Shown: positions 1 through 64,000 of the stretch, in pieces
Position numbering within the stretch: position 1 is the stretch's first letter
How the letters are laid out: the number at the start of each line of letters is the position of its first letter
Assembly (NCBI GenBank): GCA_964620495.1
Contig: CAZUHI010000040.1
Coordinates: 5,323-69,322, forward strand
Origin: an uncultured Rickettsiales bacterium
Lineage (GTDB): Bacteria; Myxococcota_A; UBA796; UBA9615
Direction of reading: 5' to 3'
Length of the DNA stretch: 64,000 nucleotides
Program-made: the position numbers and the translations under genes
Notes under the pieces: model-generated
Databases searched by the model: none
Seen by the model: the letters and a program-made list of their open reading frames with translations, nothing else
Told to the model about the DNA's origin: nothing

Positions 1-15
1 GTCGCATGGGGGACC

Positions 16-1632
16 TCACGTTTCGAACGACAGATAGCGCAGCAGGTGCACGTCGAGGGCGTTGGCCACGAAGCCCCGCACCTCGGGCTTGATGAGCGTG
101 ACGGACCCGAAGTGGAACAGCGGCAGGATCGGAGACTCCTCCAGCAGGATGGCCTCCGCCTTGCTGAGCATGCGGAGCCGCACTTCGGCGTCCTCCACGG
201 CCGCGGCCTCTTCGACCAGCGCGTCGTAGCCGACGCTGCTCCAACCCGTGTGGTTGAGGGCGTGGTCCGCGATCAGCAGCTCGAGGAAGTTCGACGGGTC
301 GGGGTAGTCGCCCTGCCAGCCGCCGCGCGCGACCTGGTAGGTGCCCGCCTCCACGGCGTCGCTGTGAGCCCCGAAGGCGCGCGTGTACACCGACACCTCG
401 ATCCCGAGCTCGCGCTTCCAGATGCCCGCGACCGTGCGGGCGACCGTCTCGTGCACGCTGCGCCGGTCCACCGCCAGCTCGAGCTCGGGGAAGCCCTCGC
501 CCCCCGGGAACCCGGCCTCGGCGAGGAGCGCGCGCGCGACCTCCGCGTCCGCCTCCTGCGCCTCGGGGGCGTCGTACCCCGGCATCCCGCTCGGCACGAA
601 CTGCTGCGTCGGGACCCCGTCCGGGCCGAGGACCCGCGTGAGCTCGGCCCGATCCAGCGCGAGCGAGAGCGCGCGGCGGACCCGCACGTCGTTCAGGGGC
701 TTCTTCGCGGTGTTCAGGTTGTACCAGGCGGTCCCCAGCTGGGACTGCAGGTGCGCGTCCGACCGGGTGATGATGTCGGCCATGCGGTCCTGCGGGAGCA
801 GCCCGCCCGCGTGCCCCGTCCACTGAATCGTGCCCGCCTCGTACATCTCGAGCACCCGCGCGGGGTTCTCCTCCACCAGGGCCTCGACCCGGGAGAGCTT
901 CACGGCGGCGGCCGAGTGGTAGTAGGGGTTGCGGGTCAGGACCAGCTTCTTGCCGGCTTCCCAGGACTCGAGCGTGAACGGGCCGTTGACGACGATGTTG
1001 CCGGGGCGCGTCCACTGCTTGCCGTGCCGCTTGAGGGCGCGGGCGTTCACCGGCGCCGTGACGTGGTGGGCGACGATCGCGTCGAAGTACGGGGTGGGGC
1101 TGCGCAGCTCGACGATCAACGTGTGGGCGTCCTGGGCTTCGACCCCCAGGGTCGTGGCGTCTCGTGTCCGGCCGTCGTAGAGGTCCTCGGCCCCCTCGAT
1201 GGGGAAGAGGAGCGACGCGTAATCGGAGCCCGTGTCGGGGTTGAGGACCCGGCGCCAGGCGATGACGAAGTCGGCGGCGGTGACGGGATCCCCGTTGCTC
1301 CAGGTGGCGTCTGCGCGCAGCTGGAAGGTCCAGGTGAGGCCGTCGCTCGACACCTGGTGGGCGGCCGCCATGCCCGGCAGCAGTCGGTCCGCGCTCGGAG
1401 ACCAGACCAGCAGCCCCTCGAACAGGTTGGCGGCGATGAAACCGCTGTACGTGTCGGTCACGACGGCCGGATCGAGGGAGCGCGGCTCGGGACCTTGGGC
1501 GAAAGAGAAGGTGGGCGACGTGGGCCCCGGCGCGGGGGGCGCGGCGGGCTCGGGGGCCGGAGGCGAGCAGCCCCCCAGGGCGACGATCAGGGCGGCGACG
1601 AGGGACGGACCGAGCGAGCGGCGGGACTGCAT
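16..1632 (-). CDS. ABC transporter substrate-binding lipoprotein, family 5 (Opp/Dpp-type)
   Basis: Complete 538-aa ORF. N-terminal lipoprotein signal (LVAALIVALGGC). Body reads like family-5 solute-binding proteins (WSNGDPVTAADF, NPYY, GGWQGDYPDP). Confidence 0.9.
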   Translation of the reverse strand: MQSRRSLGPSLVAALIVALGGCSPPAPEPAAPPAPGPTSPTFSFAQGPEPRSLDPAVVTDTYSGFIAANLFEGLLVWSPSADRLLPGMAAAHQVSSDGLTWTFQLRADATWSNGDPVTAADFVIAWRRVLNPDTGSDYASLLFPIEGAEDLYDGRTRDATTLGVEAQDAHTLIVELRSPTPYFDAIVAHHVTAPVNARALKRHGKQWTRPGNIVVNGPFTLESWEAGKKLVLTRNPYYHSAAAVKLSRVEALVEENPARVLEMYEAGTIQWTGHAGGLLPQDRMADIITRSDAHLQSQLGTAWYNLNTAKKPLNDVRVRRALSLALDRAELTRVLGPDGVPTQQFVPSGMPGYDAPEAQEADAEVARALLAEAGFPGGEGFPELELAVDRRSVHETVARTVAGIWKRELGIEVSVYTRAFGAHSDAVEAGTYQVARGGWQGDYPDPSNFLELLIADHALNHTGWSSVGYDALVEEAAAVEDAEVRLRMLSKAEAILLEESPILPLFHFGSVTLIKPEVRGFVANALDVHLLRYLSFET

Positions 1633-1665
1633 GCGTCGAGCATATCGCGCGCCCCGCCTCCGCGG

Positions 1666-5024
<3,359 letters not shown>

Positions 5025-5100
5025 CTAGCAGTCGGGGACGCTGCGCGTTCCTCGGGCGAGTCCCTGGCGCTCGCCCCTGCCGGGCTGTCGGATTCGAGAG

Positions 5101-5382
5101 TCACAAGGTCGAGTCGTCGTCGTCGAAGGTGGAGTCGTCGTCGCCCGCGTCGTCGTCGTCGAACGGGCCGCGGCCTCCGCAGGCGGCGCACTCGAGGGAG
5201 TCGAGGTACGGCGGGGCGCAGAAGCCGGCCACGCAGGCGTGGGACCGCGTGCTGCTGAAGCTGCCGCAGTCGCAGCTCACGAAGCAGTCGAGGTCGCGCT
5301 CGCACGCGGCCTCGGGGGAGCAGCTGCAGCCCGTCCCCAGCGCGAGCAGGGAGAGCAGGAGCGCGGCCGGCAGGTGTCTCAT
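5101..5382 (-). CDS. Small Cys-rich lipoprotein with poly-Asp C-terminal tail (93 aa)
   Basis: ATG at 5382 gives MRHLPAALLLSLLALGTGCS (lipobox). There are 10 Cys in 93 aa, and the C-terminus reads DDDDAGDDDSTFDDDDSTL. The start overlaps the xseA stop (ATGA, 5379-5382). The rest of listed ORF 5101..6093 is Arg-rich noise. Confidence 0.6.
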   Translation of the reverse strand: MRHLPAALLLSLLALGTGCSCSPEAACERDLDCFVSCDCGSFSSTRSHACVAGFCAPPYLDSLECAACGGRGPFDDDDAGDDDSTFDDDDSTL

Positions 5383-6620
5383 GTGGGTCGTCCTCGCAAG
5401 TCGACGGGCTCGGGCACGACGGCCTCGACGGAGCACCGCAGGGCGCCCTCGGCGAGCCGCACGCGGACGGATTCTCCCACGGAGGCGTCCGCCGCGCGAC
5501 GTAGGAGCGTCCCGTCGGGCTCCCGCGTGGCGATGGCGTATCCCCGCTGCACCGACTGCAGCGGACCCAGGGACAGGAGCGCACGACGCGTGGCCTCCGC
5601 CCCCCCGCGACGCCTTCGCAGGTCCCGCCCCACGGCCCCCTCGAGGCGGCGCCGGAGCTCGTCCAGTCGCTGGGCCTGCTCGTCCAGGCGGCGACGCGGC
5701 CCCACCAGCCTCCCCCGCAGGTCCGCGACCTGCTTGCGGCGACGTCGATCGGCGCGCGCGAGGGCCTGCAACAGGCGGGAGCGACGGTCGCGCAGCGACG
5801 CCTCGAGGTCCACGCGGATCGGGACCGCGAGCTCGGCGGCGGCGGTGGGGGTGGCGGCTCGGGCGTCGGCCGCGAAGTCGCACAGGGTGACGTCGATCTC
5901 GTGCCCGACCCCGCAGACGACGGGCACCCGCGACGCGGCCACGGCGCGCACCACCGGCTCCTCGTTGAAGGCCCACAGATCTTCGAGGGAGCCGCCTCCG
6001 CGACCGAGGAGGATGACCTCCACGTCCGTGCGCTGAAGCGCGTGCAGCGCCCCCACGATGGTGGGCCCGGCGTCCCGCCCCTGCACGCGACACGGGGCGA
6101 TCGTCACCGCGAGCGTGGGATCCCGGCGCGCCAGGACCCGGAGCATGTCGTGCAGGGCCGCGGCGCCCCGGGACGTGACGATCCCGATCCGTCGGGGGAC
6201 CTTCGGGAGGCGCTGCTTGCGGCGGGGGTCGAACAGCCCCTCCTGGGCGAGCCGCGCCTTCAGGGCCTCGAGCTGGGCCTGCAGCCGACCCGCGCCGACC
6301 GCGTCCATGCGCTCGACCACCAGCTGGAGCGCGCCCCGTCGCGCGAAGATCTCCACCCGTCCCGACGCGACGACCTGGTCTCCGTCCCGAGGACGCCGGC
6401 TCACCGCGCGATTCGCCCGCGCGAACATCGCCGCGTCGAGCGTCGCGTGCTCGTCCTTCAGCTTGAAGTACCAGTGCCCCGAGCCCGGGGACCGGAAGTT
6501 GGACAGCTCGCCGACGACGGCGAACGGAGGGAGCGTGCCCTCGAGGTGGTCGCGGAGCAGCCCCGTGAGGCGCGAGACCGAGAGCGGCTCCCGGCGAGGC
6601 GGGTCCCGCTCCCAGCTCAG
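5379..6620 (-). CDS. xseA: Exodeoxyribonuclease VII large subunit
   Basis: Shows an OB-fold N-terminus (SVSRLTGLLRDHLE...VVGELSNF...GHWYFKLKD), a catalytic core (RIGIVTS...GRGGGSLEDLWAFN) and a coiled-coil C-terminus. The start is uncertain. No ATG or GTG lies nearby. A CTG at 6620 overlaps the carA stop (CTGA) and gives an N-terminal length like that of E. coli XseA. Confidence 0.85.
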   Translation of the reverse strand: MSWERDPPRREPLSVSRLTGLLRDHLEGTLPPFAVVGELSNFRSPGSGHWYFKLKDEHATLDAAMFARANRAVSRRPRDGDQVVASGRVEIFARRGALQLVVERMDAVGAGRLQAQLEALKARLAQEGLFDPRRKQRLPKVPRRIGIVTSRGAAALHDMLRVLARRDPTLAVTIAPCRVQGRDAGPTIVGALHALQRTDVEVILLGRGGGSLEDLWAFNEEPVVRAVAASRVPVVCGVGHEIDVTLCDFAADARAATPTAAAELAVPIRVDLEASLRDRRSRLLQALARADRRRRKQVADLRGRLVGPRRRLDEQAQRLDELRRRLEGAVGRDLRRRRGGAEATRRALLSLGPLQSVQRGYAIATREPDGTLLRRAADASVGESVRVRLAEGALRCSVEAVVPEPVDLRGRPT

Positions 6621-7726
6621 GGGGAGCCCCGGGTCGCGTCGATGAGGCGGTAGAAGTCGTCGAACAGGTAGGTCGCGTCGTGCGGGCCCGGCGCCGCCTC
6701 GGGGTGGTACTGGACGCCGAAGGCAGGGACGTCCTTGCAGGCGAACCCCTCGAGCGTGTCGTCGTTCAGGTTCAGGTGCGTGACCTCCACGCGGTCCCTG
6801 GGGATCGAGTCCGCGTCGATCGCGAACCCGTGGTTCTGCGCCGTGATCTCCACGATCCCGGTGCGCAGGTTCTTGACCGGCTGGTTGCCGCCGCGGTGCC
6901 CGAACTTGAGCTTGTAGGACGTGCCGCCCAAGGCCAGCCCGAGGACCTGCATGCCCATGCAGATGCCCATGATCGGGACCTTGCCGAGCAGCCCCCGGAC
7001 CTCTTCGGCCGCGTAGGCCGCGATCGGCTCCGGGTCGCCCGGGCCGTTGCTCAGCAGCACCCCGTCCGGCTCGAGCGCGAGGATGTCTTCGGCGGACGTG
7101 GTGGCGGGCACGACGGTCACGCGGGCGGGCCCGCGCTCGGCCAGGAGCCGCGCGATGTTGCGCTTGATCCCGAAGTCCAGGGCGACGACGTGGCGGGTGG
7201 CGGGCCCGGCGCACAGCACCTCGTAGGAGCGGCGGCAGGTGACGCGTCCCCCGAGGTCGAGCCCCGCGAGGCCGGGATAGTCGGCGAGCTTGGCCTTCAG
7301 CCCCTCCACGGAGGTGCCGTCGTTCCCGACGATCCCGCGCATCGCGCCCACCGAACGGATGTGACGGGTGATCGCGCGCGTGTCGACCTCCTCGATGCCG
7401 GGGACCCGGTGCGTCTCCATGTACCCGGGCAGATCGCCGTCCGCGCGGTGGTTGGAGTGGACCCGGCTGACCTCGCGCACGACGAACCCGTGGACGTGGG
7501 GTCGCCGGCTCTGACCGTCGACCTGGGTGACGCCGTAGTTGCCGACGTGGGGGACCGTCATCACCACGATCTGTTCGGCGTAGGAGGGATCCGTGAGGAT
7601 CTCCTGGTAGCCGGTCATGGACGTATTGAAGACGACCTCGCCGGTGGCGACACCGCGGTGTCCCCAGGCGGTCCCTTCGAAGACGCGGCCGTCTTCCAGG
7701 ACGAGGTATGCGGGCTCGTGGGGCAT
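6617..7726 (-). CDS. carA: Carbamoyl-phosphate synthase small (glutamine amidotransferase) subunit
   Basis: 369-aa ORF with NTSMTGYQEILTDPSY, GICMGMQ (Cys nucleophile), HRGGNQPV and QYHPEA. Confidence 0.95.
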   Translation of the reverse strand: MPHEPAYLVLEDGRVFEGTAWGHRGVATGEVVFNTSMTGYQEILTDPSYAEQIVVMTVPHVGNYGVTQVDGQSRRPHVHGFVVREVSRVHSNHRADGDLPGYMETHRVPGIEEVDTRAITRHIRSVGAMRGIVGNDGTSVEGLKAKLADYPGLAGLDLGGRVTCRRSYEVLCAGPATRHVVALDFGIKRNIARLLAERGPARVTVVPATTSAEDILALEPDGVLLSNGPGDPEPIAAYAAEEVRGLLGKVPIMGICMGMQVLGLALGGTSYKLKFGHRGGNQPVKNLRTGIVEITAQNHGFAIDADSIPRDRVEVTHLNLNDDTLEGFACKDVPAFGVQYHPEAAPGPHDATYLFDDFYRLIDATRGSP

Positions 7727-7802
7727 CGGTGCTCCGAAGGGGCCGAGTTCCGCGGAGTGCTAGCCGATCCGGCCCGGCCTGCGCAAGGCCCGAGCGTCGC
7801 CT

Positions 7803-9650
7803 TTACAGGGCGGCGTCGAGGCCACGCAGGGCGGCCTCCCGGCCCGGGTCCATCGGCGGCACCACGACCTTCGGCACGAAGCGGCCCAGCGTGGCGTCCA
7901 GGAGGCCCGCGGCCGCCGCCACTTCCCCGGGATGGGTGGGCGCCACGTCGGTGATCTCTCGGGCGTCGTCCGTGAGGTCGTAGTAGGCCGCCCCGCCCTT
8001 CGGCGTGCGGGCGTACTTCGCCTCGGGCGTGCGCAGGGCCACCGGCGCCTTCCCGTCCCCCCGGGGCGTGCCCACGGTAATCGCGGGGACCGGCACCAGG
8101 TCTCGGCCGTCGAGGATCGGGACCAACGATCGCCCGTCGCCCAGGGACGCGCGGCGGAAGCCGGCCGCCGACAGGACCGTCGCGGGCAGGTCCTCGAGCC
8201 GCGCCTGCCGCTCCACGCGCGCGCCCTTCGGCACGCCCGGCCCGTGCATGATCCAGGGCACGCGGGCCCAGGAGTCGGTGACCGCGGGGGGGCGTCCGCT
8301 CGCCGCCCACCCGCGCTGGCCCGCGACGACCACGAGCGTCCAGTCCATCAGTCCGTCGGCCTCGAGCCCCTTGAACATCTCCTCCAGGACGAGGTCCATC
8401 GTGGCCACGCGGCCGCCGTAGGCCGCGCCGGCCTCTCCGGGCAGGGGGTCGATCAAGGCGTCCTCCCGCAGGTCCGGATTCACGAACTCGATCCGGGGAT
8501 CCGCGAGGTGGATCCACACGAAGATGTTCTCGCGGTAGTGGCGATCCAGCCACTCCCCGAACCGCTGCACCGTGCGCGCCGACGGCCTCAGGAGATCGCG
8601 GGACGACGGCGTCTTGCCGAGGTCTCGGATCCACCCGCGCAGCCTGTGGATCGCGAGCCGGTGGGCGCCGCGACGTCCGTCGGCCACCCCGTCGTCGTAC
8701 ACGTGGAACCCGCGGGAGAGGCGCGTCTCCCCCCCGTCCAAGGCGGCGGAGCTCACGAACGCGGCCGTCGCGTACCCCTCCTTGGCGAACAGCTCGGGGA
8801 GCGTCGGCAGGGCCTTGCCCGAGCCCGGCATCGTCCGCGGGAGGGCCCGACTGTCCGCGAGCAGGCCCGTGGACAGGGGATGACGCCCGGTGAGCAGCGC
8901 GCCCGCGGACGCGACCTCCGACGTGCTCGGGGTGACCGCCTGGGCGAACTCCGCGCCGTTCTTCGCGAGCCACCGCAGCCCCGGAGAGCGCACGCGGGAG
9001 CGGGTGCCGGCGTGGTCGAAGCGGAGCGCGTCGACCGTGACCAGCAGCACGTTCGGGGTGCCTTCGCGGGCCCGCACGCCCGTCCCCTTCCCGCCCGCCA
9101 TGGGCGCGGAGACGGCGAAGCTCATCGTGACCATCAGCGCCGCGGGCAGCCCCAGGTAGGCGATGCCCTGGCCCCTCCCCGTGAAGTCGAGGCGACGGAG
9201 GAAGACGCGCGTCCCCAGCGCGGTGCCCGCCCCCACCACGAAGGCCAGCGCGGTGGTGGTGTCGACCCCGGGACCCGCGCCCGGCCGGCCCGCGCCGAGC
9301 GCCCAGGGGAGGAGCTGCGCCGCGAGCACCACGAAGACCACCGCCCCGAGCACCCAGGGAAGCCACGCGTGGGACGGGTCGCGGCCGGTCTGCTGGTGAA
9401 GAGTGAGCGAGTCGGGATCGCCGCCTCGCAGCGCCCCCAGCAGCGCGCTCAGGGGCAGGCCCACGAGGGCACCCGCGACCCCGCAGAGCAGGACGTTGGT
9501 GGCCCACAGCTTCCATCGGTGGAGGGCGTGCAGGACCTCGGTCACCGACGTGCGGAGCACCAGGTCGACCTCGAGGCCTCCGAGCACCATCGCCAGGATC
9601 ACGGCCGCGGCGGTGCCCCGGAGGATCCGGAAGAGCCAAGTGCGTGTCAT
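7803..9650 (-). CDS. Membrane-anchored alkaline-phosphatase-superfamily (sulfatase-like) enzyme
   Basis: 615-aa ORF. About 5 N-terminal TM helices precede a sulfatase-fold domain (NVLLVTVDALRFDH...ALLTGRHP...). No C-x-P-x-R formylglycine motif is visible; the sequence TPSTSE sits at that position. Confidence 0.75.
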   Translation of the reverse strand: MTRTWLFRILRGTAAAVILAMVLGGLEVDLVLRTSVTEVLHALHRWKLWATNVLLCGVAGALVGLPLSALLGALRGGDPDSLTLHQQTGRDPSHAWLPWVLGAVVFVVLAAQLLPWALGAGRPGAGPGVDTTTALAFVVGAGTALGTRVFLRRLDFTGRGQGIAYLGLPAALMVTMSFAVSAPMAGGKGTGVRAREGTPNVLLVTVDALRFDHAGTRSRVRSPGLRWLAKNGAEFAQAVTPSTSEVASAGALLTGRHPLSTGLLADSRALPRTMPGSGKALPTLPELFAKEGYATAAFVSSAALDGGETRLSRGFHVYDDGVADGRRGAHRLAIHRLRGWIRDLGKTPSSRDLLRPSARTVQRFGEWLDRHYRENIFVWIHLADPRIEFVNPDLREDALIDPLPGEAGAAYGGRVATMDLVLEEMFKGLEADGLMDWTLVVVAGQRGWAASGRPPAVTDSWARVPWIMHGPGVPKGARVERQARLEDLPATVLSAAGFRRASLGDGRSLVPILDGRDLVPVPAITVGTPRGDGKAPVALRTPEAKYARTPKGGAAYYDLTDDAREITDVAPTHPGEVAAAAGLLDATLGRFVPKVVVPPMDPGREAALRGLDAAL

Positions 9651-9672
9651 GGGGCGCCCCGGGGTCGAGCGG

Positions 9673-10581
9673 TCAGGAGTCCGCGTCGGCGAACAGCGGC
9701 ATCGGGTCGGTGCCGCGACGGGCGCGGCGCGCGAGCAGGAACGGGAAGTAGTGGCTCGGCCGGCGACGCGCGTGGGCGGAGACGAGCTTCAGCCACTTGC
9801 CCACGAGGCGGTCGAGCTCCCGATCCGGATCGGCGTCGGGGTTGGTCTTGATCGGGGCCTCGACGACCAGCCGGTGCTCCGACGGCATGCGGACCGCGAA
9901 CACCGGGAGCAGGCCGAGATCCGCCCGGCGCGCCAGATCGAACGGCGTGGAGCCCACCGAGGCGGCGCGGCCGAGCAGCGTCCCCGTGCCCCAGCGCACC
10001 CCGCACCCTTCGTCCGCGAGCGCCACCGTGACGTGTCCCGGCGCCGAGGCGAAGCGCACCAGCTCCCGGGCGTATCCCGACGCCGGAAGAGGGCGCAGAT
10101 CGAGGCCGGGCCCCGGGGTGGGGATGCGCTTGGGCCGGTGCTCCGGCGGCCGGAGGTCCAGCAGCCCGACGCGGTAGCCGCGGCGGGCGAGGGCGGGCGC
10201 GATCCAGGACCACGCGCCGTAGGTCGGGGTGAGGACGATCACGCCCTTGCCCCGCGCCAGCAGCGCCTCGAGCGGGTTCAGGGCGCTGATGTGCAGGTAC
10301 TTGCCCGCCGACGACGGCCCCTCCGCGAGGGCTCCGTGGCGCTCCTCCACGGCTTGGCGCGCGAGCAGCACGCGGGCGTGGTCGATGAGCTGCGGGAGGG
10401 CCTGCGGGAGGGGGACGCCGTCCCAACAGCGGCCGACCTCTTCCACCAACACCTGCTCGAGCGAGCGGTCCAGCGGCGTGCGCCGGACGGCCCAGGAGAG
10501 CGCGTTGGTGCGGGTGGGGCTGGGGATCCGAGCGAGGACGTCGAGGATCCCGCCCGGGACGGCGGGCGCGAGGGAGCTCAA
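9673..10581 (-). CDS. Lipid A biosynthesis (LpxL/HtrB)-family acyltransferase-like protein
   Basis: 302-aa ORF with overall HtrB-family layout (GKGVIVLTPTYGAWSW...G.RVGLL...FASAPGHVTVALADE...G.A....P..LARR...LLPVFAVR). The expected H-x-G-N-W-E dyad reads T-Y-G-A-W-S. Confidence 0.6.
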   Translation of the reverse strand: MSSLAPAVPGGILDVLARIPSPTRTNALSWAVRRTPLDRSLEQVLVEEVGRCWDGVPLPQALPQLIDHARVLLARQAVEERHGALAEGPSSAGKYLHISALNPLEALLARGKGVIVLTPTYGAWSWIAPALARRGYRVGLLDLRPPEHRPKRIPTPGPGLDLRPLPASGYARELVRFASAPGHVTVALADEGCGVRWGTGTLLGRAASVGSTPFDLARRADLGLLPVFAVRMPSEHRLVVEAPIKTNPDADPDRELDRLVGKWLKLVSAHARRRPSHYFPFLLARRARRGTDPMPLFADADS

Positions 10582-11142
10582 CTACTCGGGGTCCGTCCCG
10601 CCCTCGAGGCGCGCCTCGAAGGGGACGGTGAACGTGCACCCGTTCGTGTAGGCGTCCTGGTTGGACGACTCCGTGATGACGTAGCTCTCGGCGCCGTTGT
10701 CCCAAAGGTCCCCGAAGGAGGTGCGGGCCTCGCCTTCGATCTCGTACCAGACGGTCTCGCCGTCGGCCCGCTCGTCGTCCTTGTAAGGCCCGCCCGCGTA
10801 GGAAATGTTCCCCTGTTCGAGCGAACCGTCGAGCAGACCCGACGCGAAGTAGGCGAACTCGTCGTCCGTCGTGCCTTCGTCCCGCACGTAGAGATCGAAG
10901 CGCAGCCCCGTCTCGCCGTCCGGGAAGTGGATCCGGTAGATCACCGACCGCTCGCCGTAGCCGTCGGCGTCCGCGGCGATGGCGTCCGAGCACGACGAGC
11001 TCGCCGTCACGGGGTCGCCGTCCGTGTTCGAGAAGGTCACGCGGAAGTCCTCGACGTTCTCCGTGGGGACGTTGTTCTCCCCGGTGCAACCGGCGAGCGC
11101 GAGGGCGAGGACGAGGGGGGGGACAGAGCGCATCGCCGGCAT
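10582..11142 (-). CDS. Lipoprotein, unknown function
   Basis: ATG at 11142 (or 11133) gives MPAMRSVPPLVLALALAGCTG (lipobox). The body is acidic and beta-rich. The stop abuts the start of the downstream acyltransferase-like gene. Confidence 0.6.
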   Translation of the reverse strand: MPAMRSVPPLVLALALAGCTGENNVPTENVEDFRVTFSNTDGDPVTASSSCSDAIAADADGYGERSVIYRIHFPDGETGLRFDLYVRDEGTTDDEFAYFASGLLDGSLEQGNISYAGGPYKDDERADGETVWYEIEGEARTSFGDLWDNGAESYVITESSNQDAYTNGCTFTVPFEARLEGGTDPE

Positions 11143-11229
11143 CAAAGCCGAGCGTCCGTACACCGTCAAGGCGCGCGCGCCGCCCGCGAGACGCGACACG
11201 GGGGGCGGGGAGGACTACGCTCCGGCGCC

Positions 11230-12516
11230 GTGCCGATCCTTCGCCCGATCCGCCCCCTCCGCTACGGCTTCGACCAGCTCGCGGTGCTCGACGACCTGAT
11301 CTCTCCCGCCCGCCGGGGCGAGCCCGAGGACCGGCTCCGCGTGGGTGACGTGGCGCCGCACAACATCCGGCGGCTGGTGCGCGGGGCCCGGGGGCCCGAC
11401 GACGACACGTCCGCCGAGCCCTTCGACTTCGCCACGCGGCTCCAGCGCCGGTGGAAGGAGGAGGGGGTGCTGGTACGGGAGCCGCGCCCCGCCTACTTCA
11501 CCTACGAGCAGCGCGCGAACGGAGAGTCGTATCGCGGCGCCGTGTGCCTCGTGAGGCTCGCCCCGTACGACGGGACCGAGGTGCGGCCCCACGAGCGGAC
11601 CACCCGGACCGGCGCGGAGGACGAACTCGCGGCTCAGCTGGCCGCGCTGCGCACCCAACTGTCGATGGTGATGGCGTTCGTCCCCGATCGACAGGGAGCT
11701 CTGCGCGACTTCCTCGACAACCCCGAGCCTCCGTGGCTGAGCGTGGTGGACGGTCGCGGGGTCGACAATCGCCTGTGGCGGGAGCAGGACCCGGAGGTCC
11801 ACGTGCGCCTCGCCGACGCCCTCCGGGACGAGACCGCGGTCATCGCCGACGGCCATCACCGGTACGCGGCTGCGCTTCGTCACCAGGCGACGATGTCCGC
11901 CACGGGCCCCGTGACCCGCGAGCGGCCCTACGACTACGTGATGATGCTGCTCCGACCCACGGTGGGGGGGGCCGCCGGCGCCTGGACCCACCGGGTCCTG
12001 AAGCGGCTCGGCGGAGGGGCTGCCGAGGCCCTGGGCCGCGCCCTGGAGGCGTTCGACGTCCTCAGCGACGGGGCCGACCTGCAGGCCCTCGACCGCCTCG
12101 ACGACGACACCCCCGGCCTCTTCGGCCTGGTGACGCGCGGGCGGGTGCGCGTGGTGCGCGTGAGCGACGCTGCGCGGCAGAGCGCCCCGGTGCTGGCCTT
12201 GGCCCCGGCGCTCCGCGACGCCGACGCGGCCCTGCTCGGCGCGCTGCTCCTCGATCCCGTCGCCGAGGCGGCGGCCTGGGACTCCGCGGCCGACTCGCGC
12301 TCCGGGCAGCGGTTCAGCCCGAACCAGCTGTCGGCGCGGGAGGCGGCGCGACGCACGTTCGAGGGCGAAGCGGCCGCGGCGTTCGTCCTCCGGACGGCGT
12401 CGCCGCAGCTCGTGCAGCGCGTCGCCGAGGCGGGCGAGGTGATGCCCCCGCGATCCACGAAGTTCCGGCCGAAGCCGGCGAAGGGGCTCCTCATGGCCAG
12501 TCTGGTGAGCTTCTGA
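11230..12516 (+). CDS. DUF1015 family protein
   Basis: The GTG at 11230 is in frame with listed ORF 9403..12516, whose first ~600 codons are noise. Shows ILRPIRPLRY, ADGHHRY and a C-terminal MPPRSTKFRPKPAKGL, which I recall as typical of DUF1015. Confidence 0.8.
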   Translation: MPILRPIRPLRYGFDQLAVLDDLISPARRGEPEDRLRVGDVAPHNIRRLVRGARGPDDDTSAEPFDFATRLQRRWKEEGVLVREPRPAYFTYEQRANGESYRGAVCLVRLAPYDGTEVRPHERTTRTGAEDELAAQLAALRTQLSMVMAFVPDRQGALRDFLDNPEPPWLSVVDGRGVDNRLWREQDPEVHVRLADALRDETAVIADGHHRYAAALRHQATMSATGPVTRERPYDYVMMLLRPTVGGAAGAWTHRVLKRLGGGAAEALGRALEAFDVLSDGADLQALDRLDDDTPGLFGLVTRGRVRVVRVSDAARQSAPVLALAPALRDADAALLGALLLDPVAEAAAWDSAADSRSGQRFSPNQLSAREAARRTFEGEAAAAFVLRTASPQLVQRVAEAGEVMPPRSTKFRPKPAKGLLMASLVSF

Positions 12517-13331
12517 TGCGTCCCCTCGCTGCGATCTCACGCGACGAGGCCGCGCGCATCGAGGCCGTCTTCACCGACATCGACGGCACCCTCACGGACG
12601 CCCACCTCCGGGTGCCGGCGTCGGTCTTCGGCGCCATGGAGGCGGCGCAGGTGGCGGGCCTGCAGGTGATCCCGATCACCGGTCGCCCCGCGGGCTGGTG
12701 CGACATGATCGCCCGCACGTGGCCGGTGGACGGCGTGGTGGGCGAGAACGGCGGCCTCTACTTCCGTCGCGAGGACGCGAGCCACGGGGGGCACACGATG
12801 GTCCGCGTGTTCGCCCAGGACGGGGAGACCCGCCGGGCCAATCGCCGCCGCTTGGACGAGCTGTCGGCGCGGATCCTCGAGGCCGTCCCCGGCACCGCCC
12901 TGGCCTCGGACCAGCAGTACCGAGAGTTCGACATCGCGGTGGACTTCTGCGAGGACGTCCCCCGTCTGCCCGGCTCCGAGGTGGACCGGATCGTGGCGAT
13001 GTGCACCGAAGCCGGCTGCACCGTGAAGGTCAGCAGCATCCACGTGAACGCCTGGTTCGGCGACTTCGACAAGGGCTCGATGTGCCTGCGCTTCGGGCGC
13101 GACGTTCTCGGCCGCGACTTCGGGGCAGCCGACGCCGACCGCGCGATCTTCTTCGGCGACTCCCCCAACGACGCGCCCCTCTTCGACCTGTTCCCGCACT
13201 CGGTCGGGGTCGCGGGCGTGCGCCGCATGGCCGACCGCATCCCCACGCTGCCCACGTGGATCACGGACGGCGACGGCGCGGACGGGTTCGTGGAGGGCGT
13301 CGAGCGGCTCTTGTCGCTCCGCTCGTACTGA
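12516..13331 (+). CDS. HAD-superfamily hydrolase, subfamily IIB-like (sugar-phosphate phosphatase type)
   Basis: ATG at 12516 overlaps the DUF1015 stop by 1 nt (TGATG). Motif I is FTDIDGTL, and motif IV is FFGDSPNDAPLF. Confidence 0.8.
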   Translation: MRPLAAISRDEAARIEAVFTDIDGTLTDAHLRVPASVFGAMEAAQVAGLQVIPITGRPAGWCDMIARTWPVDGVVGENGGLYFRREDASHGGHTMVRVFAQDGETRRANRRRLDELSARILEAVPGTALASDQQYREFDIAVDFCEDVPRLPGSEVDRIVAMCTEAGCTVKVSSIHVNAWFGDFDKGSMCLRFGRDVLGRDFGAADADRAIFFGDSPNDAPLFDLFPHSVGVAGVRRMADRIPTLPTWITDGDGADGFVEGVERLLSLRSY

Positions 13332-13370
13332 ACACTTGTTCACCGCCCCCAAAGGTGATAGACCCCGGGC

Positions 13371-14810
13371 GTGGCCAAGCAGACCAAGACCCAATACGAG
13401 TGCAGCGCCTGCGGGCACCGCAGCCTGAAGTGGCTGGGGCGATGCCCCGACTGCTCCGAGTGGAACGTCTTCGTGGAGGTGCGCGCGAAGGCCGCCGAGG
13501 CCCCGCCCGAGCGCTCGATCCGGGCGCGACCCCGAGGGCCGTCGGGCTCCTCCAGGGGCGGCTCGCCGAAGGTCGTGCCGCTCTCCACCGCGGCCCACGC
13601 GGTCGGCGGGCGCCCCGTCGCCATCACCTCGCTCCCGGCGGCGGATGAGGCGGGCGGCCGCGTCGAGACGACCATCCCCGAGCTCGACCGGATCCTTGGG
13701 GGCGGCCTCGTCCCGGGCAGCGTCACGCTCGTCGGGGGCGAGCCCGGCGTGGGCAAGTCCACGCTCCTCCTGCAGGCGGCAATGGCCGTCGCCGCCACCG
13801 GACGTCGCGTCCTGTACGCCTCGGGCGAGGAGTCCGTCCGCCAGGTCCAGGGCCGAGCCGAGCGCCTCGGGGGGATGACCGGCTCCCTCTTCCTCCAGGC
13901 GGAGACGTCCCTGGACTCGATCCTGGACGGCGCGGACGGGCTCGATCCCGCCGTCATCGTCCTCGACTCGGTGCAGACGGTGTACGTCCCGGAGCTGGGC
14001 GGCGCGCCCGGCAACTTCAGCCAGGTGCGGGAGTGCGCCTCACGGATGGTGCTGCACGCCAAGGCCACCGGCCGCGCGGTCGTCCTGGTGGGTCACGTCA
14101 CCAAGGACGGCAAGCTCGCCGGGCCGAAGACGCTGGAGCACATCGTCGACACGGTCGTGTACTTCGAGGGGGACGCGCATCCCCCCTTTCGCGTGCTCCG
14201 GTCCCGGAAGAACCGGTTCGGGGCCACGGGCGAGCTGGGCCTCTTCGAGATGACGGGCGCGGGCCTCATCGGCGTGGCCGAGCCGTCGGCGATGCTGCTC
14301 GAGGACCGCCCCATCGAGCGGCCGGGCACGGTGGTCACGGCGGCGGTCGAGGGCTCCCGCACGCTGCTCCTGGAGGTCCAGGCCCTCGTGGCGCCGGGGT
14401 TCCCCGGGTCGGTGCGACGCACGGCCTTGGGCATCGACGGCGGGCGCCTCGCGATGCTGGTCGCGGTCCTCGGCAAGGCGGACCTCGCGCTGCACGACAA
14501 GGAGGTCTACATCAACGTCGTCGGGGGCGTCCGCGTCACGGAGACCGCCGTCGATCTCGCGGTGGCGGCGGCCATCGTGTCGTCGCTCCTCGAGCGACCG
14601 ATGCCGGGCAGCACCTTCGTCGTGGGGGAGATCGGCCTCACCGGGGAGGTCCGCACGGTCGCGCGCCTGGAGCAGCGGCTGGTCGAAGCCCAGCGGCACG
14701 GGTTCACCCGCGCCGTGGTGCCGAAGCTGCCGAGGCGGTTCGAGGCGCCCGAGGGGCTCGAGATCGTGCAGGTGGCCACGATCGAGGAGGTCGTCCAGGG
14801 CCTGTTCTGA
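13371..14810 (+). CDS. radA: DNA repair protein RadA/Sms
   Basis: Zinc ribbon CSACGH...CPDCSEW, Walker A GGEPGVGKST, KNRFG motif and a Lon-protease-like C-terminal domain. Confidence 0.95.
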   Translation: MAKQTKTQYECSACGHRSLKWLGRCPDCSEWNVFVEVRAKAAEAPPERSIRARPRGPSGSSRGGSPKVVPLSTAAHAVGGRPVAITSLPAADEAGGRVETTIPELDRILGGGLVPGSVTLVGGEPGVGKSTLLLQAAMAVAATGRRVLYASGEESVRQVQGRAERLGGMTGSLFLQAETSLDSILDGADGLDPAVIVLDSVQTVYVPELGGAPGNFSQVRECASRMVLHAKATGRAVVLVGHVTKDGKLAGPKTLEHIVDTVVYFEGDAHPPFRVLRSRKNRFGATGELGLFEMTGAGLIGVAEPSAMLLEDRPIERPGTVVTAAVEGSRTLLLEVQALVAPGFPGSVRRTALGIDGGRLAMLVAVLGKADLALHDKEVYINVVGGVRVTETAVDLAVAAAIVSSLLERPMPGSTFVVGEIGLTGEVRTVARLEQRLVEAQRHGFTRAVVPKLPRRFEAPEGLEIVQVATIEEVVQGLF

Positions 14811-14875
14811 CGAACGTCAGCGCGCCTCTCCGATGAGAGGCAGAGGCTTCGCGGACTCGACCGAGGAGGTCCCCG

Positions 14876-16102
14876 ATGCACGTCGCGCCCGTCCACCCCC
14901 GCTCCTACTACCGGCTCCCGTGGACCCTGAACGACAACGTCTTGGCGTGGCTCGAGCCCACCAAGAAGTGCAACCTCACGTGCAAGGGCTGCTACTCGCG
15001 CAACGACCCGGAGAGCGAGAAGTCCCTCGACCAGGTGCGCGCCGACCTGGACGTGTTCACCGCGAGTCGCACCGTCGACTCCATCTCGATCGCGGGCGGG
15101 GACCCTCTGACCCACCCCCGGATCGCAGACATCGTCCGCATGATCAAGGACGACTACGGCCTCAAGCCCGTCGTGAACACCAACGGAAAGGAGCTCACGC
15201 GGGAGCTCGCCGTCGAGCTCAAGGCTGCGGGCGTGCACGGCTTCACCCTGCACATCGACTCGGGGCAGACCCGCCCCGGGTGGCGGGGCAAGAGCGAGCT
15301 GGAGTTGAACGAGCTGCGCCTCCACTTCGCCCGCATGATCGCGGAGCTCGGGGGGCTCTCGATCGCCTTCAACTCGACCATCTATCCGGACACCGCGCAC
15401 CACGTCCCCGCCCTGATCGCGTGGGCCGGCGAGCACATCGACCTGGTCCACAGCATGGTGTTCATCCTGTACCGGACCATGCGCACCCAGGACTTCCGCT
15501 ACTTCGCGCAGGGCGTCGAGGTGGACGGAGAGGAGCTCGTCTACCAGGACCAGGTCGAGAACCCCGAGCCGCTGACCACGCCGAACCTCATCGCGCAGGT
15601 GCGCGCGCGCTACCCGGACTTCGATGCCTCCGCCTACCTCGGCGGTACGGTCGACCCCGACAGCCTGAAGTGGACGCTGGTGGGGCGGTACGGCGACGGG
15701 GACGAGATCTTCGGCTACGTCGGCCCTCGCTACATGGAGGCCGTGCAGACGGCGCACCACCTGTTCGCCGGTCGGTACGTGGCGTACAGCGACCCCCGCC
15801 TCCTGAGCATGGGGCGCACGACCATGCCCGCGATGGGGATCGTGGACGCAGGCGCCCGCCGGGCCGCAGGCCGCTGGCTCAAGTCGCGGCTCGCCCACCC
15901 CACCCGGCTCGGCAAGAAGGTGCACCTGCAGAGCATCCTGTTCATTCAGCCCATCGACATGACGGCCGACGGGTCGATGAACATGTGCGACGGCTGCCCC
16001 GACATGACGGTGCACGAGGGCAAGCTCGTGTGGTCCTGTCGGCTGGACGAGCGACTGAGCCACGGGTGCTTCCTCACCGGGGCCCCGCTCGCGTCGGCCT
16101 GA
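14876..16102 (+). CDS. Radical SAM domain protein with Cys-rich C-terminal extension
   Basis: C-x3-C-x2-C (CNLTCKGCY) near the N-terminus. A GGDPL motif is present. The C-terminus reads MCDGCPDM...WSCRLDE...HGCF. A GAGGAGG Shine-Dalgarno sequence lies upstream. Confidence 0.8.
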   Translation: MHVAPVHPRSYYRLPWTLNDNVLAWLEPTKKCNLTCKGCYSRNDPESEKSLDQVRADLDVFTASRTVDSISIAGGDPLTHPRIADIVRMIKDDYGLKPVVNTNGKELTRELAVELKAAGVHGFTLHIDSGQTRPGWRGKSELELNELRLHFARMIAELGGLSIAFNSTIYPDTAHHVPALIAWAGEHIDLVHSMVFILYRTMRTQDFRYFAQGVEVDGEELVYQDQVENPEPLTTPNLIAQVRARYPDFDASAYLGGTVDPDSLKWTLVGRYGDGDEIFGYVGPRYMEAVQTAHHLFAGRYVAYSDPRLLSMGRTTMPAMGIVDAGARRAAGRWLKSRLAHPTRLGKKVHLQSILFIQPIDMTADGSMNMCDGCPDMTVHEGKLVWSCRLDERLSHGCFLTGAPLASA

Positions 16103-16141
16103 ACGAGGTCGCGCACGCGGCGTTACGCCCTGCGCCCCCCC

Positions 16142-19100
16142 GTGGGAGACTGGGGTGGTCATGAGGGTTCCCAAGTCGAGCGTGAGGCCGCACAGGGGGG
16201 CGGAGTGAGCCCTCCCGTGATTCTCCCCGACCGGTACTCGTCGGACCTCCGGATCATCGGTCGCGGGGGCTTCGGCGCGGTCTATCGAACCACCGACATC
16301 GAGCTGGGCTGCAGCGTGGCCGTCAAGGTCCCCTTTCGCGGCGCCGACCAGAGCCTGGCCCGGGAGGTCATGCGGGAGCTGCACGCGGGTGCGCGGCTGC
16401 GGCACCCCAACATCGTCCAGGTGCTCGACGCGGGGACCGACCCCGAAGGGCGGCCCTACCTCGTGATGGAGTACGCGGGGGAAGGCTCGTTCCGCTCGCT
16501 CGTCGACTCACCCCCGCCCTGGCCGGACGTCCTCCCCCTGCTCGATGGCCTGCTCGCCGCGCTCGGACACGCCCACACCCGGGGGCTGGTCCACCGCGAC
16601 ATCAAGGCGCAGAACGTCCTCTTCGCAACCCGGAACGGCGAGCGGGTGCCCAAGCTCGCGGACTTCGGCCTCGCGAAAGTCGCGTCGCTGCGAGGCGAGT
16701 TCGCCTCCACGCGGGTGGCCGCGGGGACGCTGCTCTACATGGCTCCGGAGATCTTCAGCGAGGGGCTCGCCGGGGTCCACCCGGTCGCGGATCTCTACGC
16801 TTTCGGGGTGCTCCTGCACCTGCTCGCCACCGGCGGAGCCCCGTGGGAGGGAAAGGACTGGGATCTGGTCGACCACAAGCTGGCCGAGTCCAGGGTCCCC
16901 TACCGAACCCGCGACGGGTACGCCGCCCCCGAGGGACTCTCGGAACTCGTCGACCGGCTCCTCGATCCCGTCCCCGCGAAGCGCTTTCAACTCGCTGCGG
17001 ACGTGCGCACCGCCCTCGCCGAGATCTCCGGCGTGTCTTCCCCCGTGCGCAGACCGGGCGCCGTCGCCGAGTCGTTTCCCGCGACCCCCGCGACTGCCGT
17101 CGTCCGGGTCCCGAACCTCGTGGGGAGAGAGGACGAGTGCGCGCTCCTGCTCGGGATGGCGGAGCGCGCGGAGAGCGGGCCCGTCTCGGTCGTCGTGGGC
17201 GGCCCGGCCGGCGCGGGGAAGTCGCGCCTGTGCTCCTGGCTCGGATCCACGCTGGAGGAGGAGGGGCGAGCGCGCTGCCTCCACGTCCGGCTGGACGGGG
17301 AGTTCAGTCCGTGGGACTCGGTGGGGGCGGGGCTTCGGTCCTTGTTGGGGCTGGGCCGGCTGACGGGGGACAAGCTGGAGAGGCGGCTGGAGCAACTGCC
17401 GGCGGCGTACGGGGAGGGCGCGCGGGGGCTGATCAGAGGCCTGGCGGAGCTCCTCGACCCCGGAGTGGAGCCCTCCATGGCAGGGCCCACGCGACTCGCG
17501 GCGGCCCGCACCGCCGTGGTCGATCGGCTCCTTCGGTTCGAGGCAAGCCGAGGGCTGGTGATGGTCCACGTGGACGAGAACCGCGCCACCCCCGGCGCGC
17601 GCGAGTTGGTCGAGGGTCTGCACCAGGCGGCCCTGGCCGCGCCGTACGCCAGGCTGCTCCTCCACGAACGCCGCGAGGAAGCCGAACCCACGCCCGCCGA
17701 CGGCTTCGAGCACCTCCGGGTGGGGCCGCTCGCGGACGACGCCTGTCGGGCGATCCTGCGGGACCTCCTGCCCGGCGGAGAGGGAGGCGAGGACCTCATG
17801 GAGCGCCTCGGCGGGAGCCCGCTCCGGGCGGTGGAGGCGGCGCGACTCCGCGGCGAGCAGGGGGCTGCGGACCCCGGCCCGACCCTGGACGCGGACGGTC
17901 TGCTCGACGTGGCGGAGGTCGCGACGGCGCGGTTCGCGGCGTTCCTGACCGAGGATGGGCCGGCCCGGGCGGAGATGCTCGCCCTCCTCGCGCTCGCTCC
18001 ACGCCCCACGCCGCCCGCGCTGCTGCAGCAGGTCCTCGCGGGCGCCGGGGCGGTCGAGGCGCTCGGCGCGGCGCGCGCGGCCGGCCTCGTGAGGATCACC
18101 GACCACGCCGAAGTGGCCTTCGCGAGCGGAGCGCTCGCCGAGGCAGCCGAGCGGCTGGCCGTTTCCCGGGACGACCACAGTCGTCTCGCCGGGGTCGTCG
18201 CCGACGCCCTCCTCTCCCTTCCCGATCCGCAGCCCGCGCGCTTCGGGCTGCATGCAGCCCAGCTCTGTGCGACGGCGGGCAGGCATGAGCGAGCGCTGGA
18301 CCTGGCCGCCACATGGGCCCGGCGCCTCGTCGACCGTGACGTCCTCGGCGCCCGGCGTGCCTGGTCCGTAGCGGAGGCCGCGTGCACGGCGCTGGGACTC
18401 TCGGACGGGGACGCTGCGCGCGTGGAGGTGGAGCTGGGGCGCGCCCGCGTGGCCCGGGCGACGGGCGAGGTCGCCGAGGCCGAGAGGCTCCTGTCCGGCC
18501 TGGCCCGCGACCAACTCGAGCCCTCCCAGCGGGGTCTGCACCTCGAGCTGTCGGCGTCCATCGCCGTGGTCCAAGGCAGCCCCGAGGGCGCGATTCGGGC
18601 GGCCCGCGACGGAGGCGCCGAGTACGAACGGGAGGGCGACTCGGCGGGGACCGCCCGCACCGCCCTGCTCGAGGGCGAGGCCCTGTATCAAGCCGGGCGC
18701 AGCCGCGAGGCCGTCAGGGCGTTCACTCGGGCGCGCGCGCTGGCCGTCGAGGCGGGCGCGGACCGGGAGGAGCTGCATGCGTTGTGGCGATTGGCCCGGT
18801 GTCGCCGGGTCGACGGCGCGACCGACATCGCTCGGCGCGAGTTCACGGAGGCCCTGGCTCTCTCGGAGCTGCTCGGCACGGTGGTCACCGAGGGGACGAT
18901 TCGCCGGGAGCTCGGGAACCTGGACCTGGTCGAGGGCCGCCTCGACGACGCCGCGGAGCAGTACGAGCGAGCGATCGAGCGCCTCGAGGCGGGCGGGTTC
19001 CGGGGTCAGGCGGCGACGACGAGGATCTCCCTGGGCGAGCTCGCACGCTCGCGGGGCGACCTCGCGGGGGCCCGGGAACAGTACGCTTCGGCCCTCACGA

Positions 19101-19714
19101 TCACGCAGGCGTATGGGCTGTCCGGAGACGCGCTCGTCTCCTTGCTCAACCTCGCCATGACGGAGCTCGCCATGGAGCGGCTCCCCGCGGCCGCCCGACG
19201 CCTACGCGCCGTGGAGGACCTGATGGGCTCCGGCGATCACCGACTGCGACCGTACGCCTCGGCGGTCCGCTTCGCCGTGGCCGCCGCCGAGGGCGATTGG
19301 GAACGGGCCGAGGCCGCCCTGGAGGATCTCGATTCGGTGCGCCACACGGCCGACGCGGATCTGCTCGCGCTCGTGGAACGCGGGGCCGAGTCGGCGAAAG
19401 CGGCGGGGGCCGCCGTGGTCACGTTGGACGCCACGGAGCTGGCTCGTTCCCTCGCCGCTGCGCTCGACGCCGCGCAACCGCGGAGCGCCGGCTCGGGCTC
19501 GGTCCCCATGACGGTCATTCTCCCCGACGGCGCGCGCAGGGCGGCGATCGACGAGCCGACACGCGCCGGGCCCCGGCCCCGCCCGTCCCCTTCGGGGGAG
19601 CCGGCCCCGGCCGCCGAGAGTCGCCGTCCAGCGGGGCGCGGCGCCGGGCTCTTGGCGGCCGTGGTCATCGCCGTGATCGTGGTGGTCGCGGCCCTCTTGC
19701 TGTCCGCCGACTGA
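16142..19714 (+). CDS. Ser/Thr protein kinase fused to STAND/AAA NTPase, TPR-like repeats and a C-terminal TM anchor
   Basis: Kinase motifs GRGGFGAVY, VAVK, HRDIKAQN, DFG and APE. Walker A is GGPAGAGKS. About 600 aa of Ala/Leu/Arg-rich TPR-like helices follow. The C-terminus reads LLAAVVIAVIVVVAALLL. The start could instead be the in-frame GTG at 16205. Confidence 0.85.
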   Translation: MGDWGGHEGSQVEREAAQGGGVSPPVILPDRYSSDLRIIGRGGFGAVYRTTDIELGCSVAVKVPFRGADQSLAREVMRELHAGARLRHPNIVQVLDAGTDPEGRPYLVMEYAGEGSFRSLVDSPPPWPDVLPLLDGLLAALGHAHTRGLVHRDIKAQNVLFATRNGERVPKLADFGLAKVASLRGEFASTRVAAGTLLYMAPEIFSEGLAGVHPVADLYAFGVLLHLLATGGAPWEGKDWDLVDHKLAESRVPYRTRDGYAAPEGLSELVDRLLDPVPAKRFQLAADVRTALAEISGVSSPVRRPGAVAESFPATPATAVVRVPNLVGREDECALLLGMAERAESGPVSVVVGGPAGAGKSRLCSWLGSTLEEEGRARCLHVRLDGEFSPWDSVGAGLRSLLGLGRLTGDKLERRLEQLPAAYGEGARGLIRGLAELLDPGVEPSMAGPTRLAAARTAVVDRLLRFEASRGLVMVHVDENRATPGARELVEGLHQAALAAPYARLLLHERREEAEPTPADGFEHLRVGPLADDACRAILRDLLPGGEGGEDLMERLGGSPLRAVEAARLRGEQGAADPGPTLDADGLLDVAEVATARFAAFLTEDGPARAEMLALLALAPRPTPPALLQQVLAGAGAVEALGAARAAGLVRITDHAEVAFASGALAEAAERLAVSRDDHSRLAGVVADALLSLPDPQPARFGLHAAQLCATAGRHERALDLAATWARRLVDRDVLGARRAWSVAEAACTALGLSDGDAARVEVELGRARVARATGEVAEAERLLSGLARDQLEPSQRGLHLELSASIAVVQGSPEGAIRAARDGGAEYEREGDSAGTARTALLEGEALYQAGRSREAVRAFTRARALAVEAGADREELHALWRLARCRRVDGATDIARREFTEALALSELLGTVVTEGTIRRELGNLDLVEGRLDDAAEQYERAIERLEAGGFRGQAATTRISLGELARSRGDLAGAREQYASALTITQAYGLSGDALVSLLNLAMTELAMERLPAAARRLRAVEDLMGSGDHRLRPYASAVRFAVAAAEGDWERAEAALEDLDSVRHTADADLLALVERGAESAKAAGAAVVTLDATELARSLAAALDAAQPRSAGSGSVPMTVILPDGARRAAIDEPTRAGPRPRPSPSGEPAPAAESRRPAGRGAGLLAAVVIAVIVVVAALLLSAD

Positions 19715-19725
19715 TCCGGCTCCAG

Positions 19726-22038
19726 TCACTCCTCGACGCTCACCTCCGACAGGGAGAAGTCGAAGCGCAGCCGGGGGTCGACGTCGAAGCGGTAGGGCCC
19801 ACACGTCGGGTCGGCGGCGGTATCCACGAGCTCCGGCTCGGGCACGGACCCGCACGCCTGCACGGTCAGCGGTGGGCCCCCGACCCCGTCGAAGCTCAGC
19901 CCCGTGAGTTCGGCCGTCGAGCCGCTCAAGAGGAGGGCGCCCCCCGGCAGATCGACGAAGGCGGAGTCGGCGATCACGAGGGACGCCGGCTCCGGGGTGC
20001 CCGCGTCCACGGCCAGGACTCCTCCGGGCACCGACGCGCGGCCCGAGGTGCGGAAGGTGCAGTCCCTGACCTCCACCTGCCCCTCGCCCGTGAGATACGC
20101 CCCCGGACCGGGGAGGTCTTCGATGAGCACCCCCGAGAGGGCCAGCTCGGGCGAGCCGACCATCGCCGTAGCGAACGCCCCGACGCCGCCCCCGAAGACG
20201 TCGGACGGCCGCGTTCCGCGGATCGACCCTCCCGACATCTCGACGCGTCCGGTAGCCCCCGCCACCACCACCCCGGCGAACCCGTTCCCCTCCAGTACGG
20301 TCTCCGTGAGGACGATTCGTCCGCCGATCGCGAGCGCACCCGGGCCTGCCCCGTCGGCCACACGCGTCCCGTGGGCCGTGATCTCCGACCCCAGCTGCGT
20401 GGCGAGCCCGATGCCCCCGAACCCCACGATGCCGGCCCGGGTTCCGACGACCTCACCGCCCTCCAACGCGACTCGACTGCCGGCGCCGATCGTGGCGACG
20501 CCCACCTCGTGCGAGCCCTCCACCCGCAGATCGGTGCCTTCGACGAGACCACCGCGACTGGCGACGACCCCCCACCCCGACGTCCCCAGGAGCGGGAGGG
20601 GGCGAGTGTCCCGGACCGTCACCCCGTCCAGCACAGCGGTGGAGCGGGGGCCGACGACATTGATGCCCCCGTCGTGGTTCGCCTCGACGAGTCCCCCCGT
20701 CATCGTGAGTGTCGGATTGCACGCAGCGTCGTCGGGCGGGCACGCGACGGAGACCCCGCGCCCCAGGTACCCGCTCGACCCGGGACGAGTCCCGCGGATG
20801 GTCACGTCCTGGAGGTGCATCGATCCCTCGACGCCCCCGACCGCCGCGCCGAAGATCACGTTGTCCTCGATCAGGGTCCCGGTCGCGCGGAGGGTGGCGC
20901 CGCTGCGTGCCGAGACTCCGAACCCCGCGTCGTCCACGGCCTCGTACTGAAGCGTCTCGCGGACCTCCCCGCCTTGGAGCACGACCGACGCGCCCTCCTC
21001 GGCCGCGACGCCGACACCGAGGTTGCCCTCCACGATGCAGTCGGACAGGGTGGCGGTCGCCCCGTCGGTGACGAGCAGGCCGCCGCCGATGTGGACCGGG
21101 TCCCCGTTTCGGTTCCCGCTCACCCGGCAGCCGGTGATCGTCGCCGTCGCGTTCGCGACGACCACACCGAACAGCTCGTTGTCTTCCGAGACCAGGTCCA
21201 GGGCGGTCAGGCTGCCTCCGTCGGTCACCAGCACGCCGGTCCCCGACGTCGGCTCGCCTTCCAGGCGCATGCCGCGCACCGTGGTGCTGCGGGCGTAGAC
21301 GAACGACCCGCCACCCTGGATTCGCAGGCCCGTGTGGGGGCTGTCCTCGATGACGACGTCCGCCAAGGTCAGCGCCGCTCCGCCGAAGGCCTGGACGCCG
21401 ATGGCCAGGAACCCGGGCTCGCCCGGGGGTCGTGTGTCCGCGACGAGGACATTCTCGAGCTCAGCCAACGTGCTCGGCCCGATCGCCAAGACCCCCGTGT
21501 CGTCGTTGGCCACCACGGTCACGTCCTCGACGACCGCGATCACGCCGCTGCCTGGATCGGCCTCGAACAACAACCCGATGGTCCCGCCCGTGACGGTGAC
21601 GCCCCGGAGTCGGTCCTCCCCGGCGCGCCAATGCACCGCAGGGCGCAGGTCTCCGCGACCGTCGATGACCACCAGATCGCGGCAGCGCCCCTCGATCATC
21701 ACGAGAGGGCCCCCGGTCAGCTCCACGTTCTCCACGTACGTGCCCGCCGCGACGACGACGCGGGAGACGCCGGCGGCTTCCGCCGCGTTCACGGCGGCCT
21801 GGATCGAGCCCATGGGCTCGTCCGGCCCGCCCGCACCCTGCCCCCCGGGGGCGACGTGCAACGCCCCCTCCGGGTCGAGATCGCCCCAGGTCCCGGTCCC
21901 GCATCGCACCGGAACGCACCGGTCGCCGTCGAGGTGTTCATCGGCGCTGCAGGAGATCGGAGCGGGGTCGAGGCCCTCGTCGGCGGGGCACCCGAAGCCG
22001 AGCGCGACCGCCGGCAGAGCAGCCCAGGCGAACCTCAC
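19726..22038 (-). CDS. Right-handed parallel beta-helix repeat lipoprotein (770 aa)
   Basis: Lipobox AVALGFGC, then a Cys-rich neck (SCSADEHLDGDRCVPVRCG), then many G/V/T-rich ~22-aa coils. The GTG start overlaps the upstream stop (GTGA). Confidence 0.75.
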   Translation of the reverse strand: MRFAWAALPAVALGFGCPADEGLDPAPISCSADEHLDGDRCVPVRCGTGTWGDLDPEGALHVAPGGQGAGGPDEPMGSIQAAVNAAEAAGVSRVVVAAGTYVENVELTGGPLVMIEGRCRDLVVIDGRGDLRPAVHWRAGEDRLRGVTVTGGTIGLLFEADPGSGVIAVVEDVTVVANDDTGVLAIGPSTLAELENVLVADTRPPGEPGFLAIGVQAFGGAALTLADVVIEDSPHTGLRIQGGGSFVYARSTTVRGMRLEGEPTSGTGVLVTDGGSLTALDLVSEDNELFGVVVANATATITGCRVSGNRNGDPVHIGGGLLVTDGATATLSDCIVEGNLGVGVAAEEGASVVLQGGEVRETLQYEAVDDAGFGVSARSGATLRATGTLIEDNVIFGAAVGGVEGSMHLQDVTIRGTRPGSSGYLGRGVSVACPPDDAACNPTLTMTGGLVEANHDGGINVVGPRSTAVLDGVTVRDTRPLPLLGTSGWGVVASRGGLVEGTDLRVEGSHEVGVATIGAGSRVALEGGEVVGTRAGIVGFGGIGLATQLGSEITAHGTRVADGAGPGALAIGGRIVLTETVLEGNGFAGVVVAGATGRVEMSGGSIRGTRPSDVFGGGVGAFATAMVGSPELALSGVLIEDLPGPGAYLTGEGQVEVRDCTFRTSGRASVPGGVLAVDAGTPEPASLVIADSAFVDLPGGALLLSGSTAELTGLSFDGVGGPPLTVQACGSVPEPELVDTAADPTCGPYRFDVDPRLRFDFSLSEVSVEE

Positions 22039-23306
22039 CGCACCAGGTCCGCGGCCTCGTCCGGATCCACGGGTGCGCGGAAGACGGACAGCGCCTCCCC
22101 CGCGCCCAGCTCCTGGGGCTCCACCGGCGGGGCTCCACCGTCGAGGCCTTGCACGTCCGCTCCCGCCTGGGCCGCGAAGGGGAAGTCGGAGCCGTCGCCG
22201 AAGATGTTGTTCGGGCCGATCCGCAACCGAACACCGTCGGCGAGCAGGTGGACGCGGTCGTTGGCCTCGAACGTCGTGTCCTCCACGACGAGCAGCATCG
22301 AGCCCAGCGTGGGCGCCGGATCGCCGGCCGTCGCGGTCAGCCCGTCGCTGGTACCCGGGGCGCCCGGGGTGTCGCCCACGGCCGTGGTCCCCAGGGTCGA
22401 GCCCACGATCCGGAGCGCGTCGTCGTCGAGGCCCGGCTTGTGTGCGAACACCGCGGCGTCTGCGTTCCCCTGGGCGATGACCGAATCGAGCACCCCGATG
22501 GTGTGTCGCTGCAGTTGGAGGCCGCGCCCGAGCGCTCCCCCGGCGGCGGGGGACGTGCCCACGACCGATGACGCCGTGACCTCGAGCCAGGCGCCGTCCG
22601 CGAGGAGCCCCACCTCCGTCGCTCCGGTCACGTCCACCCCCTCGAACACGCTGGGCGCCGGAACCTGGGCGAGCGAACTCCCTCCGGACTGCACGGCGAT
22701 GCCCCAGCCGAGGGCCCCGCCATCCGCCACCACGCCGTCCACCGTCACGTCGGTGAATCGTACGCGCGTCACGAGCCCGTCGATCAGCACCCCCACGCGG
22801 CTGGAATCCGACACGTGGACCGTGTCCACGACGATGGGTCCGTCACGACCGGCGCCGTTGTGGATCGCCAGCCCCCGTCGGCCGCCGGAGAGCGTCAGAT
22901 CGCGCAGCACCACGTCCGCCGTGTTCGGCCCGGCGATCTCGACGGCGGGGAGCCCGTCCGGTGCGACGATCTCGGTCGACGAGCCGCACCCCCGAAGGAC
23001 GAGTCCGCCGTCCGACCGCGAGGGGTCGTCCTGGGTGAGGAGGAGTCCGCCCACGTACTCCCCAGTCGCGACCACGATCGTCCTCGGCCCGCCCGCTCGC
23101 GCCGCCGCCAGCCCCTCGGCGAGGGTCGTGAACGGTGTGGCCGAAGACCCGTCGCCACCCGCGGCGGCCGAGCCGTCCACGTGCAGCCGATCCCCGTCGT
23201 CGCCCCACGTGGCGAGGCAGGGGTGCGCGGGGGGCGGCGGCGGGTCCACGACCTCTTCGCAGCCCGCCGACAGGACCAGCGCGATGGCCGCCCAGCGAGC
23301 GTTCAT
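22035..23306 (-). CDS. Right-handed parallel beta-helix repeat lipoprotein (423 aa)
   Basis: Lipobox ALVLSAGC. Similar opening logic to the downstream paralog (...ATPFTTLAEGLAAARAGGPRTIVVATGEY vs ...MGSIQAAVNAAEAAGVSRVVVAAGTY). Confidence 0.75.
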   Translation of the reverse strand: MNARWAAIALVLSAGCEEVVDPPPPPAHPCLATWGDDGDRLHVDGSAAAGGDGSSATPFTTLAEGLAAARAGGPRTIVVATGEYVGGLLLTQDDPSRSDGGLVLRGCGSSTEIVAPDGLPAVEIAGPNTADVVLRDLTLSGGRRGLAIHNGAGRDGPIVVDTVHVSDSSRVGVLIDGLVTRVRFTDVTVDGVVADGGALGWGIAVQSGGSSLAQVPAPSVFEGVDVTGATEVGLLADGAWLEVTASSVVGTSPAAGGALGRGLQLQRHTIGVLDSVIAQGNADAAVFAHKPGLDDDALRIVGSTLGTTAVGDTPGAPGTSDGLTATAGDPAPTLGSMLLVVEDTTFEANDRVHLLADGVRLRIGPNNIFGDGSDFPFAAQAGADVQGLDGGAPPVEPQELGAGEALSVFRAPVDPDEAADLVR

Positions 23307-23405
23307 GTCTCTGCCCGTCTGGGCTGATGAACGGCGGTGTCTCGCAGGATCGCCATGTCTCGATGGTACTGCATGACCTCCACGAGGCGGGTCGCCTACG
23401 CCACG

Positions 23406-24032
23406 TCAAGCCTCGTCCGTCGGCGGCGTGTTCGTCCTCGCGAACGCGGGGCGCGCCAGCATCCGGTCGAGGTATTCCTCGAGCACCCGGGCGCCGAACG
23501 GGACCTTGAAGCCGCGGGCCCAGTTGAGGGTGTGGCCCGCGAAGATGTCGGCCAGGGTGAAGGAGTCGCCGACCAGGAACTCGCGGCCCTCGAGGGCGGC
23601 GGCGAGGACGGGGGCGGCTCGGTTCCACTCGAACGTGGCGGTGTCGAGCATGGCGCGAATCCGGTGCTCCTCGGGGAGGGCGAACCGATGCTTGCCCATG
23701 CTCCACAGGGGCTGCTCGAGCTCGGTGCAGATCCAGAACATCCACTGCTGAAGGAGGGACCACTCGGCGGTCCCGACCTCGGGGATCAACCCCGCCGCGG
23801 GCGCCTTGCCGGCGATGTGCATCGCGATGGCGGCCGACTCGAACAGCACGAGATCGCCGTCCACCAGGGTGGGGACCCGACCGTTGGGGTTGATCCGTCG
23901 GTACTCCGGCGTCCGGTGCTGCCCGGAGCGCAGATCGACGGGCCGGAAGACGTAGGGGACGCCCGCCTCCTCGAGGGTCCACACGACCCGCCGCGTCCGC
24001 GACGAGATGCTTCCGTACACCTGCATGGTCAT
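23406..24032 (-). CDS. Glutathione S-transferase
   Basis: ATG at 24032 preceded by GGAGGCGGAG. Thioredoxin-like N-terminal domain (NPNGRVPTLVDGDLVLFESAAI) and helical C-terminal domain. The remaining 5' part of listed ORF 23406..24662 is noise. Confidence 0.85.
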   Translation of the reverse strand: MTMQVYGSISSRTRRVVWTLEEAGVPYVFRPVDLRSGQHRTPEYRRINPNGRVPTLVDGDLVLFESAAIAMHIAGKAPAAGLIPEVGTAEWSLLQQWMFWICTELEQPLWSMGKHRFALPEEHRIRAMLDTATFEWNRAAPVLAAALEGREFLVGDSFTLADIFAGHTLNWARGFKVPFGARVLEEYLDRMLARPAFARTNTPPTDEA

Positions 24033-24700
24033 CGTTTCTCCGCCTCCAACGGCTCGATCGTCGCCTTCAGGATCCAGTCGAGCTTCGGGAACTCCGAGCG
24101 GAAGTACTCCGCCCCCTCCGTCGCCGCCCGACGCTGGTCGGGCCCTCCCCCCATGGGCGCCCCTTCGCCGTACCCGCTGTAGGCCGCGTAGGCCGCGTCG
24201 AGCTCCCGGACCCGGCCCAGGGGCGCGAAGCCGGACTCGTCCAGGTAGACGTTGTCGCCGAGGTTGAAGAAGAGCTGGGTGGAGCGCGTGCCGGGCCCCG
24301 CGTTCGCGAACGTGAGCGTGCCCCGGACGTTCGAGCCGACGACCGGGTCGTCCGGGATCGACGCGTTCTCCCACAGCGCGTGCACGGCGGGGTCGGGGTG
24401 GATGCCGAACTGCGCGGCGAACCCGTCGATGACGCGGTACATGGCCGCGTCCGTGTAGTAGCCGCTCGCCACCAGCCGATGGAGGCGGTCCACGCCGCGC
24501 GGCGCCCACTCGCGATACACGTCCACGACGATGTCGCCCTGCGTGGTGACGAACCGGACGATGAACTGGTCGGGGGCCCGAGGATCGGGGGCCGTCGGAT
24601 CGGTCAGCGCCGGCATCGCCGCGGGCGCCGAGGACGCGGTCGTGGCCGACGTCTTGGGGCATCCGACCAGGGCCAGCGCGAGGACGAGGAGCAGCCTCAC
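24029..24700 (-). CDS. Cyclophilin-type peptidyl-prolyl cis-trans isomerase, lipoprotein
   Basis: GTG at 24700 gives VRLLLVLALALVGC (lipobox). Shows YRVIDGFAAQFG and GTLTFANAGPGTRSTQLFFNL. Both ends overlap neighbours by 4 nt. Confidence 0.85.
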   Translation of the reverse strand: MRLLLVLALALVGCPKTSATTASSAPAAMPALTDPTAPDPRAPDQFIVRFVTTQGDIVVDVYREWAPRGVDRLHRLVASGYYTDAAMYRVIDGFAAQFGIHPDPAVHALWENASIPDDPVVGSNVRGTLTFANAGPGTRSTQLFFNLGDNVYLDESGFAPLGRVRELDAAYAAYSGYGEGAPMGGGPDQRRAATEGAEYFRSEFPKLDWILKATIEPLEAEKR

Positions 24701-25902
24701 GAGTAGGCCAGGTACCGCGCGCGGCTCTCGAGGAACTCCGCGACCTCGGCGTCCCAGCGCGCCTGGATCTCTCGCAGGCCGGCGCCGCCCTCGACCTCGT
24801 GTCTCAGCGCCTCGCTGCCCCCCAGCAGGTCGATCGCGATGGGGTGCTCCACGTACTCGTAGCGCTCGGTGCGCCACGCGACGTCGTCGGGCCAGAGCGC
24901 CCACGCCGACTTCATGAGCGCGACGGCGGTCATCACCGGGCGGAACGCGACGGGGTCGGTCACGTGCAGCTGGATGCCGCCGCACGCCTGCTCGCCGTGC
25001 TTGTGGAACGTGGGACGGAAGACCAACGGCCGGAGGGCGAAGCCGCCGTAGCCCGCGCCGTGCAGGTCCGCGGTCGTGGCTTCGGCCCACGCGTGCCCCT
25101 CGACGTACGGGGCCCCGACCACCTCGAAGGGCTTGGTGTGTCCCCTGCCCTCGGACAGCAGCGTGCCCTCGAAGAAGCACGTCCCCGGGTACACGAGCGC
25201 GGTGTCGACGGTCGGCATGTTCGGCGACGGCTGCACCCAGGGGATGCCGCAGGCGTCGTAGGGCATGTCCCGGGTCCAGCCGGTCGCCGCGACGACGTAG
25301 AGGTCGCAGTCGATGCCCTGGTCGAGCTTGAACCAGGCCGCGAGCTCGCCCGCGGTCATGCCGTGGCGGTTGGGCAGCGGGAAGCGCCCCACGAAGCTGC
25401 GGAACCCGTCCTGGACGATGTTCCCCTCGACGTGCGTGCCGCCGATGGGGTTGGGGCGGTCGCACACCACGATGCGCGTGCCCGTCCCCACCGCCGTCTC
25501 CATCGCGTGGGCCATCGTGTAGACGTACGTGTAGTACCGAGCGCCCACGTCCTGGATGTCGAACACGACGACGTCGAGGTCTTCGAACGTCTCCGGGGCG
25601 GGCCGCAGGGCCTCCTCGTCCTGCCCGTACAGGCTCACGATCGGCAACCCGGTGCGGCGGTCGGTCTCGCCGCCGTCCACCGGGATCATGTCCTGGGCGT
25701 CTCCCCGCAGGCCGTGCTCCGGGCCGAAGAGGCGCGCCAGCTCGAAGTCGGGGTGCGCGTGGAAGACGTCGATGGCGTGGCGGAAGTCGGGGAAGATCGT
25801 CGAGGCGTTGCAGATGAGGCCGACCCGCTTCCCCTTCAGGACGTGCAGGTGCTCGTCGGTGAGGAGGTTCTCGAGGCCGACTCGGACACGTGGGCTGGAC
25901 AT
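24697..25902 (-). CDS. DUF1343 family protein (NamZ/YbbC-like exo-muramidase family)
   Basis: ATG at 25902 (MSSPRVRVGLENLL). Shows KRVGLICNASTI and VVFDIQDVGARYYTY, which I recall as typical of DUF1343. Confidence 0.75.
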   Translation of the reverse strand: MSSPRVRVGLENLLTDEHLHVLKGKRVGLICNASTIFPDFRHAIDVFHAHPDFELARLFGPEHGLRGDAQDMIPVDGGETDRRTGLPIVSLYGQDEEALRPAPETFEDLDVVVFDIQDVGARYYTYVYTMAHAMETAVGTGTRIVVCDRPNPIGGTHVEGNIVQDGFRSFVGRFPLPNRHGMTAGELAAWFKLDQGIDCDLYVVAATGWTRDMPYDACGIPWVQPSPNMPTVDTALVYPGTCFFEGTLLSEGRGHTKPFEVVGAPYVEGHAWAEATTADLHGAGYGGFALRPLVFRPTFHKHGEQACGGIQLHVTDPVAFRPVMTAVALMKSAWALWPDDVAWRTERYEYVEHPIAIDLLGGSEALRHEVEGGAGLREIQARWDAEVAEFLESRARYLAYS

Positions 25903-26143
25903 GGCGCGGATGCTCGCTCTACGGGGGCAGCATCTCAACACTCGAGCGCGGATTTGCGTCCGCAAGGTCCGGACAGATCGGACCCCGGAAGCGGAATGCT
26001 GCCGGGGCCCGACTCGCGCAGGGGAGAAAGGTCGAAGGAGGAGAGAGCGACCTTTTCCTACCTCCCACAGTAGAGTCCGATTCGGTCCTTCACAAGGGAA
26101 ACGTGCGGCCCCCACGACCGGGCGCCGCTGGAGACTCGACTCG

Positions 26144-26998
26144 ATGACGCGCCCCGTTCGCTTGCTGCTGCTCGCCCTCGTGGCGCTCGTGTCCACGCCG
26201 GGCTGCGCGTACCTCAATCAGCTCATCCAGCCGCCGCAGGTGAGCTTCGACCGCGCGGAGTTCAAGGCGGCCGACTTCGAGACGCTGCGGGTGGACCTGC
26301 ACCTCGCGGTCCACAACCCGAACGTCTTCGGCGCGAAGCTCAGCGGCTACGAGGTGAAGTTCGTCGTCGACGACGTGACGCTGCTCGACGGCGACGTGAA
26401 GCAGTCCCTCGACCTCACCGCGGGGGCCACGGCGGACCTGGTGGTGCCGGTGACCTTCGAGTGGAAGGAGATCGCCTCCAAGGTCGGCGACGTCATGGCG
26501 GGCAAGCCCGTCCCCGATCACGCCCCCTTCCGGGCGGCCGGGAACGTCCGCGTGCAGACGACCCTGGGGGAGATCTCGATCCCGTACGACTTCCGCGGGA
26601 AGATCCCGGTCATCGCGCCCCCCCTGATCGTGCCGAAGGCCGTGAGGCTGGAGCGCGCGACGGCGCTGCGGGTCACCTTGGCGGTGGACGTCGACGTCGA
26701 GAACGTCACCGGGAGACCCCTCGGCCTCGAGTCCTTCGACCACGCCGTGAGGTTCTCCGGTCGGCCGGTGGTCTCCGGCCGCGTCGCCGACGACCTGCCC
26801 GTCGCGGCGCGGTCCACGGAGACCCGCACGGTGACGTTCTCGCTGTCGGCGATCGAGGCGGGGCTGTCGCTGTTCGCGCTCATCCAGAGCGGGGGGCGCG
26901 TGGACGTGAAGTACTCGGGCAGCGCGAAGGTGGACACCGGCATCGGGATCATCCCCTTCGACTTCGACACCACCGAAGGTCTGCGCATCCGCAGATAG
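26144..26998 (+). CDS. Lipoprotein with two LEA-2/WHy-like (LEA14-type) domains
   Basis: ATG at 26144 gives MTRPVRLLLLALVALVSTPGC. Two similar beta-sandwich-like halves are visible (LRVDLHLAVHNPNVFGAKL... and LRVTLAVDVDVENVTGRPL...). Confidence 0.65.
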   Translation: MTRPVRLLLLALVALVSTPGCAYLNQLIQPPQVSFDRAEFKAADFETLRVDLHLAVHNPNVFGAKLSGYEVKFVVDDVTLLDGDVKQSLDLTAGATADLVVPVTFEWKEIASKVGDVMAGKPVPDHAPFRAAGNVRVQTTLGEISIPYDFRGKIPVIAPPLIVPKAVRLERATALRVTLAVDVDVENVTGRPLGLESFDHAVRFSGRPVVSGRVADDLPVAARSTETRTVTFSLSAIEAGLSLFALIQSGGRVDVKYSGSAKVDTGIGIIPFDFDTTEGLRIRR

Positions 26999-27040
26999 AC
27001 CGGCTACTCTCCCGCCGCCCCCGAGCCGGAGAGAGCCCCC

Positions 27041-28183
27041 ATGGCCGCACGCAGCAAGGTCGCTGTCCTCAAGACGAAGCCGTCGACCGCCGTCGAAGAC
27101 GTCCGTCGCGTCATGCAGATGGCGGACTACGCCGAGCACCTCGACCCCGACGCCACGACCATCATCAAGGACAACATCTCCTGGCACCTGCTGTACCCGG
27201 GCGCCAACACGACGCCGTGGCAACTCGAGGGCACGATCATCGAGCTCAAGAACGGCGGGTTCGAGGACCTGGTCTGCGTCCAGAACAAGACCGTGGTCAC
27301 CGACGCCTACAAGGGCGAGCGGCTGAACAACTACCTCCCCGTCCTGTACCGCTACGGCGTGCCGATTCGCTACAACTTCGAGCCGAAGGACATGTCCTGG
27401 GAGGTCTACAAGCCCAAGGCCGAGATGCTCACCTTGGACAAGGTGTTCCCCACGGGCGTGCGGCACCCGGACTTCTTCCACGGCAAGAACGTCGTGCACC
27501 TGCCCACGACCAAGTGCCACATCTACACCACGACCACCGGGTCCATGAAGAACGCGTTCGGCGGCCTGCTCGACACCCGTCGGCACTACTGCCACCCGAC
27601 CATCCACGAGACGCTCGTCGACCTCCTCGCCATCCAGAAGGAGATCCACACCGGCATCTTCACGGTCACCGACGCCACGACGGCCGGCAACGGACCGGGC
27701 CCGCGCACGATGATCCCGGTGCAGAAGGACCTGCTGCTCGCGTCGAGCGACCCCGTCGCCATCGACGCCGTGTCGAGCGCCATGATGGGCTTCGATCCGA
27801 TGTCCCTCCCCTACCTGCGGCTCGCCCACGAGCGCGGGCTGGGCTGCGCGCGGCTCGAGGAGATGGACATCGTCGAAGACGGCGTCGACGTCCGCAAGAC
27901 CAACTGGAACTTCACGGTGGGCGACAACGCCGCCAGCAAGATCGGCGACCTGCTCTGGTTCGGGCCGCTCAAGGCGCTCAACAAGCTCGCCTTCCAGACG
28001 CCGCTGGTCTACGCCTTCATCTTCGGCTCGTTCGTGTACCACGACTACGTCTGGTACCCCTTCGGCGGCGGCCGCGCGGTCGTGGACGAGTGGCTGGAGA
28101 CGAGCCCCTGGGGCGACCTCTTCAAGACCTACGACGCCTCCTCCTTCGTGCCCTGGGACCGTCGCCTGAGCGCGCCCACGTAG
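27041..28183 (+). CDS. DUF362 domain protein
   Basis: 380-aa ORF preceded by GGAGAGAG. Shows IKDNISW..., NLPVLKxH-like TKCHIYTTTTGSMKNAFG and SSDPVAIDAV, recalled from DUF362. Confidence 0.7.
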   Translation: MAARSKVAVLKTKPSTAVEDVRRVMQMADYAEHLDPDATTIIKDNISWHLLYPGANTTPWQLEGTIIELKNGGFEDLVCVQNKTVVTDAYKGERLNNYLPVLYRYGVPIRYNFEPKDMSWEVYKPKAEMLTLDKVFPTGVRHPDFFHGKNVVHLPTTKCHIYTTTTGSMKNAFGGLLDTRRHYCHPTIHETLVDLLAIQKEIHTGIFTVTDATTAGNGPGPRTMIPVQKDLLLASSDPVAIDAVSSAMMGFDPMSLPYLRLAHERGLGCARLEEMDIVEDGVDVRKTNWNFTVGDNAASKIGDLLWFGPLKALNKLAFQTPLVYAFIFGSFVYHDYVWYPFGGGRAVVDEWLETSPWGDLFKTYDASSFVPWDRRLSAPT

Positions 28184-28993
28184 GTGGTCCGCGGCGGCCG
28201 CCCCTCGCCGGCCCCTCCGCCGGTCCGCCACCCCCGCACGACGGCGTGGTGGCAGGCCCTCTCGGGCATCGCCGTCCTCAACATCGCGCTGTGGTTCGCG
28301 GCGCGGTCGGGTGCCCCGGAGACCGAGTACGCCGTCCGTCAGATCGTCCTGGCCGGGATCTTCACGGCCGTCTGCGCCTACCGCTCCTTCCTGCCGCGCA
28401 TAGACCTCGAGCGGTACGTCCTGGTCGACTCGCCCTGGTCGAGCGTCTTCCTGGGCCGGGCGGCGGCGACGGTCGCGGAGATCGCCTTCGCCGCCCAGTG
28501 CGCCTTGGTGCTGCGCGGCCTCGCGACGGCGGCGGGCCTCCCGTTCGTGGCTTCGGCGGCGTGGGCCGCCATCCCCCTGCTCGCCCTCGCGCAGGTCTTC
28601 TGCTGGTACTCGGTCCTGAGCCTCGACCACACCGGCCACGCGATCGAGGAGTCGATCTGGGGCGGCACTCACGCGCTCATCGGCCTCGGCCTGGGCGCCT
28701 GCGCCTATGCGCTCTCGGGCACGCTCGGCACGATCGCGTTCCTCGGGCTCATCCTCGAGGTCGGGTACGTCACCTTCATGTTCACCGTGGACGTGCCCAT
28801 GTACCTCGAGCGACGCCGCCGCGGCCGACCCGAGGACCACCTCGGCCCCGGCGAGGGCCTGATGGACGCGATGACGAGGCGCGTCGCCACCCGCGACTGG
28901 ACGATCTGGAGACCCGAGACGGCGTGGCTCACCGGCTACTTCAGCGGGGCGGTCTGGATCAGCCTGGCGATGGTGTTCGTCCCCGTCGGATGA
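28184..28993 (+). CDS. Polytopic membrane protein, unknown function
   Basis: The GTG starts immediately after the DUF362 stop. About 6 hydrophobic helices. Conserved-looking polar patches (LDHTGHAIEESIWGG). The 3' end overlaps the convergent gene 28959..30839 by 35 nt. Confidence 0.55.
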   Translation: MVRGGRPSPAPPPVRHPRTTAWWQALSGIAVLNIALWFAARSGAPETEYAVRQIVLAGIFTAVCAYRSFLPRIDLERYVLVDSPWSSVFLGRAAATVAEIAFAAQCALVLRGLATAAGLPFVASAAWAAIPLLALAQVFCWYSVLSLDHTGHAIEESIWGGTHALIGLGLGACAYALSGTLGTIAFLGLILEVGYVTFMFTVDVPMYLERRRRGRPEDHLGPGEGLMDAMTRRVATRDWTIWRPETAWLTGYFSGAVWISLAMVFVPVG

Positions 28994-30839
28994 CGGGCAG
29001 CACGTAGAGGCCCGACGAGATGAGCGAGGCCAGGACCGCGGCGAGCCACAGCAGCGCGGACGCTCCCACCTGCACCGGCGCGCGGAAGACCCACACCTGC
29101 TCCGAGCGCGGCCCCACGAGCGGGTGGTCGGCGTCCCAGTGGGTCCATCGCGGGGTCTTGTCCACCCCGCGCTGCACCGAGATCACGCGCGTCCCGTCGG
29201 GCATCGAGAGGCGGAACAAGGTGCCGTCGTCGCCGGCGGGCTCGCGGGCGTGCCTCCGCACGTGGTCCGGGCGGAGCATCGCCAGGTCGACGACCTGGCC
29301 GGCCTCGGTCGCCCCGCCGACGACGAAGCGTCGCAGGAAGGGTCCCTCTTCGACGGCGCGGCCACGGTCCCAGCGGGCGAGCTCGAGCTCCGGGAGGAAG
29401 GCCGGCGTGAGGTGGTCGAGCGGGGGGTTCGGGAGCGGGACGTGCACCGCGGGCCCGAAGCCGGCGGCGGCCAGGTCGATGGGGCGGGCGCACCCGGGCA
29501 GGGACGTCGACCAGCGGGGTCCGAGGGTCCACACGCGGCCGTAGGGGGCGAGGTCGTCGGGCCCGGAGAGGCACCCTGCGAACGACGTGGAGACCGCGAT
29601 CCCGTGGGGCAGATCCGGCATGTGGACCCGGTGCGCCGCGGTGCCGAACACGTAGTCGTCGGGCCGGAGGTCGGCGCGCAGGCGGACCTCCGCGTCGTGG
29701 ACGCCGCGCGGGGGCGAGAACGCGACGGGCACGGCGGTCCACGCCTGCCACGAGAGGACGCCGAGCCCGATCACGGCGGGCAGGACCCGGGACCCGCGGC
29801 CCTCACGGGGGGCGGTCGTGGCGAACAGCAGTGCGATCGCCGGGACGCCCGCGAGGAAGGCCCGGCCGTGGATCTGGGCGAAGCCGTAGCCTCGGAGGTC
29901 GATGACGGACAGCCCGGCGACGCCGGCGAGGGTGAGGAGCGCGCACCACACGCCCGCCACGCCCGGGACTCGTCGACCCGACGCCCTCCATCCCACCACG
30001 GCCACGACCACGAGGAGCCCGAGCAGCGGACCCGCCGCGAGGGGGCTGCGGATGGACTCGTGGTGGCGGTAGCCCTCGAAGAACGCCTCGGCGTTGGACC
30101 CCAGCAGCGGGAGCACGCCGGCGGCCCCCGATCCGTACTCGCCCTCGGGGTCGAGGTGGGGCGCGAACCGCTTGGCCTCGGGGACGTTCGAGAGGCTCCA
30201 GGCCAGGATGCCCGCCAACGGCAGGAGGACCGCCATGGCGACGGCCCACGCGCGTCGGGCTTCCCGCACGGTCCACGGCGTCAGGACGATCGCCGCGGGC
30301 AGCGCGAGCCCGAAGAAGAAGTCGTTGCACATGCCGCCGATGAGGCCGACGGCGAGCAGGACACGGCCGCGCCGGCGCTCGTCCCCGCGGAGGTCGAGGA
30401 GCCCCGCCATCGTGATCGCGGCGAAGAACGGCGTGGCCGCGTAGTTGGACGCCTCGTGGCCGTGGAAGACCAGGATCGGCGACCAGCCCACCATCCACCC
30501 GGCGGCCACGGCGCCGATCCGGCTCGCGTCGCGGCTCGCGACCCACCACGTCGCGACGGCGCCGGCGCACACGAACAGGGCTGCGTGCAGGCGCAGCGTC
30601 GTGGGGGTGACGTCCCCGGCCACGGCCACGATCAACCAGCGCACCCAGTACGACAGCGGCTGGTGCGCGTGAAAGGCGCCCTCGCTCGCGGGGTGCACGG
30701 CCTGCACGAGGATCTCCCACGGGTTCAGCCCGAAGTAGAAGACGACCTCCTCCCCTGCGAGGTCGCGCAGGCCCAGCCCCGAGCACGCCAGGATCGCCGT
30801 CGGCAGGAGCACCGCGAGGACGTCGAGGCGTCGGTTCAC
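28959..30839 (-). CDS. GT-C-fold-like polytopic membrane protein (ArnT/PMT-like) with C-terminal soluble domain
   Basis: 626-aa ORF. About 10 TM helices, then a ~250-aa non-membrane domain and a final TM. The GTG start overlaps the upstream stop (GTGA, 30836-30839). Confidence 0.6.
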   Translation of the reverse strand: MNRRLDVLAVLLPTAILACSGLGLRDLAGEEVVFYFGLNPWEILVQAVHPASEGAFHAHQPLSYWVRWLIVAVAGDVTPTTLRLHAALFVCAGAVATWWVASRDASRIGAVAAGWMVGWSPILVFHGHEASNYAATPFFAAITMAGLLDLRGDERRRGRVLLAVGLIGGMCNDFFFGLALPAAIVLTPWTVREARRAWAVAMAVLLPLAGILAWSLSNVPEAKRFAPHLDPEGEYGSGAAGVLPLLGSNAEAFFEGYRHHESIRSPLAAGPLLGLLVVVAVVGWRASGRRVPGVAGVWCALLTLAGVAGLSVIDLRGYGFAQIHGRAFLAGVPAIALLFATTAPREGRGSRVLPAVIGLGVLSWQAWTAVPVAFSPPRGVHDAEVRLRADLRPDDYVFGTAAHRVHMPDLPHGIAVSTSFAGCLSGPDDLAPYGRVWTLGPRWSTSLPGCARPIDLAAAGFGPAVHVPLPNPPLDHLTPAFLPELELARWDRGRAVEEGPFLRRFVVGGATEAGQVVDLAMLRPDHVRRHAREPAGDDGTLFRLSMPDGTRVISVQRGVDKTPRWTHWDADHPLVGPRSEQVWVFRAPVQVGASALLWLAAVLASLISSGLYVLPVIRRGRTPSPG

Positions 30840-32860
30840 CCGCGCCTCCGGAGGGCCGCCCCGCCGAGCCCCAAGAGGGTCCCGATCGACAGCAGGAGGC
30901 CCAGGGCGCGGTCCCAGGGCCGCAGCGCGGAGTAGAGGAACTCGACGCGACGGGCGCCCGCGGGGACGTCCGCGGCGAGCAGCTCATCGGCGGACGTCGC
31001 CTCGATCCACGGGCCGTCGTCCACCCGCGCGAGCCAGCCGGGGAAGGCCATCTCCGCGATCCGCACGGCCCCCTCCCCTCGCCCCTCGGGCAGCTGTACG
31101 ACGATCCGCTCCGGCACGCGCGACCACGTCGCCTCGGGGTCCGGGGACCAGCCCGAGCCGTCGTCCCAGGACGTGTACGGCGCCGGATCCAGCCGGTCCG
31201 CGCGGTCCGTACGCCACTTCAGGCGCCAGGTCACGTGCAGCGCCTCGGAGACGGCCCGGGTCGGGGGGCGGTCCCAGCCCTTGGCGTAGCGCTCGCGCAG
31301 CGGCGGCGTCATGTACTCGGGGTACGCGCGACGGGCGAGGGCGACGCGCGCCTCGTAGTCCGACGGCGGCACCCGGGCCTGCTCCACGCGGACGAATACG
31401 CCGGGCTCCAAGGGAGCGTCCAGGTCGATCACTTCGGTGCCCCGCAGGGCGACGAGCCCGAGGCCGTCGTGGTCGCCCCACCGCGCGCCCGCGCCGAGGT
31501 ACATCGACGCGTCGGCGGCGAGCACGGCGAGGGCGACCGCCGCGAGCAGGCCCCGACGGTCCGAGCCCCACGCGTCGACGGCCGCGCCTCCGGCCATGCC
31601 CGCGAACACGGCAGCGGGCGCGAGCAGACGCCAGGGGTACTGGACGAGGCCGTAGCCCGGGACGATGTCGAGCAGGTAGGCGAACGGCCGGGTCGCGAGC
31701 ACGAAGCCGAGGCCTGCGAGGACCGCCCACCAGCGAGGGTCGGGCCCGGTCCGCGGCGAAGCGTCGACCTCGACCGGAGGCCTCCGCCACGCCAGGACCA
31801 CGAGCGCGATCCACGTCAGCCCCAGGTAGATCGGCATCCCCTGGGCCTGGCCGGCCCCCGCGGCCCGCCGGATCCCGTAGCGCTCCCAGGCCGCGCGCAC
31901 GAACCCCTCCCAGGGCGCCAACCCGTCGACGCCGACCCCGGACACCACCGGCGCGATGCGCGTGACCGACGTGTGCCGGACCTCCACCACCAGCGGCATC
32001 CACCACGCCGCCGTGGCCGCGACGGTGACGAGCCCGGTGACGACCAGCGTGCGGACGGCGGGCCGACCCCCGACCCTCCGCAGGCGCCACCCGACGGGGC
32101 CCACGAGCAGGACCGTCGCCGTGATGATCGACAGGATGTGGGTGAGCAGCAGCCCGGCCAGGCAGAGGCCGAGCACCCACGGCGCCCTGCCCTTCTCACC
32201 CCCCGCCACCTTCCACGCCGCCACGGCCGAGGGCGCGAAGAACACGAACGCCATGTGCTCCGCCACCGCCACCCGGAACGTCTGATCGACCAGGTGGTAC
32301 GGCGCGAGGACCGCCGCGGTGGCGGCGACCAGCCCCGCGGCCCGGGAGCCTCCGCACCAGCGCATCGAGGCGTAGGTGGTGAGGGCGCACCCGATCTGCC
32401 CCAGCGCCATCAGCCATGCGAGGGCCTGGACGGGGGACGCACCGAGCGCCTGGGCGGGCCACGCCGGGAGGTACGCGAGCGGTGGATAGAACTGGAGCAG
32501 CGGCACCCCCAACCCGAGGTACGGGTTCCACCGCGGGAAGAGGTCGCCGTCGAGCACGCAGCGCCACAGCGACCAGATCGACCACGTGTGATAGGTGATG
32601 TCGTGCCCCATGGAGACGCCGGGGCGGTAGTGGTCCTGGGCGGCCACGAGGCCGAGGGCCACCAGCCCAAGCACGGTGGCGGCGGCGGCGACGCGTCCTT
32701 GGGATTCCACGCGGGCGAGCCCGGCGAGCAGCAGCACGACGCCGGCCAGCGCCCCCAGCCCGAAGGCGGTCGGGGCCACCCCCATGCTCCCGCGGGTCGT
32801 CAGGAGGGCGACCCCCGCCGCCGCCGCCAGGGCGACGATCCAGGTGCGCTCGCGGCTCAC
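30836..32860 (-). CDS. GT-C-fold-like polytopic membrane protein (YfhO/'PTPS-related' membrane family-like)
   Basis: GTG at 32860 (VSRERTWIVALAAAAG...) overlaps the aminotransferase stop (GTGA). Shows HDITYHTWSIWSLW...FPRWNPYLGLGVPLLQFYPPLAY, many TM helices and a C-terminal soluble domain plus TM. The upstream part of listed ORF 30836..33712 is noise. Confidence 0.6.
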   Translation of the reverse strand: MSRERTWIVALAAAAGVALLTTRGSMGVAPTAFGLGALAGVVLLLAGLARVESQGRVAAAATVLGLVALGLVAAQDHYRPGVSMGHDITYHTWSIWSLWRCVLDGDLFPRWNPYLGLGVPLLQFYPPLAYLPAWPAQALGASPVQALAWLMALGQIGCALTTYASMRWCGGSRAAGLVAATAAVLAPYHLVDQTFRVAVAEHMAFVFFAPSAVAAWKVAGGEKGRAPWVLGLCLAGLLLTHILSIITATVLLVGPVGWRLRRVGGRPAVRTLVVTGLVTVAATAAWWMPLVVEVRHTSVTRIAPVVSGVGVDGLAPWEGFVRAAWERYGIRRAAGAGQAQGMPIYLGLTWIALVVLAWRRPPVEVDASPRTGPDPRWWAVLAGLGFVLATRPFAYLLDIVPGYGLVQYPWRLLAPAAVFAGMAGGAAVDAWGSDRRGLLAAVALAVLAADASMYLGAGARWGDHDGLGLVALRGTEVIDLDAPLEPGVFVRVEQARVPPSDYEARVALARRAYPEYMTPPLRERYAKGWDRPPTRAVSEALHVTWRLKWRTDRADRLDPAPYTSWDDGSGWSPDPEATWSRVPERIVVQLPEGRGEGAVRIAEMAFPGWLARVDDGPWIEATSADELLAADVPAGARRVEFLYSALRPWDRALGLLLSIGTLLGLGGAALRRRG

Positions 32861-33774
32861 GCGCCCGGGAACACGTCCGTCAGCCGCGCGGCGTTCGCGG
32901 CGACGAGGCGGTCCACGCCCTCGCGGAAGAGGGCCTGCACCCGTCGGGTGATGGGGCCGGGCCGCCCGTCGCCGAGCGCGCGCCCCTCCAGGCCCACCAC
33001 GGGGACGACCTCCTTGATCGACGACGTGAGGAACATCTCGTCGGCGCCGAAGAGCAGCGCGTCCCCCACGGGAGCCTCCACGACGTCCATCCCCGCCTCG
33101 CGCGCCACGATGAGGACCAGGGCCCGCGTGATCCCCGGGAGGATGTCGCCGCTCACGGGGGGGGTGGTGATGAGGCCGCCGCGGACGACGAACAGGTTCG
33201 CGGTCGTGCCCTCGCTCCAGTTGCCGTCCCCCCCGCGCAGGAGCGCGTCGAACCCGCCCTTCTCGCGCGCCTCGCGCAGGGCGAGCACGTTGGAGAGGTA
33301 GCTGCCGGACTTCACGTCCGCGGGGACGCGCCCGGTCTTCTGGGTGCTCGACTCGGGGAGCATCACGGCCACGCCGTCTCGGTGCAGACCCGGGGGCAGG
33401 TGCGGCTTGTGACGACAGAGCACGACGAGCCTGGGGTTCTGCGGCTCGGGGAACGACAGACCGCTGCCGCCCTCGCCCCGGGTGACCGTGATGCGGTAGG
33501 TCGGCTCGGCGATCCCCGAGCGCTTCGCCAGCGCGTGGACGATCTCCCAGAACCGGTCGTCGCTCCACGGCACGGGCATGTAGAGGGTCGCGGCGGAGCG
33601 CCGCAGCCGGTCGAGGTGGTCGCCCAGGAGGAAGGGCCACGTGCTGTACCCGCGCACGGTCTCGAAGACGGAGTCGGCGTACAGGAAGCCGCGGTCCGTC
33701 ACCGGCACACACGCCTGAGCGAGCGGCGTCACCTCGCCGTCGACGTACGCCAGCTCCGTGGGTTCCCGGGCCAC
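32857..33774 (-). CDS. Class IV (fold type IV) aminotransferase (BCAT / D-amino-acid AT / ADC-lyase family)
   Basis: GTG at 33774 (VAREPTELAYVDGEV...). Shows DRGFLYADSVFET, ...KSGSYLSNVLA... and EGTTANLFVV..G.LITTP....ILPGITR. Confidence 0.8.
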   Translation of the reverse strand: MAREPTELAYVDGEVTPLAQACVPVTDRGFLYADSVFETVRGYSTWPFLLGDHLDRLRRSAATLYMPVPWSDDRFWEIVHALAKRSGIAEPTYRITVTRGEGGSGLSFPEPQNPRLVVLCRHKPHLPPGLHRDGVAVMLPESSTQKTGRVPADVKSGSYLSNVLALREAREKGGFDALLRGGDGNWSEGTTANLFVVRGGLITTPPVSGDILPGITRALVLIVAREAGMDVVEAPVGDALLFGADEMFLTSSIKEVVPVVGLEGRALGDGRPGPITRRVQALFREGVDRLVAANAARLTDVFPGA

Positions 33775-33838
33775 GAGCGCATGGTACTCGCCGCCCGCGG
33801 TGCTAGGGTCCGCGGCCCCCCGCACCCGAGGCACGCTC

Positions 33839-34738
33839 ATGGTCTCCGAGATCTTCGACGCCGACCGCTGGACCCCCGTCGAGGGGTTCGACTTCACCGA
33901 CATCACGTACCACCGGGCGAGGGACCAGGGCACCGTCCGCATCGCGTTCGACCGGCCCGACGTGCTCAACGCGTTCCGTCCCCAGACCGTGGACCAGCTC
34001 TTCCGCGCCCTCGACCACGCGCGCATGTGGTCCGACGTCGGCTGCGTGCTCCTCACCGGCAACGGGCCCTCCACGAAGCACGGCAAGTGGTCGTTCTGCA
34101 GCGGCGGCGACCAGCGCATCCGCGGCAAGGACGGCTACAAGTACGCCGACGGCAGCTCCCAGGCCGACATCGACCCGGCCCGCCTCGGCCGCCTCCACAT
34201 CCTCGAGGTCCAGCGCCTCATCCGCTTCATGCCCAAGGTCGTCGTCGCCGTCGTCCCCGGCTGGGCGGTGGGCGGCGGACACTCCCTGCACGTCGTCTGC
34301 GACCTGACCATCGCGAGCGAGGAGCACGCGATCTTCAAGCAGACAGACCCGGACGTCGCCAGCTTCGATTCGGGGTACGGCTCGGCCTTGCTCGCCCGCC
34401 AAGTCGGTCAGAAGAAGGCGCGCGAGATCTTCTTCATCGGCGGGAACTACACGGCGCAGCAGGCCGCGGACATGGGCATGGTCAACGCGGTCGTGCCCCA
34501 CGCCGAGCTCGAGAACTTCGCCCTCGACTGGGGCCGCGAGATCAACAGCAAGTCCCCCACCGCCATGAGGATGCTGAAGTTCGGCTTCAACATGATCGAC
34601 GACGGCCTGGTGGGGCAGCAGCTCTTCGCCGGAGAGGCGACGCGGCTCGCGTACGGCACTCCCGAGGCCCAGGAGGGGCGCGACTCGTTCCTGGAGAAGC
34701 GACCCAAGGAGTTCCACAAGTTCCCCTGGCACTACTGA
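33839..34738 (+). CDS. menB: 1,4-dihydroxy-2-naphthoyl-CoA synthase
   Basis: ATG at 33839 (MVSEIFDADRWTPVEGF). Shows RIAFDRPDVLNAFRP, FCSGGDQRIRG..GY and a crotonase fold. The C-terminus FHKFPWHY is typical of MenB. Confidence 0.9.
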   Translation: MVSEIFDADRWTPVEGFDFTDITYHRARDQGTVRIAFDRPDVLNAFRPQTVDQLFRALDHARMWSDVGCVLLTGNGPSTKHGKWSFCSGGDQRIRGKDGYKYADGSSQADIDPARLGRLHILEVQRLIRFMPKVVVAVVPGWAVGGGHSLHVVCDLTIASEEHAIFKQTDPDVASFDSGYGSALLARQVGQKKAREIFFIGGNYTAQQAADMGMVNAVVPHAELENFALDWGREINSKSPTAMRMLKFGFNMIDDGLVGQQLFAGEATRLAYGTPEAQEGRDSFLEKRPKEFHKFPWHY

Positions 34739-34821
34739 CGGAGCGGGAGCGAGGACAAGCAAGCGCCCCAAGCGCGCGCAACGGAGCGGAGCGAAGTGGA
34801 GTCGAAGGGGTACTGCGGGGC

Positions 34822-34870
34822 CCCCGGCGAGGACTCGGCGGACGCGAAGCGAGCCGAGTCCTCGTTGGGG
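34822..34870. terminator. Strong hairpin between convergent genes (possible bidirectional terminator)
   Basis: ccccggcgaggactcggc (34822-34839) pairs with gccgagtcctcgttgggg (34853-34870). The stem is 18 bp, including two G-T/G-U positions, with a 13-nt loop. It is followed by tgctttc. Confidence 0.5.
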
Positions 34871-34875
34871 TGCTT

Positions 34876-36495
34876 TCAGGGGTAGGTGACCTCCATGGTG
34901 TAGTCGGCGCCCTGGGGTCCGCCGGGGTCGTCCTTGAGCTGGAGCAGGACGAAGTAGAAGCCGAGCTCGTCGGACGTCCACGACACCGTCTCGAGGGGGC
35001 CGTCCGTCTCGGAGGCGTCGAGCACGCTGCCGTCGGGGTGCAGCAGGTACACGTCGATGTCGCCGTCGGCGGGGTCGAAGGCCACGTCCACGGTGAGGGT
35101 CTCGCCGATCCACAGCAGCCGCGAGTACCAGTCGTCGTCGGTCGGGCAGATGTTGAGATCGACGTACGAGCCCGGCGCGACGCCGATGGCCTCCTGCTCC
35201 TGATCGTTCGGCTCCTGGATGTCCGGCCAGCACTGCGTCGTGCTCGCCCCGCCCCACGTGAGGGAGTACGGCACGCCCATGCCGACGCCCGCCTCGGTCG
35301 CGAGGGTGACCTTGGCGAAGTAGGCCTCGAAGACGGGCGCCGTGAAGGTGCCCACGGCCTGCCCCTCGCTCGTCGCGATGGCGCCGACCTCCGTCCCCCA
35401 GCGGTCGTACATGAGCATGTCGAGGTCGCCTTCGGCGGGGTCCCAGTCGATCGTGACCTCGATCGCCGCGCCGGCGTCCGAGTAGCTCTTGTACCAATCG
35501 GTGTCCGTCGCGCACGCGTGCAGGCCCGGGTAGGACTCCTGGATCACGGGCGACGACCAGTCCTGTCGGTCGTTGTACTCGAACATGTCCGTGGGGCAGC
35601 CGTCGGCCCACGTCTGGCGGATCTCCAGGTCGTAGACGTTGCCGTAGTACTCGCCGCGCTCCACCGCCGTCACCACCTCGATGCCGTACGCCCCCTCGGA
35701 CGGCTCGGGCGGGAAGTCGTAGACGACGTACTCCGCCGCGTCGGTGGTCCTGGACTCGCGCAGCAGGTTGCCGTCCCAGTCGTAGAAGGCGAGGTCCAGA
35801 TCGCCCTCGTCGGGGTCGTGGCGCAGCCAGATCTCGAGGCGCTCGCCCGCGAAGCGCGTGGTCTCGAACCAGTCCGGCGAGATGGGACAGACGAAGTAGT
35901 TCCACCACAGGTTCGGGTGGATGTGCGACGCGTGCTGGAGGTCGTCGTTGGGCTCTCGGGGGTCGTCCAGGCAGAAGTCGACGGGCTGATGACCGACGTC
36001 GAGCATGTACTCGACCCCGTCCTCGAGCGTGACCTCCTCCACCGGGGCCACCACGACGTAGTGGAGCCCGGACTCGACCGCGGTGAACTCGAGGCGCTCG
36101 TCCTCGTCGACGTTCGCGGACGACGCCACCAGCGCGCCGTCCGGGTCGTAGAGATACAGGTCCACGTCGCCGCCGCCCGTCCCCGCCGTGAACCACAGCT
36201 GCACGAGCAGGACGTCGAAGGCGTCCATGTGCATCGAGTACCAGTCCTCGTCGCCGTCGCAGGCGCGCAGGCCCGGGTAGCTCTGGGAGTGGATGCCCGC
36301 GGCCGCCTCGAGATCGTCGTTGGGCTCGAGCTCGTCGGTGCACGAGTCGTCCACCGCGTCGTCGTCGTCCACGGCGTCGTCGTCGTCCGCGGCCTCCGGA
36401 GTGGGGGCGGGCGACGCCTCGGTGTCGGCCGGACCGGTGTCGCTGCACCCCAGCAGGGCGGCACAGAGCAACACGACGCGCAGGCGAGCGACCAT
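34876..36495 (-). CDS. Lipoprotein with four tandem PPC (pre-peptidase C-terminal)-like domains
   Basis: ATG at 36495 gives MVARLRVVLLCAALLGCS, followed by a poly-Asp tether. Four repeats each open with E(P/Y)ND......Y.GL.(A)C...D.DWY and contain GD(L/V/I)D(L/M/V)(Y/M)(L/F/Y)YD. Confidence 0.75.
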   Translation of the reverse strand: MVARLRVVLLCAALLGCSDTGPADTEASPAPTPEAADDDDAVDDDDAVDDSCTDELEPNDDLEAAAGIHSQSYPGLRACDGDEDWYSMHMDAFDVLLVQLWFTAGTGGGDVDLYLYDPDGALVASSANVDEDERLEFTAVESGLHYVVVAPVEEVTLEDGVEYMLDVGHQPVDFCLDDPREPNDDLQHASHIHPNLWWNYFVCPISPDWFETTRFAGERLEIWLRHDPDEGDLDLAFYDWDGNLLRESRTTDAAEYVVYDFPPEPSEGAYGIEVVTAVERGEYYGNVYDLEIRQTWADGCPTDMFEYNDRQDWSSPVIQESYPGLHACATDTDWYKSYSDAGAAIEVTIDWDPAEGDLDMLMYDRWGTEVGAIATSEGQAVGTFTAPVFEAYFAKVTLATEAGVGMGVPYSLTWGGASTTQCWPDIQEPNDQEQEAIGVAPGSYVDLNICPTDDDWYSRLLWIGETLTVDVAFDPADGDIDVYLLHPDGSVLDASETDGPLETVSWTSDELGFYFVLLQLKDDPGGPQGADYTMEVTYP

Positions 36496-36607
36496 GGCTC
36501 CGTCAGGGTACCCCCCGGGCGACACGAGGCGGCAGGGTTCCCCAGGTCTCGGTTGCCCCGAGGGCGCCTCCTGCGGTCTATTCCCGGCCCCGCCCGAGGT
36601 ACGCCGC

Positions 36608-38203
36608 ATGTCGAAGAATCAGCCCTGGCCCGCCAAGGAAGCCACCGCCCTGCTCAAGCACCTCGAGAAGGTGGGCGGCGACGGCCCGGTGTTCTTCGAG
36701 ACCGGCTACGGCCCCTCGGGGCTGCCTCACATCGGCACGTTCGCGGAGGTCGCGCGCACGACGTTCATCCGCCGCGCCTTCGAGCGCGTCTCGGACCGGC
36801 CGACCACGCTCATCGCCTTCAGCGACGACACCGACGGCCTGCGCAAGGTGCCGCTGAACATCCCGAACAAGGAGCTCGTGGAGCCGCACCTGGGCAAGCC
36901 GCTGTGCGACATCCCGGACCCGTTCGGCACCGACGCGTCCTTCTCCGCCCACATGAACCGGCGGCTGCGGGAGTTCCTGGACTCGTTCGGGTTCGACTAC
37001 GACTTCCGCAGCTCGGCCGAGATGTACCGCACGGGCGTCTTCAACGACACGCTCCGCCTGCTGCTCCAGAAGCACGACGCGGTCCTCGACATCATCCTGC
37101 CGACCCTGCGCCCCGAGTCCCGCGAGGGCTGGTCGGCGTTCATGGTCATCTGCGAGGGCTGCGGGCGGAACCTCACGACCACCACCACCGGCTACCACCC
37201 CGAGTCGGACGAGCTCTCCTACAGCTGCGACGGATCGCGCTCCAAGGGCCTGCCGTCGTGCGGTCACGCGGGCCGCACGTCCGTCCTGGACGGTCGCGTG
37301 AAGGTCGGCTGGAAGGTCGACTGGGCGCTGCGTTGGTTCACGTTCGGCGTGCACTACGAGATGTACGGCAAGGACCTGATCGAGTCGGCCCAGCTCAGCG
37401 CGCGCATCGTCCGCGCCCTCGGCGGGACGCCTCCGATCGGCCTCTTCTACGAGATGTTCCTGGACGAAGACGGCAAGAAGATCAGCAAGTCGGTGGGCAA
37501 GGGGATCAGCGTCGATCGCTGGAAGTCCTACGCGCCGGTCGAGTCGCTGCTCGCGTTCCTCTACCAGAACCCCCGCAAGGCGAAGCGGCTGCACTACGGG
37601 ACGATCCCGCAGTTCACGGACCAGTACCTCAAGGAGCTGAGCCGGTGGACGAGCCAGGACGCGGACGAGCGGTTCTGGAACCCGTCGTTCTTCTACTTCG
37701 CGGACGAGGCGTCGCGCCCCACGTGGGACGTGCCGATCACCTACGGGCTCGTGAAGAACATGGTCGCGTGCATGGGCGAGGACGACCCCGACGTCGTGCG
37801 CGGGTACCTGAAGCGGTACGACGCGCGGGTCGGCGACGCGGCTCACGCGCCCCTGGCGGAGGCCCTCGTCTCCGGGGCGATGGCGTTCGACGCCGAGTTC
37901 GAGGCACCCAACCGACACAAGCAGGCGCCGCCTTCGGAGATGGCGCCGATCGTCGCCAAGCTGGCCGACGCGCTCCTGTCGCACCAGAGCCTCGACGCCG
38001 AGGAGGTGCAGGGGTTGGTCTTCTCCACCGCGCGCGCGCACGAGGTGGAGCCGAAGGATCTTTTCAAGACGCTCTATCAGGGCCTGATCGGGCAGAATCG
38101 CGGCCCGCGGTTCGGGGGCTTCACCCTCGCCATGGGCGTCGAACGCATGGCGGCCACCCTGCGGGAGCTGGCCGCGAACCCCGCACCGCCGAGCGAAGAA
38201 TGA
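36608..38203 (+). CDS. lysK: Lysyl-tRNA synthetase, class I
   Basis: ATG at 36608. HIGH motif (PSGLPHIGTFAE), KMSKS motif (KKISKSVGKG) and an overall class I LysRS layout. The 5' part of listed ORF 36293..38203 is not coding. Confidence 0.9.
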   Translation: MSKNQPWPAKEATALLKHLEKVGGDGPVFFETGYGPSGLPHIGTFAEVARTTFIRRAFERVSDRPTTLIAFSDDTDGLRKVPLNIPNKELVEPHLGKPLCDIPDPFGTDASFSAHMNRRLREFLDSFGFDYDFRSSAEMYRTGVFNDTLRLLLQKHDAVLDIILPTLRPESREGWSAFMVICEGCGRNLTTTTTGYHPESDELSYSCDGSRSKGLPSCGHAGRTSVLDGRVKVGWKVDWALRWFTFGVHYEMYGKDLIESAQLSARIVRALGGTPPIGLFYEMFLDEDGKKISKSVGKGISVDRWKSYAPVESLLAFLYQNPRKAKRLHYGTIPQFTDQYLKELSRWTSQDADERFWNPSFFYFADEASRPTWDVPITYGLVKNMVACMGEDDPDVVRGYLKRYDARVGDAAHAPLAEALVSGAMAFDAEFEAPNRHKQAPPSEMAPIVAKLADALLSHQSLDAEEVQGLVFSTARAHEVEPKDLFKTLYQGLIGQNRGPRFGGFTLAMGVERMAATLRELAANPAPPSEE

Positions 38204-39579
38204 ACGTGAACCTCCTCTCCTCCGAGTCCGCGCCGATGACGTCTCCGATCCCGACCCCCGAACAGGTCCACGCTCACGCGATCCGCACGCTGTCGAAGCA
38301 CATGACGATGGACCGCTTCGACCTGCTGGTGGACCTCGACGCGTCGCGGGGGGCGCGGCTGCGGACCGTCCGCGGGAGGGAGCTGTTGGACTGCTACACG
38401 TGCTTCGCGAGCCTGCCGCTGGGCTGGAACCACCCGGACCTCGCGAACGAGGCCTTCGAGGCGAAGCTCGGGCGCGCCGGGGTCAACAAGCCCGCGCTGT
38501 CGGACATCTTCACGCCCGAGGTGCCGGCGTTCGTCGACGCCTTCTATCGCGTCGGGATCAAGGGCGACTACCCGTGGATCTTCCTCATCTCCGGCGGCGC
38601 GCTCGCCGTGGAGAACGCCCTCAAGGCCGCGTTCGACTGGAAGGTGCGCAAGAACATCGCCGCGGGGCGCGGTGAAAAGGGCGGCAAGATCCTGCACTTC
38701 AAGGAGTGCTTCCACGGCCGGACCGGCTACACGATGTCCCTCACGGACTCGCCCGATCCGCGCAAGACGATGTACTACCCGAAGTTCGACTGGCCCCGGG
38801 TCCACAACCCGAAGCTGCGCTTCCCGCTCACGGACGCCGTCCTCGAGGACGTGATCGCCTCCGAGGAGCGGTCGGTCGCCGAGATGGAGGCGGCCTTCGC
38901 GGCCCACCCCCACGAGATCGCGGGGATCATCATCGAGCCCATCCAGGGCGAGGGCGGCGACAACCACTTCCGCCCCGAGTTCTTCGCGGAGCTGCGCCGC
39001 CTGGCGGACGAGCACGAGGCGCTCCTGATCTGCGACGAGGTCCAGACGGGCATCGGTCAGACCGGCAAGTTCTGGTGCCACGAGCACATGAGCGTGGAGC
39101 CCGACATCGTGTGCTGGGGCAAGAAGACGCAGGTCTGCGGCATCCACGCGGGCCCGCGCCTGAACGAGGTCGAGCGGAACGTGTTCGTGGAGAGCAGCCG
39201 CATCAACTCGACCTTCGGCGGGAACCTCGTGGACCTCGTGCGCTTCACGAAGGTGCTCGAGGTCATCGAGCGCGACGGCCTGGTCGCGCAGACGGCGGAC
39301 GTGGGCGAGTACTTCAAGGGCAAGCTCGAGGCGCTCGCGGCGAACTACCCGGACGTGCTCAGCAACGTGCGCGGGCGCGGCACCTTCCTGGCCGTGGACC
39401 TGAAGGACGGCGACGCCCGCGGGGCCGCCCACAAGACGTGCATGGAGAACGGGCTGATGCTCCTCACGTCGGGCCACCGGAGCCTGCGGTTCCGCCCGGC
39501 GCTCACGTTCACGCGCGAGAACGTCGACGAGGCGATGGACCTCTTCACCCGGGGCATCCGCGCGGCCGCCGACGCCTAG
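38200..39579 (+). CDS. lat: L-lysine 6-(epsilon)-aminotransferase-like class III aminotransferase
   Basis: ATG at 38200 overlaps the lysK stop (ATGA). Shows IIEPIQGEGG, LICDEVQTGIGQTGKFW and a WGKK (Lys) region. The N-terminal half (LLVDLDASRGARL...LDCYTCFASLPLGWNHP) resembles actinobacterial LAT as I recall it. Confidence 0.75.
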   Translation: MNVNLLSSESAPMTSPIPTPEQVHAHAIRTLSKHMTMDRFDLLVDLDASRGARLRTVRGRELLDCYTCFASLPLGWNHPDLANEAFEAKLGRAGVNKPALSDIFTPEVPAFVDAFYRVGIKGDYPWIFLISGGALAVENALKAAFDWKVRKNIAAGRGEKGGKILHFKECFHGRTGYTMSLTDSPDPRKTMYYPKFDWPRVHNPKLRFPLTDAVLEDVIASEERSVAEMEAAFAAHPHEIAGIIIEPIQGEGGDNHFRPEFFAELRRLADEHEALLICDEVQTGIGQTGKFWCHEHMSVEPDIVCWGKKTQVCGIHAGPRLNEVERNVFVESSRINSTFGGNLVDLVRFTKVLEVIERDGLVAQTADVGEYFKGKLEALAANYPDVLSNVRGRGTFLAVDLKDGDARGAAHKTCMENGLMLLTSGHRSLRFRPALTFTRENVDEAMDLFTRGIRAAADA

Positions 39580-39590
39580 ATGGTGGGCAT

Positions 39591-39753
39591 CTAGTACGCC
39601 CGGCCCGAAGTCCTGACCGGGTTGGACGCCGGACCGGGCGCTGAGCGCGAGGCGCGACGAGGAAGCGTGCCGAGGCACGCGAAGAGGAGGAACGAAGCGG
39701 TCGGCGTCAGGGACAAGTTCATCCCGGTCAGGACAAGCGGTCGGGTGTACTAG
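39591..39753. repeat. 163-bp near-perfect palindromic element (MITE-like or large hairpin/terminator) with 31-bp imperfect terminal inverted repeats ending in CTAG
   Basis: Left arm is ctagtacgcccggcccgaagtcctgaccggg (39591-39621). The reverse complement of the right arm (39723-39753) is ctagtacacccgaccgcttgtcctgaccggg, matching 25 of 31 positions; two of the mismatches are G-T. Further inner pairing: gacgccggaccg with cggtcggcgtc. The central palindrome is gcgtgccgaggcacgc. Confidence 0.6.
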
Positions 39754-40382
39754 CCGTCGACCTCCACCGAGACGGACGGCAGGGCCTCCTCGACCACCGG
39801 GGCGAAGCTCCCGAAGAACGCACGGACGGACGCGGGATCGGTCGCCTCGAAGGTCACGACCGTCTCCGCGGGGTCCGTCAGATCGACCGTGAACGCACGG
39901 ATCCCTCGCGTGGCGACCAGGGTCGGCCTCGGGGTGCCGCGCCACACGTCGTCGTCCTCGTCGCGCACCAGGTCGAAGAACTGCAGCAGCCCCGGGCGGC
40001 GGCGCGCGGCGTCCCCCCCGAGCATCTCGACCCACTCGTCGCCGATCGTGAGGACGGCGAAGCGCGGCGTGGTCGCTCGGGCGCCCTCGTAGATCCCGGC
40101 CCGCACCGCGCTCGGGTCGCCCGGGTGGCGATACCGCACGGAGACCTCGGACACCGGGGACGTCGCCGGACGACGCAGCGCGAAGGCGACGTTCAGCGTG
40201 GGGTAGGCGAGCACCGGGAGGACGTGGACGTTGAACCACCCGAACTTCGCGACGTAGGCGCGCAGGTGCGGGGAAGAACGCAGCGGCCGCGTCAGCCACA
40301 GCCCCGCGGCGACGTGCAGGAGGACCGCGGCGGCGAGGACCGCCGGGAGGTGTTCGATGCCGATCAGCCGCCGAGGCCCCAC
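39750..40382 (-). CDS. Membrane-anchored hypothetical protein
   Basis: N-terminal TM (HLPAVLAAAVLLHVAAGLWL), then a ~170-aa soluble domain with coding-like composition. The start is uncertain: either GTG at 40382 (19-nt overlap with the upstream gene) or CTG at 40367 (CTGA overlap). Confidence 0.5.
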   Translation of the reverse strand: MGPRRLIGIEHLPAVLAAAVLLHVAAGLWLTRPLRSSPHLRAYVAKFGWFNVHVLPVLAYPTLNVAFALRRPATSPVSEVSVRYRHPGDPSAVRAGIYEGARATTPRFAVLTIGDEWVEMLGGDAARRRPGLLQFFDLVRDEDDDVWRGTPRPTLVATRGIRAFTVDLTDPAETVVTFEATDPASVRAFFGSFAPVVEEALPSVSVEVDG

Positions 40383-41197
40383 ACGCCGGGGCACACCGAG
40401 CACTCGATGACGTCCCACTCGATGCCCGCGCCGCCGAGCGACACCTCGAACCCGAGCAGCCCCACGAACCCGCGGACCCGCTGGGTGCCGACGGGCGAGC
40501 CCCCCTCCTGCAGCTCGTTCTCGAGCGCGTCGATGAACTGCCCGTCGGGGAGCTGGTGGCTGCCCTCCGTGATCGTCTCGGCGCTGAAGTTGAAGCCGTC
40601 GACGTCGGTGAAGAACCACCCCGTCTCGTAGGTCTCGCCGACGAGATCCGTGGCGAGCTTCGCGCGCTTGAAGATGACCTGCCCCTGGCCGTCGGACACC
40701 TGGTCGCCGAAGGGATCGTGCACGACCGTCCGCAGCCACTTCATCTCGCCCGTGCCGTCGAGGCCGACCCAGTGCGTGGAGTTCTGGCCCAGGGCCCGGT
40801 CCACCAGGATCTCGAAGGCCGCCATGTCTGCGTCCCAGGCGGCGTCCAGCGACGGTCCGCCGCGGCGGGAGAGGACCTGCACGATCACGTCGTCCACCAC
40901 CGGGTCGCCGCCCCCGGCGTCCACCGTCTCCGTGTAGCGCCACCGGTTGCCGACCCCCAGGGCGAACCACTGCTCCTCCTCGGGGTACGACGGCCCGGGA
41001 TCGACCGCGTCGTCGTCGTCCGTCGCGTCGTCGTCGTCCACCGCGTCGTCGTCGTCCACCGCGTCGTCGTCGTCGTCCACGGGGTTGAAGCCGTCGTCGT
41101 CGTCGTCGGACGGCGCTGGGGTTTCGAACGTGGGGCACGCGACCATGGCCAGCAGGGCGACACAGGGCGCGGCGATGAGGGCAGTAGTGCGAGACAT
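40364..41197 (-). CDS. Lipoprotein with long poly-Asp tether, unknown function
   Basis: 277-aa ORF. Lipobox LLAMVAC. The tether reads DDDDDGFNPVDDDDDAVDDDDAVDDDDATDDDDAVD. A globular domain follows. Confidence 0.7.
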   Translation of the reverse strand: MSRTTALIAAPCVALLAMVACPTFETPAPSDDDDDGFNPVDDDDDAVDDDDAVDDDDATDDDDAVDPGPSYPEEEQWFALGVGNRWRYTETVDAGGGDPVVDDVIVQVLSRRGGPSLDAAWDADMAAFEILVDRALGQNSTHWVGLDGTGEMKWLRTVVHDPFGDQVSDGQGQVIFKRAKLATDLVGETYETGWFFTDVDGFNFSAETITEGSHQLPDGQFIDALENELQEGGSPVGTQRVRGFVGLLGFEVSLGGAGIEWDVIECSVCPGVWGLGG

Positions 41198-41259
41198 GAC
41201 GAAATCTTAACGGAGGTGCCCGGGCGTTCCCCCGGCGGGATCTGCTATCTGGGAGGGCC

Positions 41260-42945
41260 ATGTCCATTCGAAGGTCTCTTCTCTTCCCGCTCCTCGCCCT
41301 CGGCCTGGTCGCCGCGTGCCCCCAACCGACCCCGCGGGGCGACGACGACGACTCGGGCTCCGCCGACCTGGGCGACGACGACGACGCCGGGGACGACGAC
41401 GACGATCCCGGCGCGATCTGCGACCAGCTCGAGCTCCCGCGCCGCGCGTTCCACGAGGGCCCCTACGGCGGCCTGCGCCACGACGTGGCCGAGGACTTCA
41501 CCGTGCGGACCAAGCGCGGAGAGTTCTGGAACCTCCGCGAGCAGTTCTCGGGCTGCGAGTCGTACATCTTCCTCATGGACAACCTCACGGTGTCCCCCAA
41601 CGACCCGACGCCGCTGATCGAGAAGACCGACGACCTCGCCGAGCTGGTGCGGCGCTCCCCGCCGAACGTGCACTACTTCTTCATCTCCCGGGCCGACTCG
41701 GGCGCGGCGGAGAACGAGGTCACCGACGCCCTGCGCGCGCGGCTGGACGGGCTCCTGAAAGACTGGCCCGAGGACATGGAGGAGGACGCCGCCCACTGGG
41801 ACGCGCGCCTCCACGTGGTGAACGACCGCCTCTGGAACATGGACAACTGGCTCGACAACGCCCTCGGGACGCACGGCGCCCGAGGCCTCGCCGTCGATCG
41901 TCTCCAGACGGTGCGGGGCGTGGGCAGCCTCGCGGACGTCCTGCGTCGAGACAACACCCTGCAGTGGCCGTGGGAGGACAACATCGCCTACGCCGCTCAC
42001 GAGGCGCAGTACTACAACTACGAGGCCGACCGGCAGGACCGCCTGGACGCCGAGCAGAACGTCACCATCGTGACGCCCTGGGACGGCGAGATCCTTCAGG
42101 AGTTCGAGGACACCGACGTCGAGTTCCCGGACGCGGCGGCGATGGCGGGCTTCGACACGCTGGAGATCGACCTCACGGCCTGGTGCCCCAACGAGTTCCT
42201 GCTCGAGCAGAGCAACTGCGGCGCCTGGGACTACCTGGCCCACATCCATGTGCGCGACGAGGCGGACGAGAACTGGATCGAGATGGCCCGGTTCATCACG
42301 ACGTACCACCGCGCCGGCCGCTACGTCGTGGACGCCACGCCCGCCCTCGTGGAGCTGGCGAGCGGCGGCACGCGCCGCATCCGCTACAGCTTCGCGCCGT
42401 CCTGGAACGTGCAACCCACGTGGACGAAGCTCGACTTCCGCTTCAGCAACCGCGGCAAGGGCCACCGGCCCACCGAGTCGACGTTCCTGTTCTCCGGAGG
42501 CGGCTTCAACCCGAGCTACAACGAGGGCCGCGAGCCGATCGAGGTGGCCGTGCCCGCGTCGGCGGCGAAGGTCGAGCTGGTCGCGATCATCACGGGCCAC
42601 GGCGCAGCGGACGGCAACCAGTGCGCCGAGTTCTGCGACCACCAACACGCCTTCACCGTCAACGGCACCGAGCACGTCAAGACCCACCCCGCGATCGGCA
42701 ACCCCGAGGGCTGCCTGGAGACCATCGGCACGGGCACCGTCCCCAACCAGAGCGGCACCTGGTGGACCGGACGAGGCGGCTGGTGCCCCGGCCGGCAGGT
42801 CGATCCCTGGGTCGTGGACGTCACCGACATCGTCACCCCCGGCGAGACCGCCACCATCGAATACCGAGCCCTGTGGGACGGACGGAATCCCCCCGCCGAC
42901 GGCGGCAACATCGTCCTGACCTCCTGGCTCGTGGTCTACGAGTAA
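41260..42945 (+). CDS. Lipoprotein with poly-Asp tether and C-terminal PNGase F C-terminal-like domain
   Basis: 561-aa ORF preceded by GGGAGGG. Lipobox LGLVAAC. The C-terminal region (ITGHGAADGNQCAEFCDHQHAFTVNG...WWTGRGGWCPGRQVDPW) resembles, from memory, the peptide-N-glycosidase F C-terminal domain family. Confidence 0.65.
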   Translation: MSIRRSLLFPLLALGLVAACPQPTPRGDDDDSGSADLGDDDDAGDDDDDPGAICDQLELPRRAFHEGPYGGLRHDVAEDFTVRTKRGEFWNLREQFSGCESYIFLMDNLTVSPNDPTPLIEKTDDLAELVRRSPPNVHYFFISRADSGAAENEVTDALRARLDGLLKDWPEDMEEDAAHWDARLHVVNDRLWNMDNWLDNALGTHGARGLAVDRLQTVRGVGSLADVLRRDNTLQWPWEDNIAYAAHEAQYYNYEADRQDRLDAEQNVTIVTPWDGEILQEFEDTDVEFPDAAAMAGFDTLEIDLTAWCPNEFLLEQSNCGAWDYLAHIHVRDEADENWIEMARFITTYHRAGRYVVDATPALVELASGGTRRIRYSFAPSWNVQPTWTKLDFRFSNRGKGHRPTESTFLFSGGGFNPSYNEGREPIEVAVPASAAKVELVAIITGHGAADGNQCAEFCDHQHAFTVNGTEHVKTHPAIGNPEGCLETIGTGTVPNQSGTWWTGRGGWCPGRQVDPWVVDVTDIVTPGETATIEYRALWDGRNPPADGGNIVLTSWLVVYE

Positions 42946-42973
42946 GCTCCCCTCTCCGAAACGAAGGAACCCC

Positions 42974-43570
42974 ATGTCTCCGATCCGCACGACCCTCCTC
43001 CTGTCCGCGTTCCTCGCCCTGCTGTTCGCCGGGGGCGCCTGCGAAGGCAGCGCCATCATCGGCGGGGACGACGACGACGCGACCGACGACGACGACGCGA
43101 CCGACGACGACGACGCGGGCGACGACCTCTGCGGCCCCGAGCCCGAGCTCGACGAAGACGGCGTCGTCTACGGCGGCGAGGTGGTGATCTCCGGCAGCGG
43201 CGAGGACGCCACGTGGCGGGGCTGCGAGGTCGAGCACTGGATCGAGGACGACGAGGTCGAGTGCGTGGAGGTCTACGCGGTGACCGGCGAGGTCCGCCGG
43301 GTCACGGACGGCGGCACGATCTTCGCGCTGTCGTTCACCTACGATCCCGGCGAGTCGACCTGCGGCGAGGGCGAGGACTACACCACCTCCTACCGGGTCT
43401 CCTACCGCGGCGACACCGCGATCCTCGCCTACCGGTGGGGCCGGGGACAGCCCTGGGAGGAGTTCGCCGAGTCCGAGTTCGAAGAGACCGCCCTGGGCGT
43501 GTCCTTCGAGTACCTCAGCGAGGCGTTCGAGTGGGACGGCGACGACGAGCCCGGCAACGGCGGGTTCTGA
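42974..43570 (+). CDS. Lipoprotein with poly-Asp tether, unknown function
   Basis: 198-aa ORF. Lipobox LLFAGGAC. The tether reads DDDDATDDDDATDDDDAGDD. The body is acidic. Its stop abuts the stop of the convergent gene (TGATCA). Confidence 0.65.
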   Translation: MSPIRTTLLLSAFLALLFAGGACEGSAIIGGDDDDATDDDDATDDDDAGDDLCGPEPELDEDGVVYGGEVVISGSGEDATWRGCEVEHWIEDDEVECVEVYAVTGEVRRVTDGGTIFALSFTYDPGESTCGEGEDYTTSYRVSYRGDTAILAYRWGRGQPWEEFAESEFEETALGVSFEYLSEAFEWDGDDEPGNGGF

Positions 43571-44455
43571 TCAATACACCGCGGAGACGTTGATCGAGAC
43601 CACCGGCCCGCCCGTCTGGCGGACGATGGGGCCGAGGCCTCCCGCGATCGAGAAGCCCAGGAACCAGTGTTCGCCGAGGGCGCGGTCGTACTCGATCGTG
43701 AACCCGGCGTAGTTCGTGCCGTTGCCGATGCCGCTCACGCTGTCGTGCCGGGGCGCGGTGCCGTTGCCGACGGGGTGATGTCCGCCCAGCTTGAGGCGCA
43801 GCGAGCCCCTCTGGGCGGCCCCCACCCGGCGGCCCACCTCGGCGTTCCAGACCACCACCGTGTCCCACCCGCCGCTGCGGATCTTCACGCCCGCGCCCCC
43901 CGACACGTACATGCGGCCGAACCCCGCGCCCACGGAGAAGGCGGGCGTCACGTCCCACACCCCGGCGCCGGTGCGCAGCTCGGCGATGCGGGGGTTGCCG
44001 TCGACCACGCTGTACACGTCGTCCACGACGTCGTTGTTCAGGAGCGGGAACGTCACCCCGACCTCCGCCCCCACGGCGACGGGGCCCTTCTTGAGGACGT
44101 TGGCGCGGAGCCCGAGCGTGGGCTCGCCCACCGCGGCGTGCACCCGCGTCTCGCCGTCCCGGGGGTCCGTGAGGACGAACAGCTTCGCGGGCTCCCAGTG
44201 CACCCAGAACGCCGTGCGCGGAGCCAGCCCGTGCTCCCAGTACGTGCCCAGGAAGACCTCGTTGTAGGGGCCGTAGACGACCCGCGCCTCCTCGGTGGAC
44301 GCGTCGGCGAACTCGGGGCCCGGGTTCCACAGGAAGGCCGGCAGCCAGCGGGCGGAGAGCTTGACGTACCCGTGGTTCGGCTCGGGGACCCAGGGCCCGG
44401 CCTCGGCGGGGGCCGCGACGCAGACCAGCAGGGCCGTGAGGAGGAGCGCCCTCAC
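43571..44455 (-). CDS. Outer-membrane beta-barrel protein (last gene of the long operon)
   Basis: GTG at 44455 gives VRALLLTALLVCVAAPAEA (signal peptide) and overlaps the upstream stop (GTGA). Shows alternating beta-strand patterns. The C-terminal residues ...INVSAVY end in an aromatic residue, as in OMPs. Confidence 0.65.
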   Translation of the reverse strand: MRALLLTALLVCVAAPAEAGPWVPEPNHGYVKLSARWLPAFLWNPGPEFADASTEEARVVYGPYNEVFLGTYWEHGLAPRTAFWVHWEPAKLFVLTDPRDGETRVHAAVGEPTLGLRANVLKKGPVAVGAEVGVTFPLLNNDVVDDVYSVVDGNPRIAELRTGAGVWDVTPAFSVGAGFGRMYVSGGAGVKIRSGGWDTVVVWNAEVGRRVGAAQRGSLRLKLGGHHPVGNGTAPRHDSVSGIGNGTNYAGFTIEYDRALGEHWFLGFSIAGGLGPIVRQTGGPVVSINVSAVY

Positions 44456-45438
44456 GCGGCGCCCTCCCCGAAGCGATCGCCCGTCGCCACCACCCGGAAC
44501 TCGTCCATGGAGGCCTTGGCGGTGCCGTCGTAGTACTGCAGCCCGAAGTGCCGCTCCTGGGCGGGGGGCCAGTACCCGAGGATGGGGTCGGGGTGGGCCT
44601 GGTCCCGCAGCGACCACCAGTGGAACCCGAGCGCGCCCCCGGCGACGGCCTCCCGGGCGGCGGCCTCGAGGAACTCGCGCTGCCGGCGGGGGCTGAACAT
44701 GGCGCGGTGGGTCGGGTAGCCGATGCGCCCGATCTCGAGGTCCGGCGCCTCCTTCGCCCAGGGCCCGGCGGCGAAGACGTCGCGGGCTTCCCCGAGGGCC
44801 TCTCCCACGCGCTCCGCCATCGTCGGATCGGGGAGAACGAAGCAGGGGCGCAGGGAGAGCCCGAGGCGATCGACCCGGATGCCCGCCGCGAGCCAGCGAC
44901 GAAGCTCGACCTTCCACCCCGGCATCGAGGCGTGCACCGTCGTGCGGATCGAAGCGTCGGGCCTCGCGGCGCGCACGGCGTCCACCGACGCACGCAGCAG
45001 CCGCAGCCGGAACTCCGTGCGGCGCCAGGCCTTCCCGCGGCGGCGCCGCGTCACGAGCGACTCGTAGTGGGGCGCGGCGTTGAGCTCGTCCTCCACTCGG
45101 AACGTGTCGACCCACTCGAGGCGGCTGGCGGCGTCACCGCAGTAGGCCGCGAACCGCTCGACGTACTCGTCGTGGTCGGCGCCGCCGTCGTTGAGGACCG
45201 CGTCGGGCACCAGGTGGGGCATGCCCGGACCCAGGGCCGCTTGGACGGGGATCCCGGAGGCGCGGATGGGATCGAGGAAGTGATCGAGCGGACCCCACTC
45301 CCGGGGCCCCGGCGCGAGCCCCCCGATCCAGCGCCAGGGGACGTGGACGGTGACGCGGTTCACGCCGTTGCGCGCCAGCTCCCGGAGCTGCGCGGGCGTG
45401 ACGGGGCGGAGGACGTGGACCCCCCACTCGGTGGACAC
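44452..45438 (-). CDS. TIM-barrel glycoside-hydrolase-like protein (clan GH-A-like)
   Basis: GTG at 45438, 5 nt after the folE stop. Shows NGVNRVTVHVPW..., FRVEDELNAA (candidate acid/base Glu) and LEIGRIGYP (candidate nucleophile). The family assignment is tentative. Confidence 0.55.
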   Translation of the reverse strand: MSTEWGVHVLRPVTPAQLRELARNGVNRVTVHVPWRWIGGLAPGPREWGPLDHFLDPIRASGIPVQAALGPGMPHLVPDAVLNDGGADHDEYVERFAAYCGDAASRLEWVDTFRVEDELNAAPHYESLVTRRRRGKAWRRTEFRLRLLRASVDAVRAARPDASIRTTVHASMPGWKVELRRWLAAGIRVDRLGLSLRPCFVLPDPTMAERVGEALGEARDVFAAGPWAKEAPDLEIGRIGYPTHRAMFSPRRQREFLEAAAREAVAGGALGFHWWSLRDQAHPDPILGYWPPAQERHFGLQYYDGTAKASMDEFRVVATGDRFGEGAA

Positions 45439-45443
45439 GTGGA

Positions 45444-46031
45444 TCAGCTGCGCTGCGAGCCGTCGAGGACGGCGCGCCGGAGGTCTGCGTCGTCGGCGAA
45501 GCAGCCCAGGAACGCCGTGGACTCGATGCGACAGGGACGCCGGACGCCCCGGGCGAACACGCACATGGGGACGGCGTCGATGACGCAGGCGGCGCCCGCG
45601 GGGGCCAGGACCTGCATGAGCGTCTCGGCGACGTCGCGCGTGAGCCACTCCTGCAGCGTGAGCCGGTGGGCCACCGCGTCGAGCAACCGGACGATGCCGG
45701 AGAAGCCGATGGCGAGGCCGTCGGGCACATAGCCGATCGTCGCGCGGCCCTGGTAGGGCATGAGGTGGTGGGGGCAGGACGAGAAGAACTCGATGTCCTT
45801 CACGAGGACGAGATCGTCGGCCGTCTCGGGGAAGGGCTCGCCCAGGGCGGTGGCGGGCGAGGCCGAGTAGCCCTCGAGCAGGTCCGCCGCCCACGCCTCC
45901 GCGACCCGCGCGCCGGAGCGACGCAGGTGGGGGTTGGACGTGTCGAAGCCGGCCGCCTGGAGGAAGGTGTCGATGGCCGCGGCCATCGCCTCGGGGTCGG
46001 CGTCGCGGACGCGGGGGATGCGGTTCGTCAC
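45444..46031 (-). CDS. folE: GTP cyclohydrolase I
   Basis: 195-aa ORF with FFSSCPHHLMPYQGRATIGYVP and ...SGIVRLLDAVAHRLTLQE.... The GTG start overlaps the upstream stop (GTGA). Confidence 0.9.
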   Translation of the reverse strand: MTNRIPRVRDADPEAMAAAIDTFLQAAGFDTSNPHLRRSGARVAEAWAADLLEGYSASPATALGEPFPETADDLVLVKDIEFFSSCPHHLMPYQGRATIGYVPDGLAIGFSGIVRLLDAVAHRLTLQEWLTRDVAETLMQVLAPAGAACVIDAVPMCVFARGVRRPCRIESTAFLGCFADDADLRRAVLDGSQRS

Positions 46032-46438
46032 ACGACCTCCGCGGTCGAAGGGTGCGCCTGGGGGCGCCCCGGGGTGAGGAGCGCCTCCGGCACCGGTTCT
46101 CCCCGGTACACGACCCGGCAGTCGTCGGTCTCCCAGAGTCGGAGCTCGGTGAGCGACGGCAGGTCGGGGCGCAGGCGTCGCCAGAACCAGACCACGATCG
46201 CCTCCGCCGTGGGGTTCTCGAGCACGTCGTTGAAGCAGCTGCCGTCGGCCTCGCTGACCACTCCGCCGGCCGCGGCCTCCACGTCGTGGAAGTCGACGAC
46301 CATGCCGGAGTCCCCCGACGGGGTCCCCGACACCACCACCTCGAGCCGGTAGGAGTGGCCGTGCATGCGGAAGCAGCGCCCCACGTAGCGGGGCAGTCGG
46401 TGCGCCGCGCTGAAGCGGAAGTCGACGACGAGATCCAC
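46028..46438 (-). CDS. 6-pyruvoyl-tetrahydropterin / 6-carboxy-tetrahydropterin synthase family (PTPS/QueD)
   Basis: 136-aa ORF with FRFSAAHRL and C-x3-HGH (RCFRMHGHSY). Subfamily (QueD vs PTPS) cannot be decided by eye. Confidence 0.85.
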   Translation of the reverse strand: MDLVVDFRFSAAHRLPRYVGRCFRMHGHSYRLEVVVSGTPSGDSGMVVDFHDVEAAAGGVVSEADGSCFNDVLENPTAEAIVVWFWRRLRPDLPSLTELRLWETDDCRVVYRGEPVPEALLTPGRPQAHPSTAEVV

Positions 46439-46442
46439 GGGG

Positions 46443-48053
46443 TCAGCCCGGCTCGGCCCGGAACAGCTGCTCGAAGCCCTCGGTCTTCACCCCACGGGTC
46501 GTGAGCACGAAGCGATCCTCCGAGGTGAGGGAGCGGACCTCGATGCGGTGCGGCCAGGCACCGTCCCGGACCGGGCGGAGGTCGCCCGGGAGCACGCTGA
46601 CCACGGCGGCCCCTCGATGGAAGAGGCGGTCCTCGAGCACCGCCCCGCTCTCCGGGGCGAGGCGAAGGGCCCGCACCACGGCGTCGCCGTCCAGCTCCTG
46701 GAGGACCGCGCAGGCGCCCGGCTCCCAGCGCACCGACGCCGTCGCGGCGGGCGTCTTCAGGAGCGATACGAGCGCTGCGGGCTCGATCGTGCCCTCGGGG
46801 ACCTCGAGATCCGGGGCGCCGGTGCCGGACTCGGACGTGCTCTCCGTGGGGAGGTCGAGCTTCCAGCGCCCCTCCGCCTCGAGGTAGTCGAGCAGCGGCG
46901 TCGCCGCGGGACCGGCCACCAGCCGCACCCGCAGCTCGCCGGCCGCCCCCAGGGCGATGACTCCGTGCAGGCGCTCGCGCCGCGCGCCGATCTCCACCTG
47001 GACCTCCTGCTGGGCCAGCATCGGCACGATCGCCGCGCGCCGGTCGCGGAGGTCCTGCAGGGCGGCCCCGGCGTCGCCTCCGCCGGGCCAGTCCGCCTGC
47101 GCGACGCAGGGCTCTTCGGGGGGGGGCGCGACCGCCACCTGCTTCTGGCAGCCCGTCGCCGCGACCATCGTCACGAGGCCCGCCCCCAGGGCGAGCATCA
47201 AGGGCGACATCGTGGGCGGCGCGTAGCCGCTGCCGAGGCCGAGGCGGTCGCGGATCTTCGAGAGCGCGACGAGAGGCACGAACTCGCGCAGCAGGGTCAC
47301 CGCCGCCCGGTTGCACGTGGGCATCACCCGCTGGGGGGTCGCGGGGACCTCCACCTCGACCGTGGGCGTGCCCGCCTTCACGGCGAGGGCCAGCAGCTCC
47401 ATGTGGATGCCGATGCCGTTCTGGCGCAGGCGACGTCGCAGGACGGGCTGCAGGGGGAGGATTCGGGGGCCTCCCCAGGGGTGGGCGTAGCGCGTCTCCA
47501 CCACCGCCTCGAACACGTCCTCGACCCGCCCGTGCAGGCCGGGCGAGCGCGGGGGGCGGAAGTCGGGGTACGGGGGGGGCTCATCGCCGCGCGCGATGGC
47601 GGCCGCCTCGTCCCACTCCTTGCCCGCGATGGCTTCTCCCGGCCCGACGGCCAGCAGGATGGCCTCGGGCGCCCCCAGGTGGGCCGCGGCGAGGCCGTCC
47701 ACGACCTCCGGGGACAGGACCTCCTTGCGGGGGACAAGCGCGCCGATGAAGCCCAGCTCCCGCGCGAGGCGGAGCCCGGCCTTGAGCGCGGCGCCCTCTC
47801 CGGCGGGCGCGGGCAGCGTGAGGACCCTCGCCCCGGCCGCCTCGGCGACGCCCGAGGTCCCGTCGGTGCTCCCGTCGTCCACCACCACGACGTCCGCGCA
47901 GCGGTGGCGCAGGGCCTCGATCTGAGCGACCACCGTGGCGGCCTCGTCCCGGGGCGTGAGGACGCCGCACAGCCCGTCGAGGACCCCGTCGAGCGTGATG
48001 GTCTTGTCCGACGGCGGCGGGATGGGCGTGGTGGGCAGTCGAACTCGGGTCAC
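46443..48053 (-). CDS. Fusion: family-2 glycosyltransferase domain + internal lipobox/TM + periplasmic lipoprotein-like domain (DUF3261/LolB-like by context)
   Basis: GTG at 48053. GT2 signature VVVVDDGSTDGT...AGEGAALKAGL. An in-frame internal MSPLMLALGAGLVTMVAATGC (ATG at 47210) has no stop codon upstream. A ~255-aa beta-rich domain follows. Confidence 0.65.
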   Translation of the reverse strand: MTRVRLPTTPIPPPSDKTITLDGVLDGLCGVLTPRDEAATVVAQIEALRHRCADVVVVDDGSTDGTSGVAEAAGARVLTLPAPAGEGAALKAGLRLARELGFIGALVPRKEVLSPEVVDGLAAAHLGAPEAILLAVGPGEAIAGKEWDEAAAIARGDEPPPYPDFRPPRSPGLHGRVEDVFEAVVETRYAHPWGGPRILPLQPVLRRRLRQNGIGIHMELLALAVKAGTPTVEVEVPATPQRVMPTCNRAAVTLLREFVPLVALSKIRDRLGLGSGYAPPTMSPLMLALGAGLVTMVAATGCQKQVAVAPPPEEPCVAQADWPGGGDAGAALQDLRDRRAAIVPMLAQQEVQVEIGARRERLHGVIALGAAGELRVRLVAGPAATPLLDYLEAEGRWKLDLPTESTSESGTGAPDLEVPEGTIEPAALVSLLKTPAATASVRWEPGACAVLQELDGDAVVRALRLAPESGAVLEDRLFHRGAAVVSVLPGDLRPVRDGAWPHRIEVRSLTSEDRFVLTTRGVKTEGFEQLFRAEPG

Positions 48054-48072
48054 GGAGCGTCCTCGGTGCGGG

Positions 48073-49161
48073 TCACGCGGCCCCCACGACGGAGACCCGG
48101 AGGCCGCCGCCGCGTGCGCAGGTGACGACCAGGGCCGCGCGGCCCCGGCATCCGTCGCCGTCAGCATGAACCGGCAGGGAACGATCCGCCAGCAGCAGCG
48201 CCGCGAGGGCCACGCGGAAGGCGCCGTCCGCGGGGTGCGTGCCGACCCGCCGGTGGTGGTCCGTCCGGGGGACGTCGCGGCCGAGGGCCGTCGCCACCGC
48301 GGCCTGCAGGGCCGGGTGGTCGGGGTGGGACAGCAGCGCGACGCCCACGTCTCCGGCCGCGGTCCTTGTGGCGTCCAGGGACCGGCGAATCAGCTCCACG
48401 AGGCCGTCGAGCCGGTCCGGCAGCAGCAGCGCGGACCGCCCGGACGGCGTGGACGCGCCCCAGGACCCCAGGAAGCGCGCGCGCACCTCGGCGCCCCGGG
48501 CCGCGGCCCGATCCGGCGTCTCCAGCAGGACCGCGGCGGCGCCCTCGCCCAGGGGCTGCGCGACGCTCCAGCCCGAGGCCGCCCGCGTGGCGCGCGCGAG
48601 GGTCTCCCCCAGCTCCTCCGCCCCGCTGCCGACCCCGGCCTCGATCCAGCCCGCGGCGATGCCGTCCGCGATCCAGGCGACGGCCTCGTCCCCGCAGGTC
48701 TCGTGCCGACAGAAGGTGTGCGACGGGCCGCGCAGCCCCAGGAAGATCCCCGCGTACCCCGCCCCCGCGTTGGGGACCAGGTTCGGGAAGTCCATGGGAT
48801 TGCAGAGCGCCGGGCCCTTCGCCTTGAGGCGCGAGAGGAACTTCCAGGTCTCGGTGAGCGTGCCGTAGTCGGTGCCCACCGCGAGCCCGAGGTTCTCGAG
48901 GTCCCCGAAGCCCGCGGCGTCGTCCCGGGCGTGGGCGATCCCCGAACAGATGATCTTGCTGAGCCGATCCATGCGCCGGAAGGCCTTGCGGTGATCGGGG
49001 TACAGCGCGGCCGCCTTGTACTTCGGGAGCTTCACGCCGCCCGCCTCGGGGCCGTCTCCGATCCGGTCGGCGGAGCGGCCCGCGCGCCAGGCCTCCACGA
49101 ACTCCTCGCGGCCCGACCCCAAGGGGGAGAGGACCCCGATGGAGGTGATGAAGGCGGTCAT
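48073..49161 (-). CDS. Ketosynthase-like protein lacking canonical Cys-His-His triad (chain-length-factor-like partner)
   Basis: ATG at 49161 overlaps the KS stop (ATGA). It has a thiolase-fold layout (ITSIGVLSPLG..., GYAGIFLGLRGPSHTF). No ACxS active-site context and no HGT or GH motifs are recognisable. Confidence 0.7.
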   Translation of the reverse strand: MTAFITSIGVLSPLGSGREEFVEAWRAGRSADRIGDGPEAGGVKLPKYKAAALYPDHRKAFRRMDRLSKIICSGIAHARDDAAGFGDLENLGLAVGTDYGTLTETWKFLSRLKAKGPALCNPMDFPNLVPNAGAGYAGIFLGLRGPSHTFCRHETCGDEAVAWIADGIAAGWIEAGVGSGAEELGETLARATRAASGWSVAQPLGEGAAAVLLETPDRAAARGAEVRARFLGSWGASTPSGRSALLLPDRLDGLVELIRRSLDATRTAAGDVGVALLSHPDHPALQAAVATALGRDVPRTDHHRRVGTHPADGAFRVALAALLLADRSLPVHADGDGCRGRAALVVTCARGGGLRVSVVGAA

Positions 49162-50402
49162 CGCGGCGCCTCGTAGTCCGGCGAGGCCACGCACAGGGAG
49201 CTGTCGTTGCCGCCGAAGGCGAAGCTGTTGCTCAGGAAGACGTCGAACGCCGCGTCGCGACCGACGCCGGGCACCGGGTCGATGTCGATGTCCGGGTCGC
49301 GCTCCTCCCAGCCCGCGGTGGGCGGCAGGAACCCGGCCTCCATGCCGAGCAGCGCGGCGGCCAGCTCGACGGCTCCCGAGGCGCCGAGGAGGTGGCCGGT
49401 CTGGGACTTCGTGGAGCTTACGGGGATGTCTCGACTCCCGAAGAGTCGGCGCACGCCTCGAGCCTCGGCGACGTCGTTGTGGGGCGTCGCCGTGCCGTGC
49501 GCGTTCACGTACCCGACGTGCTCCGGAGGCACGCCCGCGTCCCGCAGGGCCGCCCCCATGGCCCGCGCGGCGCCCGCGCCCGACGGATCGGGCTGCACCA
49601 GGTGGAAGGCCTCGGCCACGTTGCCGAACCCGAGGATGCGGGCGCGGATCCGGGCCCTTCGAGCCCTCGCGGTGGCCTCGTCCTCGAGCACGAACATGCC
49701 CGCGCCTTCGCCGATGACCATCCCCTGGCGACGCGCGTCGAAGGGCAGCGGGCGCTCCGGGGCGACGAGGCTGAGGCTGTTGAAGCCGGCGTGAGTGAGG
49801 CGACACAGCGCGTCGGAGCCGCCCACCACGACGCGGGAGCAGCGGCCCGATCGGATCCACATGGCGCCGAGGCCGACGGCGTTCGTCGAGGAGCTGCAGG
49901 CGGTGGAGATCGTGGTCGCGGGTCCTCGCAGCCGCGCGGCGCGGGCGAGGAAGTCGGTGGTCGTGCCCACCGGGGTCGTGAGGAGCAGGGAGGGCGCCGC
50001 CGTGACCCAGAAGTCGTCGTCCTCGGGGGTGTCCAGGAGCTCCGACTCCGCCTCCGGGGTCCCCGCGGTGCACGTGCCGACGGCCAAGCCGGCGTCGCGG
50101 AGGTCGTCCCGGTGCAGGCCCGCGTCCTGGAGCGCCTCGGCCAGGGCCGCCAGCCCGAACAGCGCCGTGCGGCCCTGGCGCGTGGTGAGCCGGACCCCGG
50201 TGGCGCGGGCCGCGGCGCGGACGGCCGGGGTGCGGACGTCTCCCCGGATCTGGCCCGCCACCGAGCTGCGGTACGCGGACGCGTCGAACAGGTCGATCGT
50301 GCCGACGCCGCAGTCCCCCGCCCGCAGTCCTCGCCCGTACGCCTCGAGGCCCACGCCCACGGGAGCGGCGACGCCCATCCCGGTGACGACGACGGAGGTC
50401 AC
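49158..50402 (-). CDS. Beta-ketoacyl-ACP synthase (FabF/KAS II-like)
   Basis: GTG at 50402 overlaps the dehydratase stop (GTGA). Shows VVVTGMG, active-site TACSSS, NAHGTATP, KSQTGHLLGASG and SNSFAFGGN. Confidence 0.9.
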   Translation of the reverse strand: MTSVVVTGMGVAAPVGVGLEAYGRGLRAGDCGVGTIDLFDASAYRSSVAGQIRGDVRTPAVRAAARATGVRLTTRQGRTALFGLAALAEALQDAGLHRDDLRDAGLAVGTCTAGTPEAESELLDTPEDDDFWVTAAPSLLLTTPVGTTTDFLARAARLRGPATTISTACSSSTNAVGLGAMWIRSGRCSRVVVGGSDALCRLTHAGFNSLSLVAPERPLPFDARRQGMVIGEGAGMFVLEDEATARARRARIRARILGFGNVAEAFHLVQPDPSGAGAARAMGAALRDAGVPPEHVGYVNAHGTATPHNDVAEARGVRRLFGSRDIPVSSTKSQTGHLLGASGAVELAAALLGMEAGFLPPTAGWEERDPDIDIDPVPGVGRDAAFDVFLSNSFAFGGNDSSLCVASPDYEAPR

Positions 50403-50809
50403 GCCGCCTCCGGAACGCCGCGACGTACCACGATCTTGCCCTGCGCGAGCATGCGGTGATGCACCCACACCTCGCCGTCGAGCATCACCATCGGGCCGAA
50501 GGCCTTGGTCTTTCGGATCTTGATGGTCAGCCGGTCGCCGGGGCGGGGCCGACCGGACACGCGCACCCCGTCCACCGACGCGAGCAGGCCCGTCTCGGGG
50601 TCCCCGCCGGCGGCCGCGTTCGCGAGGCCGTGCCAAGCCGCCGCGGCCTGGGCCATGGCCTCGACCATCAACAGGCCGGGGAGGAGCCGACGCGACCAGG
50701 AGTCGCCGGAGCGGGGGACGTCGTAGAGGAAGAGGCCGCCGGCCTCGTCGGTCCCCGACACGGTCGAGAGGAAGAGGAACGGGTCCCGGTGGGGGATCGG
50801 GAGGTCCAC
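50399..50809 (-). CDS. Hot-dog fold 3-hydroxyacyl-ACP dehydratase (FabA/FabZ-like, ApeI/ApeP-type)
   Basis: GTG at 50809. Shows LPIPHRDPFLFL and LPGLLMVEAMAQ. Confidence 0.8.
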   Translation of the reverse strand: MDLPIPHRDPFLFLSTVSGTDEAGGLFLYDVPRSGDSWSRRLLPGLLMVEAMAQAAAAWHGLANAAAGGDPETGLLASVDGVRVSGRPRPGDRLTIKIRKTKAFGPMVMLDGEVWVHHRMLAQGKIVVRRGVPEAA

Positions 50810-50819
50810 GCCCGGGGGC

Positions 50820-51083
50820 TCAGCCCGCGGTGCGGTTTGCGTTGATGTGGTCCGTGATCGTGCGCACGGTCTGGAAGATCGCCTCGCCACGGCCCTCATC
50901 GATCGTGACGCCGTAGTTCTCCTCGATGGCGACGGCCAGCTGGAGCGCGTCCAGGGAGTCGAGCTCCAACCCTTCGTCGCCGAACAGCGCGCCGTCGGGA
51001 TCCACGTCGTCCGCTTCGTAGTCCTCCGCGAGGTTCAGAGCCTCGAGGAGCATCGCGGTCACCTGTTGCGTCGTCAGCGACAT
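50820..51083 (-). CDS. Acyl carrier protein
   Basis: ATG at 51083 (MSLTTQQV...). Phosphopantetheine attachment site LELDSLDALQL. 87 aa, acidic. Confidence 0.85.
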   Translation of the reverse strand: MSLTTQQVTAMLLEALNLAEDYEADDVDPDGALFGDEGLELDSLDALQLAVAIEENYGVTIDEGRGEAIFQTVRTITDHINANRTAG

Positions 51084-51096
51084 GCGCGGCTTTCTA

Positions 51097-53610
51097 TCAA
51101 ACGCCGGCGCGGCTGTCATGACCGGCGCCGGGGGCGTCCGGGCCGGGCAGAAACCGCGCGAGCAAGGCAGGGAGCAGGACCACCGACGACCCGAACGCGA
51201 TGGCCAGGGCGAGCGACACGGCCCGCCCCATCCCCGCGAGCGCGTCGAAGCTGGAGAGCGACAGGACGCCGAACGCGGCGAGCGTGGTCAGCGTGGTCAC
51301 GAGGACGGCGCGGCCGGACCCGGCGAGGGTGTCGTCCAGGCGCCCGGGCCGCCCCCCGCGCTCGAGGTAGCGATCGAGCATGAAGAGGTGGTCGTCGATG
51401 CCGACGCCCACCAGCAGCGGGATCCCGGCCATCGCGAAGAATGTGATGGGTACGCCCAGGGCCGAGTAGATGCCCACGAAGACGAAGAGGCCGCCCGCGA
51501 GGGGCAGGAAGGCGACCCCGACGACGTCCCGCCGACGATAGTGAACGACGAGCACCAGCAGCAGCAGGACCGTACAGGCCCCGATGAGCCGGAAGATGCC
51601 CCACGAGAGGTACCCCTCCGCTTGCTGTTCGACGAGCGGCAGGCCCGTGACGTGGACGTTCACCCCCTCGACCGGGGGAGGCGCCGCCGAGAGCAGCGCG
51701 TCGTACACCTCCTGGGGGGTGGGGCCCGGGACGCGGTGGATGTGGGTGACGATCCGCACCTCGTCGTCGACCTCGGCGACGTGCTTCTCTGCGAACCAGC
51801 GCTGCCAGGCGGCCGCCGGGGCGAGCTCCGGCTCGGTGCCCGCGGCGAAGGCCCGGAGGCCGTCGAGGGCGGGGGTGAAGGGCTCCACGCGGAAGCCCTG
51901 GGCCAGCAGCGCCGCGCCCAGGTCGTCGGCGGCCTGCGCGACGTCCACCCGGGCGCGGAGCGCGTCCCGCCGGGCGGCGGCGGTTCTGCGGGCGGGCTCG
52001 AGGACGGAGAGGGTCTCGTAGGCCGCCACGGTCCCCGACTCCACGACCGCGTCGAGCACCTCCGCCCACGCGTCGTTCGCCTGGAGGACCTTCTCCCGGT
52101 CCGTCCCCTGGAGCAGGACGACCATGCGGCCCAGCTCCTCCCCGAAGTGCCTGTCGATCGCGCGATCGACCCGCACCGGGTCGAGGCTCAGGGGTCGGAA
52201 CCCGTCCATCTTCACGGAGAAGCCCAAGGGAGCCCGGAACGCGACGAGGGTCACGGCGAGGAGCACGTAGGCGACCAGGATCGCGGTGCTGCGGCGGTGG
52301 ATGAACCCGGCCGCCGCCCGCGCCGCGCCCGTCCCGACGCCGGGGTCCGGGCCGATCCGGTCGCCGAGGACGATCCACATGGCGGGGAGGACCGCGAGCA
52401 TCACCGCGGCGTTCACCAGCACGCCCATGCAGGCGAGGGCGCCCATCTGCGAGAGAGCCTTCGAGCCCACCACGGCGACGCCGAGGAGCGCCGCCGCCGT
52501 CGTGACCGCGGCCGTCACGACCGCGGGACCCACCGCCCGGACGGCGTCGATGGCCGCCTCGCGCGGGGGCTTGGCGCGACGCGACTCGCGATACCGGGAG
52601 GTCAGATGTACAGCCGGGTCCACGCCGAGGCCGAAGAGGATCGCCGCGAAGCCCGCCGCCATGGGGGTCAGCTCGCCGAGGAGCAGGCCGGGGCCGCCCA
52701 GGGTCAGGAGGACCGAGTAGGGGAGCAGGACCAGCATCGTGCCCAGGCTGTGGATCGAGCGGTAGAAGACCAGGAAGAGGAGGAGGACGGCGACGATCGA
52801 GACCAACGCCAGGCGGCCTGCGTCGGCGCGCGTGGCGTCCTCGATGTGGCGGGCGTACATCAGACCGCCGGTCATGCCGAAGCGGGCCCCGTGGCTGCCC
52901 TCCAGCACGGCGGCCGCCCGGGCGCGGAGGTCGTCCTCGAGCCGCTCGGAGAAGGCGCGGGGGCTGCCCTCCACCGGGACGGGCCGCACGATCATGAGGA
53001 GGGCGCGGCCGTCCGGCGAGATGAAGCCCCCGCCCGCGGCGTCGAAGCGGCGGACCCCGCTGCGCAGGCGGGCACCGAGGAGCTCGAGGAGGCCCAGGGG
53101 ATCGCGGAGCAGCAGACCTCGAGTGTCCGCGTCCATGGGCGACATCAGCAGGTTCTTGAGGCCCTCGGCCCGGGCCTCCAGCGCCCCCGGCGTCACCCGG
53201 TTCTCGATCTCCGAGATGCCCGCGTCGTCCAGGAGGTCGAGGGTGAGCAGGGGGTCCGTCGCGGGCAAGCCCTCGGCGGGGCGGATCGCGGCCGAGACCA
53301 CCAGCTCCGAGGACTCGAACGCGTCGACCAGGCGCTCGCCCATCGCCGCCAGCGCCGCGGGGTCCGACTCCTCGACCTCGACCAGCCCGTAGACGGCCTC
53401 GGCCTCCGCGAAGCCCTGGAGCCAGAGCGCGAGCCCCCGGGCGGGTCCGGCGCGGTCCGGGAGCATGCTCGCCAGATCCCCGGTGATCGATACCGAGAGC
53501 AGCCCCGGCATCGCCAGGATCCCCACGAGGGCCGCGATCAAGAGCGTGCGGCCGGGCCGCCCGGTGGACAGCCCGGCGAGCTTCATGAGCGCGCGGCGGA
53601 GGGGGGTCAA
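51097..53610 (-). CDS. MMPL/RND-superfamily exporter ('predicted exporter', ApeM-like)
   Basis: About 830 aa with two blocks of ~6 TM helices, each preceded by a large loop. The start is either TTG at 53610 or ATG at 53586. Confidence 0.85.
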   Translation of the reverse strand: MTPLRRALMKLAGLSTGRPGRTLLIAALVGILAMPGLLSVSITGDLASMLPDRAGPARGLALWLQGFAEAEAVYGLVEVEESDPAALAAMGERLVDAFESSELVVSAAIRPAEGLPATDPLLTLDLLDDAGISEIENRVTPGALEARAEGLKNLLMSPMDADTRGLLLRDPLGLLELLGARLRSGVRRFDAAGGGFISPDGRALLMIVRPVPVEGSPRAFSERLEDDLRARAAAVLEGSHGARFGMTGGLMYARHIEDATRADAGRLALVSIVAVLLLFLVFYRSIHSLGTMLVLLPYSVLLTLGGPGLLLGELTPMAAGFAAILFGLGVDPAVHLTSRYRESRRAKPPREAAIDAVRAVGPAVVTAAVTTAAALLGVAVVGSKALSQMGALACMGVLVNAAVMLAVLPAMWIVLGDRIGPDPGVGTGAARAAAGFIHRRSTAILVAYVLLAVTLVAFRAPLGFSVKMDGFRPLSLDPVRVDRAIDRHFGEELGRMVVLLQGTDREKVLQANDAWAEVLDAVVESGTVAAYETLSVLEPARRTAAARRDALRARVDVAQAADDLGAALLAQGFRVEPFTPALDGLRAFAAGTEPELAPAAAWQRWFAEKHVAEVDDEVRIVTHIHRVPGPTPQEVYDALLSAAPPPVEGVNVHVTGLPLVEQQAEGYLSWGIFRLIGACTVLLLLVLVVHYRRRDVVGVAFLPLAGGLFVFVGIYSALGVPITFFAMAGIPLLVGVGIDDHLFMLDRYLERGGRPGRLDDTLAGSGRAVLVTTLTTLAAFGVLSLSSFDALAGMGRAVSLALAIAFGSSVVLLPALLARFLPGPDAPGAGHDSRAGV

Positions 53611-53626
53611 GGGGGCGTCGGGGAGG

Positions 53627-55114
53627 TCAAGGGGCGGCGGAGCGCTCGGCCGGGGTCAGGAACGCGTCCGGGTCGAGGGTCGCGCCCAGCGTCAGGGCGG
53701 AGAAGACGATCACGGTGCGGTCGCCGGAGGCCTCGTCCATGGCGATGCGGCGAAGCGCGGTGGGGGTCCCGTCGATCGTCAGCTCCACCTTCACGAACAT
53801 GGCGCGCGCGGCGGGCACCCGGGGCGCGAGGGTCCACGTCCCCTCCCCGGTCGCCTCGGCCTCGAAGAAGGCCTGCAGCGTGTCCGCGTCCAGGGCGAAG
53901 AGCGACTCCATGATGCGGCCGCTCTTCTCGGCGCCCGGCAGCGCCCAGCCGCTCGCCCCGGCGCCGATCTCCTCCTGCGACTTGTCGGCCGGGTAGAAGC
54001 GCCCGTCCGCCATGAGGACCTTGGGGCCGCCGTCGTACGCCCAGATCAGCCGCCCGTCCGACCGACGCAGCTGCAGATCGCCGGTGCGCACGACCTCCTT
54101 CGCGAACAGCGCGGAGGTCTTCCGCTGCTCGAAGCGGGCCTTCACCGTGGCGTGACTCGCGAGCTCTGCGCACGCGGCCTGCAGCCCCTCGGGCAGCGGG
54201 TTCTTCCCTGCGGCGGAGGCCGAGCCGGCCGCCCCGAGCAGGAGCATCCCCACGATCAACACGGTCGCCCACTCGAGGGCGGAGCGGCGGGGACGGGTGC
54301 GGTCGACGGCCATCGGGTCCTCCAGGTACGCCGGCTCGCCCGTGAGATCCGCGACGGTCACCGCCTGCAGCCCGCGCTGCGCCAACCCGTCGAGGATGGT
54401 GGGCAGCGCGGCCAGGACCGGGGGCTCGCGAGGCGCACCGAGCGTGGCGTCGTGGAGTAGGACGATGTCTCCGCCCCGAACCTTCGAGAGAACCCGGGAC
54501 ACCACCCGGGGGGCCTCGAGGCCCCCCCCGTCGAAGGGGCGCACGGCCCAGGCCGCGACCCGGACCCCCCACCGGCGGAGGGTCGCGTACACCGGCGGCG
54601 CGATGAGACCGACCGGAGGCCGGTAGAAGCGCGGCGACACCCCCGAGGCCTCTTGCACGACGCGCATGCCCTGCTCGAAGTCGTCCGCGAACCGGCGCGG
54701 CGACAGCATCAACGACCACCGATGAGCGTGCCCGTGGAACGCCACCTGGTGCCCGCGTCGCACGATCTCGCGGGCGACCCCGCCGTGCTCCGCCACCCGG
54801 CGACCCACCACGAAGAACGTCCCCCGGGCCCCCGCCGCCTCGAGCAGATCCAACACGCGGGGCGTGGTCTCGGGGTCCGGCCCGTCGTCGAAGGTGAGGG
54901 CGACGGCGTCGCTCCGCGGGGACCGGCTGACGGCCGCGCCGAAGAGCTGCCACTGGGGGAAGAACCCGGCCCCGAAGACGAAGGCGAGCAGGCCCAACGC
55001 GCCCGCGACGTCCAGGGCCCAGAGGTCGGGGGCGAAGCGGTGGCCGGCGACGACGGTGACCAGGCCGCCCGCGAGCAGCGCAGGCCAGATCAACGTCGGC
55101 CAGGGTCGGGTCAC
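53627..55114 (-). CDS. Fusion: 2-TM anchor + NodB-type polysaccharide deacetylase + internal signal/TM + LolA-like lipoprotein-carrier domain
   Basis: GTG at 55114 overlaps the upstream stop (GTGA). Deacetylase motifs LTFDDGP and HGHAH. An in-frame MAVDRTRPRRSALEWATVLIVGMLLLGAAGSASA (ATG at 54313) has no intervening stop. A LolA-like beta-fold follows (ARFEQRKTSALF...GDLQL....RLIW.Y). Confidence 0.7.
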   Translation of the reverse strand: MTRPWPTLIWPALLAGGLVTVVAGHRFAPDLWALDVAGALGLLAFVFGAGFFPQWQLFGAAVSRSPRSDAVALTFDDGPDPETTPRVLDLLEAAGARGTFFVVGRRVAEHGGVAREIVRRGHQVAFHGHAHRWSLMLSPRRFADDFEQGMRVVQEASGVSPRFYRPPVGLIAPPVYATLRRWGVRVAAWAVRPFDGGGLEAPRVVSRVLSKVRGGDIVLLHDATLGAPREPPVLAALPTILDGLAQRGLQAVTVADLTGEPAYLEDPMAVDRTRPRRSALEWATVLIVGMLLLGAAGSASAAGKNPLPEGLQAACAELASHATVKARFEQRKTSALFAKEVVRTGDLQLRRSDGRLIWAYDGGPKVLMADGRFYPADKSQEEIGAGASGWALPGAEKSGRIMESLFALDADTLQAFFEAEATGEGTWTLAPRVPAARAMFVKVELTIDGTPTALRRIAMDEASGDRTVIVFSALTLGATLDPDAFLTPAERSAAP

Positions 55115-56997
55115 GGGGCGGTCGCCTCGCCCGCCGGCGGCCTCACCTGCCCGAAGAGATCGGCGAGCTGCTCGGCGAACCGCGCGGGCTCGGTCGTGGC
55201 GTTGGGCGACAGGTGCCGACCCGTCCACCGAACGACCGTCTCCCGGTTGAACAGCGGGCCGGACCAGGACCCGTAGCTGCGGGCCTCCCAGAATGGCGTC
55301 GAGCGCTTGAGGGACGGGGAGCCGACCCCGGGGCGACGCCCCTGAAAGCGCCAGGACTCCCGCAGCTCGAACGCGAAGAGCTGCGTGTCCACCCCCAGGG
55401 TCTCCGATGTCGCGCGCGAGGGGGCGCCGTGCCGCACCGTGGGCAGCGGCGGGGGCAGGATGCTGCCGTCCGGCCCCGCCACCGCGGCGGCGTCGACCGA
55501 GCCGGTCGCCTGCACCACGACGCGCCCGCCGGAGGCGTCCGAGATCTCCGTCGTGAGCGACTCGGCCCACGGGCCCGCCGCCCAGATCAGGTCGCCCGAG
55601 GGCACCCGCTCCGCCGGACGACCGGCGCGCTCCCACTCCCGCACCCGGGCCGCGGGGGCGCCCTGCAGGCGACCGGTGAGGCTGATCGCGAAGCGGCCGT
55701 CCTCGCCCTCCGTGGCGCGCAGGGACCAGCTCGACGCGAGCAGCTCGCCCGGCAGCCGCAGCCAACGGGCCCCTTCGGGGGCGAGCAGGACCGCCGAGCG
55801 GCCCGCCAGCAGCTCCTCCGTCTCGCCGAGCCAGGCCGAAGACAGGGCGGGATCGATGAACAACGGCCGCCCTTCGGCGACGAAGACGTCCGGCACGTAG
55901 ACCAGGGTGCGATCGAGGACCGGGACCACGCGCTCGGGGTTGGGCTCCTGCCCGTCGGTCGACGTCAACACCACCTCGGCGCGCACGTCCGCGGTCCGAA
56001 GGAGGGCCATCAGCAGGGCCGCGCGGTCGGCCGTCGTGCCGCGCTTCTCCTCGAGGGTGTACTGGGCCGACTGCGGCAGGCGCCACGTGCCGCCGCGGCC
56101 GCCGTTCGCGTCGAGCGCGGTCTCGTCCAGGGCGATGCGGGCGGCCTCGCGCACCGACGGGAGCCCACCCCCGCGGCCGAGGACGCGGCCCGCCATGCCG
56201 ATCACGGGGCCGGTGGCCCGCGCGGCGGCCAGGTACTGGAGGCGATGGTCGAGGGCCACGTCGTCCCACGCGTCGCCGGAGGTGACCACGACCTCCGGGA
56301 CCCGACCCGCGAGGCTGCGGATGCCGCCCGCGGGGGGCCGCGCCTGCACGCCCTCGAGCTCGAAGAAGACACGGAGCTTGCCGCCGTCGAGCGCCTGCTT
56401 GCGCAGCTCGGTGTCCCACCGGAGCAGCTGCACCGTGGGCTCCGCCTCGGCGAAGGACTCCACGGAGAAGACCAGCCGCTCGGCTGCGCCTGCGGGCGGC
56501 TGCACGGCGAACCGGAACGCGAAGCGGTCGTCGAGGCCGTCGATGCGGGTTCGGCGGACGCGCACCTCGGCGGTGACCTCGTCTTCGCCGGCCGGGAGCA
56601 CGACGCCGCAGCCCGCGAGGCCGCGCTCGTCCACGTCCCCGACGTGGATCTCCAGGCCGGACTCGAGCTCCTCCTCGGGATCGTCCGACTCGGCGACGGC
56701 GTCGTTCACCACCCGGCAGGACTCGCCGAGGCTGGGATCGAACTCCGCCAGCACCACCGGCGAGGGCGCGTTCGTGCGTCGCTGGATCACGGCCCTGGTG
56801 CGCAGCTCGAAGGCGTCGGGCTCGACCAGATCGAGGGTCGTCTCCACGCTGCGCAGGAGCATGGAGCCGGCGGCCGGGTTGCGGTCGCTGACGAAGAAGT
56901 GCTTCCAGCCGCCCGCGTCCACGGCGGGGCCCCGCTTGGCGCCCACGGCGGGGCTCGCGGCGAGCAGGATCAGGGCGACGGGGAGCAGGCGGCGCAT
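55111..56997 (-). CDS. Secreted DUF3857/transglutaminase-like protein, catalytic Cys apparently absent
   Basis: 628-aa ORF. Signal peptide MRRLLPVALILLAASPAVGA. The segment RGTTADRAALLMALLRTADVRAEVVL resembles the transglutaminase-core helix (G-C-x-D-FA-x-L..ALLRA.GI.AR.V) with Thr in place of Cys. Confidence 0.5.
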   Translation of the reverse strand: MRRLLPVALILLAASPAVGAKRGPAVDAGGWKHFFVSDRNPAAGSMLLRSVETTLDLVEPDAFELRTRAVIQRRTNAPSPVVLAEFDPSLGESCRVVNDAVAESDDPEEELESGLEIHVGDVDERGLAGCGVVLPAGEDEVTAEVRVRRTRIDGLDDRFAFRFAVQPPAGAAERLVFSVESFAEAEPTVQLLRWDTELRKQALDGGKLRVFFELEGVQARPPAGGIRSLAGRVPEVVVTSGDAWDDVALDHRLQYLAAARATGPVIGMAGRVLGRGGGLPSVREAARIALDETALDANGGRGGTWRLPQSAQYTLEEKRGTTADRAALLMALLRTADVRAEVVLTSTDGQEPNPERVVPVLDRTLVYVPDVFVAEGRPLFIDPALSSAWLGETEELLAGRSAVLLAPEGARWLRLPGELLASSWSLRATEGEDGRFAISLTGRLQGAPAARVREWERAGRPAERVPSGDLIWAAGPWAESLTTEISDASGGRVVVQATGSVDAAAVAGPDGSILPPPLPTVRHGAPSRATSETLGVDTQLFAFELRESWRFQGRRPGVGSPSLKRSTPFWEARSYGSWSGPLFNRETVVRWTGRHLSPNATTEPARFAEQLADLFGQVRPPAGEATAP

Positions 56998-57042
56998 CGG
57001 CGGGGAACCCTACGGTCTCGCGCCCGCGATGGCTACAGCGTC

Positions 57043-58341
57043 TTAGGGAGCGGAGTCGTCGTCGTCCGCGGCGGAGTCGTCGTCGTCCCCGAAGCACGAG
57101 TCGGGCAGGTCGTACGGGAAGCCCGCCGAGTCGTCGTCGTCGCCGACGCCGTCGAGGATCTCGAGGTCGATGCCCGAGCTGAGGCGGCGCGGGAGCGTGT
57201 CCACGAGCAGCCAGCCGGGCCGCTGCTCCAGGACCACCCCGAACATGAAGGCCAGACCGAGGTCCTGCCCGGGCGCGGTGAGCCAGACGAGGCGCTTGTT
57301 GCCGTCCGCGATGAGCAGATCGCAGGGAGCCTCTTCGGTGTAGACGAGGTCCCCGTCGTCCACCCAGCCGACCTCGGTGTAGACGGCGCCGGTGAGGTTC
57401 GGGACGGCCACCGTCTCCGAGAGGAGGTTCGCGTCCAGGGCGCCCAAGTGGTCCGCGGGAGGCGTGCCGTTCACGGGCCAGTCGATGAGGTCGTCGCGCA
57501 GGTTGTTGCTGGCCGGGGTCACGAACAGCACCGGGTTCGCGGGCGCGGCGATCTCCATCAGGCCGGACAGCGAGCCGTGCCAGGCGGCGACGAGCGAGCC
57601 GTCGGGGAACGAGATGTCGGTGTCCACGGGGACGTCGCCGCCCGTGACGGACAGCAGACGCACGCGCATCGTGAGTCCCTGGGAGCTGTTCACGCCCTCG
57701 GGGTGGTGCTCGAGGTTCAGCTCGCCGCCGAGCACGTCGCGCGCGACGTTCCAGCCGGGCCCACCGCTGCCGATCGCGTCGGTCACCGCGTCCACGTCCT
57801 TCGCGTCGATGTACACGACCCAGTCGCCGGACCCCGCGAGCAGCGTGTCGCCCGCGTTGAAGCCGCCGCTGCCGTCGCCGTCGACGTACGCGAACGGGGC
57901 GAACATGGCGGCCGAGACGCCCTTGGCGACCTCCGTGAGGAGGCCCGCGTCGACGGTCTCTTCCACGTAGTTCGCGTAGGTGGCCTGGCCCGCGACCAGC
58001 GAGACCTTCGCCGCCGCGATGAGGTCGGAGTCCCACTCTTCGCCGAACGTCGGGCCCTTCGCCTGGGCGAGGAAGAGTCCGGCGCGCACGTCGCCCGCGG
58101 GGACCGAGCCGTCTGTGGGCTGGTACGCGAGGCTGCCGCCGATGGGGATGCCCTCGGGGATGACGAGGTCGTCGTCGTTCGGGCCCGCGTCGTCGTCGTC
58201 CACGCCCGCGTCGTCGTCGTCCGTGACGTCCGGCGGCGTGGGGTCGACGGTGCCGTCTTCCGTGGGGCAGCCCTGCCAGAGGAGGAGCGCCCCGACGCCG
58301 AGGCCCAGCGTGGTCCAGAGAATGCCGCGGGAGTCGGTCAT
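57043..58341 (-). CDS. Lipoprotein with N-terminal and C-terminal poly-Asp tracts
   Basis: ATG at 58341 overlaps the Rieske gene stop (ATGA). Shows LLLWQGC (lipobox), DDDDAGVDDDDAGPNDDD, and a C-terminus DDDDSAGF...GDDDDSAADDDDSAP. Confidence 0.65.
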   Translation of the reverse strand: MTDSRGILWTTLGLGVGALLLWQGCPTEDGTVDPTPPDVTDDDDAGVDDDDAGPNDDDLVIPEGIPIGGSLAYQPTDGSVPAGDVRAGLFLAQAKGPTFGEEWDSDLIAAAKVSLVAGQATYANYVEETVDAGLLTEVAKGVSAAMFAPFAYVDGDGSGGFNAGDTLLAGSGDWVVYIDAKDVDAVTDAIGSGGPGWNVARDVLGGELNLEHHPEGVNSSQGLTMRVRLLSVTGGDVPVDTDISFPDGSLVAAWHGSLSGLMEIAAPANPVLFVTPASNNLRDDLIDWPVNGTPPADHLGALDANLLSETVAVPNLTGAVYTEVGWVDDGDLVYTEEAPCDLLIADGNKRLVWLTAPGQDLGLAFMFGVVLEQRPGWLLVDTLPRRLSSGIDLEILDGVGDDDDSAGFPYDLPDSCFGDDDDSAADDDDSAP

Positions 58342-58913
58342 AGCTTCACCATCACTCGGTTCTTCTTGATCTTGACCGCCACGCTGGCGATCGACGCGTC
58401 GGCGGATCCGCTCACGTTGGTGCCGTCGCGAACATCCCACTCCCACTCGTGGAGGGGGCAGGTGATCGTGTGCCCGTCGAGCACGCCGTCTCCCAGGGGC
58501 CCGTACGCGTGGCCGCACTCTCCCTGGGTGGCGAAGATCTCGCCGTCGACGTTGTACAGGGCGACGGACTTGCCCGCCGCGTCGACCGCCTTCGCCTCCC
58601 CGGGGATCAGCTGGTCCAGGTTCGCGACCTGCACCCACGTGCTGCCCTGGGACTCGTCCAACTCGGCGGGCTTGGCGGGCGCCGCCTTGGGCATGAACTG
58701 CGCCCCGGGCACCGGGCTCTGAGGCTTGCGCACGGCCCCGACCGAGGGCGTGGGAGGCGTGGCCGGGGCGGGCCGCTCCTTGGGGTTCTCGCGCTTGTAG
58801 GCAGGCGGACCGCCCGCGGCCACGGAGGGCGACTCGGGGGAGGTCCCGGTGTCTGCGCCGAGCGCGCCGAGGATGAGCTTCTTGATCTTCTTGCGGATAC
58901 CGAAGGGCGTCAT
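58338..58913 (-). CDS. Rieske [2Fe-2S] domain protein (NirD-like, stand-alone) with Lys-rich N-terminus and Pro-rich linker
   Basis: ATG at 58913 (MTPFGIRKKIKKLILGAL). Rieske ligand motifs C-G-H (ECGHAYGPL) and C-P-L-H (ITCPLHEWEW). Confidence 0.75.
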   Translation of the reverse strand: MTPFGIRKKIKKLILGALGADTGTSPESPSVAAGGPPAYKRENPKERPAPATPPTPSVGAVRKPQSPVPGAQFMPKAAPAKPAELDESQGSTWVQVANLDQLIPGEAKAVDAAGKSVALYNVDGEIFATQGECGHAYGPLGDGVLDGHTITCPLHEWEWDVRDGTNVSGSADASIASVAVKIKKNRVMVKL

Positions 58914-58935
58914 GGCGCGGGATGTTACCCGGGGG

Positions 58936-59355
58936 CTACCGACACCGCTCGGCGGCGGTCGCGACGAGGGCACCGAGGCGAGTCGCACGGGCGGGGTCGA
59001 GGTTGACGGCGATGCCGTAGTCCATGACGGCCTCGGCGGTCGTCTCGTGGTGATGGAGCACCCGTCGGGCGGCGAGGCGGTGGGCCCCTGCGTCCCCCCG
59101 CTCGACCCGCCCCGCGCACGCCAGCTCCGCGCTCACGCGCGCCCACCGATCGTCGTCCAGGGCGACGATCTGGTCGGGCTCGAGTTCTTCCGCCGGGGGG
59201 TCCGCGTACGTCGTCCAGTCGCCCAGCTGGAGGCCCGGCGCCTCGGGCGTGGCGGCCTCGGCCGCGGGAGGCGCCACGGCCGGCGCGACCGACTCCCCCG
59301 CCCCACTGCACGCGGACACGAGGAGGGCGGCGACGAGGAGCATGGCGCGAGTCAT
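58936..59355 (-). CDS. Small lipoprotein, unknown function
   Basis: ATG at 59355 (MTRAMLLVAALLVSACSG), or at 59343. Ala/Pro linker, then a helical domain. It is the first gene downstream of the AT-rich intergenic island. Confidence 0.55.
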   Translation of the reverse strand: MTRAMLLVAALLVSACSGAGESVAPAVAPPAAEAATPEAPGLQLGDWTTYADPPAEELEPDQIVALDDDRWARVSAELACAGRVERGDAGAHRLAARRVLHHHETTAEAVMDYGIAVNLDPARATRLGALVATAAERCR

Positions 59356-59460
59356 CGTCCGACTGTACTGCACCCCTCCGATTGTCGAAGGCACAACGGC
59401 GGATTGTCCGGGCGACACGGTCGGGGCCCGCGAGGGGCGAGGCCACCCGGGAGGGAGATC

Positions 59461-59505
59461 GAAAAAAGATCATTGATTCCAGCTAGTTATGGGCTTTTCT
59501 CCCGC
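59461..59505. promoter_or_regulatory. AT-rich island in a divergent intergenic region (candidate promoter/UP region)
   Basis: gaaaaaagatcattgattccagctagttatgggcttttctc stands out against the G+C-rich background. It lies between divergent starts at 59355 (-) and 59572 (+). It contains a TTGATT hexamer, and ATAACT on the other strand. Confidence 0.3.
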
Positions 59506-59571
59506 GAGCTCCGAAGCCGGCACGGCGGTCGCATTGTGATGAGGCACCACCCCCGCCCGAAAGGCCCTCCC

Positions 59572-60444
59572 ATGCAGCTGTCCCGCCCCCTCGCGCTCTT
59601 CCTCGGCTCCCTCCTGACCCTCCCCGCGGCGGGCTGCCGCTACTTCGACGAGGCCCCCGCGGACGCGGAGCCCGTCGCGGAGCCCGAGGTGGATCCCGGG
59701 GATCCCGAGGATCCCGAGGACCCGAGCGACGAGCTCCCCGCGGCGGCGTACGAGGCGCCGGTCTTCTCCGACTTCGCGCTCCTCAGGATCGACCTCGGCG
59801 GCGGCCTCGTCGAGGAGCACGACGCGCTCTCGCACCAGCGCGACCTGTCCGACTACTCCAACTTCGTCGCGGGCGCCGTCACCGCGGCCGCGGGCATCGC
59901 CATCGGCGCGGCCGTCACGGGTCCGCCCAGCCTCGTGCTCGAGGACACCGTGGTGAACGGCAGCGTCTCGAACCCGTCCACGTTCGTGTGGGAGTTCGCT
60001 GAGACGACCGTCATCGACGGCACCACCTACGACGCCGTGGCGAGGTACGAGGCGCGCTGGTACGGGTGGGAGGTGGCGATGGTCGTGTCCGCCTCCGGCC
60101 TCGAGGTCGAGTTCACCGACGTCGTGTGGTTCGACGGCGAGATGTCCTACGACGGCGTGGTCGGCACCTGGCAGCTCTACGACCTGGACGGCGCCGAGAC
60201 CGCGTCCGTGGACTACCTGCAGAACGACCAGGGCGAGTTCGTCGCGGTCATCGCGTCCGACGCCGGGTACCTCACGGCCACCGTGTTCGGCTCTTCGCGC
60301 CTCATCACCGGCACCAACGCGTCCGGCGAGTCCGCCGCGGTGGGCTGGGACGCAGACTCCTACGAGGGCTTCGTCTCCCACCCCGACTACCTGAACGGCG
60401 CCGCGGCCTGCTGGGACGGCGCCCTGATGAACAGCGGCTGCTGA
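59572..60444 (+). CDS. Lipoprotein with acidic Pro/Glu/Asp tether, unknown function
   Basis: ATG at 59572 gives MQLSRPLALFLGSLLTLPAAGC. The tether reads EPEVDPGDPEDPEDPSDE. The body is beta-rich. The 5' 240 codons of listed ORF 58849..60444 are noise. Confidence 0.65.
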   Translation: MQLSRPLALFLGSLLTLPAAGCRYFDEAPADAEPVAEPEVDPGDPEDPEDPSDELPAAAYEAPVFSDFALLRIDLGGGLVEEHDALSHQRDLSDYSNFVAGAVTAAAGIAIGAAVTGPPSLVLEDTVVNGSVSNPSTFVWEFAETTVIDGTTYDAVARYEARWYGWEVAMVVSASGLEVEFTDVVWFDGEMSYDGVVGTWQLYDLDGAETASVDYLQNDQGEFVAVIASDAGYLTATVFGSSRLITGTNASGESAAVGWDADSYEGFVSHPDYLNGAAACWDGALMNSGC

Positions 60445-60455
60445 ACAGCGGTCGC

Positions 60456-60758
60456 TTAGTCGAGCGCAGCCTCTACGAGCGGCTCGGCGGGGGCGGTCCC
60501 CGTCGGGCCGTCGTCGTTCCGGAGCTCGGGGGGCACCTCCCACTTGCTCGAGCACTCCCGGCACTCGACGAGGCGACCGCCGTGCTCGAGCGTCCACAGC
60601 GGGAACCAGTACAGCGTGAAGGCCTTCACCGCCTCCTGCTCGACCATGCGCGTGGGGACGCCGCAGTCGGGGCAGTTGAGCTTGCCGTCCCAGCCGCCCT
60701 TGACCGGACGAAACGTCCAGCGGGTGCCGAAGATGACGATGAAGGAGACGTGCGCCAC
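60456..60758 (-). CDS. Zinc-ribbon domain protein (100 aa)
   Basis: GTG start 4 nt after the PhyH stop. Two Cys pairs: CPDCG...CRECS. Confidence 0.6.
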   Translation of the reverse strand: MAHVSFIVIFGTRWTFRPVKGGWDGKLNCPDCGVPTRMVEQEAVKAFTLYWFPLWTLEHGGRLVECRECSSKWEVPPELRNDDGPTGTAPAEPLVEAALD

Positions 60759-60762
60759 GCCG

Positions 60763-61566
60763 TCACCCTAGGTCGGGGTCGACCCCCGGTCCATCTCGTG
60801 GGGCGGGCGCGACGGACGCGGGCTCGCCGTCCGGAGCGAGCGCGGGCAGATAGAACGGGTCCACCTCGGCCACGTCGGCGGACAGGTAATGCCCGATGAG
60901 AGCGCGACGGAACCGATCGCTGCGGTTCGGCAGCGACCCGTGCACCACCTCGCCGGTGAAGAACAGGACGTCGCCCGGCTCCATGACGGCGGGCACCACC
61001 ACGGCGTCCGCGGGCAGATCGAGGACGCCGACGGCGGTGAACGAGTCGGCGTTCTCGACGGCGCCGTGGGCCAGGATCGGCAGCCGCCCCGAGCCCTCCA
61101 CGACCCGCATGCAGCCGTTCGACTCGTCGGCGCGATCCAGGGCGAGCCAGGCGGCGGCGCAGGTCCCCGGCGAGGCGCGCAGGTAGGCCTGGTCCTGGTG
61201 GAGCGCCTGGCCCCGCGCCCCGGGGGGCTTGAAGTACAGCATCGTCTGCACGGCCGACGGCGTCCCCGGGCGTCCGACCGCGGCGAGGAGCGCCTCGAGG
61301 CCGCGACGCAGCCGGGCGTCCAGCATCCAGCGCAACGAGCGCGCGTCCCAGCGGTGCATGTGGATCAGGCGAGGCCACGCCAGCAGCGGGTCGTCGTCGC
61401 CGTCGGGGCCGGGCTCGCCCGCGTAGTCCCCCGGCTTCGGCCCCTCGGCGCGCATCGCCATGAAGTGAGCGGTCAGCTCGGCCACCTCGGGGGCGTCGAA
61501 CAGGCCCCGGGCGATGCCCCAGCCGTGGGCGGCGAAGGAGGGCTGCGCGGCCTCGATCGAGCTCAC
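60763..61566 (-). CDS. Phytanoyl-CoA dioxygenase (PhyH)-family Fe(II)/2-oxoglutarate oxygenase
   Basis: GTG at 61566 shares 1 nt with the icmF stop (TAGTG). H-x-D (ALHQDQAY), distal His (VVHGSLPN) and Arg (RFRRALIGHY). The upstream part of listed ORF 60763..63579 is an alternate frame of icmF. Confidence 0.8.
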   Translation of the reverse strand: MSSIEAAQPSFAAHGWGIARGLFDAPEVAELTAHFMAMRAEGPKPGDYAGEPGPDGDDDPLLAWPRLIHMHRWDARSLRWMLDARLRRGLEALLAAVGRPGTPSAVQTMLYFKPPGARGQALHQDQAYLRASPGTCAAAWLALDRADESNGCMRVVEGSGRLPILAHGAVENADSFTAVGVLDLPADAVVVPAVMEPGDVLFFTGEVVHGSLPNRSDRFRRALIGHYLSADVAEVDPFYLPALAPDGEPASVAPAPRDGPGVDPDLG

Positions 61567-64000
61567 TACATGGACCGTCGGTAGCGCCCGCCGACCTCGT
61601 ACAGGGCCGCGCTGATCTGGCCGAGGCTGGCCACCCGCACCGTCCTCATGAGCTCCGCGAAGATGTTCCCGTCCGCGAGGGCGACCTCCTGGAGCCGCTC
61701 CAGCGCGACGGGGCGGGCGTCGGCGTGGGCGTCCTGGAACGCGCGCACCGCCGTGATCTGCCCGGTCTTCTCCTCGGTCGTGGCGCGACGGATCTCCATG
61801 TCCTCGGAGTCGCTCGCCATCCCGCCCTTCGGGTTCAGGTAGGTGTTCACGCCGATGATGGGCAGCGAGCCGTCGTGCTTGCGGTGCTCGTACAGCAGCG
61901 ACTCCTCCTGGATCTTGCTGCGCTGGTACTGCCGCTCCATGGCCCCCAGGACGCCGCCCCGTCGGCTGATCGCCTCGAACTCGGCGAGCACGGCCTCCTC
62001 CACCAGCTCGGTCAGCTCCTCGACGACGAACGCCCCCTGGAGGTTGTTCTCGTTCTTCGACAGCCCGAGCTCCTGCTGGACGATCATCTGGATCGCCATG
62101 GCGCGCCGCACGGACTCCTCGGTGGGGGTCGTGATCGCCTCGTCGTAGGCGTTGGTGTGCAGCGAGTTGCAGTTGTCGTTGAGGGCCAGCAGCGCCTGCA
62201 GCGTGGTGCGGATGTCGTTGAAGTCGATCTCCTGCGCGTGCAGCGATCGGCCGCTCGTCTGGATGTGGTACTTCAGCATCTGCGCCCTCGGCGAGGCCCC
62301 GTACCGGTCGCGCATGGCGACGGCCCAGATGCGGCGCGCGACGCGCCCGACGACCGTGTACTCCGGGTCCAACCCGTTGCTGAAGAAGAAGGACAGGTTC
62401 GGGCTGAACTCGTCGATGTCCATGCCGCGCGCGAGGTAGTACTCGACGATCGTGAAGCCGTTGGCGAGCGTGAACGCGAGCTGGCTGATGGGGTTCGCCC
62501 CCGCCTCGGCGATGTGGTAGCCGCTGATCGACACCGAGTAGTAGTTCCGCACCCCCTTGTCGATGAACCACTCCTGGATGTCGCCCATCATCTTGAGGGC
62601 GAACTCGGTGCTGAAGATGCAGGTGTTCTGGGCCTGATCCTCCTTGAGGATGTCGGCCTGCACCGTCCCGCGGACGACCTCGAGGGTCCGGTCCACGATC
62701 GCAGCGTGCTCCTCGGGCCCGGGGTGCCGCTGGTTCACGGACGCGAACACGTCGACCTGCTGGTCGATGGCCGTGTTCAGGAACATCGCGAGGATGATCG
62801 GCGCGGGCCCGTTGATCGTCATGGAGACCGACGTGCTCGGGGCCACGAGGTCGAAGCCGCCGTAGAGGATCTTCATGTCCTCCAGCGTGCAGATGGAGAC
62901 GCCCGACTCCCCGACCTTGCCGTAGATGTCGGGCCGCTCGTGAGGGTCCTCGCCGTAGAGCGTGACGCTGTCGAAGGCGGTGCTGAGCCGCTTCGCGTCG
63001 TCGTCCTTGCTGAGGTAGTGGAAGCGCCGGTTCGTGCGGATCGGTGGACCCTCGCCCGCGAACTGCCGCTTCGGCGCCTCGGCCGTGCGCTTGAACGGGT
63101 ACAGCCCCGCCGTGTACGGGAAGTGCCCGGGCAGGTTCTCGAGGTAGCGCCAGCGGAGGATGTCTCCGTCGCCCGTGAAGGGAGGCAGCGCGACCCGCGG
63201 AATCGCCAGGCCGCTCAGCGACTCCGTGGTCGTGGGCACGGAGATGTCCTTGCCCCGGACGGTGTACGTGAAGGTCCCCGACGCATACGCCTCGCGCAAC
63301 GCCGACCAGGAGGCGAGCAGCTCCCGAGAGTCGCCGCCGAGCTCGGAGTCGAGCTCCGCGATCCGGGCGTCGAGAGCTGCGGTGTCCACCTCGGACTTGG
63401 CGAGCCGCAGCGCAGAGAGGCGTCGAGCGACGTCCGCCTGCTCCCCCGCCCGCGCCTTGTACCCCCGCACGCACTCCGCGATCTCCTCGAGGTACCGCAC
63501 CCGACCCGCGGGGATCAGCGCGTCGGCCGCAGGGGACAGGCGGGAGGGGGGACGCTCGATCGTCGACGACGACGACCACCGGCCGGGCGCGACCCTCTCG
63601 AGGCCGGCCACGAGATCGCAGTACAGCGCCGTGACCCCGGGGTCGTTGAAGCGGCTCGCGATCGTCCCGAACACCGGCAGCTCCTCGTCCGTCGGCGACG
63701 GGCCGAACAGCTCGCGGGAACGCCGGTACTGCTTGCGCACGTCGCGCACCGCGTCGAGGCCGCCGCGTCGTTCGAACTTGTTGAGGACGACCAGGTCCGC
63801 GAAGTCGATCATGTCGATCTTCTCGAGCTGGGACGGCGCGCCGTACTCCGGCGTCATCACGTAGGCCGTGACGTCCGACAGATCGACCACCGCCGAGTCG
63901 CCCTGGCCGATGCCCGACGTCTCCAGGAGCACCAGGTCGAACCCCGCCAACCGCAGCAGGTCGAGCCCCTCCGCCGTCGCCTGGGACACCTCGCCGCCGC
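61566..64000 (-). CDS. icmF: Fused isobutyryl-CoA mutase (MeaB-like G-domain + B12-dependent acyl-CoA mutase core), 5'-truncated by the window edge
   Basis: End of the G-domain ([17 protein letters not shown]), a linker, then the mutase TIM-barrel domain ([46 protein letters not shown]). The reading frame runs off the window, so the B12-binding N-terminus is not seen. Confidence 0.9.

Follow-up and report, generated by a model that had tools for sequence, protein, structure and literature searches.

About half of the outer-membrane lipoproteins of Escherichia coli carry a disordered linker of more than 22 residues, and trafficking by the Lol machinery depends on the length and the disorder of this linker, not on its sequence (10.1101/2021.01.05.425367). 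Likewise, the binding of the linker by LolE is sequence-independent (PMC12846838). Repetitive linkers are known from Neisseria, where H.8-type AAEAP repeats follow the lipobox of unrelated lipoproteins (Lip, Laz, AniA) as a lineage-specific, low-complexity element (PMC5542605). In other systems, residues close to the lipidated Cys serve as sorting signals. On a subset of Bacteroidota lipoproteins, the LES places 2-4 acidic residues at the critical positions +3 to +6 (C-X-K-(D/E)2, or SDDDD in B. fragilis; Lauber et al. 2016, PMC5080379). In Myxococcus xanthus, from the nearest cultured phylum, whether a lipoprotein goes to inner membrane, outer membrane or matrix depends on the residues near Cys+1: Lys at +2 leads to the inner membrane, Ala at +7 to the matrix (Bhat et al. 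2011, PMC3222651).

Here we analyse poly-Asp tracts in lipoproteins of a G+C-rich, uncultured, Myxococcota-related bacterium. Its DNA stems from a subsurface metagenome, and relatives occur in seawater. In the following, the whole stretch of 64,000 nucleotides that was analysed is referred to as the window.

Poly-Asp tracts follow the lipobox in unrelated lipoproteins

A six-frame scan of the window detected 21 runs of four or more Asp residues (D4+), 20 of them genuine. The remaining one (63565-63576, plus strand) was discarded as non-coding, since it lies in a shadow frame antisense to the real gene 61569-63998. Six lipoproteins hold all 20 genuine runs, and 15 of these lie at +9 to +40 from the lipobox Cys in five unrelated proteins (Table 1). 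By chance, about 0.2 runs (0.19) would be expected versus 13 observed, given 11,908 confident codons and an Asp content of 6.4%. The preliminary description of this DNA had placed such tracts after the lipobox of five genes and had pointed to a poly-Asp tail and a PEDPEDP repeat in two further proteins; all of them were recovered where they had been placed.

Lipoprotein rules of the PROSITE PS51257 type ask for an early Lys/Arg, a hydrophobic core free of charges and a lipobox Cys at residues 15-35. All five genes encode a signal peptide with such a lipobox, the Cys being residue 17, 20, 21, 23 or 25, and by these sequence criteria they are predicted Lgt/Lsp substrates. The C-terminal Asp tails were also compared to the MYXO-CTERM tag, outlined in PMC11980579 as an invariant Cys motif, a transmembrane helix and a basic C-terminal tail. 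This assignment was rejected, as the last residues are ...DDDDSAP* and ...DDDDSTL* and neither tail contains a hydrophobic segment.

Table 1. Positions in the window of the lipoproteins, their acidic tracts and related repeats
Feature	Position	Strand	Remarks
277-aa lipoprotein	40364..41197	-	Cys codon 21, 55-residue linker, beta-rich domain with weak LolA/LolB/VioE-like fold
277-aa lipoprotein, N-terminus	40364-41197	-	MSRTTALIAAPCVALLAMVAC, then PTFETPAPS after Cys; first D-run +11
277-aa lipoprotein, tether	40988..41134	-	PTFETPAPS, then D5, D5, D4, D4, D4; array of 18-nt period
PNGase F-related lipoprotein, 561 aa	41260..42945	+	PF09113; ...GLVAAC then PQPTPRG; first D-run +9
PNGase F-related lipoprotein, tether	41320..41418	+	PQPTPRG-DDDD-SGSADLG-DDDD-AG-DDDDD-PGAI, 33 residues
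198-aa lipoprotein	42974..43570	+	No Pfam match; ...FAGGAC then EGSAIIGG; first D-run +10
198-aa lipoprotein, tether	43043..43126	+	EGSAIIGG-(DDDDAT)2-DDDDAG-DD
18-nt DDDDAT unit in tether of 198-aa lipoprotein	43067..43084	+	Present in window, missing from another assembly (L001)
PPC-type lipoprotein, 539 aa	34876..36495	-	...AALLGC then SDTG...EAA, D4, D4; first D-run +21
PPC-type lipoprotein, tether	36346..36444	-	SDTGPADTEASPAPTPEAA-(DDDDAV)2-DD
432-aa lipoprotein	57043..58341	-	In aryl-polyene-like operon; acidic tracts at both ends; ...LLWQGC then PTEDG...VT; first D-run +17
432-aa lipoprotein, N-terminal tether	58168..58266	-	PTEDGTVDPTPPDVT-DDDDAGV-DDDDAGPN-DDD; 21-nt period
432-aa lipoprotein, C-terminal acidic tail	57046..57141	-	DDDDSAGFPYDLPDSCFGDDDDSAADDDDSAP; three D4
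C-terminal poly-Asp tail of 93-aa Cys-rich lipoprotein 5101-5382	5104..5160	-	DDDDAGDDDSTFDDDDSTL
PEDPEDP-type 9-nt repeat in linker of lipoprotein 59572-60444	59691..59726	+	Acidic, Pro-periodic rather than poly-Asp

The module shows a defined order: the lipobox Cys is followed by a near-neutral pre-spacer of 4-21 residues, frequently with Pro at +2, Arg near +5 and then Gly, and finally by the Asp blocks. Each tract contains 1-11 Asp4 blocks, with 2-3 small residues (Ala, Thr, Gly, Ser, Val) between one block and the next. The acidic part spans from 4 to more than 60 residues, and its first run begins at +6 to +23 in 97 representatives. A profile search with this module matched 102 representative proteins, nearly always at the N-terminus. 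These comprise 31 Pfam families, each in at most two members, and the domains behind the module include nucleases, esterase, lectins, Ig-like, FG-GAP, beta-helix, PPC and PNGase. In the window, BLASTP among the five mature domains gave no similarity (best E = 0.24); Pfam detected PPC in one protein and N-glycanase_C in another, and gave no match for the remaining three. The independence of protein family proposed earlier is thus borne out by the unrelated mature domains and the range of Pfam families.

Restriction to lipoproteins and to one clade

The window and contig walks together covered about 121 kb of this genome, in which 31 of 31 D4+ runs fell within lipoproteins. At the gene level, such runs occurred in 8 of about 17 lipoproteins versus none of about 90 others (p ~1e-7, a hypergeometric estimate), lipoproteins being predicted here by a regular expression and a composition check and not by a trained tool. 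Six lipoproteins of this sample are tethered and at least ten are untethered (about 6/16). An equal frequency of D4+ runs in non-lipoproteins had been named beforehand as the outcome that would speak against the idea, and it was not seen in these 121 kb: the module is restricted to lipoproteins.

The clade of the window was delimited by a LysRS identity of at least 62% and includes MAGs labelled Deltaproteobacteria, "Rickettsiales" or proteobacterium, of which 205 kb were sampled; the comparison set consisted of 1.04 Mb from other Myxococcota and outgroups. D4 within the first 45 mature residues was found in 12 of 23 clade lipoproteins, which include orthologues and are hence not all independent genes, versus 1 of 61 in the comparison set. 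Over the first 40 mature residues, the Asp fraction was 0.26 in the clade and 0.11 in other Myxococcota and outgroups, with net charges of -11.5 and -4.2, respectively. Across 847 kb of other Myxococcota-type loci, one of 57 lipoproteins carried the tract. The tract is therefore confined to one clade, as had been anticipated, and between roughly one third and one half of the clade's lipoproteins carry a string of Asp blocks just after the lipid anchor. Regarding overall acidity, lipoprotein domains showed a pI of about 4.05-5.1 versus a median of 6.1 for other ORFs.

Conserved linker length in one family, predicted disorder and variable composition

The 277-aa protein was modelled with AlphaFold2 using 10 orthologues. 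Residues 1-70 showed pLDDT values of 43-64 without secondary structure, and residues 72-277 reached about 90. In this model, the segment from Cys+1 to the fold exceeds the 22 residues by which El Rayes et al. define a disordered linker. The tract was kept in 7/7 orthologues of this family, down to 35-40% domain identity, and the linker measured 52-58 residues in the seven genomes, with an Asp count from 13 to 28 and differing repeat units; the conservation of length refers to this one family in seven genomes. Over the five window genes, linkers of 28-55 residues were found. Altogether, the tether-like behaviour suggested in the preliminary description agrees with the predicted lack of structure and the conserved length.

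In the PNGase F-related family, a recognisable lipobox was present in 84 of the best-scoring 120 homologues, and all 84 showed a linker of 13-78 residues ahead of the conserved domain Cys. These linkers were classified as poly-Asp (19, of 15 to 43 residues), Gly/Ser/Thr-rich (24), Pro-periodic (15) and mixed (26). PNGase F-like orthologues of other lineages have their linker at the same place, either Gly/Ser/Thr-rich or Pro-periodic. As Gly/Ser/Thr linkers are uncharged, the conserved element is therefore the linker and not its charge.

Tandem repeats at the DNA level

The tract DNA consists of arrays with an 18- or 21-nt period, in which spacer codons are common to the units within one gene. 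GAC makes up 93 of 95 Asp codons (98%) inside the tracts versus 631 of 702 elsewhere. Against the assembly L001, one 18-nt DDDDAT unit was the sole indel over 11.8 kb, with otherwise one SNP, and a second tether showed 6 versus 10 units. These differences agree with the proposal of a DNA hot spot for length change. They also make the tracts an assembly hazard, as a source of breaks and of strain-level length variation. Other low-complexity repeats of the same genome, (TPEP)n, (EEPSE)n and (EP)n, are polymorphic too. A metagenome scan returned mostly uninterrupted (GAC)n with at least 10 copies, located on eukaryote-like contigs.

A probable polyanionic form of a disordered linker

Taken together, the tracts probably represent a lineage-specific, polyanionic version of the disordered linker found in many Gram-negative lipoproteins between the lipidated Cys and the folded domain. 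They resemble the linkers of RcsF, NlpD and Pal (El Rayes et al.) in being unstructured over more than 22 residues between Cys and fold in many unrelated lipoproteins; in E. coli, it is length and disorder that count and not sequence, and in the present tracts length is conserved but sequence is not. However, the E. coli linkers share neither a composition nor a repeat, whereas here an Asp4-block repeat occurs in one lineage, with a recurrent pre-spacer (Pro +2, Arg-Gly(n)) and slippage-prone tandem repeat coding. The architecture is also like that of the Neisseria proteins, but membership in the H.8/AAEAP group was rejected, since each repeat unit combines DDDD with 2-3 small residues. In Neisseria, the repeat is Ala/Pro-rich, nearly neutral and limited to a handful of proteins, while the present one is polyanionic and covers between one third and one half of the lipoproteome. 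We found no earlier description of this poly-Asp lipoprotein module in the literature. Most likely, the kind of linker is already known, and the novelty lies in its regular, polyanionic repeat version in one lineage.

As for a mechanism, a polyanionic and disordered stand-off linker tuned by slippage appears to us the more plausible picture. Charge repulsion would keep the chain extended and hold it off the anionic membrane, so that the tether could act as a spacer with an upper limit of roughly 10-20 nm. Length variants would arise by copy-number slippage of (GAC)4-N6/9 units, and selection would keep each protein near its preferred linker length. The acidic composition may belong to a wider trend towards acidic exported proteins. 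The neutral pre-spacer could leave room for the lipoprotein-processing enzymes and the Lol machinery. With this pre-spacer, the Asp blocks would also begin only about 30 residues after the start codon, at a distance where they may no longer destabilise the ribosome. Against this picture, the regular D4 blocks, the Pro at +2 and the Arg-Gly(n) look more ordered than would be expected of a generic spacer, and could be read by some machinery.

The preliminary description had likened the tracts to known sorting signals, and in that form the analogy is not supported. An acidic run does follow the Cys on a subset of lipoproteins, as in the LES, and both subsets hold many glycan- or polymer-acting enzymes. 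The position does not agree: the E. coli +2 rule and the LES act at +2 to +6, whereas the first run here starts at +9 to +21. The Asp at +2 of E. coli Lol avoidance is replaced by Pro (three genes), Glu or Ser. Compared to the short acidic part of the Bacteroidota LES, the acidic part here is longer, in a Myxococcota-related host, and its first Asp run lies at +9, +10, +11, +17 and +21 for the five window genes and between +6 and +23 among the representatives. The rules of M. xanthus concern single residues, and a poly-Asp tract is not reported there (PMC3222651).

Even so, the arrangement Cys-Pro...Arg-Gly(n)-(Asp4-x2-3)n could itself be a lineage-specific sorting signal, with the cell surface, vesicles or, like pullulanase, Lol avoidance for type II secretion pick-up as destination; we regard this as unlikely. 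It would fit with the restriction to about 6 of 16 lipoproteins in the same genome and with attached domains typical of outward-acting proteins, the untethered ones including a solute-binding protein and an M28 peptidase. Pro at +2 accompanies the tract in 44 of 97 representatives and occurs in 8 of 23 clade lipoproteins versus 0 of 61 outside. However, within the unbiased clade sample the association is not significant (7/14 tethered versus 1/9 untethered, Fisher p = 0.086). Seydel et al. in 1999 are said to have found that Pro at +2 can hold lipoproteins in the E. coli inner membrane. Precedents exist in the acidic LES signals of Bacteroidota (PMC5080379) and in Acinetobacter lipoproteins that reach the surface via the type II system (PMC12802150). 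On the other hand, the first Asp block at +6 to +23 is misplaced for a LES or +2 rule, orthologues of other lineages have uncharged linkers, and a block number of 1 to 11 that varies even within a population is odd for a recognition motif. There is only a small chance that Cys-Pro-x-x-Arg-Gly(n)-(Asp4-x2-3)n is an undescribed address code that directs roughly a third of the lipoproteins away from default Lol delivery. If it were, surface display, vesicle loading or type II secretion hand-over would be its routes, and repeat slippage would lead to population-level variation in stalk length.

Two further explanations concern the charge and the repeats. Any hydrophilic disordered linker might be tolerated, and runaway GAC slippage could then fill the slot without selection on charge, given the high G+C content of the genome and the acidic exoproteome. 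The unit-length indels between near-identical assemblies, the other polymorphic repeats of this genome, the free shift of linker composition between lineages and the share of GAC among tract Asp codons are all in line with this. Yet we doubt it, because all seven orthologues of the 277-aa protein have kept the tract, with the linker length held at 52-58 residues, the Asp blocks are limited to 4-5 and regularly interrupted, unlike the (GAC)n of the eukaryote-like contigs, and equally G+C-rich Myxococcota relatives have no tracts. Alternatively, poly-Asp could serve as a low-affinity, high-capacity store of Ca2+/Mg2+ or as a mineral-surface anchor by the membrane. Poly-carboxylates in general bind Ca2+ and control mineralisation (PMC10761707), the charge density is very high (net about -11 per 40 residues), and the subsurface source and seawater relatives would suit such a role. 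This reading seems highly improbable, as it leaves the placement exclusively between anchor and domain and the uncharged linkers of orthologues unexplained, and the tracts are without a known Ca2+-binding motif such as EF-hand or RTX repeat.

Significance

Disordered lipoprotein linkers have only recently been seen as functional, with E. coli as the source of nearly all evidence. In the present case, an uncultured lineage has standardised such a linker as a polyanionic repeat of regular build, which a defined subset of its lipoproteins carries. This offers a natural experiment on what a linker needs in terms of length, charge and disorder, and on whether its composition can carry sorting information outside Bacteroidota. 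In addition, the poly-Asp tract is an easy sequence marker in MAGs for exported, probably outward-acting and mostly unannotated proteins.

Results

Asp runs in predicted lipoproteins

A six-frame scan of the window, which has a G+C content of 72%, showed 21 runs of at least four Asp residues (D4+) spread over seven open reading frames; as in all scanned loci, genes were assigned by local frame-composition checks. One of these runs is an antisense shadow of a real gene, failed the frame-composition test and was rejected. All of the remaining 20 fall in predicted lipoproteins: 15 are located at +9 to +40 from the lipobox Cys (+1) in five genes, and the other five lie within the C-terminal tails of two lipoproteins. 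Together with a lipobox check, the scan confirmed the preliminary description with respect to the coordinates and the nature of the tracts. The PROSITE PS51257-type rule, the lipobox and signal peptide criterion for lipoproteins, is satisfied by all five tethered genes. Their mature domains are mutually unrelated (BLASTP, best E = 0.24); Pfam assigned PPC to one, N-glycanase_C to a second, and gave no match for the other three. In 11,908 confident codons, 13 D4+ runs were observed versus 0.19 expected (Asp 6.4%). The underlying DNA is arrayed with a period of 18 or 21 nt, and GAC makes up 93 of the 95 Asp codons within them, versus 90% elsewhere.

Coordinates of the features in the window and in loci or contigs from other assemblies, metagenomes or relatives (L-numbers)
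Sequence	Position	Strand	Feature
Window	2607-5012	-	Large acidic protein, (EP)n and PEPV repeats
Window	5101-5382		C-terminal Asp tail
Window	34876-36495		N-terminal runs; PPC
Window	36599-38203	+	Class I lysyl-tRNA synthetase
Window	40364-41197		N-terminal runs; 277-aa lipoprotein
Window	41260-42945		N-terminal runs; PNGase F-related
Window	42974-43570		N-terminal runs
Window	43067-43084		Unit missing from L001
Window	57043-58341		N-terminal runs; C-terminal tail
Window	~60767		Site of extra bases, PhyH-family gene
Window	61569-63998		Real gene opposite the rejected run
Window	63565-63576	+	Rejected D4+ run
L206	11201-11292		Extra bases, PhyH-family gene
L206	15449-16417		Additional tethered lipoprotein
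L206	17545-19320		C-terminal (TPEP)n protein
L207	17441-19264		C-terminal (TPEP)n protein
L211	1341-3176		C-terminal (TPEP)n protein
L216	4812-6335		Reverse transcriptase
L216	8664-10004		(EEPSE)n protein
L217	8649-10004		(EEPSE)n protein
L219	11679-13535	-	Cadherin-like lipoprotein

The sample of the same genome was widened to ~121 kb by walking contigs with identical proteins. Here, 31 of 31 D4+ runs fall in lipoproteins. Six lipoproteins in this sample are tethered versus at least ten untethered ones, such as a PDZ-containing M28 peptidase and a protein of 460 aa. The additional tethered lipoprotein reads MRPFRTLLLLATCLTLVGC followed by INRTGRGGGGS and then ten DDDDxx units. In the cadherin-like lipoprotein (Cys followed by GGRTGGGGGSS), a D6-SAPA-D5 tract is found ~75 residues past the Cys; it belongs to the first repeat region and not to the tether. 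To the left of the window, a secreted non-lipoprotein carries (EEPSE)n directly after its signal peptide; thus acidic N-terminal low-complexity segments are not confined to lipoproteins, though this one is Glu-based.

Lineage distribution

Using the neighbouring class I lysyl-tRNA synthetase (LysRS) gene, 80 loci of species-representative genomes were collected. The closest locus has 93% LysRS identity. At 62-69% follow MAGs filed as Deltaproteobacteria bacterium (UBA6601, Tara Red Sea bin), "uncultured Rickettsiales" or "uncultured proteobacterium", and at 42-56% most loci belong to Myxococcota (Polyangia, Bradymonadales, Haliangium, Kofleriaceae). The closest public MAGs are thus listed as "uncultured Rickettsiales", yet Myxococcota come next; this NCBI label looks wrong.

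An identical scan was run on the window's clade (loci with LysRS identity of at least 62%) and on all other loci. Based on these figures, the poly-Asp tether is a feature of one clade and no general trait of G+C-rich Myxococcota.

Lipoproteins and Asp runs in the window's clade and in all other loci
Quantity	Clade (205 kb)	Other loci (1.04 Mb)
Predicted lipoproteins	23 (including orthologues, thus not 23 independent genes)	61
Lipoproteins with D4 within first 45 mature residues	12	1
D4+ runs at +2 to +60 from lipobox Cys	34/41	1/16
Asp fraction, first 40 mature residues	0.26	0.11
Net charge, first 40 mature residues	-11.5	-4.2
Pro at +2	8/23	0/61

A metagenome scan for (GAC)4-N6-(GAC)4 gave 136 matches. 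Because N6 also fits an uninterrupted (GAC)n of at least 10 copies, most of these were pure poly-Asp or non-coding repeats from eukaryote-like or unclear contexts; only L163 (two genes) and L190 had lipobox tethers. Taken over all life, poly-Asp by itself is therefore not restricted to lipoproteins, but the scan says little on this lineage. Both L163 and L190 are JGI metagenome contigs of 60-62% G+C whose lipoproteins have the same tether; in L190, the Cys is followed by PSGDDDDSSSSDDDDAA... and then by an EPND-type PPC-like domain, as in the PPC gene of the window.

Module architecture

A profile of 11 N-terminal modules (lipobox Cys, pre-spacer and spaced Asp blocks) was searched against 1.84 billion representative proteins and gave 102 matches at E <= 0.001, nearly all at the extreme N-terminus of the target. 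The strict lipobox rule passes 89 of them, and most others have a slightly looser lipobox. Most members have no Pfam match; the others cover 31 Pfam families, each in at most two members, including FG-GAP, lamin-tail, PPC, Ig-like, beta-helix, staphylococcal nuclease, endo/exonuclease-phosphatase, pectin acetylesterase and ricin lectin.

In the 97 analysable members, the pre-spacer is near-neutral and 4-21 residues long (median 9), with Pro at +2 in 44 (45%), Arg at +5 in 31% and commonly Gly at +6/+7. The +2 Pro often precedes Pro or Thr, followed by Arg near +5 and a Gly run (window lipoproteins and clade loci L004, L007 and L010). Exactly four residues make up 81% of the Asp blocks, a regularity that is partly selected for since the profile was built from D4 units. 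Spacers of two or three residues (Ala, Thr, Gly, Ser or Val) separate the blocks, of which there are 1-11 per member (median 4), and the array ends at a median of 34 residues past the Cys.

Linkers among orthologues

Homologues of the PNGase F-related protein number in the hundreds, and a recognisable lipobox was found in 84 of the 120 best. All 84 have a linker of 13-78 residues ahead of the conserved domain Cys. The composition of this linker changes with the lineage: 19 homologues, the closest relatives, have poly-Asp, 24 (Minicystis and other Polyangia) have a Gly/Ser/Thr-rich linker, 15 a Pro-periodic one (such as PEPEPE or PDPDPD) and 26 a mixture of Asp, Ala, Gly and Pro. The conserved element is the presence of a linker at this site, and charge is a lineage habit.

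In the case of the 277-aa family, the linker measures 52-58 residues in all seven orthologues, whose genomes are at 65-93% LysRS identity, while the Asp count (13-28) and the repeat unit (DDDDAV, DDDDAT or DDDTG) vary, which suggests that linker length is under selection. AlphaFold2, run on the family alignment, gave a pLDDT of 43-64 and zero secondary structure for residues 1-70, and a beta-rich domain (72-277) at a pLDDT of ~90. No Pfam family matches this domain. Foldseek showed weak matches to the LolA/LolB/VioE/DUF1849/LprG half-barrel (E ~3e-4, TM 0.3-0.4), and the modelled domain may be a hydrophobic-ligand carrier.

Repeat instability

The window belongs to a metagenome contig with several assemblies (ENA ERZ27249630 and ERZ27251152; JGI 3300024344), and the sequencing runs containing it are labelled as subsurface metagenome. 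Over 11.8 kb, L001, from another sample, differs from the window by one SNP and one gap of exactly one 18-nt DDDDAT unit, which bears out the earlier proposal of slippage-prone tract DNA. Assembly collapse is unlikely at this site, because the array of 54-60 nt is below the assembler's k-mer. The additional tethered lipoprotein has ten units in one assembly versus six in another, a difference that could be an assembly artefact (array of 180 nt).

Other low-complexity repeats vary between assemblies as well. The (TPEP)n protein, just past the right end of the window, has 591, 607 or 611 residues, the (EEPSE)n protein differs by one 5-residue unit (446 versus 451 aa), and the large acidic (EP)n protein has 797, 801 or 803 residues in three assemblies. 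Instability is thus a general repeat property and no speciality of Asp tracts. Since spacer codons are common to the units within one gene, the sequences point to local duplication as the origin of the units, and not to exchange between genes.

In three runs containing the window, the Logan contigs are broken inside the tracts. Per run, ~590-675 Logan contigs match the tracts at 90% identity or more, with a summed depth of 150-400x the flanks; this figure is no copy number, and indicates roughly that the community contains very many tracts of this kind.

Two further assembly differences were seen. Downstream of the PhyH-family gene, one ENA assembly is longer by ~100 bases than the window and the JGI assembly. 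A reverse transcriptase of group II intron type (RVT_1 and GIIM), encoded to the left of the window, has 507 residues in one assembly versus 453 in another.

Discussion

Altogether, the tether is a real, statistically strong, lineage-wide and family-independent feature. We found no literature describing poly-Asp lipoprotein tethers. According to the E. coli rule of Lol avoidance, Asp is located at +2. The lipoprotein export signal (LES) of Bacteroidota, K-(D/E)2 or S-D-D-D-D, occupies +2 to +6 and depends critically on this position (PMC5080379). The preliminary description had likened the tether to both signals; however, neither fits, as the window genes have Pro, Glu or Ser at +2 and their first Asp block starts at +9 to +21. 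Inner-membrane lipoproteins of M. xanthus are marked by Lys at +2, and matrix lipoproteins by Ala at +7 (PMC3222651). In architecture, the nearest parallel is the AAEAP repeat that follows the lipobox in Neisseria Lip, Laz and AniA (PMC5542605). In function, it is the disordered linker found in outer-membrane lipoproteins of E. coli, about half of which have one of more than 22 residues; it is needed for Lol trafficking, and its length and disorder count while its sequence does not (10.1101/2021.01.05.425367). Consistently, LolE holds the lipoprotein linker without sequence preference (PMC12846838).

Most likely, then, the tether is a polyanionic, slippage-tuned variant of this known disordered linker. 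The domains of the lipoproteins have a pI of ~4.05-5.1 versus a median of 6.1 for other ORFs, and the charge of the tether may belong to a wider acidification among the exported proteins. Self-repulsion and repulsion from the anionic membrane could hold the chain extended. Acidic runs destabilise ribosomes mainly in the first ~30 residues (10.1101/2021.02.02.429294). In the module profile matches, the median distance between the start codon and the first Asp block is 31 residues (range 21-55); signal peptide and pre-spacer may keep the tract beyond the destabilising zone, and breaking up the Asp runs may serve the same end of sparing the ribosome. A minority possibility is that the poly-Asp module acts as a sorting code for the predicted lipoproteins, in line with the Pro at +2, the Arg-Gly(n) stretch and its presence in only a subset of lipoproteins with outward-looking domains, but the +2 Pro association is not significant in the unbiased sample (7/14 tethered versus 1/9 untethered, p = 0.086). 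If true, such a sorting code would be much more interesting than a linker variant.

Follow-up and report, generated by a model that had tools for sequence, protein, structure and literature searches.

A 15-gene operon of an uncultured Myxococcota-like bacterium that most likely makes and exports an unusual sugar-bearing outer-membrane lipid

Introduction

The aryl polyene lipid cluster (APEL, apeA-R) of E. coli CFT073 and Xenorhabdus doucetiae encodes a ketosynthase (KS) with an inactive partner, a dedicated acyl carrier protein (ACP), an ApeP-type hot-dog protein, a LolA-like protein whose gene lies directly upstream of that for an MMPL transporter (the ApeL-ApeM order), a GT2-type enzyme of ~550 aa (ApeJ), and a LolB-like lipoprotein (ApeN). 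According to the proposed logic, ACP-built acyl chains and an amino-sugar-phospholipid are combined and exported to the outer membrane. The APE lipids contain GalNAc-phosphoglycerol and a conjugated, non-aryl C26:5 acyl chain, which the same machinery produces; their export proceeds via ApeM, ApeL, and ApeN (bioRxiv 10.1101/2020.12.19.423268; PMC8253772). Flexirubin (flxP-U) and xanthomonadin/arcuflavin (arcN-R) clusters hold a polysaccharide deacetylase, LolA, a glycosyltransferase, and an exporter (PMC3992019, PMC3949708), and the arc cluster also has an outer-membrane protein.

In anammox Cluster I (amxACP-amxFabZ-amxFabF2-amxFabFmut), a candidate ladderane lipid cluster, an ACP, a FabZ-like protein, and an active KS are accompanied by a triad-less KS paralog as chain-length factor (CLF) in a FAS-like setting. 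As an analogy only, the Nod-factor logic (NodC, NodB, NodF, NodE) combines a GT2-type enzyme and a NodB-family de-N-acetylase with a dedicated ACP/KS pair, which makes an unusual unsaturated acyl chain for a sugar amine. Counterparts of these components occur together in the 15-gene operon described here, which lies in a 64-kb stretch of DNA, hereafter the window.

Results

Minus-strand coding was unbroken from 59355 down to 43571 and comprised 15 open reading frames (g1 to g15, in the direction of transcription) in GC3 frame analysis, in agreement with the preliminary description of 15 co-directional genes separated by overlaps of 4 nt or gaps of at most 45 nt. Overlaps of 4 nt were found at g2/g3, g4/g5, g8/g9, g9/g10, g12/g13, and g14/g15, and the remaining gaps were 22 nt (g1/g2), 45 nt (g3/g4), 16 nt (g5/g6; 40 nt if ATG 53586 is the start of g6), 13 nt (g6/g7), 10 nt (g7/g8), 19 nt (g10/g11), 4 nt (g11/g12), and 5 nt (g13/g14). 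A convergent plus-strand gene (42974–43570) lies past the end of g15, and a divergent one starts at ~59539–59572 beyond g1. The divergent intergenic region 5' of g1 (59356–59538, no strand assigned) is the presumed operon promoter region; neither a consensus sigma-70 site nor a riboswitch was found in it. Terminator-like and promoter-like sites inside the operon were not above shuffle expectation. The 15 genes form one operon of an uncultured, high-GC Myxococcota-like bacterium.

Pfam, NCBIfam, and structure prediction upheld nearly all of the domain calls made earlier from the sequence. The Pfam and NCBIfam matches were Rieske, Polysacc_deac_1 plus LolA, MMPL, PP-binding, FabA/ApeP-like, KS, a KS with the N-domain only (CLF), GT2, PTPS, and GTP cyclohydrolase I.

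Four minus-strand genes, g7 to g10, concern the acyl chain. The dedicated ACP (g7, 50820–51083; DSL Ser43) was closest to ApeE (38% identity) and NF006617. The FabZ/ApeP-type hot-dog protein (g8, 50399–50809), whose orthologs matched Pfam ApeP-like, keeps the Glu (VEAMAQ) and has Asp in place of the canonical catalytic His, an active site that resembles ApeP, unlike ApeI. It is a hot-dog protein, but it may not be the dehydratase first proposed, because it has neither the canonical His nor an ApeI-type partner. The KS (g9, 49158–50402) has an intact Cys-His-His-Lys set and is predicted to be active, and the CLF-like KS paralog (g10, 48073–49161), with Glu at the Cys position and Ser at the first His, is predicted to be inactive. 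Chains B and C of PDB entry 9s5h were the best sequence match both for g9 and for the family of g10, and Thermus FabF was likewise a best PDB match of g9. Judged from its composition and the Val at the Cys position, 9s5h is probably the anammox KS/mutant-KS heterodimer (bioRxiv 10.64898/2026.05.19.726425); similarity to the anammox system is remote (~246 bits for the KS and 100 bits for the CLF profile).

Two fusion proteins are encoded on the same strand. The product of g5 (53627–55114) has two N-terminal transmembrane (TM) helices, a NodB-type polysaccharide de-N-acetylase domain, an internal TM, and a LolA-like domain. The de-N-acetylase motifs (TFDDG, HGHAH, RPP, and LLHD) are intact, the domain is predicted to face the cytoplasmic side, and the protein matched TIGR04243 (NodB family) with an E-value of 1.4e-27, below the cut-off. 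In the C-terminal half, the signal-peptide-like internal TM with an AXA site precedes a periplasmic LolA-like (ApeL-like) domain, and this TM, AXA site included, aligned to the signal peptide at the N terminus of stand-alone LolA-like orthologs.

The second fusion (g11, 46443–48053) joins equivalents of ApeJ and ApeN in the order cytoplasmic GT-A domain (GpgS/DPM-like), TM helix, Gly-Cys lipobox, and periplasmic LolA/LolB-fold domain. Its start was placed at GTG 48053 (536 aa), as in the ortholog from locus L003 (77% identity), and not at the upstream ATG 48167 of the longest open reading frame. The Gly-Cys behind the TM helix is invariant (34 of 34 sequences) and aligned with the ApeN lipobox, and the predicted model (pLDDT 86) matched GpgS/MpgS GT-A folds and LolA/LolB structures. 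The GT2 match, lipobox, and LolA/LolB fold agree with the proposed GT2-lipoprotein fusion, but alignment to a canonical GT2-DUF3261 protein indicated that the canonical DxD and the catalytic Asp of TD...QSGFR are missing, so g11 may not transfer sugars. The third sugar-related protein (g14, 44452–45438, minus strand) is a clan GH-A (β/α)8 barrel of an orphan family with conserved Glu116 and Glu235, predicted to be cytoplasmic. Structure prediction (pTM 0.89) and Foldseek bore out the earlier GH-like TIM-barrel call, with barrels of GH5, GH1, GH53, and GH39 matching at TM ~0.7. The GT-A, NodB-type, and GH-A domains either have no signal peptide or are predicted to lie on the cytoplasmic side.

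By sequence and structure, the export set consists of the MMPL/RND transporter (g6, 51097–53610, minus strand; HAE3/HpnN-like, ~830 aa, start at TTG 53610 or ATG 53586), the C-terminal halves of g5 and g11, and a putative outer-membrane beta-barrel protein (g15, 43571–44455, minus strand). The LolA-like, MMPL, and GT2 proteins gave weak but specific matches to ApeL, ApeM, and ApeJ; identity to the E. coli Ape proteins was weak (21–38%, E-values 1e-4 to 1e-12). The signal peptide, composition, and C-terminal aromatic residue (...SAVY) of g15 are consistent with the barrel suggested for it, but this orphan family had no family match.

The pterin genes g12 (46028–46438) and g13 (45444–46031), both on the minus strand, belong to cluster-specific clades. 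Like known QueD/PTPS (COG0720), g12 encodes a tunnel-fold enzyme with a Zn site and has FolE adjacent; it keeps CxxxHGH, the Zn ligands His16/31/33, Cys27, and Glu110 (E. coli QueD numbering). Unlike them, it sits within a lipid cluster, and its clade has the Asp70-His71 catalytic dyad replaced, has gained a conserved Cys at 73, and is extended at the C terminus by ...HPSTA. Its score was below the QueD equivalog cut-off. The family named earlier is thus correct, but g12 is a diverged paralog rather than a standard QueD or PTPS. GTP cyclohydrolase I (FolE, g13) is canonical.

The first two minus-strand genes are accessory. A 139-aa lipoprotein (g1, 58936–59355; lipobox LVSAC) and a 191-aa Rieske protein (g2, 58338–58913), whose N-terminal half is of low complexity and whose C-terminal domain is of the [2Fe-2S] ferredoxin type (CGH...CPLH), were found only in the closest relative (81% identity). 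The 432-aa lipoprotein g3 (57043–58341; LWQGC), with poly-Asp tracts at both ends, had no family match in domain searches and is present in loci L003 and L004. The 628-aa secreted protein g4 (55111–56997), found in five loci, had been called a transglutaminase-like pseudoenzyme; its transglutaminase-like core scored below threshold (20.3 bits against 23). With Thr or Ala where the catalytic Cys would be (GTTADRA), the protein probably acts as a pseudoenzyme or scaffold.

With the g10 CLF as the marker, six genes were common to all loci: those for the LolA-like, MMPL, ACP, ApeP-type hot-dog, KS, and triad-less CLF proteins. This core is a tight family of ~60 proteins, all annotated as "hypothetical", and occurs only in high-GC uncultured metagenome-assembled genomes (13 of 185,579 species genomes). 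The deacetylase-LolA fusion, the GT-A-LolB-like fusion, the cytoplasmic GH-A barrel, and the outer-membrane protein usually join it; g11 co-occurs with g14 and g15, and g15 is always paired with g14. Because the minimal variants L001 and L025 have no sugar or pterin genes at all, these parts are add-ons. The synteny check proposed earlier indicated that FolE/PTPS, the GH-like protein, and the outer-membrane protein travel with the core and that the transglutaminase-like gene does so in several loci, but the Rieske and small lipoprotein genes do not. The absences listed at the outset (ketoreductase (KR), starter ligase, thioesterase, methyltransferase, LPLAT, and second dehydratase) held for the whole window and ~20 related loci, and no acyltransferase or starter-loading enzyme was present in any locus examined.

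Discussion

The operon is best read as a type II PKS-like, amino-sugar lipid system with Lol/MMPL export, a stripped-down and rewired relative of the APE/flexirubin clusters. Such an architecture had been recognized beforehand and is supported by resemblances to ApeE, ApeP, ApeL, ApeM, ApeJ, and ApeN; equally, the APE model does not predict this operon. Compared with APEL, it is without ApeH (starter activation), ApeQ (KR), ApeI, ApeR, ApeK, ApeB, ApeD (LPLAT), ApeG, and a second ACP; its CLF differs in type from ApeC, and single proteins combine the ApeJ with the ApeN equivalent and the deacetylase with LolA. FolE, the PTPS-like gene, the GH-A barrel, the outer-membrane protein, and the pseudo-transglutaminase are extras. 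The polysaccharide deacetylase is not an "extra", as it is a known member of flexirubin/arcuflavin export/attachment modules (PMC3992019, PMC3949708). In those clusters, unlike in the operon, the deacetylase and LolA are separate, and a phospholipid/glycerol acyltransferase, tyrosine ammonia-lyase or chorismatase starters, KRs, several KSs, and DarA/B are present. The radical-SAM and phytoene-desaturase-like genes of the anammox system are missing from the operon, whose MMPL, Lol-like, sugar, and pterin genes are in turn absent from Cluster I; the anammox mutant KS is reportedly upstream of the active KS, whereas here the KS precedes the CLF. Unlike Nod systems, the operon has neither a NodA-type N-acyltransferase nor a chitin-synthase-type GT2, and has MMPL and Lol-like export instead of NodIJ.

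We hold it moderately likely that the operon encodes a self-contained pathway in which a specialised acyl chain is joined to an amino-sugar head group at the cytoplasmic face of the inner membrane and the product is sent to the outer membrane. Malonyl-ACP units on g7 would be extended by the KS-CLF to an unsaturated or otherwise unusual acyl chain, with ketoreduction and malonyl transfer borrowed from housekeeping FabG and FabD. The GT-A domain would place an N-acetyl-hexosamine on a phospholipid-type or phosphate acceptor, as proposed for ApeJ with GalNAc-phosphoglycerol in aryl polyene lipids; the deacetylase would free the sugar amine, and the GH-A enzyme might trim or remodel the sugar. 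The MMPL pump would then extract the lipid to the LolA-like carrier, possibly released at the retained AXA site, from which it would pass to the LolB-like lipoprotein, possibly released at the retained lipobox, and on to the outer-membrane protein. FolE and the modified PTPS-like enzyme may supply a pterin as head-group part, cofactor, or pigment. Weighing against this pathway are the lack of acyltransferase, thioesterase, KR, and starter-loading genes at every locus, the altered active sites of the hot-dog protein and the GT-A domain, the minimal variants, and the weak identity to the E. coli Ape proteins.

A possible but less probable explanation keeps this lipid system and makes the pterin genes chemically separate, as co-transcribed housekeeping (queuosine/folate) or cofactor-supply genes lodged in the operon. 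PTPS-FolE pairs indeed occur without any cluster genes on other high-GC contigs (L035–L037 and L041–L045), three of the 10 informative species as well as L001 and L004 have the rest of the cluster without FolE/PTPS, no ligase or transferase able to attach a pterin was found, and FolE is canonical. However, in 7 of the 10 species the two genes are flanked by g11 and g14, every FolE relative of at least 66% identity has this position, and spacings of 4–5 nt couple the pair translationally to the adjoining genes. Neither QueE, QueC, nor sepiapterin reductase was found near g12 and g13, nor a second FolE/PTPS copy in the window. The loss of the dyad, which known QueD/PTPS reactions need, together with the gained Cys and tail, argues against a housekeeping QueD.

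It is improbable that the operon is a bona fide aryl-polyene/flexirubin pigment cluster with the aryl starter ligase, KR, ApeI, LPLAT, and thioesterase encoded elsewhere in the genome. The common architecture, the weak Ape homologies, and the ApeP-like match would fit, but the KS did not score higher with ApeO (179 bits) than with FabF (201 bits), and the CLF is KS-like with 362 aa, not of the 240-aa ApeC type, and gave no match to ApeC. The best PDB matches of the pair are a FAS-like heterodimer and FabF, not polyene KS-CLFs, and none of the five missing functions was encoded within 10 kb at the ~20 loci from divergent species. Lacking KR, ApeI, a starter-activating enzyme, and LPLAT, the cluster falls outside the definition of APE and flexirubin clusters.

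We also consider it very doubtful that the Lol-like and MMPL parts handle proteins, with g1, g3, and the C-terminal half of g11 as lipoproteins that the operon itself acylates non-canonically or sorts, and with the chain placed on a protein or surface polysaccharide. Three lipobox proteins are encoded, lipoprotein acyl chains are the normal cargo of LolA/LolB folds, and NodB, GT-A, and GH-A enzymes are typical of exopolysaccharide systems. Against this, conservation of the core does not extend to g1 and g3, genes for a polysaccharide polymerase, flippase, or export (Wza/Wzc) are absent, the deacetylase and GH-A barrel are predicted to be cytoplasmic whereas the enzymes of Pel, Psl, and PNAG systems are periplasmic, and MMPL, LolA-like, and LolB-like proteins are the APE lipid export set (PMC8253772). 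Chance placement of housekeeping type II fatty-acid synthesis genes (FabF, FabZ, AcpP) among envelope genes is effectively refuted: fabF was the best single-family match of the KS (323 bits), in line with its Thermus FabF match, but this is far under the equivalog cut-off of 493.75, its partner is a triad-less CLF, the ACP is nearer ApeE than AcpP, the hot-dog protein lacks the catalytic His, fabD, fabG, and fabH are absent, and the family is restricted to ~60 proteins.

The suggestion that the operon could be an undescribed envelope-lipid system is thus supported, and no account of this gene layout was found in the literature. Most likely, the operon makes and exports an unusual sugar-bearing outer-membrane lipid; judging from sequence, diverged genes for pterin synthesis have been recruited into it, and a pterin may be part of the product.

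Organization of the operon

The window has a G+C content of approximately 73%, and raw ORF lists were crowded with shadow ORFs. Gene boundaries were set by third-position GC profiles together with inspection of start codons, and 15 minus-strand genes, termed g1 to g15 from 59355 downward, were resolved between 59355 and 43571. The preliminary description had these genes joined by 4-nt overlaps or gaps of 45 nt or less; 4-nt overlaps were found at six junctions and gaps of 4–45 nt at the others. The operon is limited by a convergent plus-strand gene (42974–43570) and by a divergent plus-strand gene starting at approximately 59539–59572. The start of g11, a GTG at 48053, gives a protein of 536 aa. 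A 375-aa minus-strand ORF at 59470–60597 is only apparent, being a shadow of a plus-strand gene, as longest-ORF calling misleads at 73% GC. Likewise, a frame at 53607 was rejected for g5, the true end of which is 53627. A promoter and terminator scan inside the operon yielded no site above shuffle expectation, and an Rfam search found no riboswitch or other Rfam element.

The domain calls made earlier for g2 and g5–g13 were reproduced with Pfam and NCBIfam: Rieske (g2), Polysacc_deac_1 plus LolA (g5), MMPL (g6), PP-binding ACP (g7), FabA/FabZ-like hot-dog (g8), full KS (g9), KS N-domain only (g10), GT2 (g11), PTPS (g12), and GTP cyclohydrolase I (g13). Relaxed Pfam scans (E up to 10) of g1, g3, g14, g15, and the C-terminal domain of g11 gave nothing useful. 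The putative outer-membrane barrel g15 matched no family, and a profile search against PDB sequences found nothing for it.

The flanking genes are unrelated to the operon. A PNGase F C-terminal-domain protein of 561 aa (41260–42945, plus strand) is convergent to the operon end, and such a gene occupies the same place in the closest, 81%-identity relative (L003, 15652–17310). A class I (archaeal-type) lysyl-tRNA synthetase of 640 aa with an N-terminal extension of approximately 115 aa is encoded at 36281–38203 on the plus strand; its family is also found near the cluster in L003 and in another related locus, L005. On the other side, a gene cut by the window end (61566–63989, minus strand) encodes an IcmF-like protein in which a MeaB GTPase is fused to a methylmalonyl-CoA-mutase-type domain.

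Putative acyl-chain genes

The ape cluster of Escherichia coli CFT073 was compared with the operon protein by protein, the APE core set being that of Grammbitter et al.: KS (apeO/R), ACP (apeE/F), CLF (apeC), DH (apeI/P), KR (apeQ), and transporter (apeM). The ACP g7 matched ApeE (38%), ApeF (31%), and AcpP (29%). The single active KS, g9, retains all four of these FabF residues (Cys, His, His, and Lys) and lies no nearer to ApeO (179 bits) than to FabF (201 bits). It scored 323 bits against TIGR03150, the housekeeping FabF equivalog, below the cut-off of 493.75. In g10, Glu stands at the Cys position (Ser in some orthologs) and Ser at the first His. As the catalytic triad is missing, g10 was assigned as a CLF-type inactive KS partner. 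It gave no BLAST match to ApeC, and the lengths of the two are 362 and 240 aa, respectively.

The hot-dog protein g8 keeps the FabZ Glu (VEAMAQ) and has Asp at the FabZ catalytic His position, where its orthologs have Asp, Ala, or Glu; these orthologs match the Pfam family ApeP-like. ApeP shows the same pattern of a kept Glu and a lost His, and the E. coli APE cluster has the His on ApeI. No ApeI-like gene was detected in the window or related loci, and the heterodimeric ApeI–ApeP dehydratase is accordingly incomplete there. A dedicated KR was also missing: tblastn with ApeQ and E. coli FabG gave no match (E<1e-4) in the 64-kb window or any related locus, and the adh_short domain is absent from the precomputed Pfam lists of related loci. 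As to starter activation, no ApeH homolog was found in the window or related loci, and no AMP-binding or lyase Pfam match in the operon. Homologs of KR, AMP-ligase, LPLAT, thioesterase, methyltransferase, FabD, and FabH were found neither in the window nor in any of the approximately 20 related loci, so that the absences listed in the preliminary description (KR, starter ligase, LPLAT, thioesterase, and methyltransferase) stood.

Predicted sugar-related enzymes and their fusion to export domains

The deacetylase domain of g5 scored 100.5 bits against Pfam PF01522 (cut-off 23.1), with the NodB motifs intact (TFDDG at 74, HGHAH at 127, RPP at 165, and LLHD at 219), and it therefore belongs to the NodB-homology (CE4) enzymes. 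It fell below every equivalog cut-off (NodB, PgdA, and PdaA). The GT-A domain of g11 conserves the nucleotide-binding DDGSxDG and matched ApeJ with an E-value of 2e-4; hhalign gave 92% over the nucleotide-binding part. When aligned to the canonical GT2-DUF3261 protein P0131, it was found to lack the DxD and the Asp of TD..QSGFR (DAD replaced by PRK, and TDTQSGFR by HPWGGPR). One semi-conserved acidic residue is left, and g11 is not a canonical inverting GT2 of the DPM1/GtrB-like kind.

No CAZy or Pfam family was matched by the sequence of g14, which has no signal peptide. Before a structure was modeled, the family profile gave marginal glycoside hydrolase matches only among PDB sequences (best E 0.004). 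The model (pTM 0.89) is a clan GH-A (β/α)8 barrel, with Foldseek matches to GH5, GH1, GH53, and GH39 enzymes (E ~1e-13, TM ~0.7). Glu116, after the strand 112–115, and Glu235, in the strand 233–239, lie at the ends of strands 4 and 7; among 36 sequences, Glu116 is invariant and Glu235 is present in at least 90%. On the basis of this modeled fold and the two Glu residues, g14 is a predicted clan GH-A glycoside hydrolase.

The MMPL transporter with LolA-like and LolB-like partners, as in APE clusters, is represented by g6, the C-terminal domain of g5, and the C-terminal domain of g11. The MMPL protein g6 matched ApeM (E 1e-4), and the LolA-like domain of g5 matched both LolA in Pfam and ApeL (E 3e-4). 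In the model of g11 (pLDDT 86), an N-terminal GT-A domain, which resembles glucosyl- and mannosyl-3-phosphoglycerate synthases in a fold search, is followed by a TM helix and a C-terminal domain of the LolA/LolB superfamily. The hhalign alignment of the g11 family with ApeN was limited to the lipobox; the LolB-like assignment thus rests on the fold search rather than on sequence.

The TM segment between the two domains of g5 aligns with the N-terminal signal peptide of stand-alone LolA-like orthologs, AXA included (ASA|A at about residue 301 of g5). The Gly-Cys closing the TM helix of g11, which contains Cys302, was shared by all 34 sequences compared (34 of 34) and matched the lipobox of ApeN in an alignment. 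The positive-inside distribution around three TM segments would place the g5 deacetylase on the cytoplasmic side. Because of these alignments, both g5 and g11 look like single polypeptides in which a retained signal peptide joins a predicted cytoplasmic enzyme to a Lol-like domain in the periplasm.

Pterin genes

The g13 protein is a canonical FolE (NF006826, 167.3 against a cut-off of 162; PF01227, E 1.4e-47). The PTPS/QueD-like g12 scored 82.2 bits against TIGR03367 (QueD), below the cut-off of 89.25. Its CxxxHGH motif is intact, as are Cys27, Glu110, and the three histidines that bind Zn (E. coli QueD numbering). In QueD and PTPS structures, Cys27-Asp70-His71 is the catalytic triad. Asp70-His71 is replaced in all cluster-embedded g12 orthologs, which share a Cys at position 73 and have a C-terminal ...HPSTA tail in addition; the PTPS genes of non-cluster PTPS-FolE pairs keep Asp-His.

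Of 10 informative species genomes, 7 have the PTPS-FolE pair between g11 and g14, and the pair was seen only together with the GT-A, deacetylase, GH-A, and outer-membrane protein genes. When metagenomes were scanned with FolE, all relatives of at least 66% identity with enough flanking sequence sit in the cluster context, and more distant PTPS-FolE pairs lie outside the g11–g14 context. No pterin-coupling enzyme is present in the operon. Our literature searches found nothing on FolE and PTPS together with aryl polyene, no relevant paper on pterin glycosides, and no case of a dedicated FolE with an active-site-altered PTPS-like enzyme recruited into a lipid cluster.

Accessory genes

The transglutaminase-core match of g4 was sub-threshold, and the Cys position is Thr or Ala in all five orthologs. 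Both g1 and g3 carry lipoboxes. Residues 1–90 of the Rieske protein g2 (58338–58913) form a Lys/Pro/Ala-rich N-terminal extension (MTPFGIRKKIKKLILG...), which is absent from ordinary Rieske ferredoxins and may be a membrane-association or interaction segment.

In many distant metagenomic loci of lower GC, the gene immediately before FolE, on its upstream side, encodes a small Rieske ferredoxin 27–34% identical to g2 (L061, 5483–6528; also L051, L053–L055, L060, L063–L065, and L074). In L061, the one locus examined, the pair follows SufS, NifU, glutaredoxin, and Nfu genes and precedes a large FAD/Fe-S oxidoreductase. Because Fe-S assembly genes adjoin it there, the adjacency was set aside as support for a Rieske-pterin link in the operon.

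Distribution and synteny

The family of g10 is tight, consisting of approximately 60 proteins at 44–81% identity, after which E-values fall to 1e-11; every member is annotated either as a hypothetical protein or as a generic 3-oxoacyl-ACP synthase. A full HMMER scan of 1.84 billion representatives returned only about five clusters (at 50% identity) that belong to this family; beyond them, the matches grade into other CLF-like proteins whose gene contexts are unrelated. Approximately 60 of 150 listed representatives were KS-CLF fusions (~730–870 aa, with a CLF-like domain after a full KS). One of these (L080, 10001–12601) is part of a type II polyene-like cluster that also encodes ApeI-like and FabA hot-dogs, two ACPs, an ABC exporter, and a KR fused to a MacB-type domain.

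The g10 family is carried by only 13 of 185,579 species-representative genomes, and the g11 and g14 families are as narrowly distributed. All 13 carriers are MAGs (G+C 64–76%) labeled Deltaproteobacteria, Proteobacteria, Myxococcota, or Rickettsiales, the last probably being a default assignment. The Tara Red Sea set is the source of one of them; at least some hosts are marine.

Over approximately 20 loci, the invariant core consists of the LolA-like, MMPL, ACP, hot-dog, KS, and CLF genes, although tblastn did not detect the MMPL gene in three of them. The deacetylase domain is present in most loci, and g11 co-occurs with g14 and g15. The preliminary description had asked whether the FolE, PTPS, Rieske, and transglutaminase-like genes travel with the core. 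FolE/PTPS, the GH-like gene, and the outer-membrane protein gene do, and the transglutaminase-like g4 was found in five loci; the Rieske gene g2 and g1 do not, occurring only in the 81%-identity relative. g3 was found in two loci. As six-gene minimal variants exist, the sugar and pterin parts are regarded as later additions.

Other family members have HEAT-like and HD-domain proteins upstream in place of such accessory genes. Many encode a HEAT-repeat-like protein (~630–680 aa) and an HD (HD_5) or unannotated protein (770–850 aa) between the g4-like and LolA-like/deacetylase genes (L001, 395–4596; L005, 2187–6583; L024, 1–3796); these are absent from the window. The six-gene variants have a Trp-rich protein of 73–75 aa just downstream of the CLF gene region (L001, 12704–12931; L025, 7286–7507), 74% identical between both loci and with no homolog in the window operon.

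Discussion

The operon shares the architecture and export logic of APE and flexirubin clusters, and the preliminary description was confirmed as to the operon itself and in essence right in its interpretation. The operon lies outside both families as defined: KR, ApeI, LPLAT, and starter activation were all searched for and found lacking. In flexirubin and arcuflavin clusters, a polysaccharide deacetylase, LolA, a glycosyltransferase, an acyltransferase, and an exporter form a conserved module (PMC3992019, PMC3949708), and the g5 deacetylase thus belongs to a known pattern. The deacetylase, LolA, glycosyltransferase, and exporter are present in the operon too, whereas the phospholipid/glycerol acyltransferase, tyrosine ammonia-lyase/CoA ligase, and DarA/DarB of flexirubin-type clusters are not: an ApeD query found no LPLAT, and the operon has no acyltransferase, lyase, or DarA/DarB Pfam domains. 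In the solved APE lipid, GalNAc-phosphoglycerol bears an aryl polyene, one saturated acyl chain, and a conjugated C26:5 acyl chain without an aryl group, the last being a product of the same machinery (bioRxiv 10.1101/2020.12.19.423268). It provides a precedent for an aryl-free chain with an amino-sugar head group. The proposed role of ApeJ is GalNAc addition, and that of ApeM, ApeL, and ApeN is export of the lipid (bioRxiv 10.1101/2020.12.19.423268; PMC8253772).

The anammox ladderane Cluster I has the same four kinds of genes (ACP, FabZ-like, active KS, and mutant KS), and the best PDB sequence matches for g9 and g10 were chains B and C of 9s5h. This entry, for which the literature search returned no paper, is probably the amxFabF2/amxFabFmut heterodimer of anammox bacteria (bioRxiv 10.64898/2026.05.19.726425). 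However, Cluster I has none of the export, sugar, or pterin genes, and its radical-SAM and phytoene-desaturase-like genes have no counterpart among the domains of the operon. The mutant KS is reported upstream of the active KS in anammox bacteria, the reverse of the KS-then-CLF order here. Hopanoid export was rejected, as the MMPL protein is HpnN-like but hopanoid genes are absent, and so was cispentacin-type chemistry, all Amc matches being below cut-off and weaker than the FabF matches.

We infer the following pathway as the most likely one for this putative APE-related lipid system. On g7, KS-CLF would assemble a special acyl chain with the help of the FabD and FabG of primary metabolism, and the GT-A domain would install a hexosamine head group at the inner leaflet. 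The NodB domain would de-N-acetylate this head group and the GH-A enzyme would remodel it. The lipid would then be extracted by the MMPL pump and relayed from the LolA-like domain to the LolB-like domain and the outer-membrane protein, and a pterin would be supplied by FolE and the modified PTPS-like enzyme. A bolder proposal, which we consider unlikely, is that the product is an outer-membrane amino-sugar lipid with a type II PKS-like chain that bears a novel pterin and travels by the MMPL/LolA/LolB-like route, and that g5 and g11 are cleaved internally. The pterin would be made by FolE and a neofunctionalised PTPS-like enzyme, and the retained signal-peptidase I and II sites of g5 and g11 would be cut to give, from each, a membrane-anchored cytoplasmic enzyme and a free periplasmic carrier or lipoprotein. 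Such a lipid-anchored pterin could serve a marine Myxococcota-like lineage as a pigment that absorbs UV or is redox-active.

The operon stands out for its dedicated, diverged pterin genes, its enzyme-Lol fusions with retained signal sequences, and its restriction to a very small range of uncultured hosts. Specialists would be surprised by the fusions and by the association with pterin genes; function here is predicted from sequence, in uncultured hosts. Among bacterial BGC families, APE-type clusters are considered the most widespread, yet lipid attachment and export in them are still largely conjecture. The six invariant genes are a natural minimal version that points to an irreducible synthesis-plus-export unit. 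The deacetylase-LolA-like and GT-A-LolB-like fusions physically link head-group chemistry to periplasmic hand-off and give testable predictions for the Ape and Flx systems. If the pterin is part of the product, it would represent a new class of membrane pigment or lipid.

Follow-up and report, generated by a model that had tools for sequence, protein, structure and literature searches.

A NodB-type deacetylase joined through an internal signal sequence to a LolA-like domain: a probable two-in-one precursor in an aryl-polyene/flexirubin-type operon

The window, the 64,000-nucleotide stretch of DNA that was analysed, holds an operon in which a single gene encodes a deacetylase and a LolA-like domain with no stop codon between them. 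Is the product a permanent tether between a cytoplasmic enzyme and a periplasmic lipid carrier, or a precursor that yields two proteins? The positions given for the gene in a preliminary description of the locus were right, but the gene itself lies on the minus strand. The order of parts was also as first described: two TMs, LTFDDGP at residues 73-79, HGHAH at 127-131, MAVDRTRPRRSALEWATVLIVGMLLLGAAGSASA at 268-301 and then the LolA-like domain. The features of the gene are as follows.

53627..55114, minus strand: whole ORF, with a 2-TM hairpin, a NodB deacetylase, an internal signal sequence (TM3) and a LolA-like domain (ORF, Pfam, GC3, AF2, contig comparison)
54962..55099, minus strand: N-terminal helical hairpin, TM1 residues 6-27 and TM2 residues 29-51 (AF2 helices, K+R counts)
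54335..54919, minus strand: CE4/NodB deacetylase domain, residues about 66-260, predicted cytoplasmic (Pfam, invariant residues, PDB profile, Foldseek)
54281..54334, minus strand: linker and positive n-region, residues 261-278 (PAYLEDPMAVDRTRPRRS), with an SD-like GGAGGA at 54318-54323 and an ATG at 54311-54313 (sequence)
54212..54280, minus strand: TM3, internal Sec-type signal sequence, residues 279-301 (column counts, segment comparison, AF2 helix)
53636..54190, minus strand: LolA-fold domain, residues 309-493, predicted periplasmic (Pfam LolA, Foldseek, charge after TM3)

The ORF is a single reading frame of 495 aa (52.8 kDa) that starts with a GTG at 55114, in a GTGA overlap with the stop of the gene upstream, and ends with the stop codon 53627-53629. 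Its AF2 model has a mean pLDDT of 92 and places membrane-type helices at residues 6-27, 29-51 and 279-301. Deacetylase and LolA-like genes are adjacent yet separate in distant clusters (the Bacteroidota-like locus L095 and flxP-U of Chitinophaga), and two such neighbours could have been joined by a mistake in sequencing or assembly through which a stop was lost or the frame shifted. Against this, the GC3 frame signal (0.91-0.98) stays in the same frame across the junction, Logan contigs from two subsurface metagenome runs are identical to the window over 53600-55150 (0 indels, 14-21x depth), and 42 more fused homologs come from independent metagenomes. Because independent contigs are identical and further homologs have the same architecture, the fusion is genuine and not an assembly error; the artefact explanation is effectively refuted and keeps almost no probability. 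The in-frame fusion claimed from the start therefore stands, and the contigs call for no sequence correction that would put a stop near 54313.

The same architecture was found in at least 43 homologs. The fused set compared here has 43 full-length sequences with 40-67% identity, that is, the window protein and 42 others of 475-532 aa. The gene order of the window operon is repeated in relatives at 39-47% identity. The fused family is small, with 9 clusters among 1.84 billion representatives. Relatives were also sought in metagenomes with a 6-sequence alignment of the LolA domain. A scan of a genome collection with the full alignment, for which generic NodB motifs were chosen, gave only stand-alone deacetylases among the matches listed and is uninformative on which named species carry the fusion.

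The deacetylase part matches Polysacc_deac_1 (PF01522) over residues 66-186 with 100.5 bits, against a cutoff of 23.1, and PDB profiles down to an E value of 8e-50. In the AF2 model it adopts the CE4 (beta/alpha) barrel fold, with a Foldseek match to 7fbw at a TM-score of 0.94 and an rmsd of 1.3 A. D76, D77, H127, H131, R165-P166-P167, H221 and D222 are invariant in the 43 sequences, and the metal-binding Asp-His-His triad and the catalytic motifs (TFDD, H-x3-H, RPP, LxHD) are intact in the window protein. It passed no equivalog cutoff among those compared (NodB 96.5 vs 240 bits, PdaB 111.5 vs 237 bits). The window deacetylase thus resembles NodB in its fold, its Asp-His-His and catalytic motifs, its predicted cytoplasmic side and the product of a family-2 glycosyltransferase as its putative substrate, and differs from it in that score and in having a 2-TM hairpin and a third TM. 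ArnD is a CE4/NodB deacetylase that acts on the cytoplasmic side.

The LolA-like part matches Pfam LolA (PF03548) over residues 322-485 with a marginal 26.1 bits (cutoff 23.6), and a precomputed Pfam LolA match exists for only 8 of the 43 homologs. Its model is an unclosed beta-barrel with a helical lid, and Foldseek aligned it to 8v1k, 2w7q, 6f3z, 1ua8 and other LolA structures with TM-scores of 0.62-0.70 and E values of about 1e-10 to 3e-8. The domain stayed below the equivalog cutoffs of TIGR00547 lolA (23.8 vs 112 bits) and NF053544 LolA2_flexi (33.1 vs 125 bits), and the latter score means that it is no LolA2 ortholog.

The two parts are strongly inferred to be separated by the membrane, with the NodB domain cytoplasmic and the LolA-like domain periplasmic, as the preliminary description had it. 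Mean K+R counts over the 43 sequences are 1.28 at the N terminus, 0.07 in the TM1-TM2 loop and 2.07 after TM2, the pattern expected of a hairpin with its N terminus inside and a short connecting loop nearly devoid of K/R; the net charge after TM3 is -2.2. The topology also agrees with other lineages, in which members of this deacetylase family run straight into cytoplasmic SAM-methyltransferase or PlsC domains and lack an intervening hydrophobic segment.

The operon around the gene is an aryl-polyene/flexirubin-type membrane-lipid cluster with the following further features.

51097..53610, minus strand: MMPL/RND (HpnN/HAE3-like) exporter, 16 nt downstream of the fusion gene (profile matches, neighbours in relatives)
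48073..51119, minus strand: type II PKS/FAS core in the same operon (profile matches; same order in relatives)
50820-51119, minus strand: ACP of the type II PKS/FAS core
50399-50899, minus strand: FabA/ApeP-like dehydratase of the core
49158-50636, minus strand: KS of the core
within 48073-50073, minus strand: KS-like partner in the core
46443..48053, minus strand: second fusion, 536 aa, with a GT-A glycosyltransferase, an internal lipoprotein signal and a LolB/LolA-superfamily domain

Of the components by which ape clusters are defined (10.1101/2020.12.19.423268), the operon has the KS, the CLF-like partner, the ACP, the dehydratase and the RND transporter; for the ketoreductase (ApeQ-type), also part of that definition, no SDR/KR match was found in the 15 operon ORFs scanned. 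The exporter, which likewise neighbours the gene in six related loci (L081, L082, L087, L089, L090 and L092), is presumed to be the lipid donor to the LolA-like carrier.

A second fusion of the same logic, already pointed out in the preliminary description, is indeed present and conserved, and each of the two fusions is kept in about 40-50 homologs. Its internal segment has a lipobox, [LVI][ASTG][GA]C, after a hydrophobic core, with G301 in 38 and C302 in all of 41 sequences (Cys302 being nt 47148-47150 in the window). By the lipobox criteria the segment is a bacterial lipoprotein signal, with lipidation and cleavage predicted. The C-terminal half was assigned to the LolB fold by structure search only, a Pfam scan of the protein having given no match there.

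How the LolA-like domain leaves the cytoplasm depends on TM3. Cleavage sites were called by motif and by homology. In all 43 sequences the n-region has a charge of +1 to +6, the core is hydrophobic, the c-region consists of small/polar residues and the start of the mature part is acidic; R276 is present in 37. A Tat signal, suggested by the conserved RR, was rejected because R277 is Trp in 10 of the 43. The c-region A299-S-A301 (nt 54212-54220) is a predicted signal peptidase I site, with the cut at A301/A302. The -3 position is A299 in 39 of the 43 sequences (entropy 0.59 bits, against 2-3 bits for the neighbours) and the -1 position is A/G301 in 40. The A-x-A/G motif lies 1-10 residues ahead of LPPEL, the conserved sequence with which the LolA domain begins; this is the same register as in the N-terminal signal peptides of five stand-alone LolA-like proteins (L087, L090, P0139, P0147 and P0155). 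TM3 was first described as a retained LolA signal peptide, and locus L095 bears this out: there the end of the deacetylase gene (...PAYA) overlaps the start of a separate LolA-like gene with a signal peptide of its own. By its n-region, its core and its -3/-1 positions TM3 qualifies as a cleavable Sec (type I) signal peptide, and we infer that it is cut. The genome has 74% G+C and alanine is abundant, so some A-x-A is expected by chance.

The same segment can be read as a permanent signal-anchor. The LolA-like domain would then be fixed at the outer face of the inner membrane by the MMPL exporter, as the first acceptor, and would stay joined to the cytoplasmic deacetylase, a possibility that we regard as rather unlikely although several observations speak for it. 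The hydrophobic and c-region stretch has a bilayer-spanning length in the fused proteins (median 22 residues, range 19-25, versus 14-22 in most stand-alone LolA-like signal peptides), and in the AF2 model a single continuous helix runs through A-x-A; signal peptidases tend to process long helical segments less well. TM3 also has a V-x-x-T motif (V284/T287), both positions of which are conserved and shared with stand-alone 3-TM deacetylases; this shows a structural role of TM3, which would be compatible with an uncleaved anchor too. The retention of both fusions in their homologs is in line with a tether. Membrane-anchored LolA-fold carriers exist as well: mycobacterial LppX/LprG are anchored lipid carriers that work with MmpL transporters, and LptC is also anchored. 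A tether, however, leaves unexplained the conserved A-x-A/G and the invariant lipobox Cys of the glycosyltransferase fusion. In the window protein TM3 and the LolA fold are only about 8 residues apart, too short a distance for a tethered domain to cross the periplasm. Soluble stand-alone LolA-like proteins in the same cluster type and the loss of A-x-A in the stand-alone 3-TM deacetylases also speak against it.

Unfused relatives of both parts were found. Unfused LolA-like genes occur in the same cluster type (L087, L088 and L090), and where a stand-alone LolA-like gene is followed by MMPL-ACP, the 3 kb upstream of it contain no deacetylase. Two other candidates, P0044 and P0045, were rejected as unfused relatives of this cluster type, their gene contexts being different. 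Stand-alone 3-TM deacetylases that end right after TM3 are represented by P0134 (8 contigs) and P0136 (a real TAA). These share RRS and V-x-x-T with the fused proteins and do not have A-x-A, which is thus retained solely in front of a further domain. In both domain trees the fused forms have stand-alone LolA-like genes and the stand-alone 3-TM deacetylases interspersed among them, and strongly supported branches of the deacetylase tree require at least 2 changes of state between fused and unfused.

Since the internal export signal retains a signal-peptidase cut site, the gene probably encodes a two-in-one precursor and not a permanently coupled machine. We lean, with some reserve, towards the reading that the fusion gene is a precursor yielding two proteins. 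The glycosyltransferase fusion is best read as a second precursor polyprotein, with signal peptidase I putatively acting on the first and signal peptidase II on the second; to function, a LolB-type outer-membrane receptor has to be cut free. The physically coupled modify-and-hand-off mechanism put forward in the preliminary description appears to be the weaker reading, given the conserved A-x-A/G and lipobox Cys and the unfused LolA-like genes. A small secreted LolA-like product and a separate deacetylase, the outcome named there as speaking against coupling, seem the more likely result, because the processing motifs are the best-conserved positions of both signals and unfused genes occur in the same cluster type.

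Two products could also arise at translation. Ribosomes would also, or mainly, start at the ATG at 54313, behind the GGAGGA that lies 4 nt ahead of it, and make a 24-kDa pre-LolA-like protein with an N-terminal signal peptide, so that separate products would arise even if the long form stayed uncut; this would be compatible with both the precursor and the tether models, and we hold it to be improbable. An SD match of at least 5 nt with an in-frame start just before the n-region was found in 3 of 6 loci (the window, L081 and L091), and there are only 13 such sites in about 3,200 codons overall. The spacing is poor in L082, L089 and L092 have no such site, and the nucleotide comparison covers six sequences only. 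The ATG singled out in the preliminary description is thus present with a strong Shine-Dalgarno sequence, but Met268 is conserved in only 3 of the 43 proteins. The GAGGAG strings encode conserved acidic residues after EPAY, so the SD signal may be a by-product of the protein sequence.

Under the precursor reading, the N-terminal hairpin would insert first and leave the NodB deacetylase on the cytoplasmic side, where it would de-N-acetylate a lipid-linked HexNAc head group set by the glycosyltransferase of the operon, giving a free amine. NodB, ArnD and LpxC free an amine in their pathways. TM3, the presumed former signal peptide of the LolA-like gene, would then drive Sec-dependent export of the C-terminal domain, and signal peptidase I would cut after A299-S-A301 to release a soluble LolA-fold carrier, the equivalent of ApeL/LolA2 (predicted mature product residues 302-495, 20.6 kDa). 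TM3 would be left as the third membrane helix of a 32-kDa deacetylase. The carrier would take up lipid at the neighbouring MMPL exporter and deliver it to a LolB-fold lipoprotein, which would likewise be released from its fusion through Lgt and signal peptidase II. The gain from fusion could be 1:1 co-production, co-insertion beside the exporter and, for either enzyme, a membrane anchor at no extra cost, but it would not be a lasting link between enzyme and carrier. We propose, tentatively, that the two halves of a private LolA/LolB-like shuttle are each made as the C-terminal portion of a cytoplasmic tailoring enzyme, with the internal type I and type II signals serving as processing sites and kept as C-terminal enzyme anchors, a paired polyprotein strategy for membrane-lipid biogenesis. 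We know of no natural precedent for an internal lipobox as a processing site.

Clusters of the aryl-polyene/flexirubin type rank among the most widespread gene clusters in bacteria, and the route of their lipids out of the inner membrane is so far only a proposal. In the proposed scheme, LolA-like, LolB-like and RND proteins bring aryl-polyene lipids and flexirubin to the outer membrane (10.1101/2020.12.19.423268; PMC11885536; PMC3992019), and LolA2/LolB2 of Flavobacterium johnsoniae are dedicated to the pigment locus (PMC11885536). The ape clusters of Xenorhabdus doucetiae and E. coli CFT073 have a type II KS/CLF/ACP/DH core and the set ApeL (LolA-like), ApeM (RND), ApeN (LolB-like) and ApeJ (glycosyltransferase), as does the window, but all of these proteins are separate there, whereas in the window the LolA-like part follows the deacetylase and the LolB-like part the glycosyltransferase. 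The Xenorhabdus lipid retains an N-acetylated GalNAc, which counts against the proposed deacetylation step, and no deacetylase is among the ape genes discussed (10.1101/2020.12.19.423268). The genes flxP-flxU of Chitinophaga pinensis include a polysaccharide deacetylase, an acyltransferase, a LolA-like protein, a glycosyltransferase and an exporter, as in the window, all as separate genes (PMC3992019). In the window the LolA-like and LolB-like parts are covalently placed behind two head-group enzymes, which ties four proteins and the MMPL exporter to one pathway. The lineage is in this sense a natural experiment, and from the fusion one would expect the head group to be converted from HexNAc to HexN at the cytoplasmic face. 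Without cleavage, the RND exporter would have a TM-tethered LolA-fold acceptor, a rare arrangement; with cleavage, the gene would offer a compact route by which one chain gives an exported protein as well as an anchored cytoplasmic-facing enzyme, the signal peptides serving a second time as anchors.

A cut of the proposed kind has parallels. In the polytopic cytochrome b-c1 precursor FbcH of Bradyrhizobium, signal peptidase I acts between the last TM and the exported domain. [quoted passage not shown] The LtaS cut inactivates one enzyme, whereas that in the window protein would part two functional proteins that are unrelated and face different sides of the membrane, and its sister protein would use signal peptidase II. 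The housekeeping LolA/LolB resemble the predicted pair in their open beta-barrel fold and in being a soluble carrier and a lipoprotein receptor, but they go with LolCDE and sort lipoproteins, whereas the window pair is encoded in a lipid operon by an MMPL exporter, with a glycolipid or polyketide lipid as its presumed cargo.

The G+C content of the window is ~74%, at which long spurious ORFs are plentiful. The fused ORF of the preliminary description, here called the first fusion, was confirmed.

53627-55114, minus strand: first fusion, 495 aa, GTG start at 55114, stop at 53627-53629
residues 66-186: Polysacc_deac_1 (Pfam, 100.5 bits)
residues 322-485: LolA (Pfam, 26.1 bits, barely exceeding the cutoff of 23.6)

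G+C at third codon positions is 0.91-0.98 in a single frame over 53800-55000, junction included. Logan contigs from two subsurface-metagenome runs, which may derive from the sample that the window itself came from, are letter-identical to the window over 53600-55150 at a depth of 14-21x, which excludes a local indel made by the assembler. Upstream lies a transglutaminase-like gene whose stop codon shares bases with this GTG (GTGA). All motifs quoted earlier were found, and the internal ATG was located at 54313. In an AlphaFold2 model made with 43 homologs as input (mean pLDDT 92), helices at residues 6-27, 29-51 and 279-301 (TM3) accompany two barrels, one of CE4 and one of LolA type. Foldseek on this model matched the deacetylase to CE4 esterases (7fbw, TM-score 0.94) and the LolA part to the crystal structures 8v1k, 2w7q, 6f3z and 1ua8 (E 2e-10 to 3e-8, TM-score 0.62-0.70).

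A search of 5.8 billion proteins gave 42 more full-length homologs (475-532 aa, 40-67% identity, 86-100% coverage), drawn from metagenomes in JGI, ENA, Logan and NCBI; some already carried both functions in their JGI annotation. The 43 sequences all align end to end, with invariant NodB catalytic residues. The family is real but small, since exhaustive phmmer found only 9 full-length representatives among 1.84 billion cluster representatives. No paper describing the fusion was found in a literature search. Architecturally it is a new version of an export module that was known before, although its sequences were already in databases.

The first fusion belongs to an operon with all genes in one direction. 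From upstream to downstream these encode a Rieske protein, a poly-Asp lipoprotein, a transglutaminase-like protein, the first fusion, an MMPL/RND exporter starting 16 nt further on (51097-53610, minus strand), ACP, a FabA/ApeP-like dehydratase, KS, a KS-like partner, a glycosyltransferase fusion, PTPS, GTP cyclohydrolase I and two unknown proteins. This gene set is of the aryl-polyene/flexirubin family. There, the completed lipid is proposed to reach the outer membrane by way of an RND exporter, a LolA-like protein and a LolB-like lipoprotein (10.1101/2020.12.19.423268; PMC11885536). Chitinophaga flxP-flxU comprises deacetylase, acyltransferase, LolA, glycosyltransferase and exporter, but there the deacetylase and LolA are separate genes (PMC3992019), whereas in the window they are fused. 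A Burkholderiaceae locus is likewise unfused: it encodes an acyltransferase, a 203-aa LolA-like protein that has a signal peptide of its own, MMPL and a deacetylase of 297 aa with 2 TMs. The gene order around the first fusion is retained in relatives of 39-47% identity. The gene immediately upstream varies: it is the transglutaminase-like protein in the window (55111-56997) and an HD-domain protein both before the fusion of the related locus L082 (7982-9958, Pfam HD_5/HD) and before the stand-alone LolA-like gene of L087 (286-2826, assigned by reading the sequence alone).

The charges flanking the hydrophobic segments were averaged over the 43 sequences.

before TM1: mean K+R 1.28
TM1-TM2 loop: mean K+R 0.07
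after TM2: mean K+R 2.07
before TM3: mean K+R 3.49
after TM3: net charge -2.2

Such a pattern is expected when the N terminus of the hairpin is inside, NodB is in the cytoplasm and TM3 crosses from inside to outside, with the LolA-like domain predicted to be periplasmic. In other lineages, the nearest deacetylases are joined directly to a SAM-methyltransferase domain or to an acyltransferase domain of PlsC or LPLAT type. Nothing hydrophobic separates NodB from the methyltransferase or from PlsC, which independently supports a cytoplasmic NodB, so the topology first proposed stands. Relatives of this membrane-anchored NodB family in other lineages (P0051, P0198, P0258, P0242, P0166) have LPLAT/PlsC acyltransferases, SAM-methyltransferases, DUF2062 and YkoP as partners. 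The family thus repeatedly fuses with lipid-tailoring enzymes encoded nearby.

The TM3 region resembles a signal peptide in 43/43 sequences: its n-region is positively charged, its core hydrophobic and its c-region small/polar, and the part behind it begins with acidic residues. By column counts, A299 (39/43) and A/G301 (40/43) are conserved far above their neighbours and are followed by A/G and E/D. Conserved small residues at -3 and -1 are the classic signal peptidase I rule. Stand-alone LolA-like proteins 45-52% identical to the fused domain (L087, L088, L090, P0139, P0147, P0155) have ordinary N-terminal signal peptides with A-x-A placed in register with that of TM3, 1-10 residues ahead of a conserved LPPEL. 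In L095, a locus further removed, the end of a 2-TM deacetylase gene (...PAYA) runs into the beginning of a gene for a LolA-like protein that has a signal peptide of its own, a layout that is plausibly the pre-fusion state. The anatomy, the shared register and L095 support the view that TM3 contains a retained signal peptide. That TM3 is a signal peptide only was ruled out, as a homologous TM3 is present in stand-alone deacetylases. Several of these end 0-5 residues past it (P0134, found on 8 contigs; P0136, with a real TAA stop and then an unrelated poly-Asp lipoprotein gene; P0138; P0044-46; P0141). They share with the fused proteins an RRS n-region and a V-x-x-T motif (V284 and T287, each in 40/43 fused sequences), and they are without A-x-A. 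Thus the N-terminal half of TM3 follows the deacetylase and the c-region follows the exported domain.

Such a split would be predicted for a precursor cleaved with TM3 left on the enzyme. We lean towards this reading, in which signal peptidase I would divide the first fusion into a carrier and a deacetylase. Sec would export the C-terminal domain, and cutting past A301 would release a 20.6-kDa periplasmic carrier from a 32.2-kDa 3-TM cytoplasmic deacetylase (computed masses). Signal peptidase I cleavage of a polytopic protein is documented for LtaS/SpsB (PMC12260438). The carrier would take lipid up at the MMPL exporter and deliver it to the LolB-like lipoprotein, and the deacetylase may act on a HexNAc head group in the inner leaflet, by analogy with NodB, ArnD and LpxC and given the frequent acyltransferase fusions of the enzyme. 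The preliminary description had instead proposed a permanent tether, a physically coupled modify-and-hand-off machine with TM3 uncleaved. Its topology and retained signal peptide held, but the tether is less likely than the cleaved precursor. It is nonetheless the chief alternative, favoured by a somewhat long TM3 (median 22 residues versus 14-22 in stand-alone signal peptides) with conserved helix residues. Internal initiation at ATG 54313 is a minor, non-exclusive possibility. A near-consensus Shine-Dalgarno GGAGGA lies 4 nt ahead of this in-frame ATG (54311-54323, minus strand), before the internal signal, and a comparable arrangement just upstream of the n-region occurs in two other loci (L081, L091) and is missing from L082, L089 and L092. 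Met268 is present in just 3/43 sequences, and the GAGGAG strings double as codons for conserved acidic residues.

The first fusion is not obligatory. The order LolA-like, MMPL, ACP, DH also occurs in L087, L088 and L090 (MMPL ~47%, ACP 56-60% identical), where no deacetylase was found within 3 kb upstream of the LolA-like gene. In the LolA-domain tree, stand-alone forms fall in two places amid fused ones (SH-aLRT 87-94); its strongly supported branches by themselves are compatible with a single change of state. Those of the deacetylase tree require at least two changes (fusion or fission), with P0136 and P0045 nested among fused proteins (clade support 99%).

The second fusion of the operon (GT2; 48053 to 46443, minus strand, 536 aa) is conserved in ~48 homologs. 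Both fusions share one contig in at least one case, and matching contig sizes point to a dozen others. The internal hydrophobic segment of the GT2 fusion terminates in a lipobox (G301 38/41, C302 41/41; C302 at 47148-47150 in the window). In its model (pLDDT 86), the GT-A domain is most like glucosyl- and mannosyl-3-phosphoglycerate synthases, a hint that the acceptor may be of phosphoglycerate or glycerol-phosphate type. The C-terminal half had no Pfam match, and its best structural matches are of the LolA/LolB superfamily (3bk5, 9tp6, 3buu, 1iwm, 9rlg_L, 9tpm; E 5e-10 to 4e-8, TM-score 0.54-0.64), with the modelled barrel beginning directly behind the invariant Cys. An invariant +1 Cys would have no obvious role within a plain TM helix, and a LolB-type outer-membrane receptor needs lipidation and release by cleavage to act. 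Together these give indirect yet independent support for processing of both fusions. Paired internal type I and type II signals with intact motifs are unusual. The GT2 fusion is not universal, since its halves are called as separate overlapping ORFs in L082.

PTPS and GTP cyclohydrolase I genes lie within the lipid operon in the window (45444-46438, minus strand) and in L082 (18833-19893), and FolE is also on the contig of P0013. Their retention in distant relatives indicates that a pterin/7-deazapurine-type branch is part of the cluster and not a chance neighbour. Poly-Asp lipoproteins of one style occur in the window (57043-58341 and others) and in L096 (2543-2668, after a stand-alone 3-TM deacetylase), the latter with (D4-x)n tracts immediately behind the lipobox (MRSTLLFLSLLLAACPSGTDDDDATSDDDD...), so the style is a trait common to the lineage. 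At the P0134 locus (L097-L099), the stand-alone 3-TM deacetylase is beside B12-binding radical SAM, flavodoxin-like, LPLAT and convergent MMPL genes; this is a lipid cluster of different organisation employing the same enzyme.
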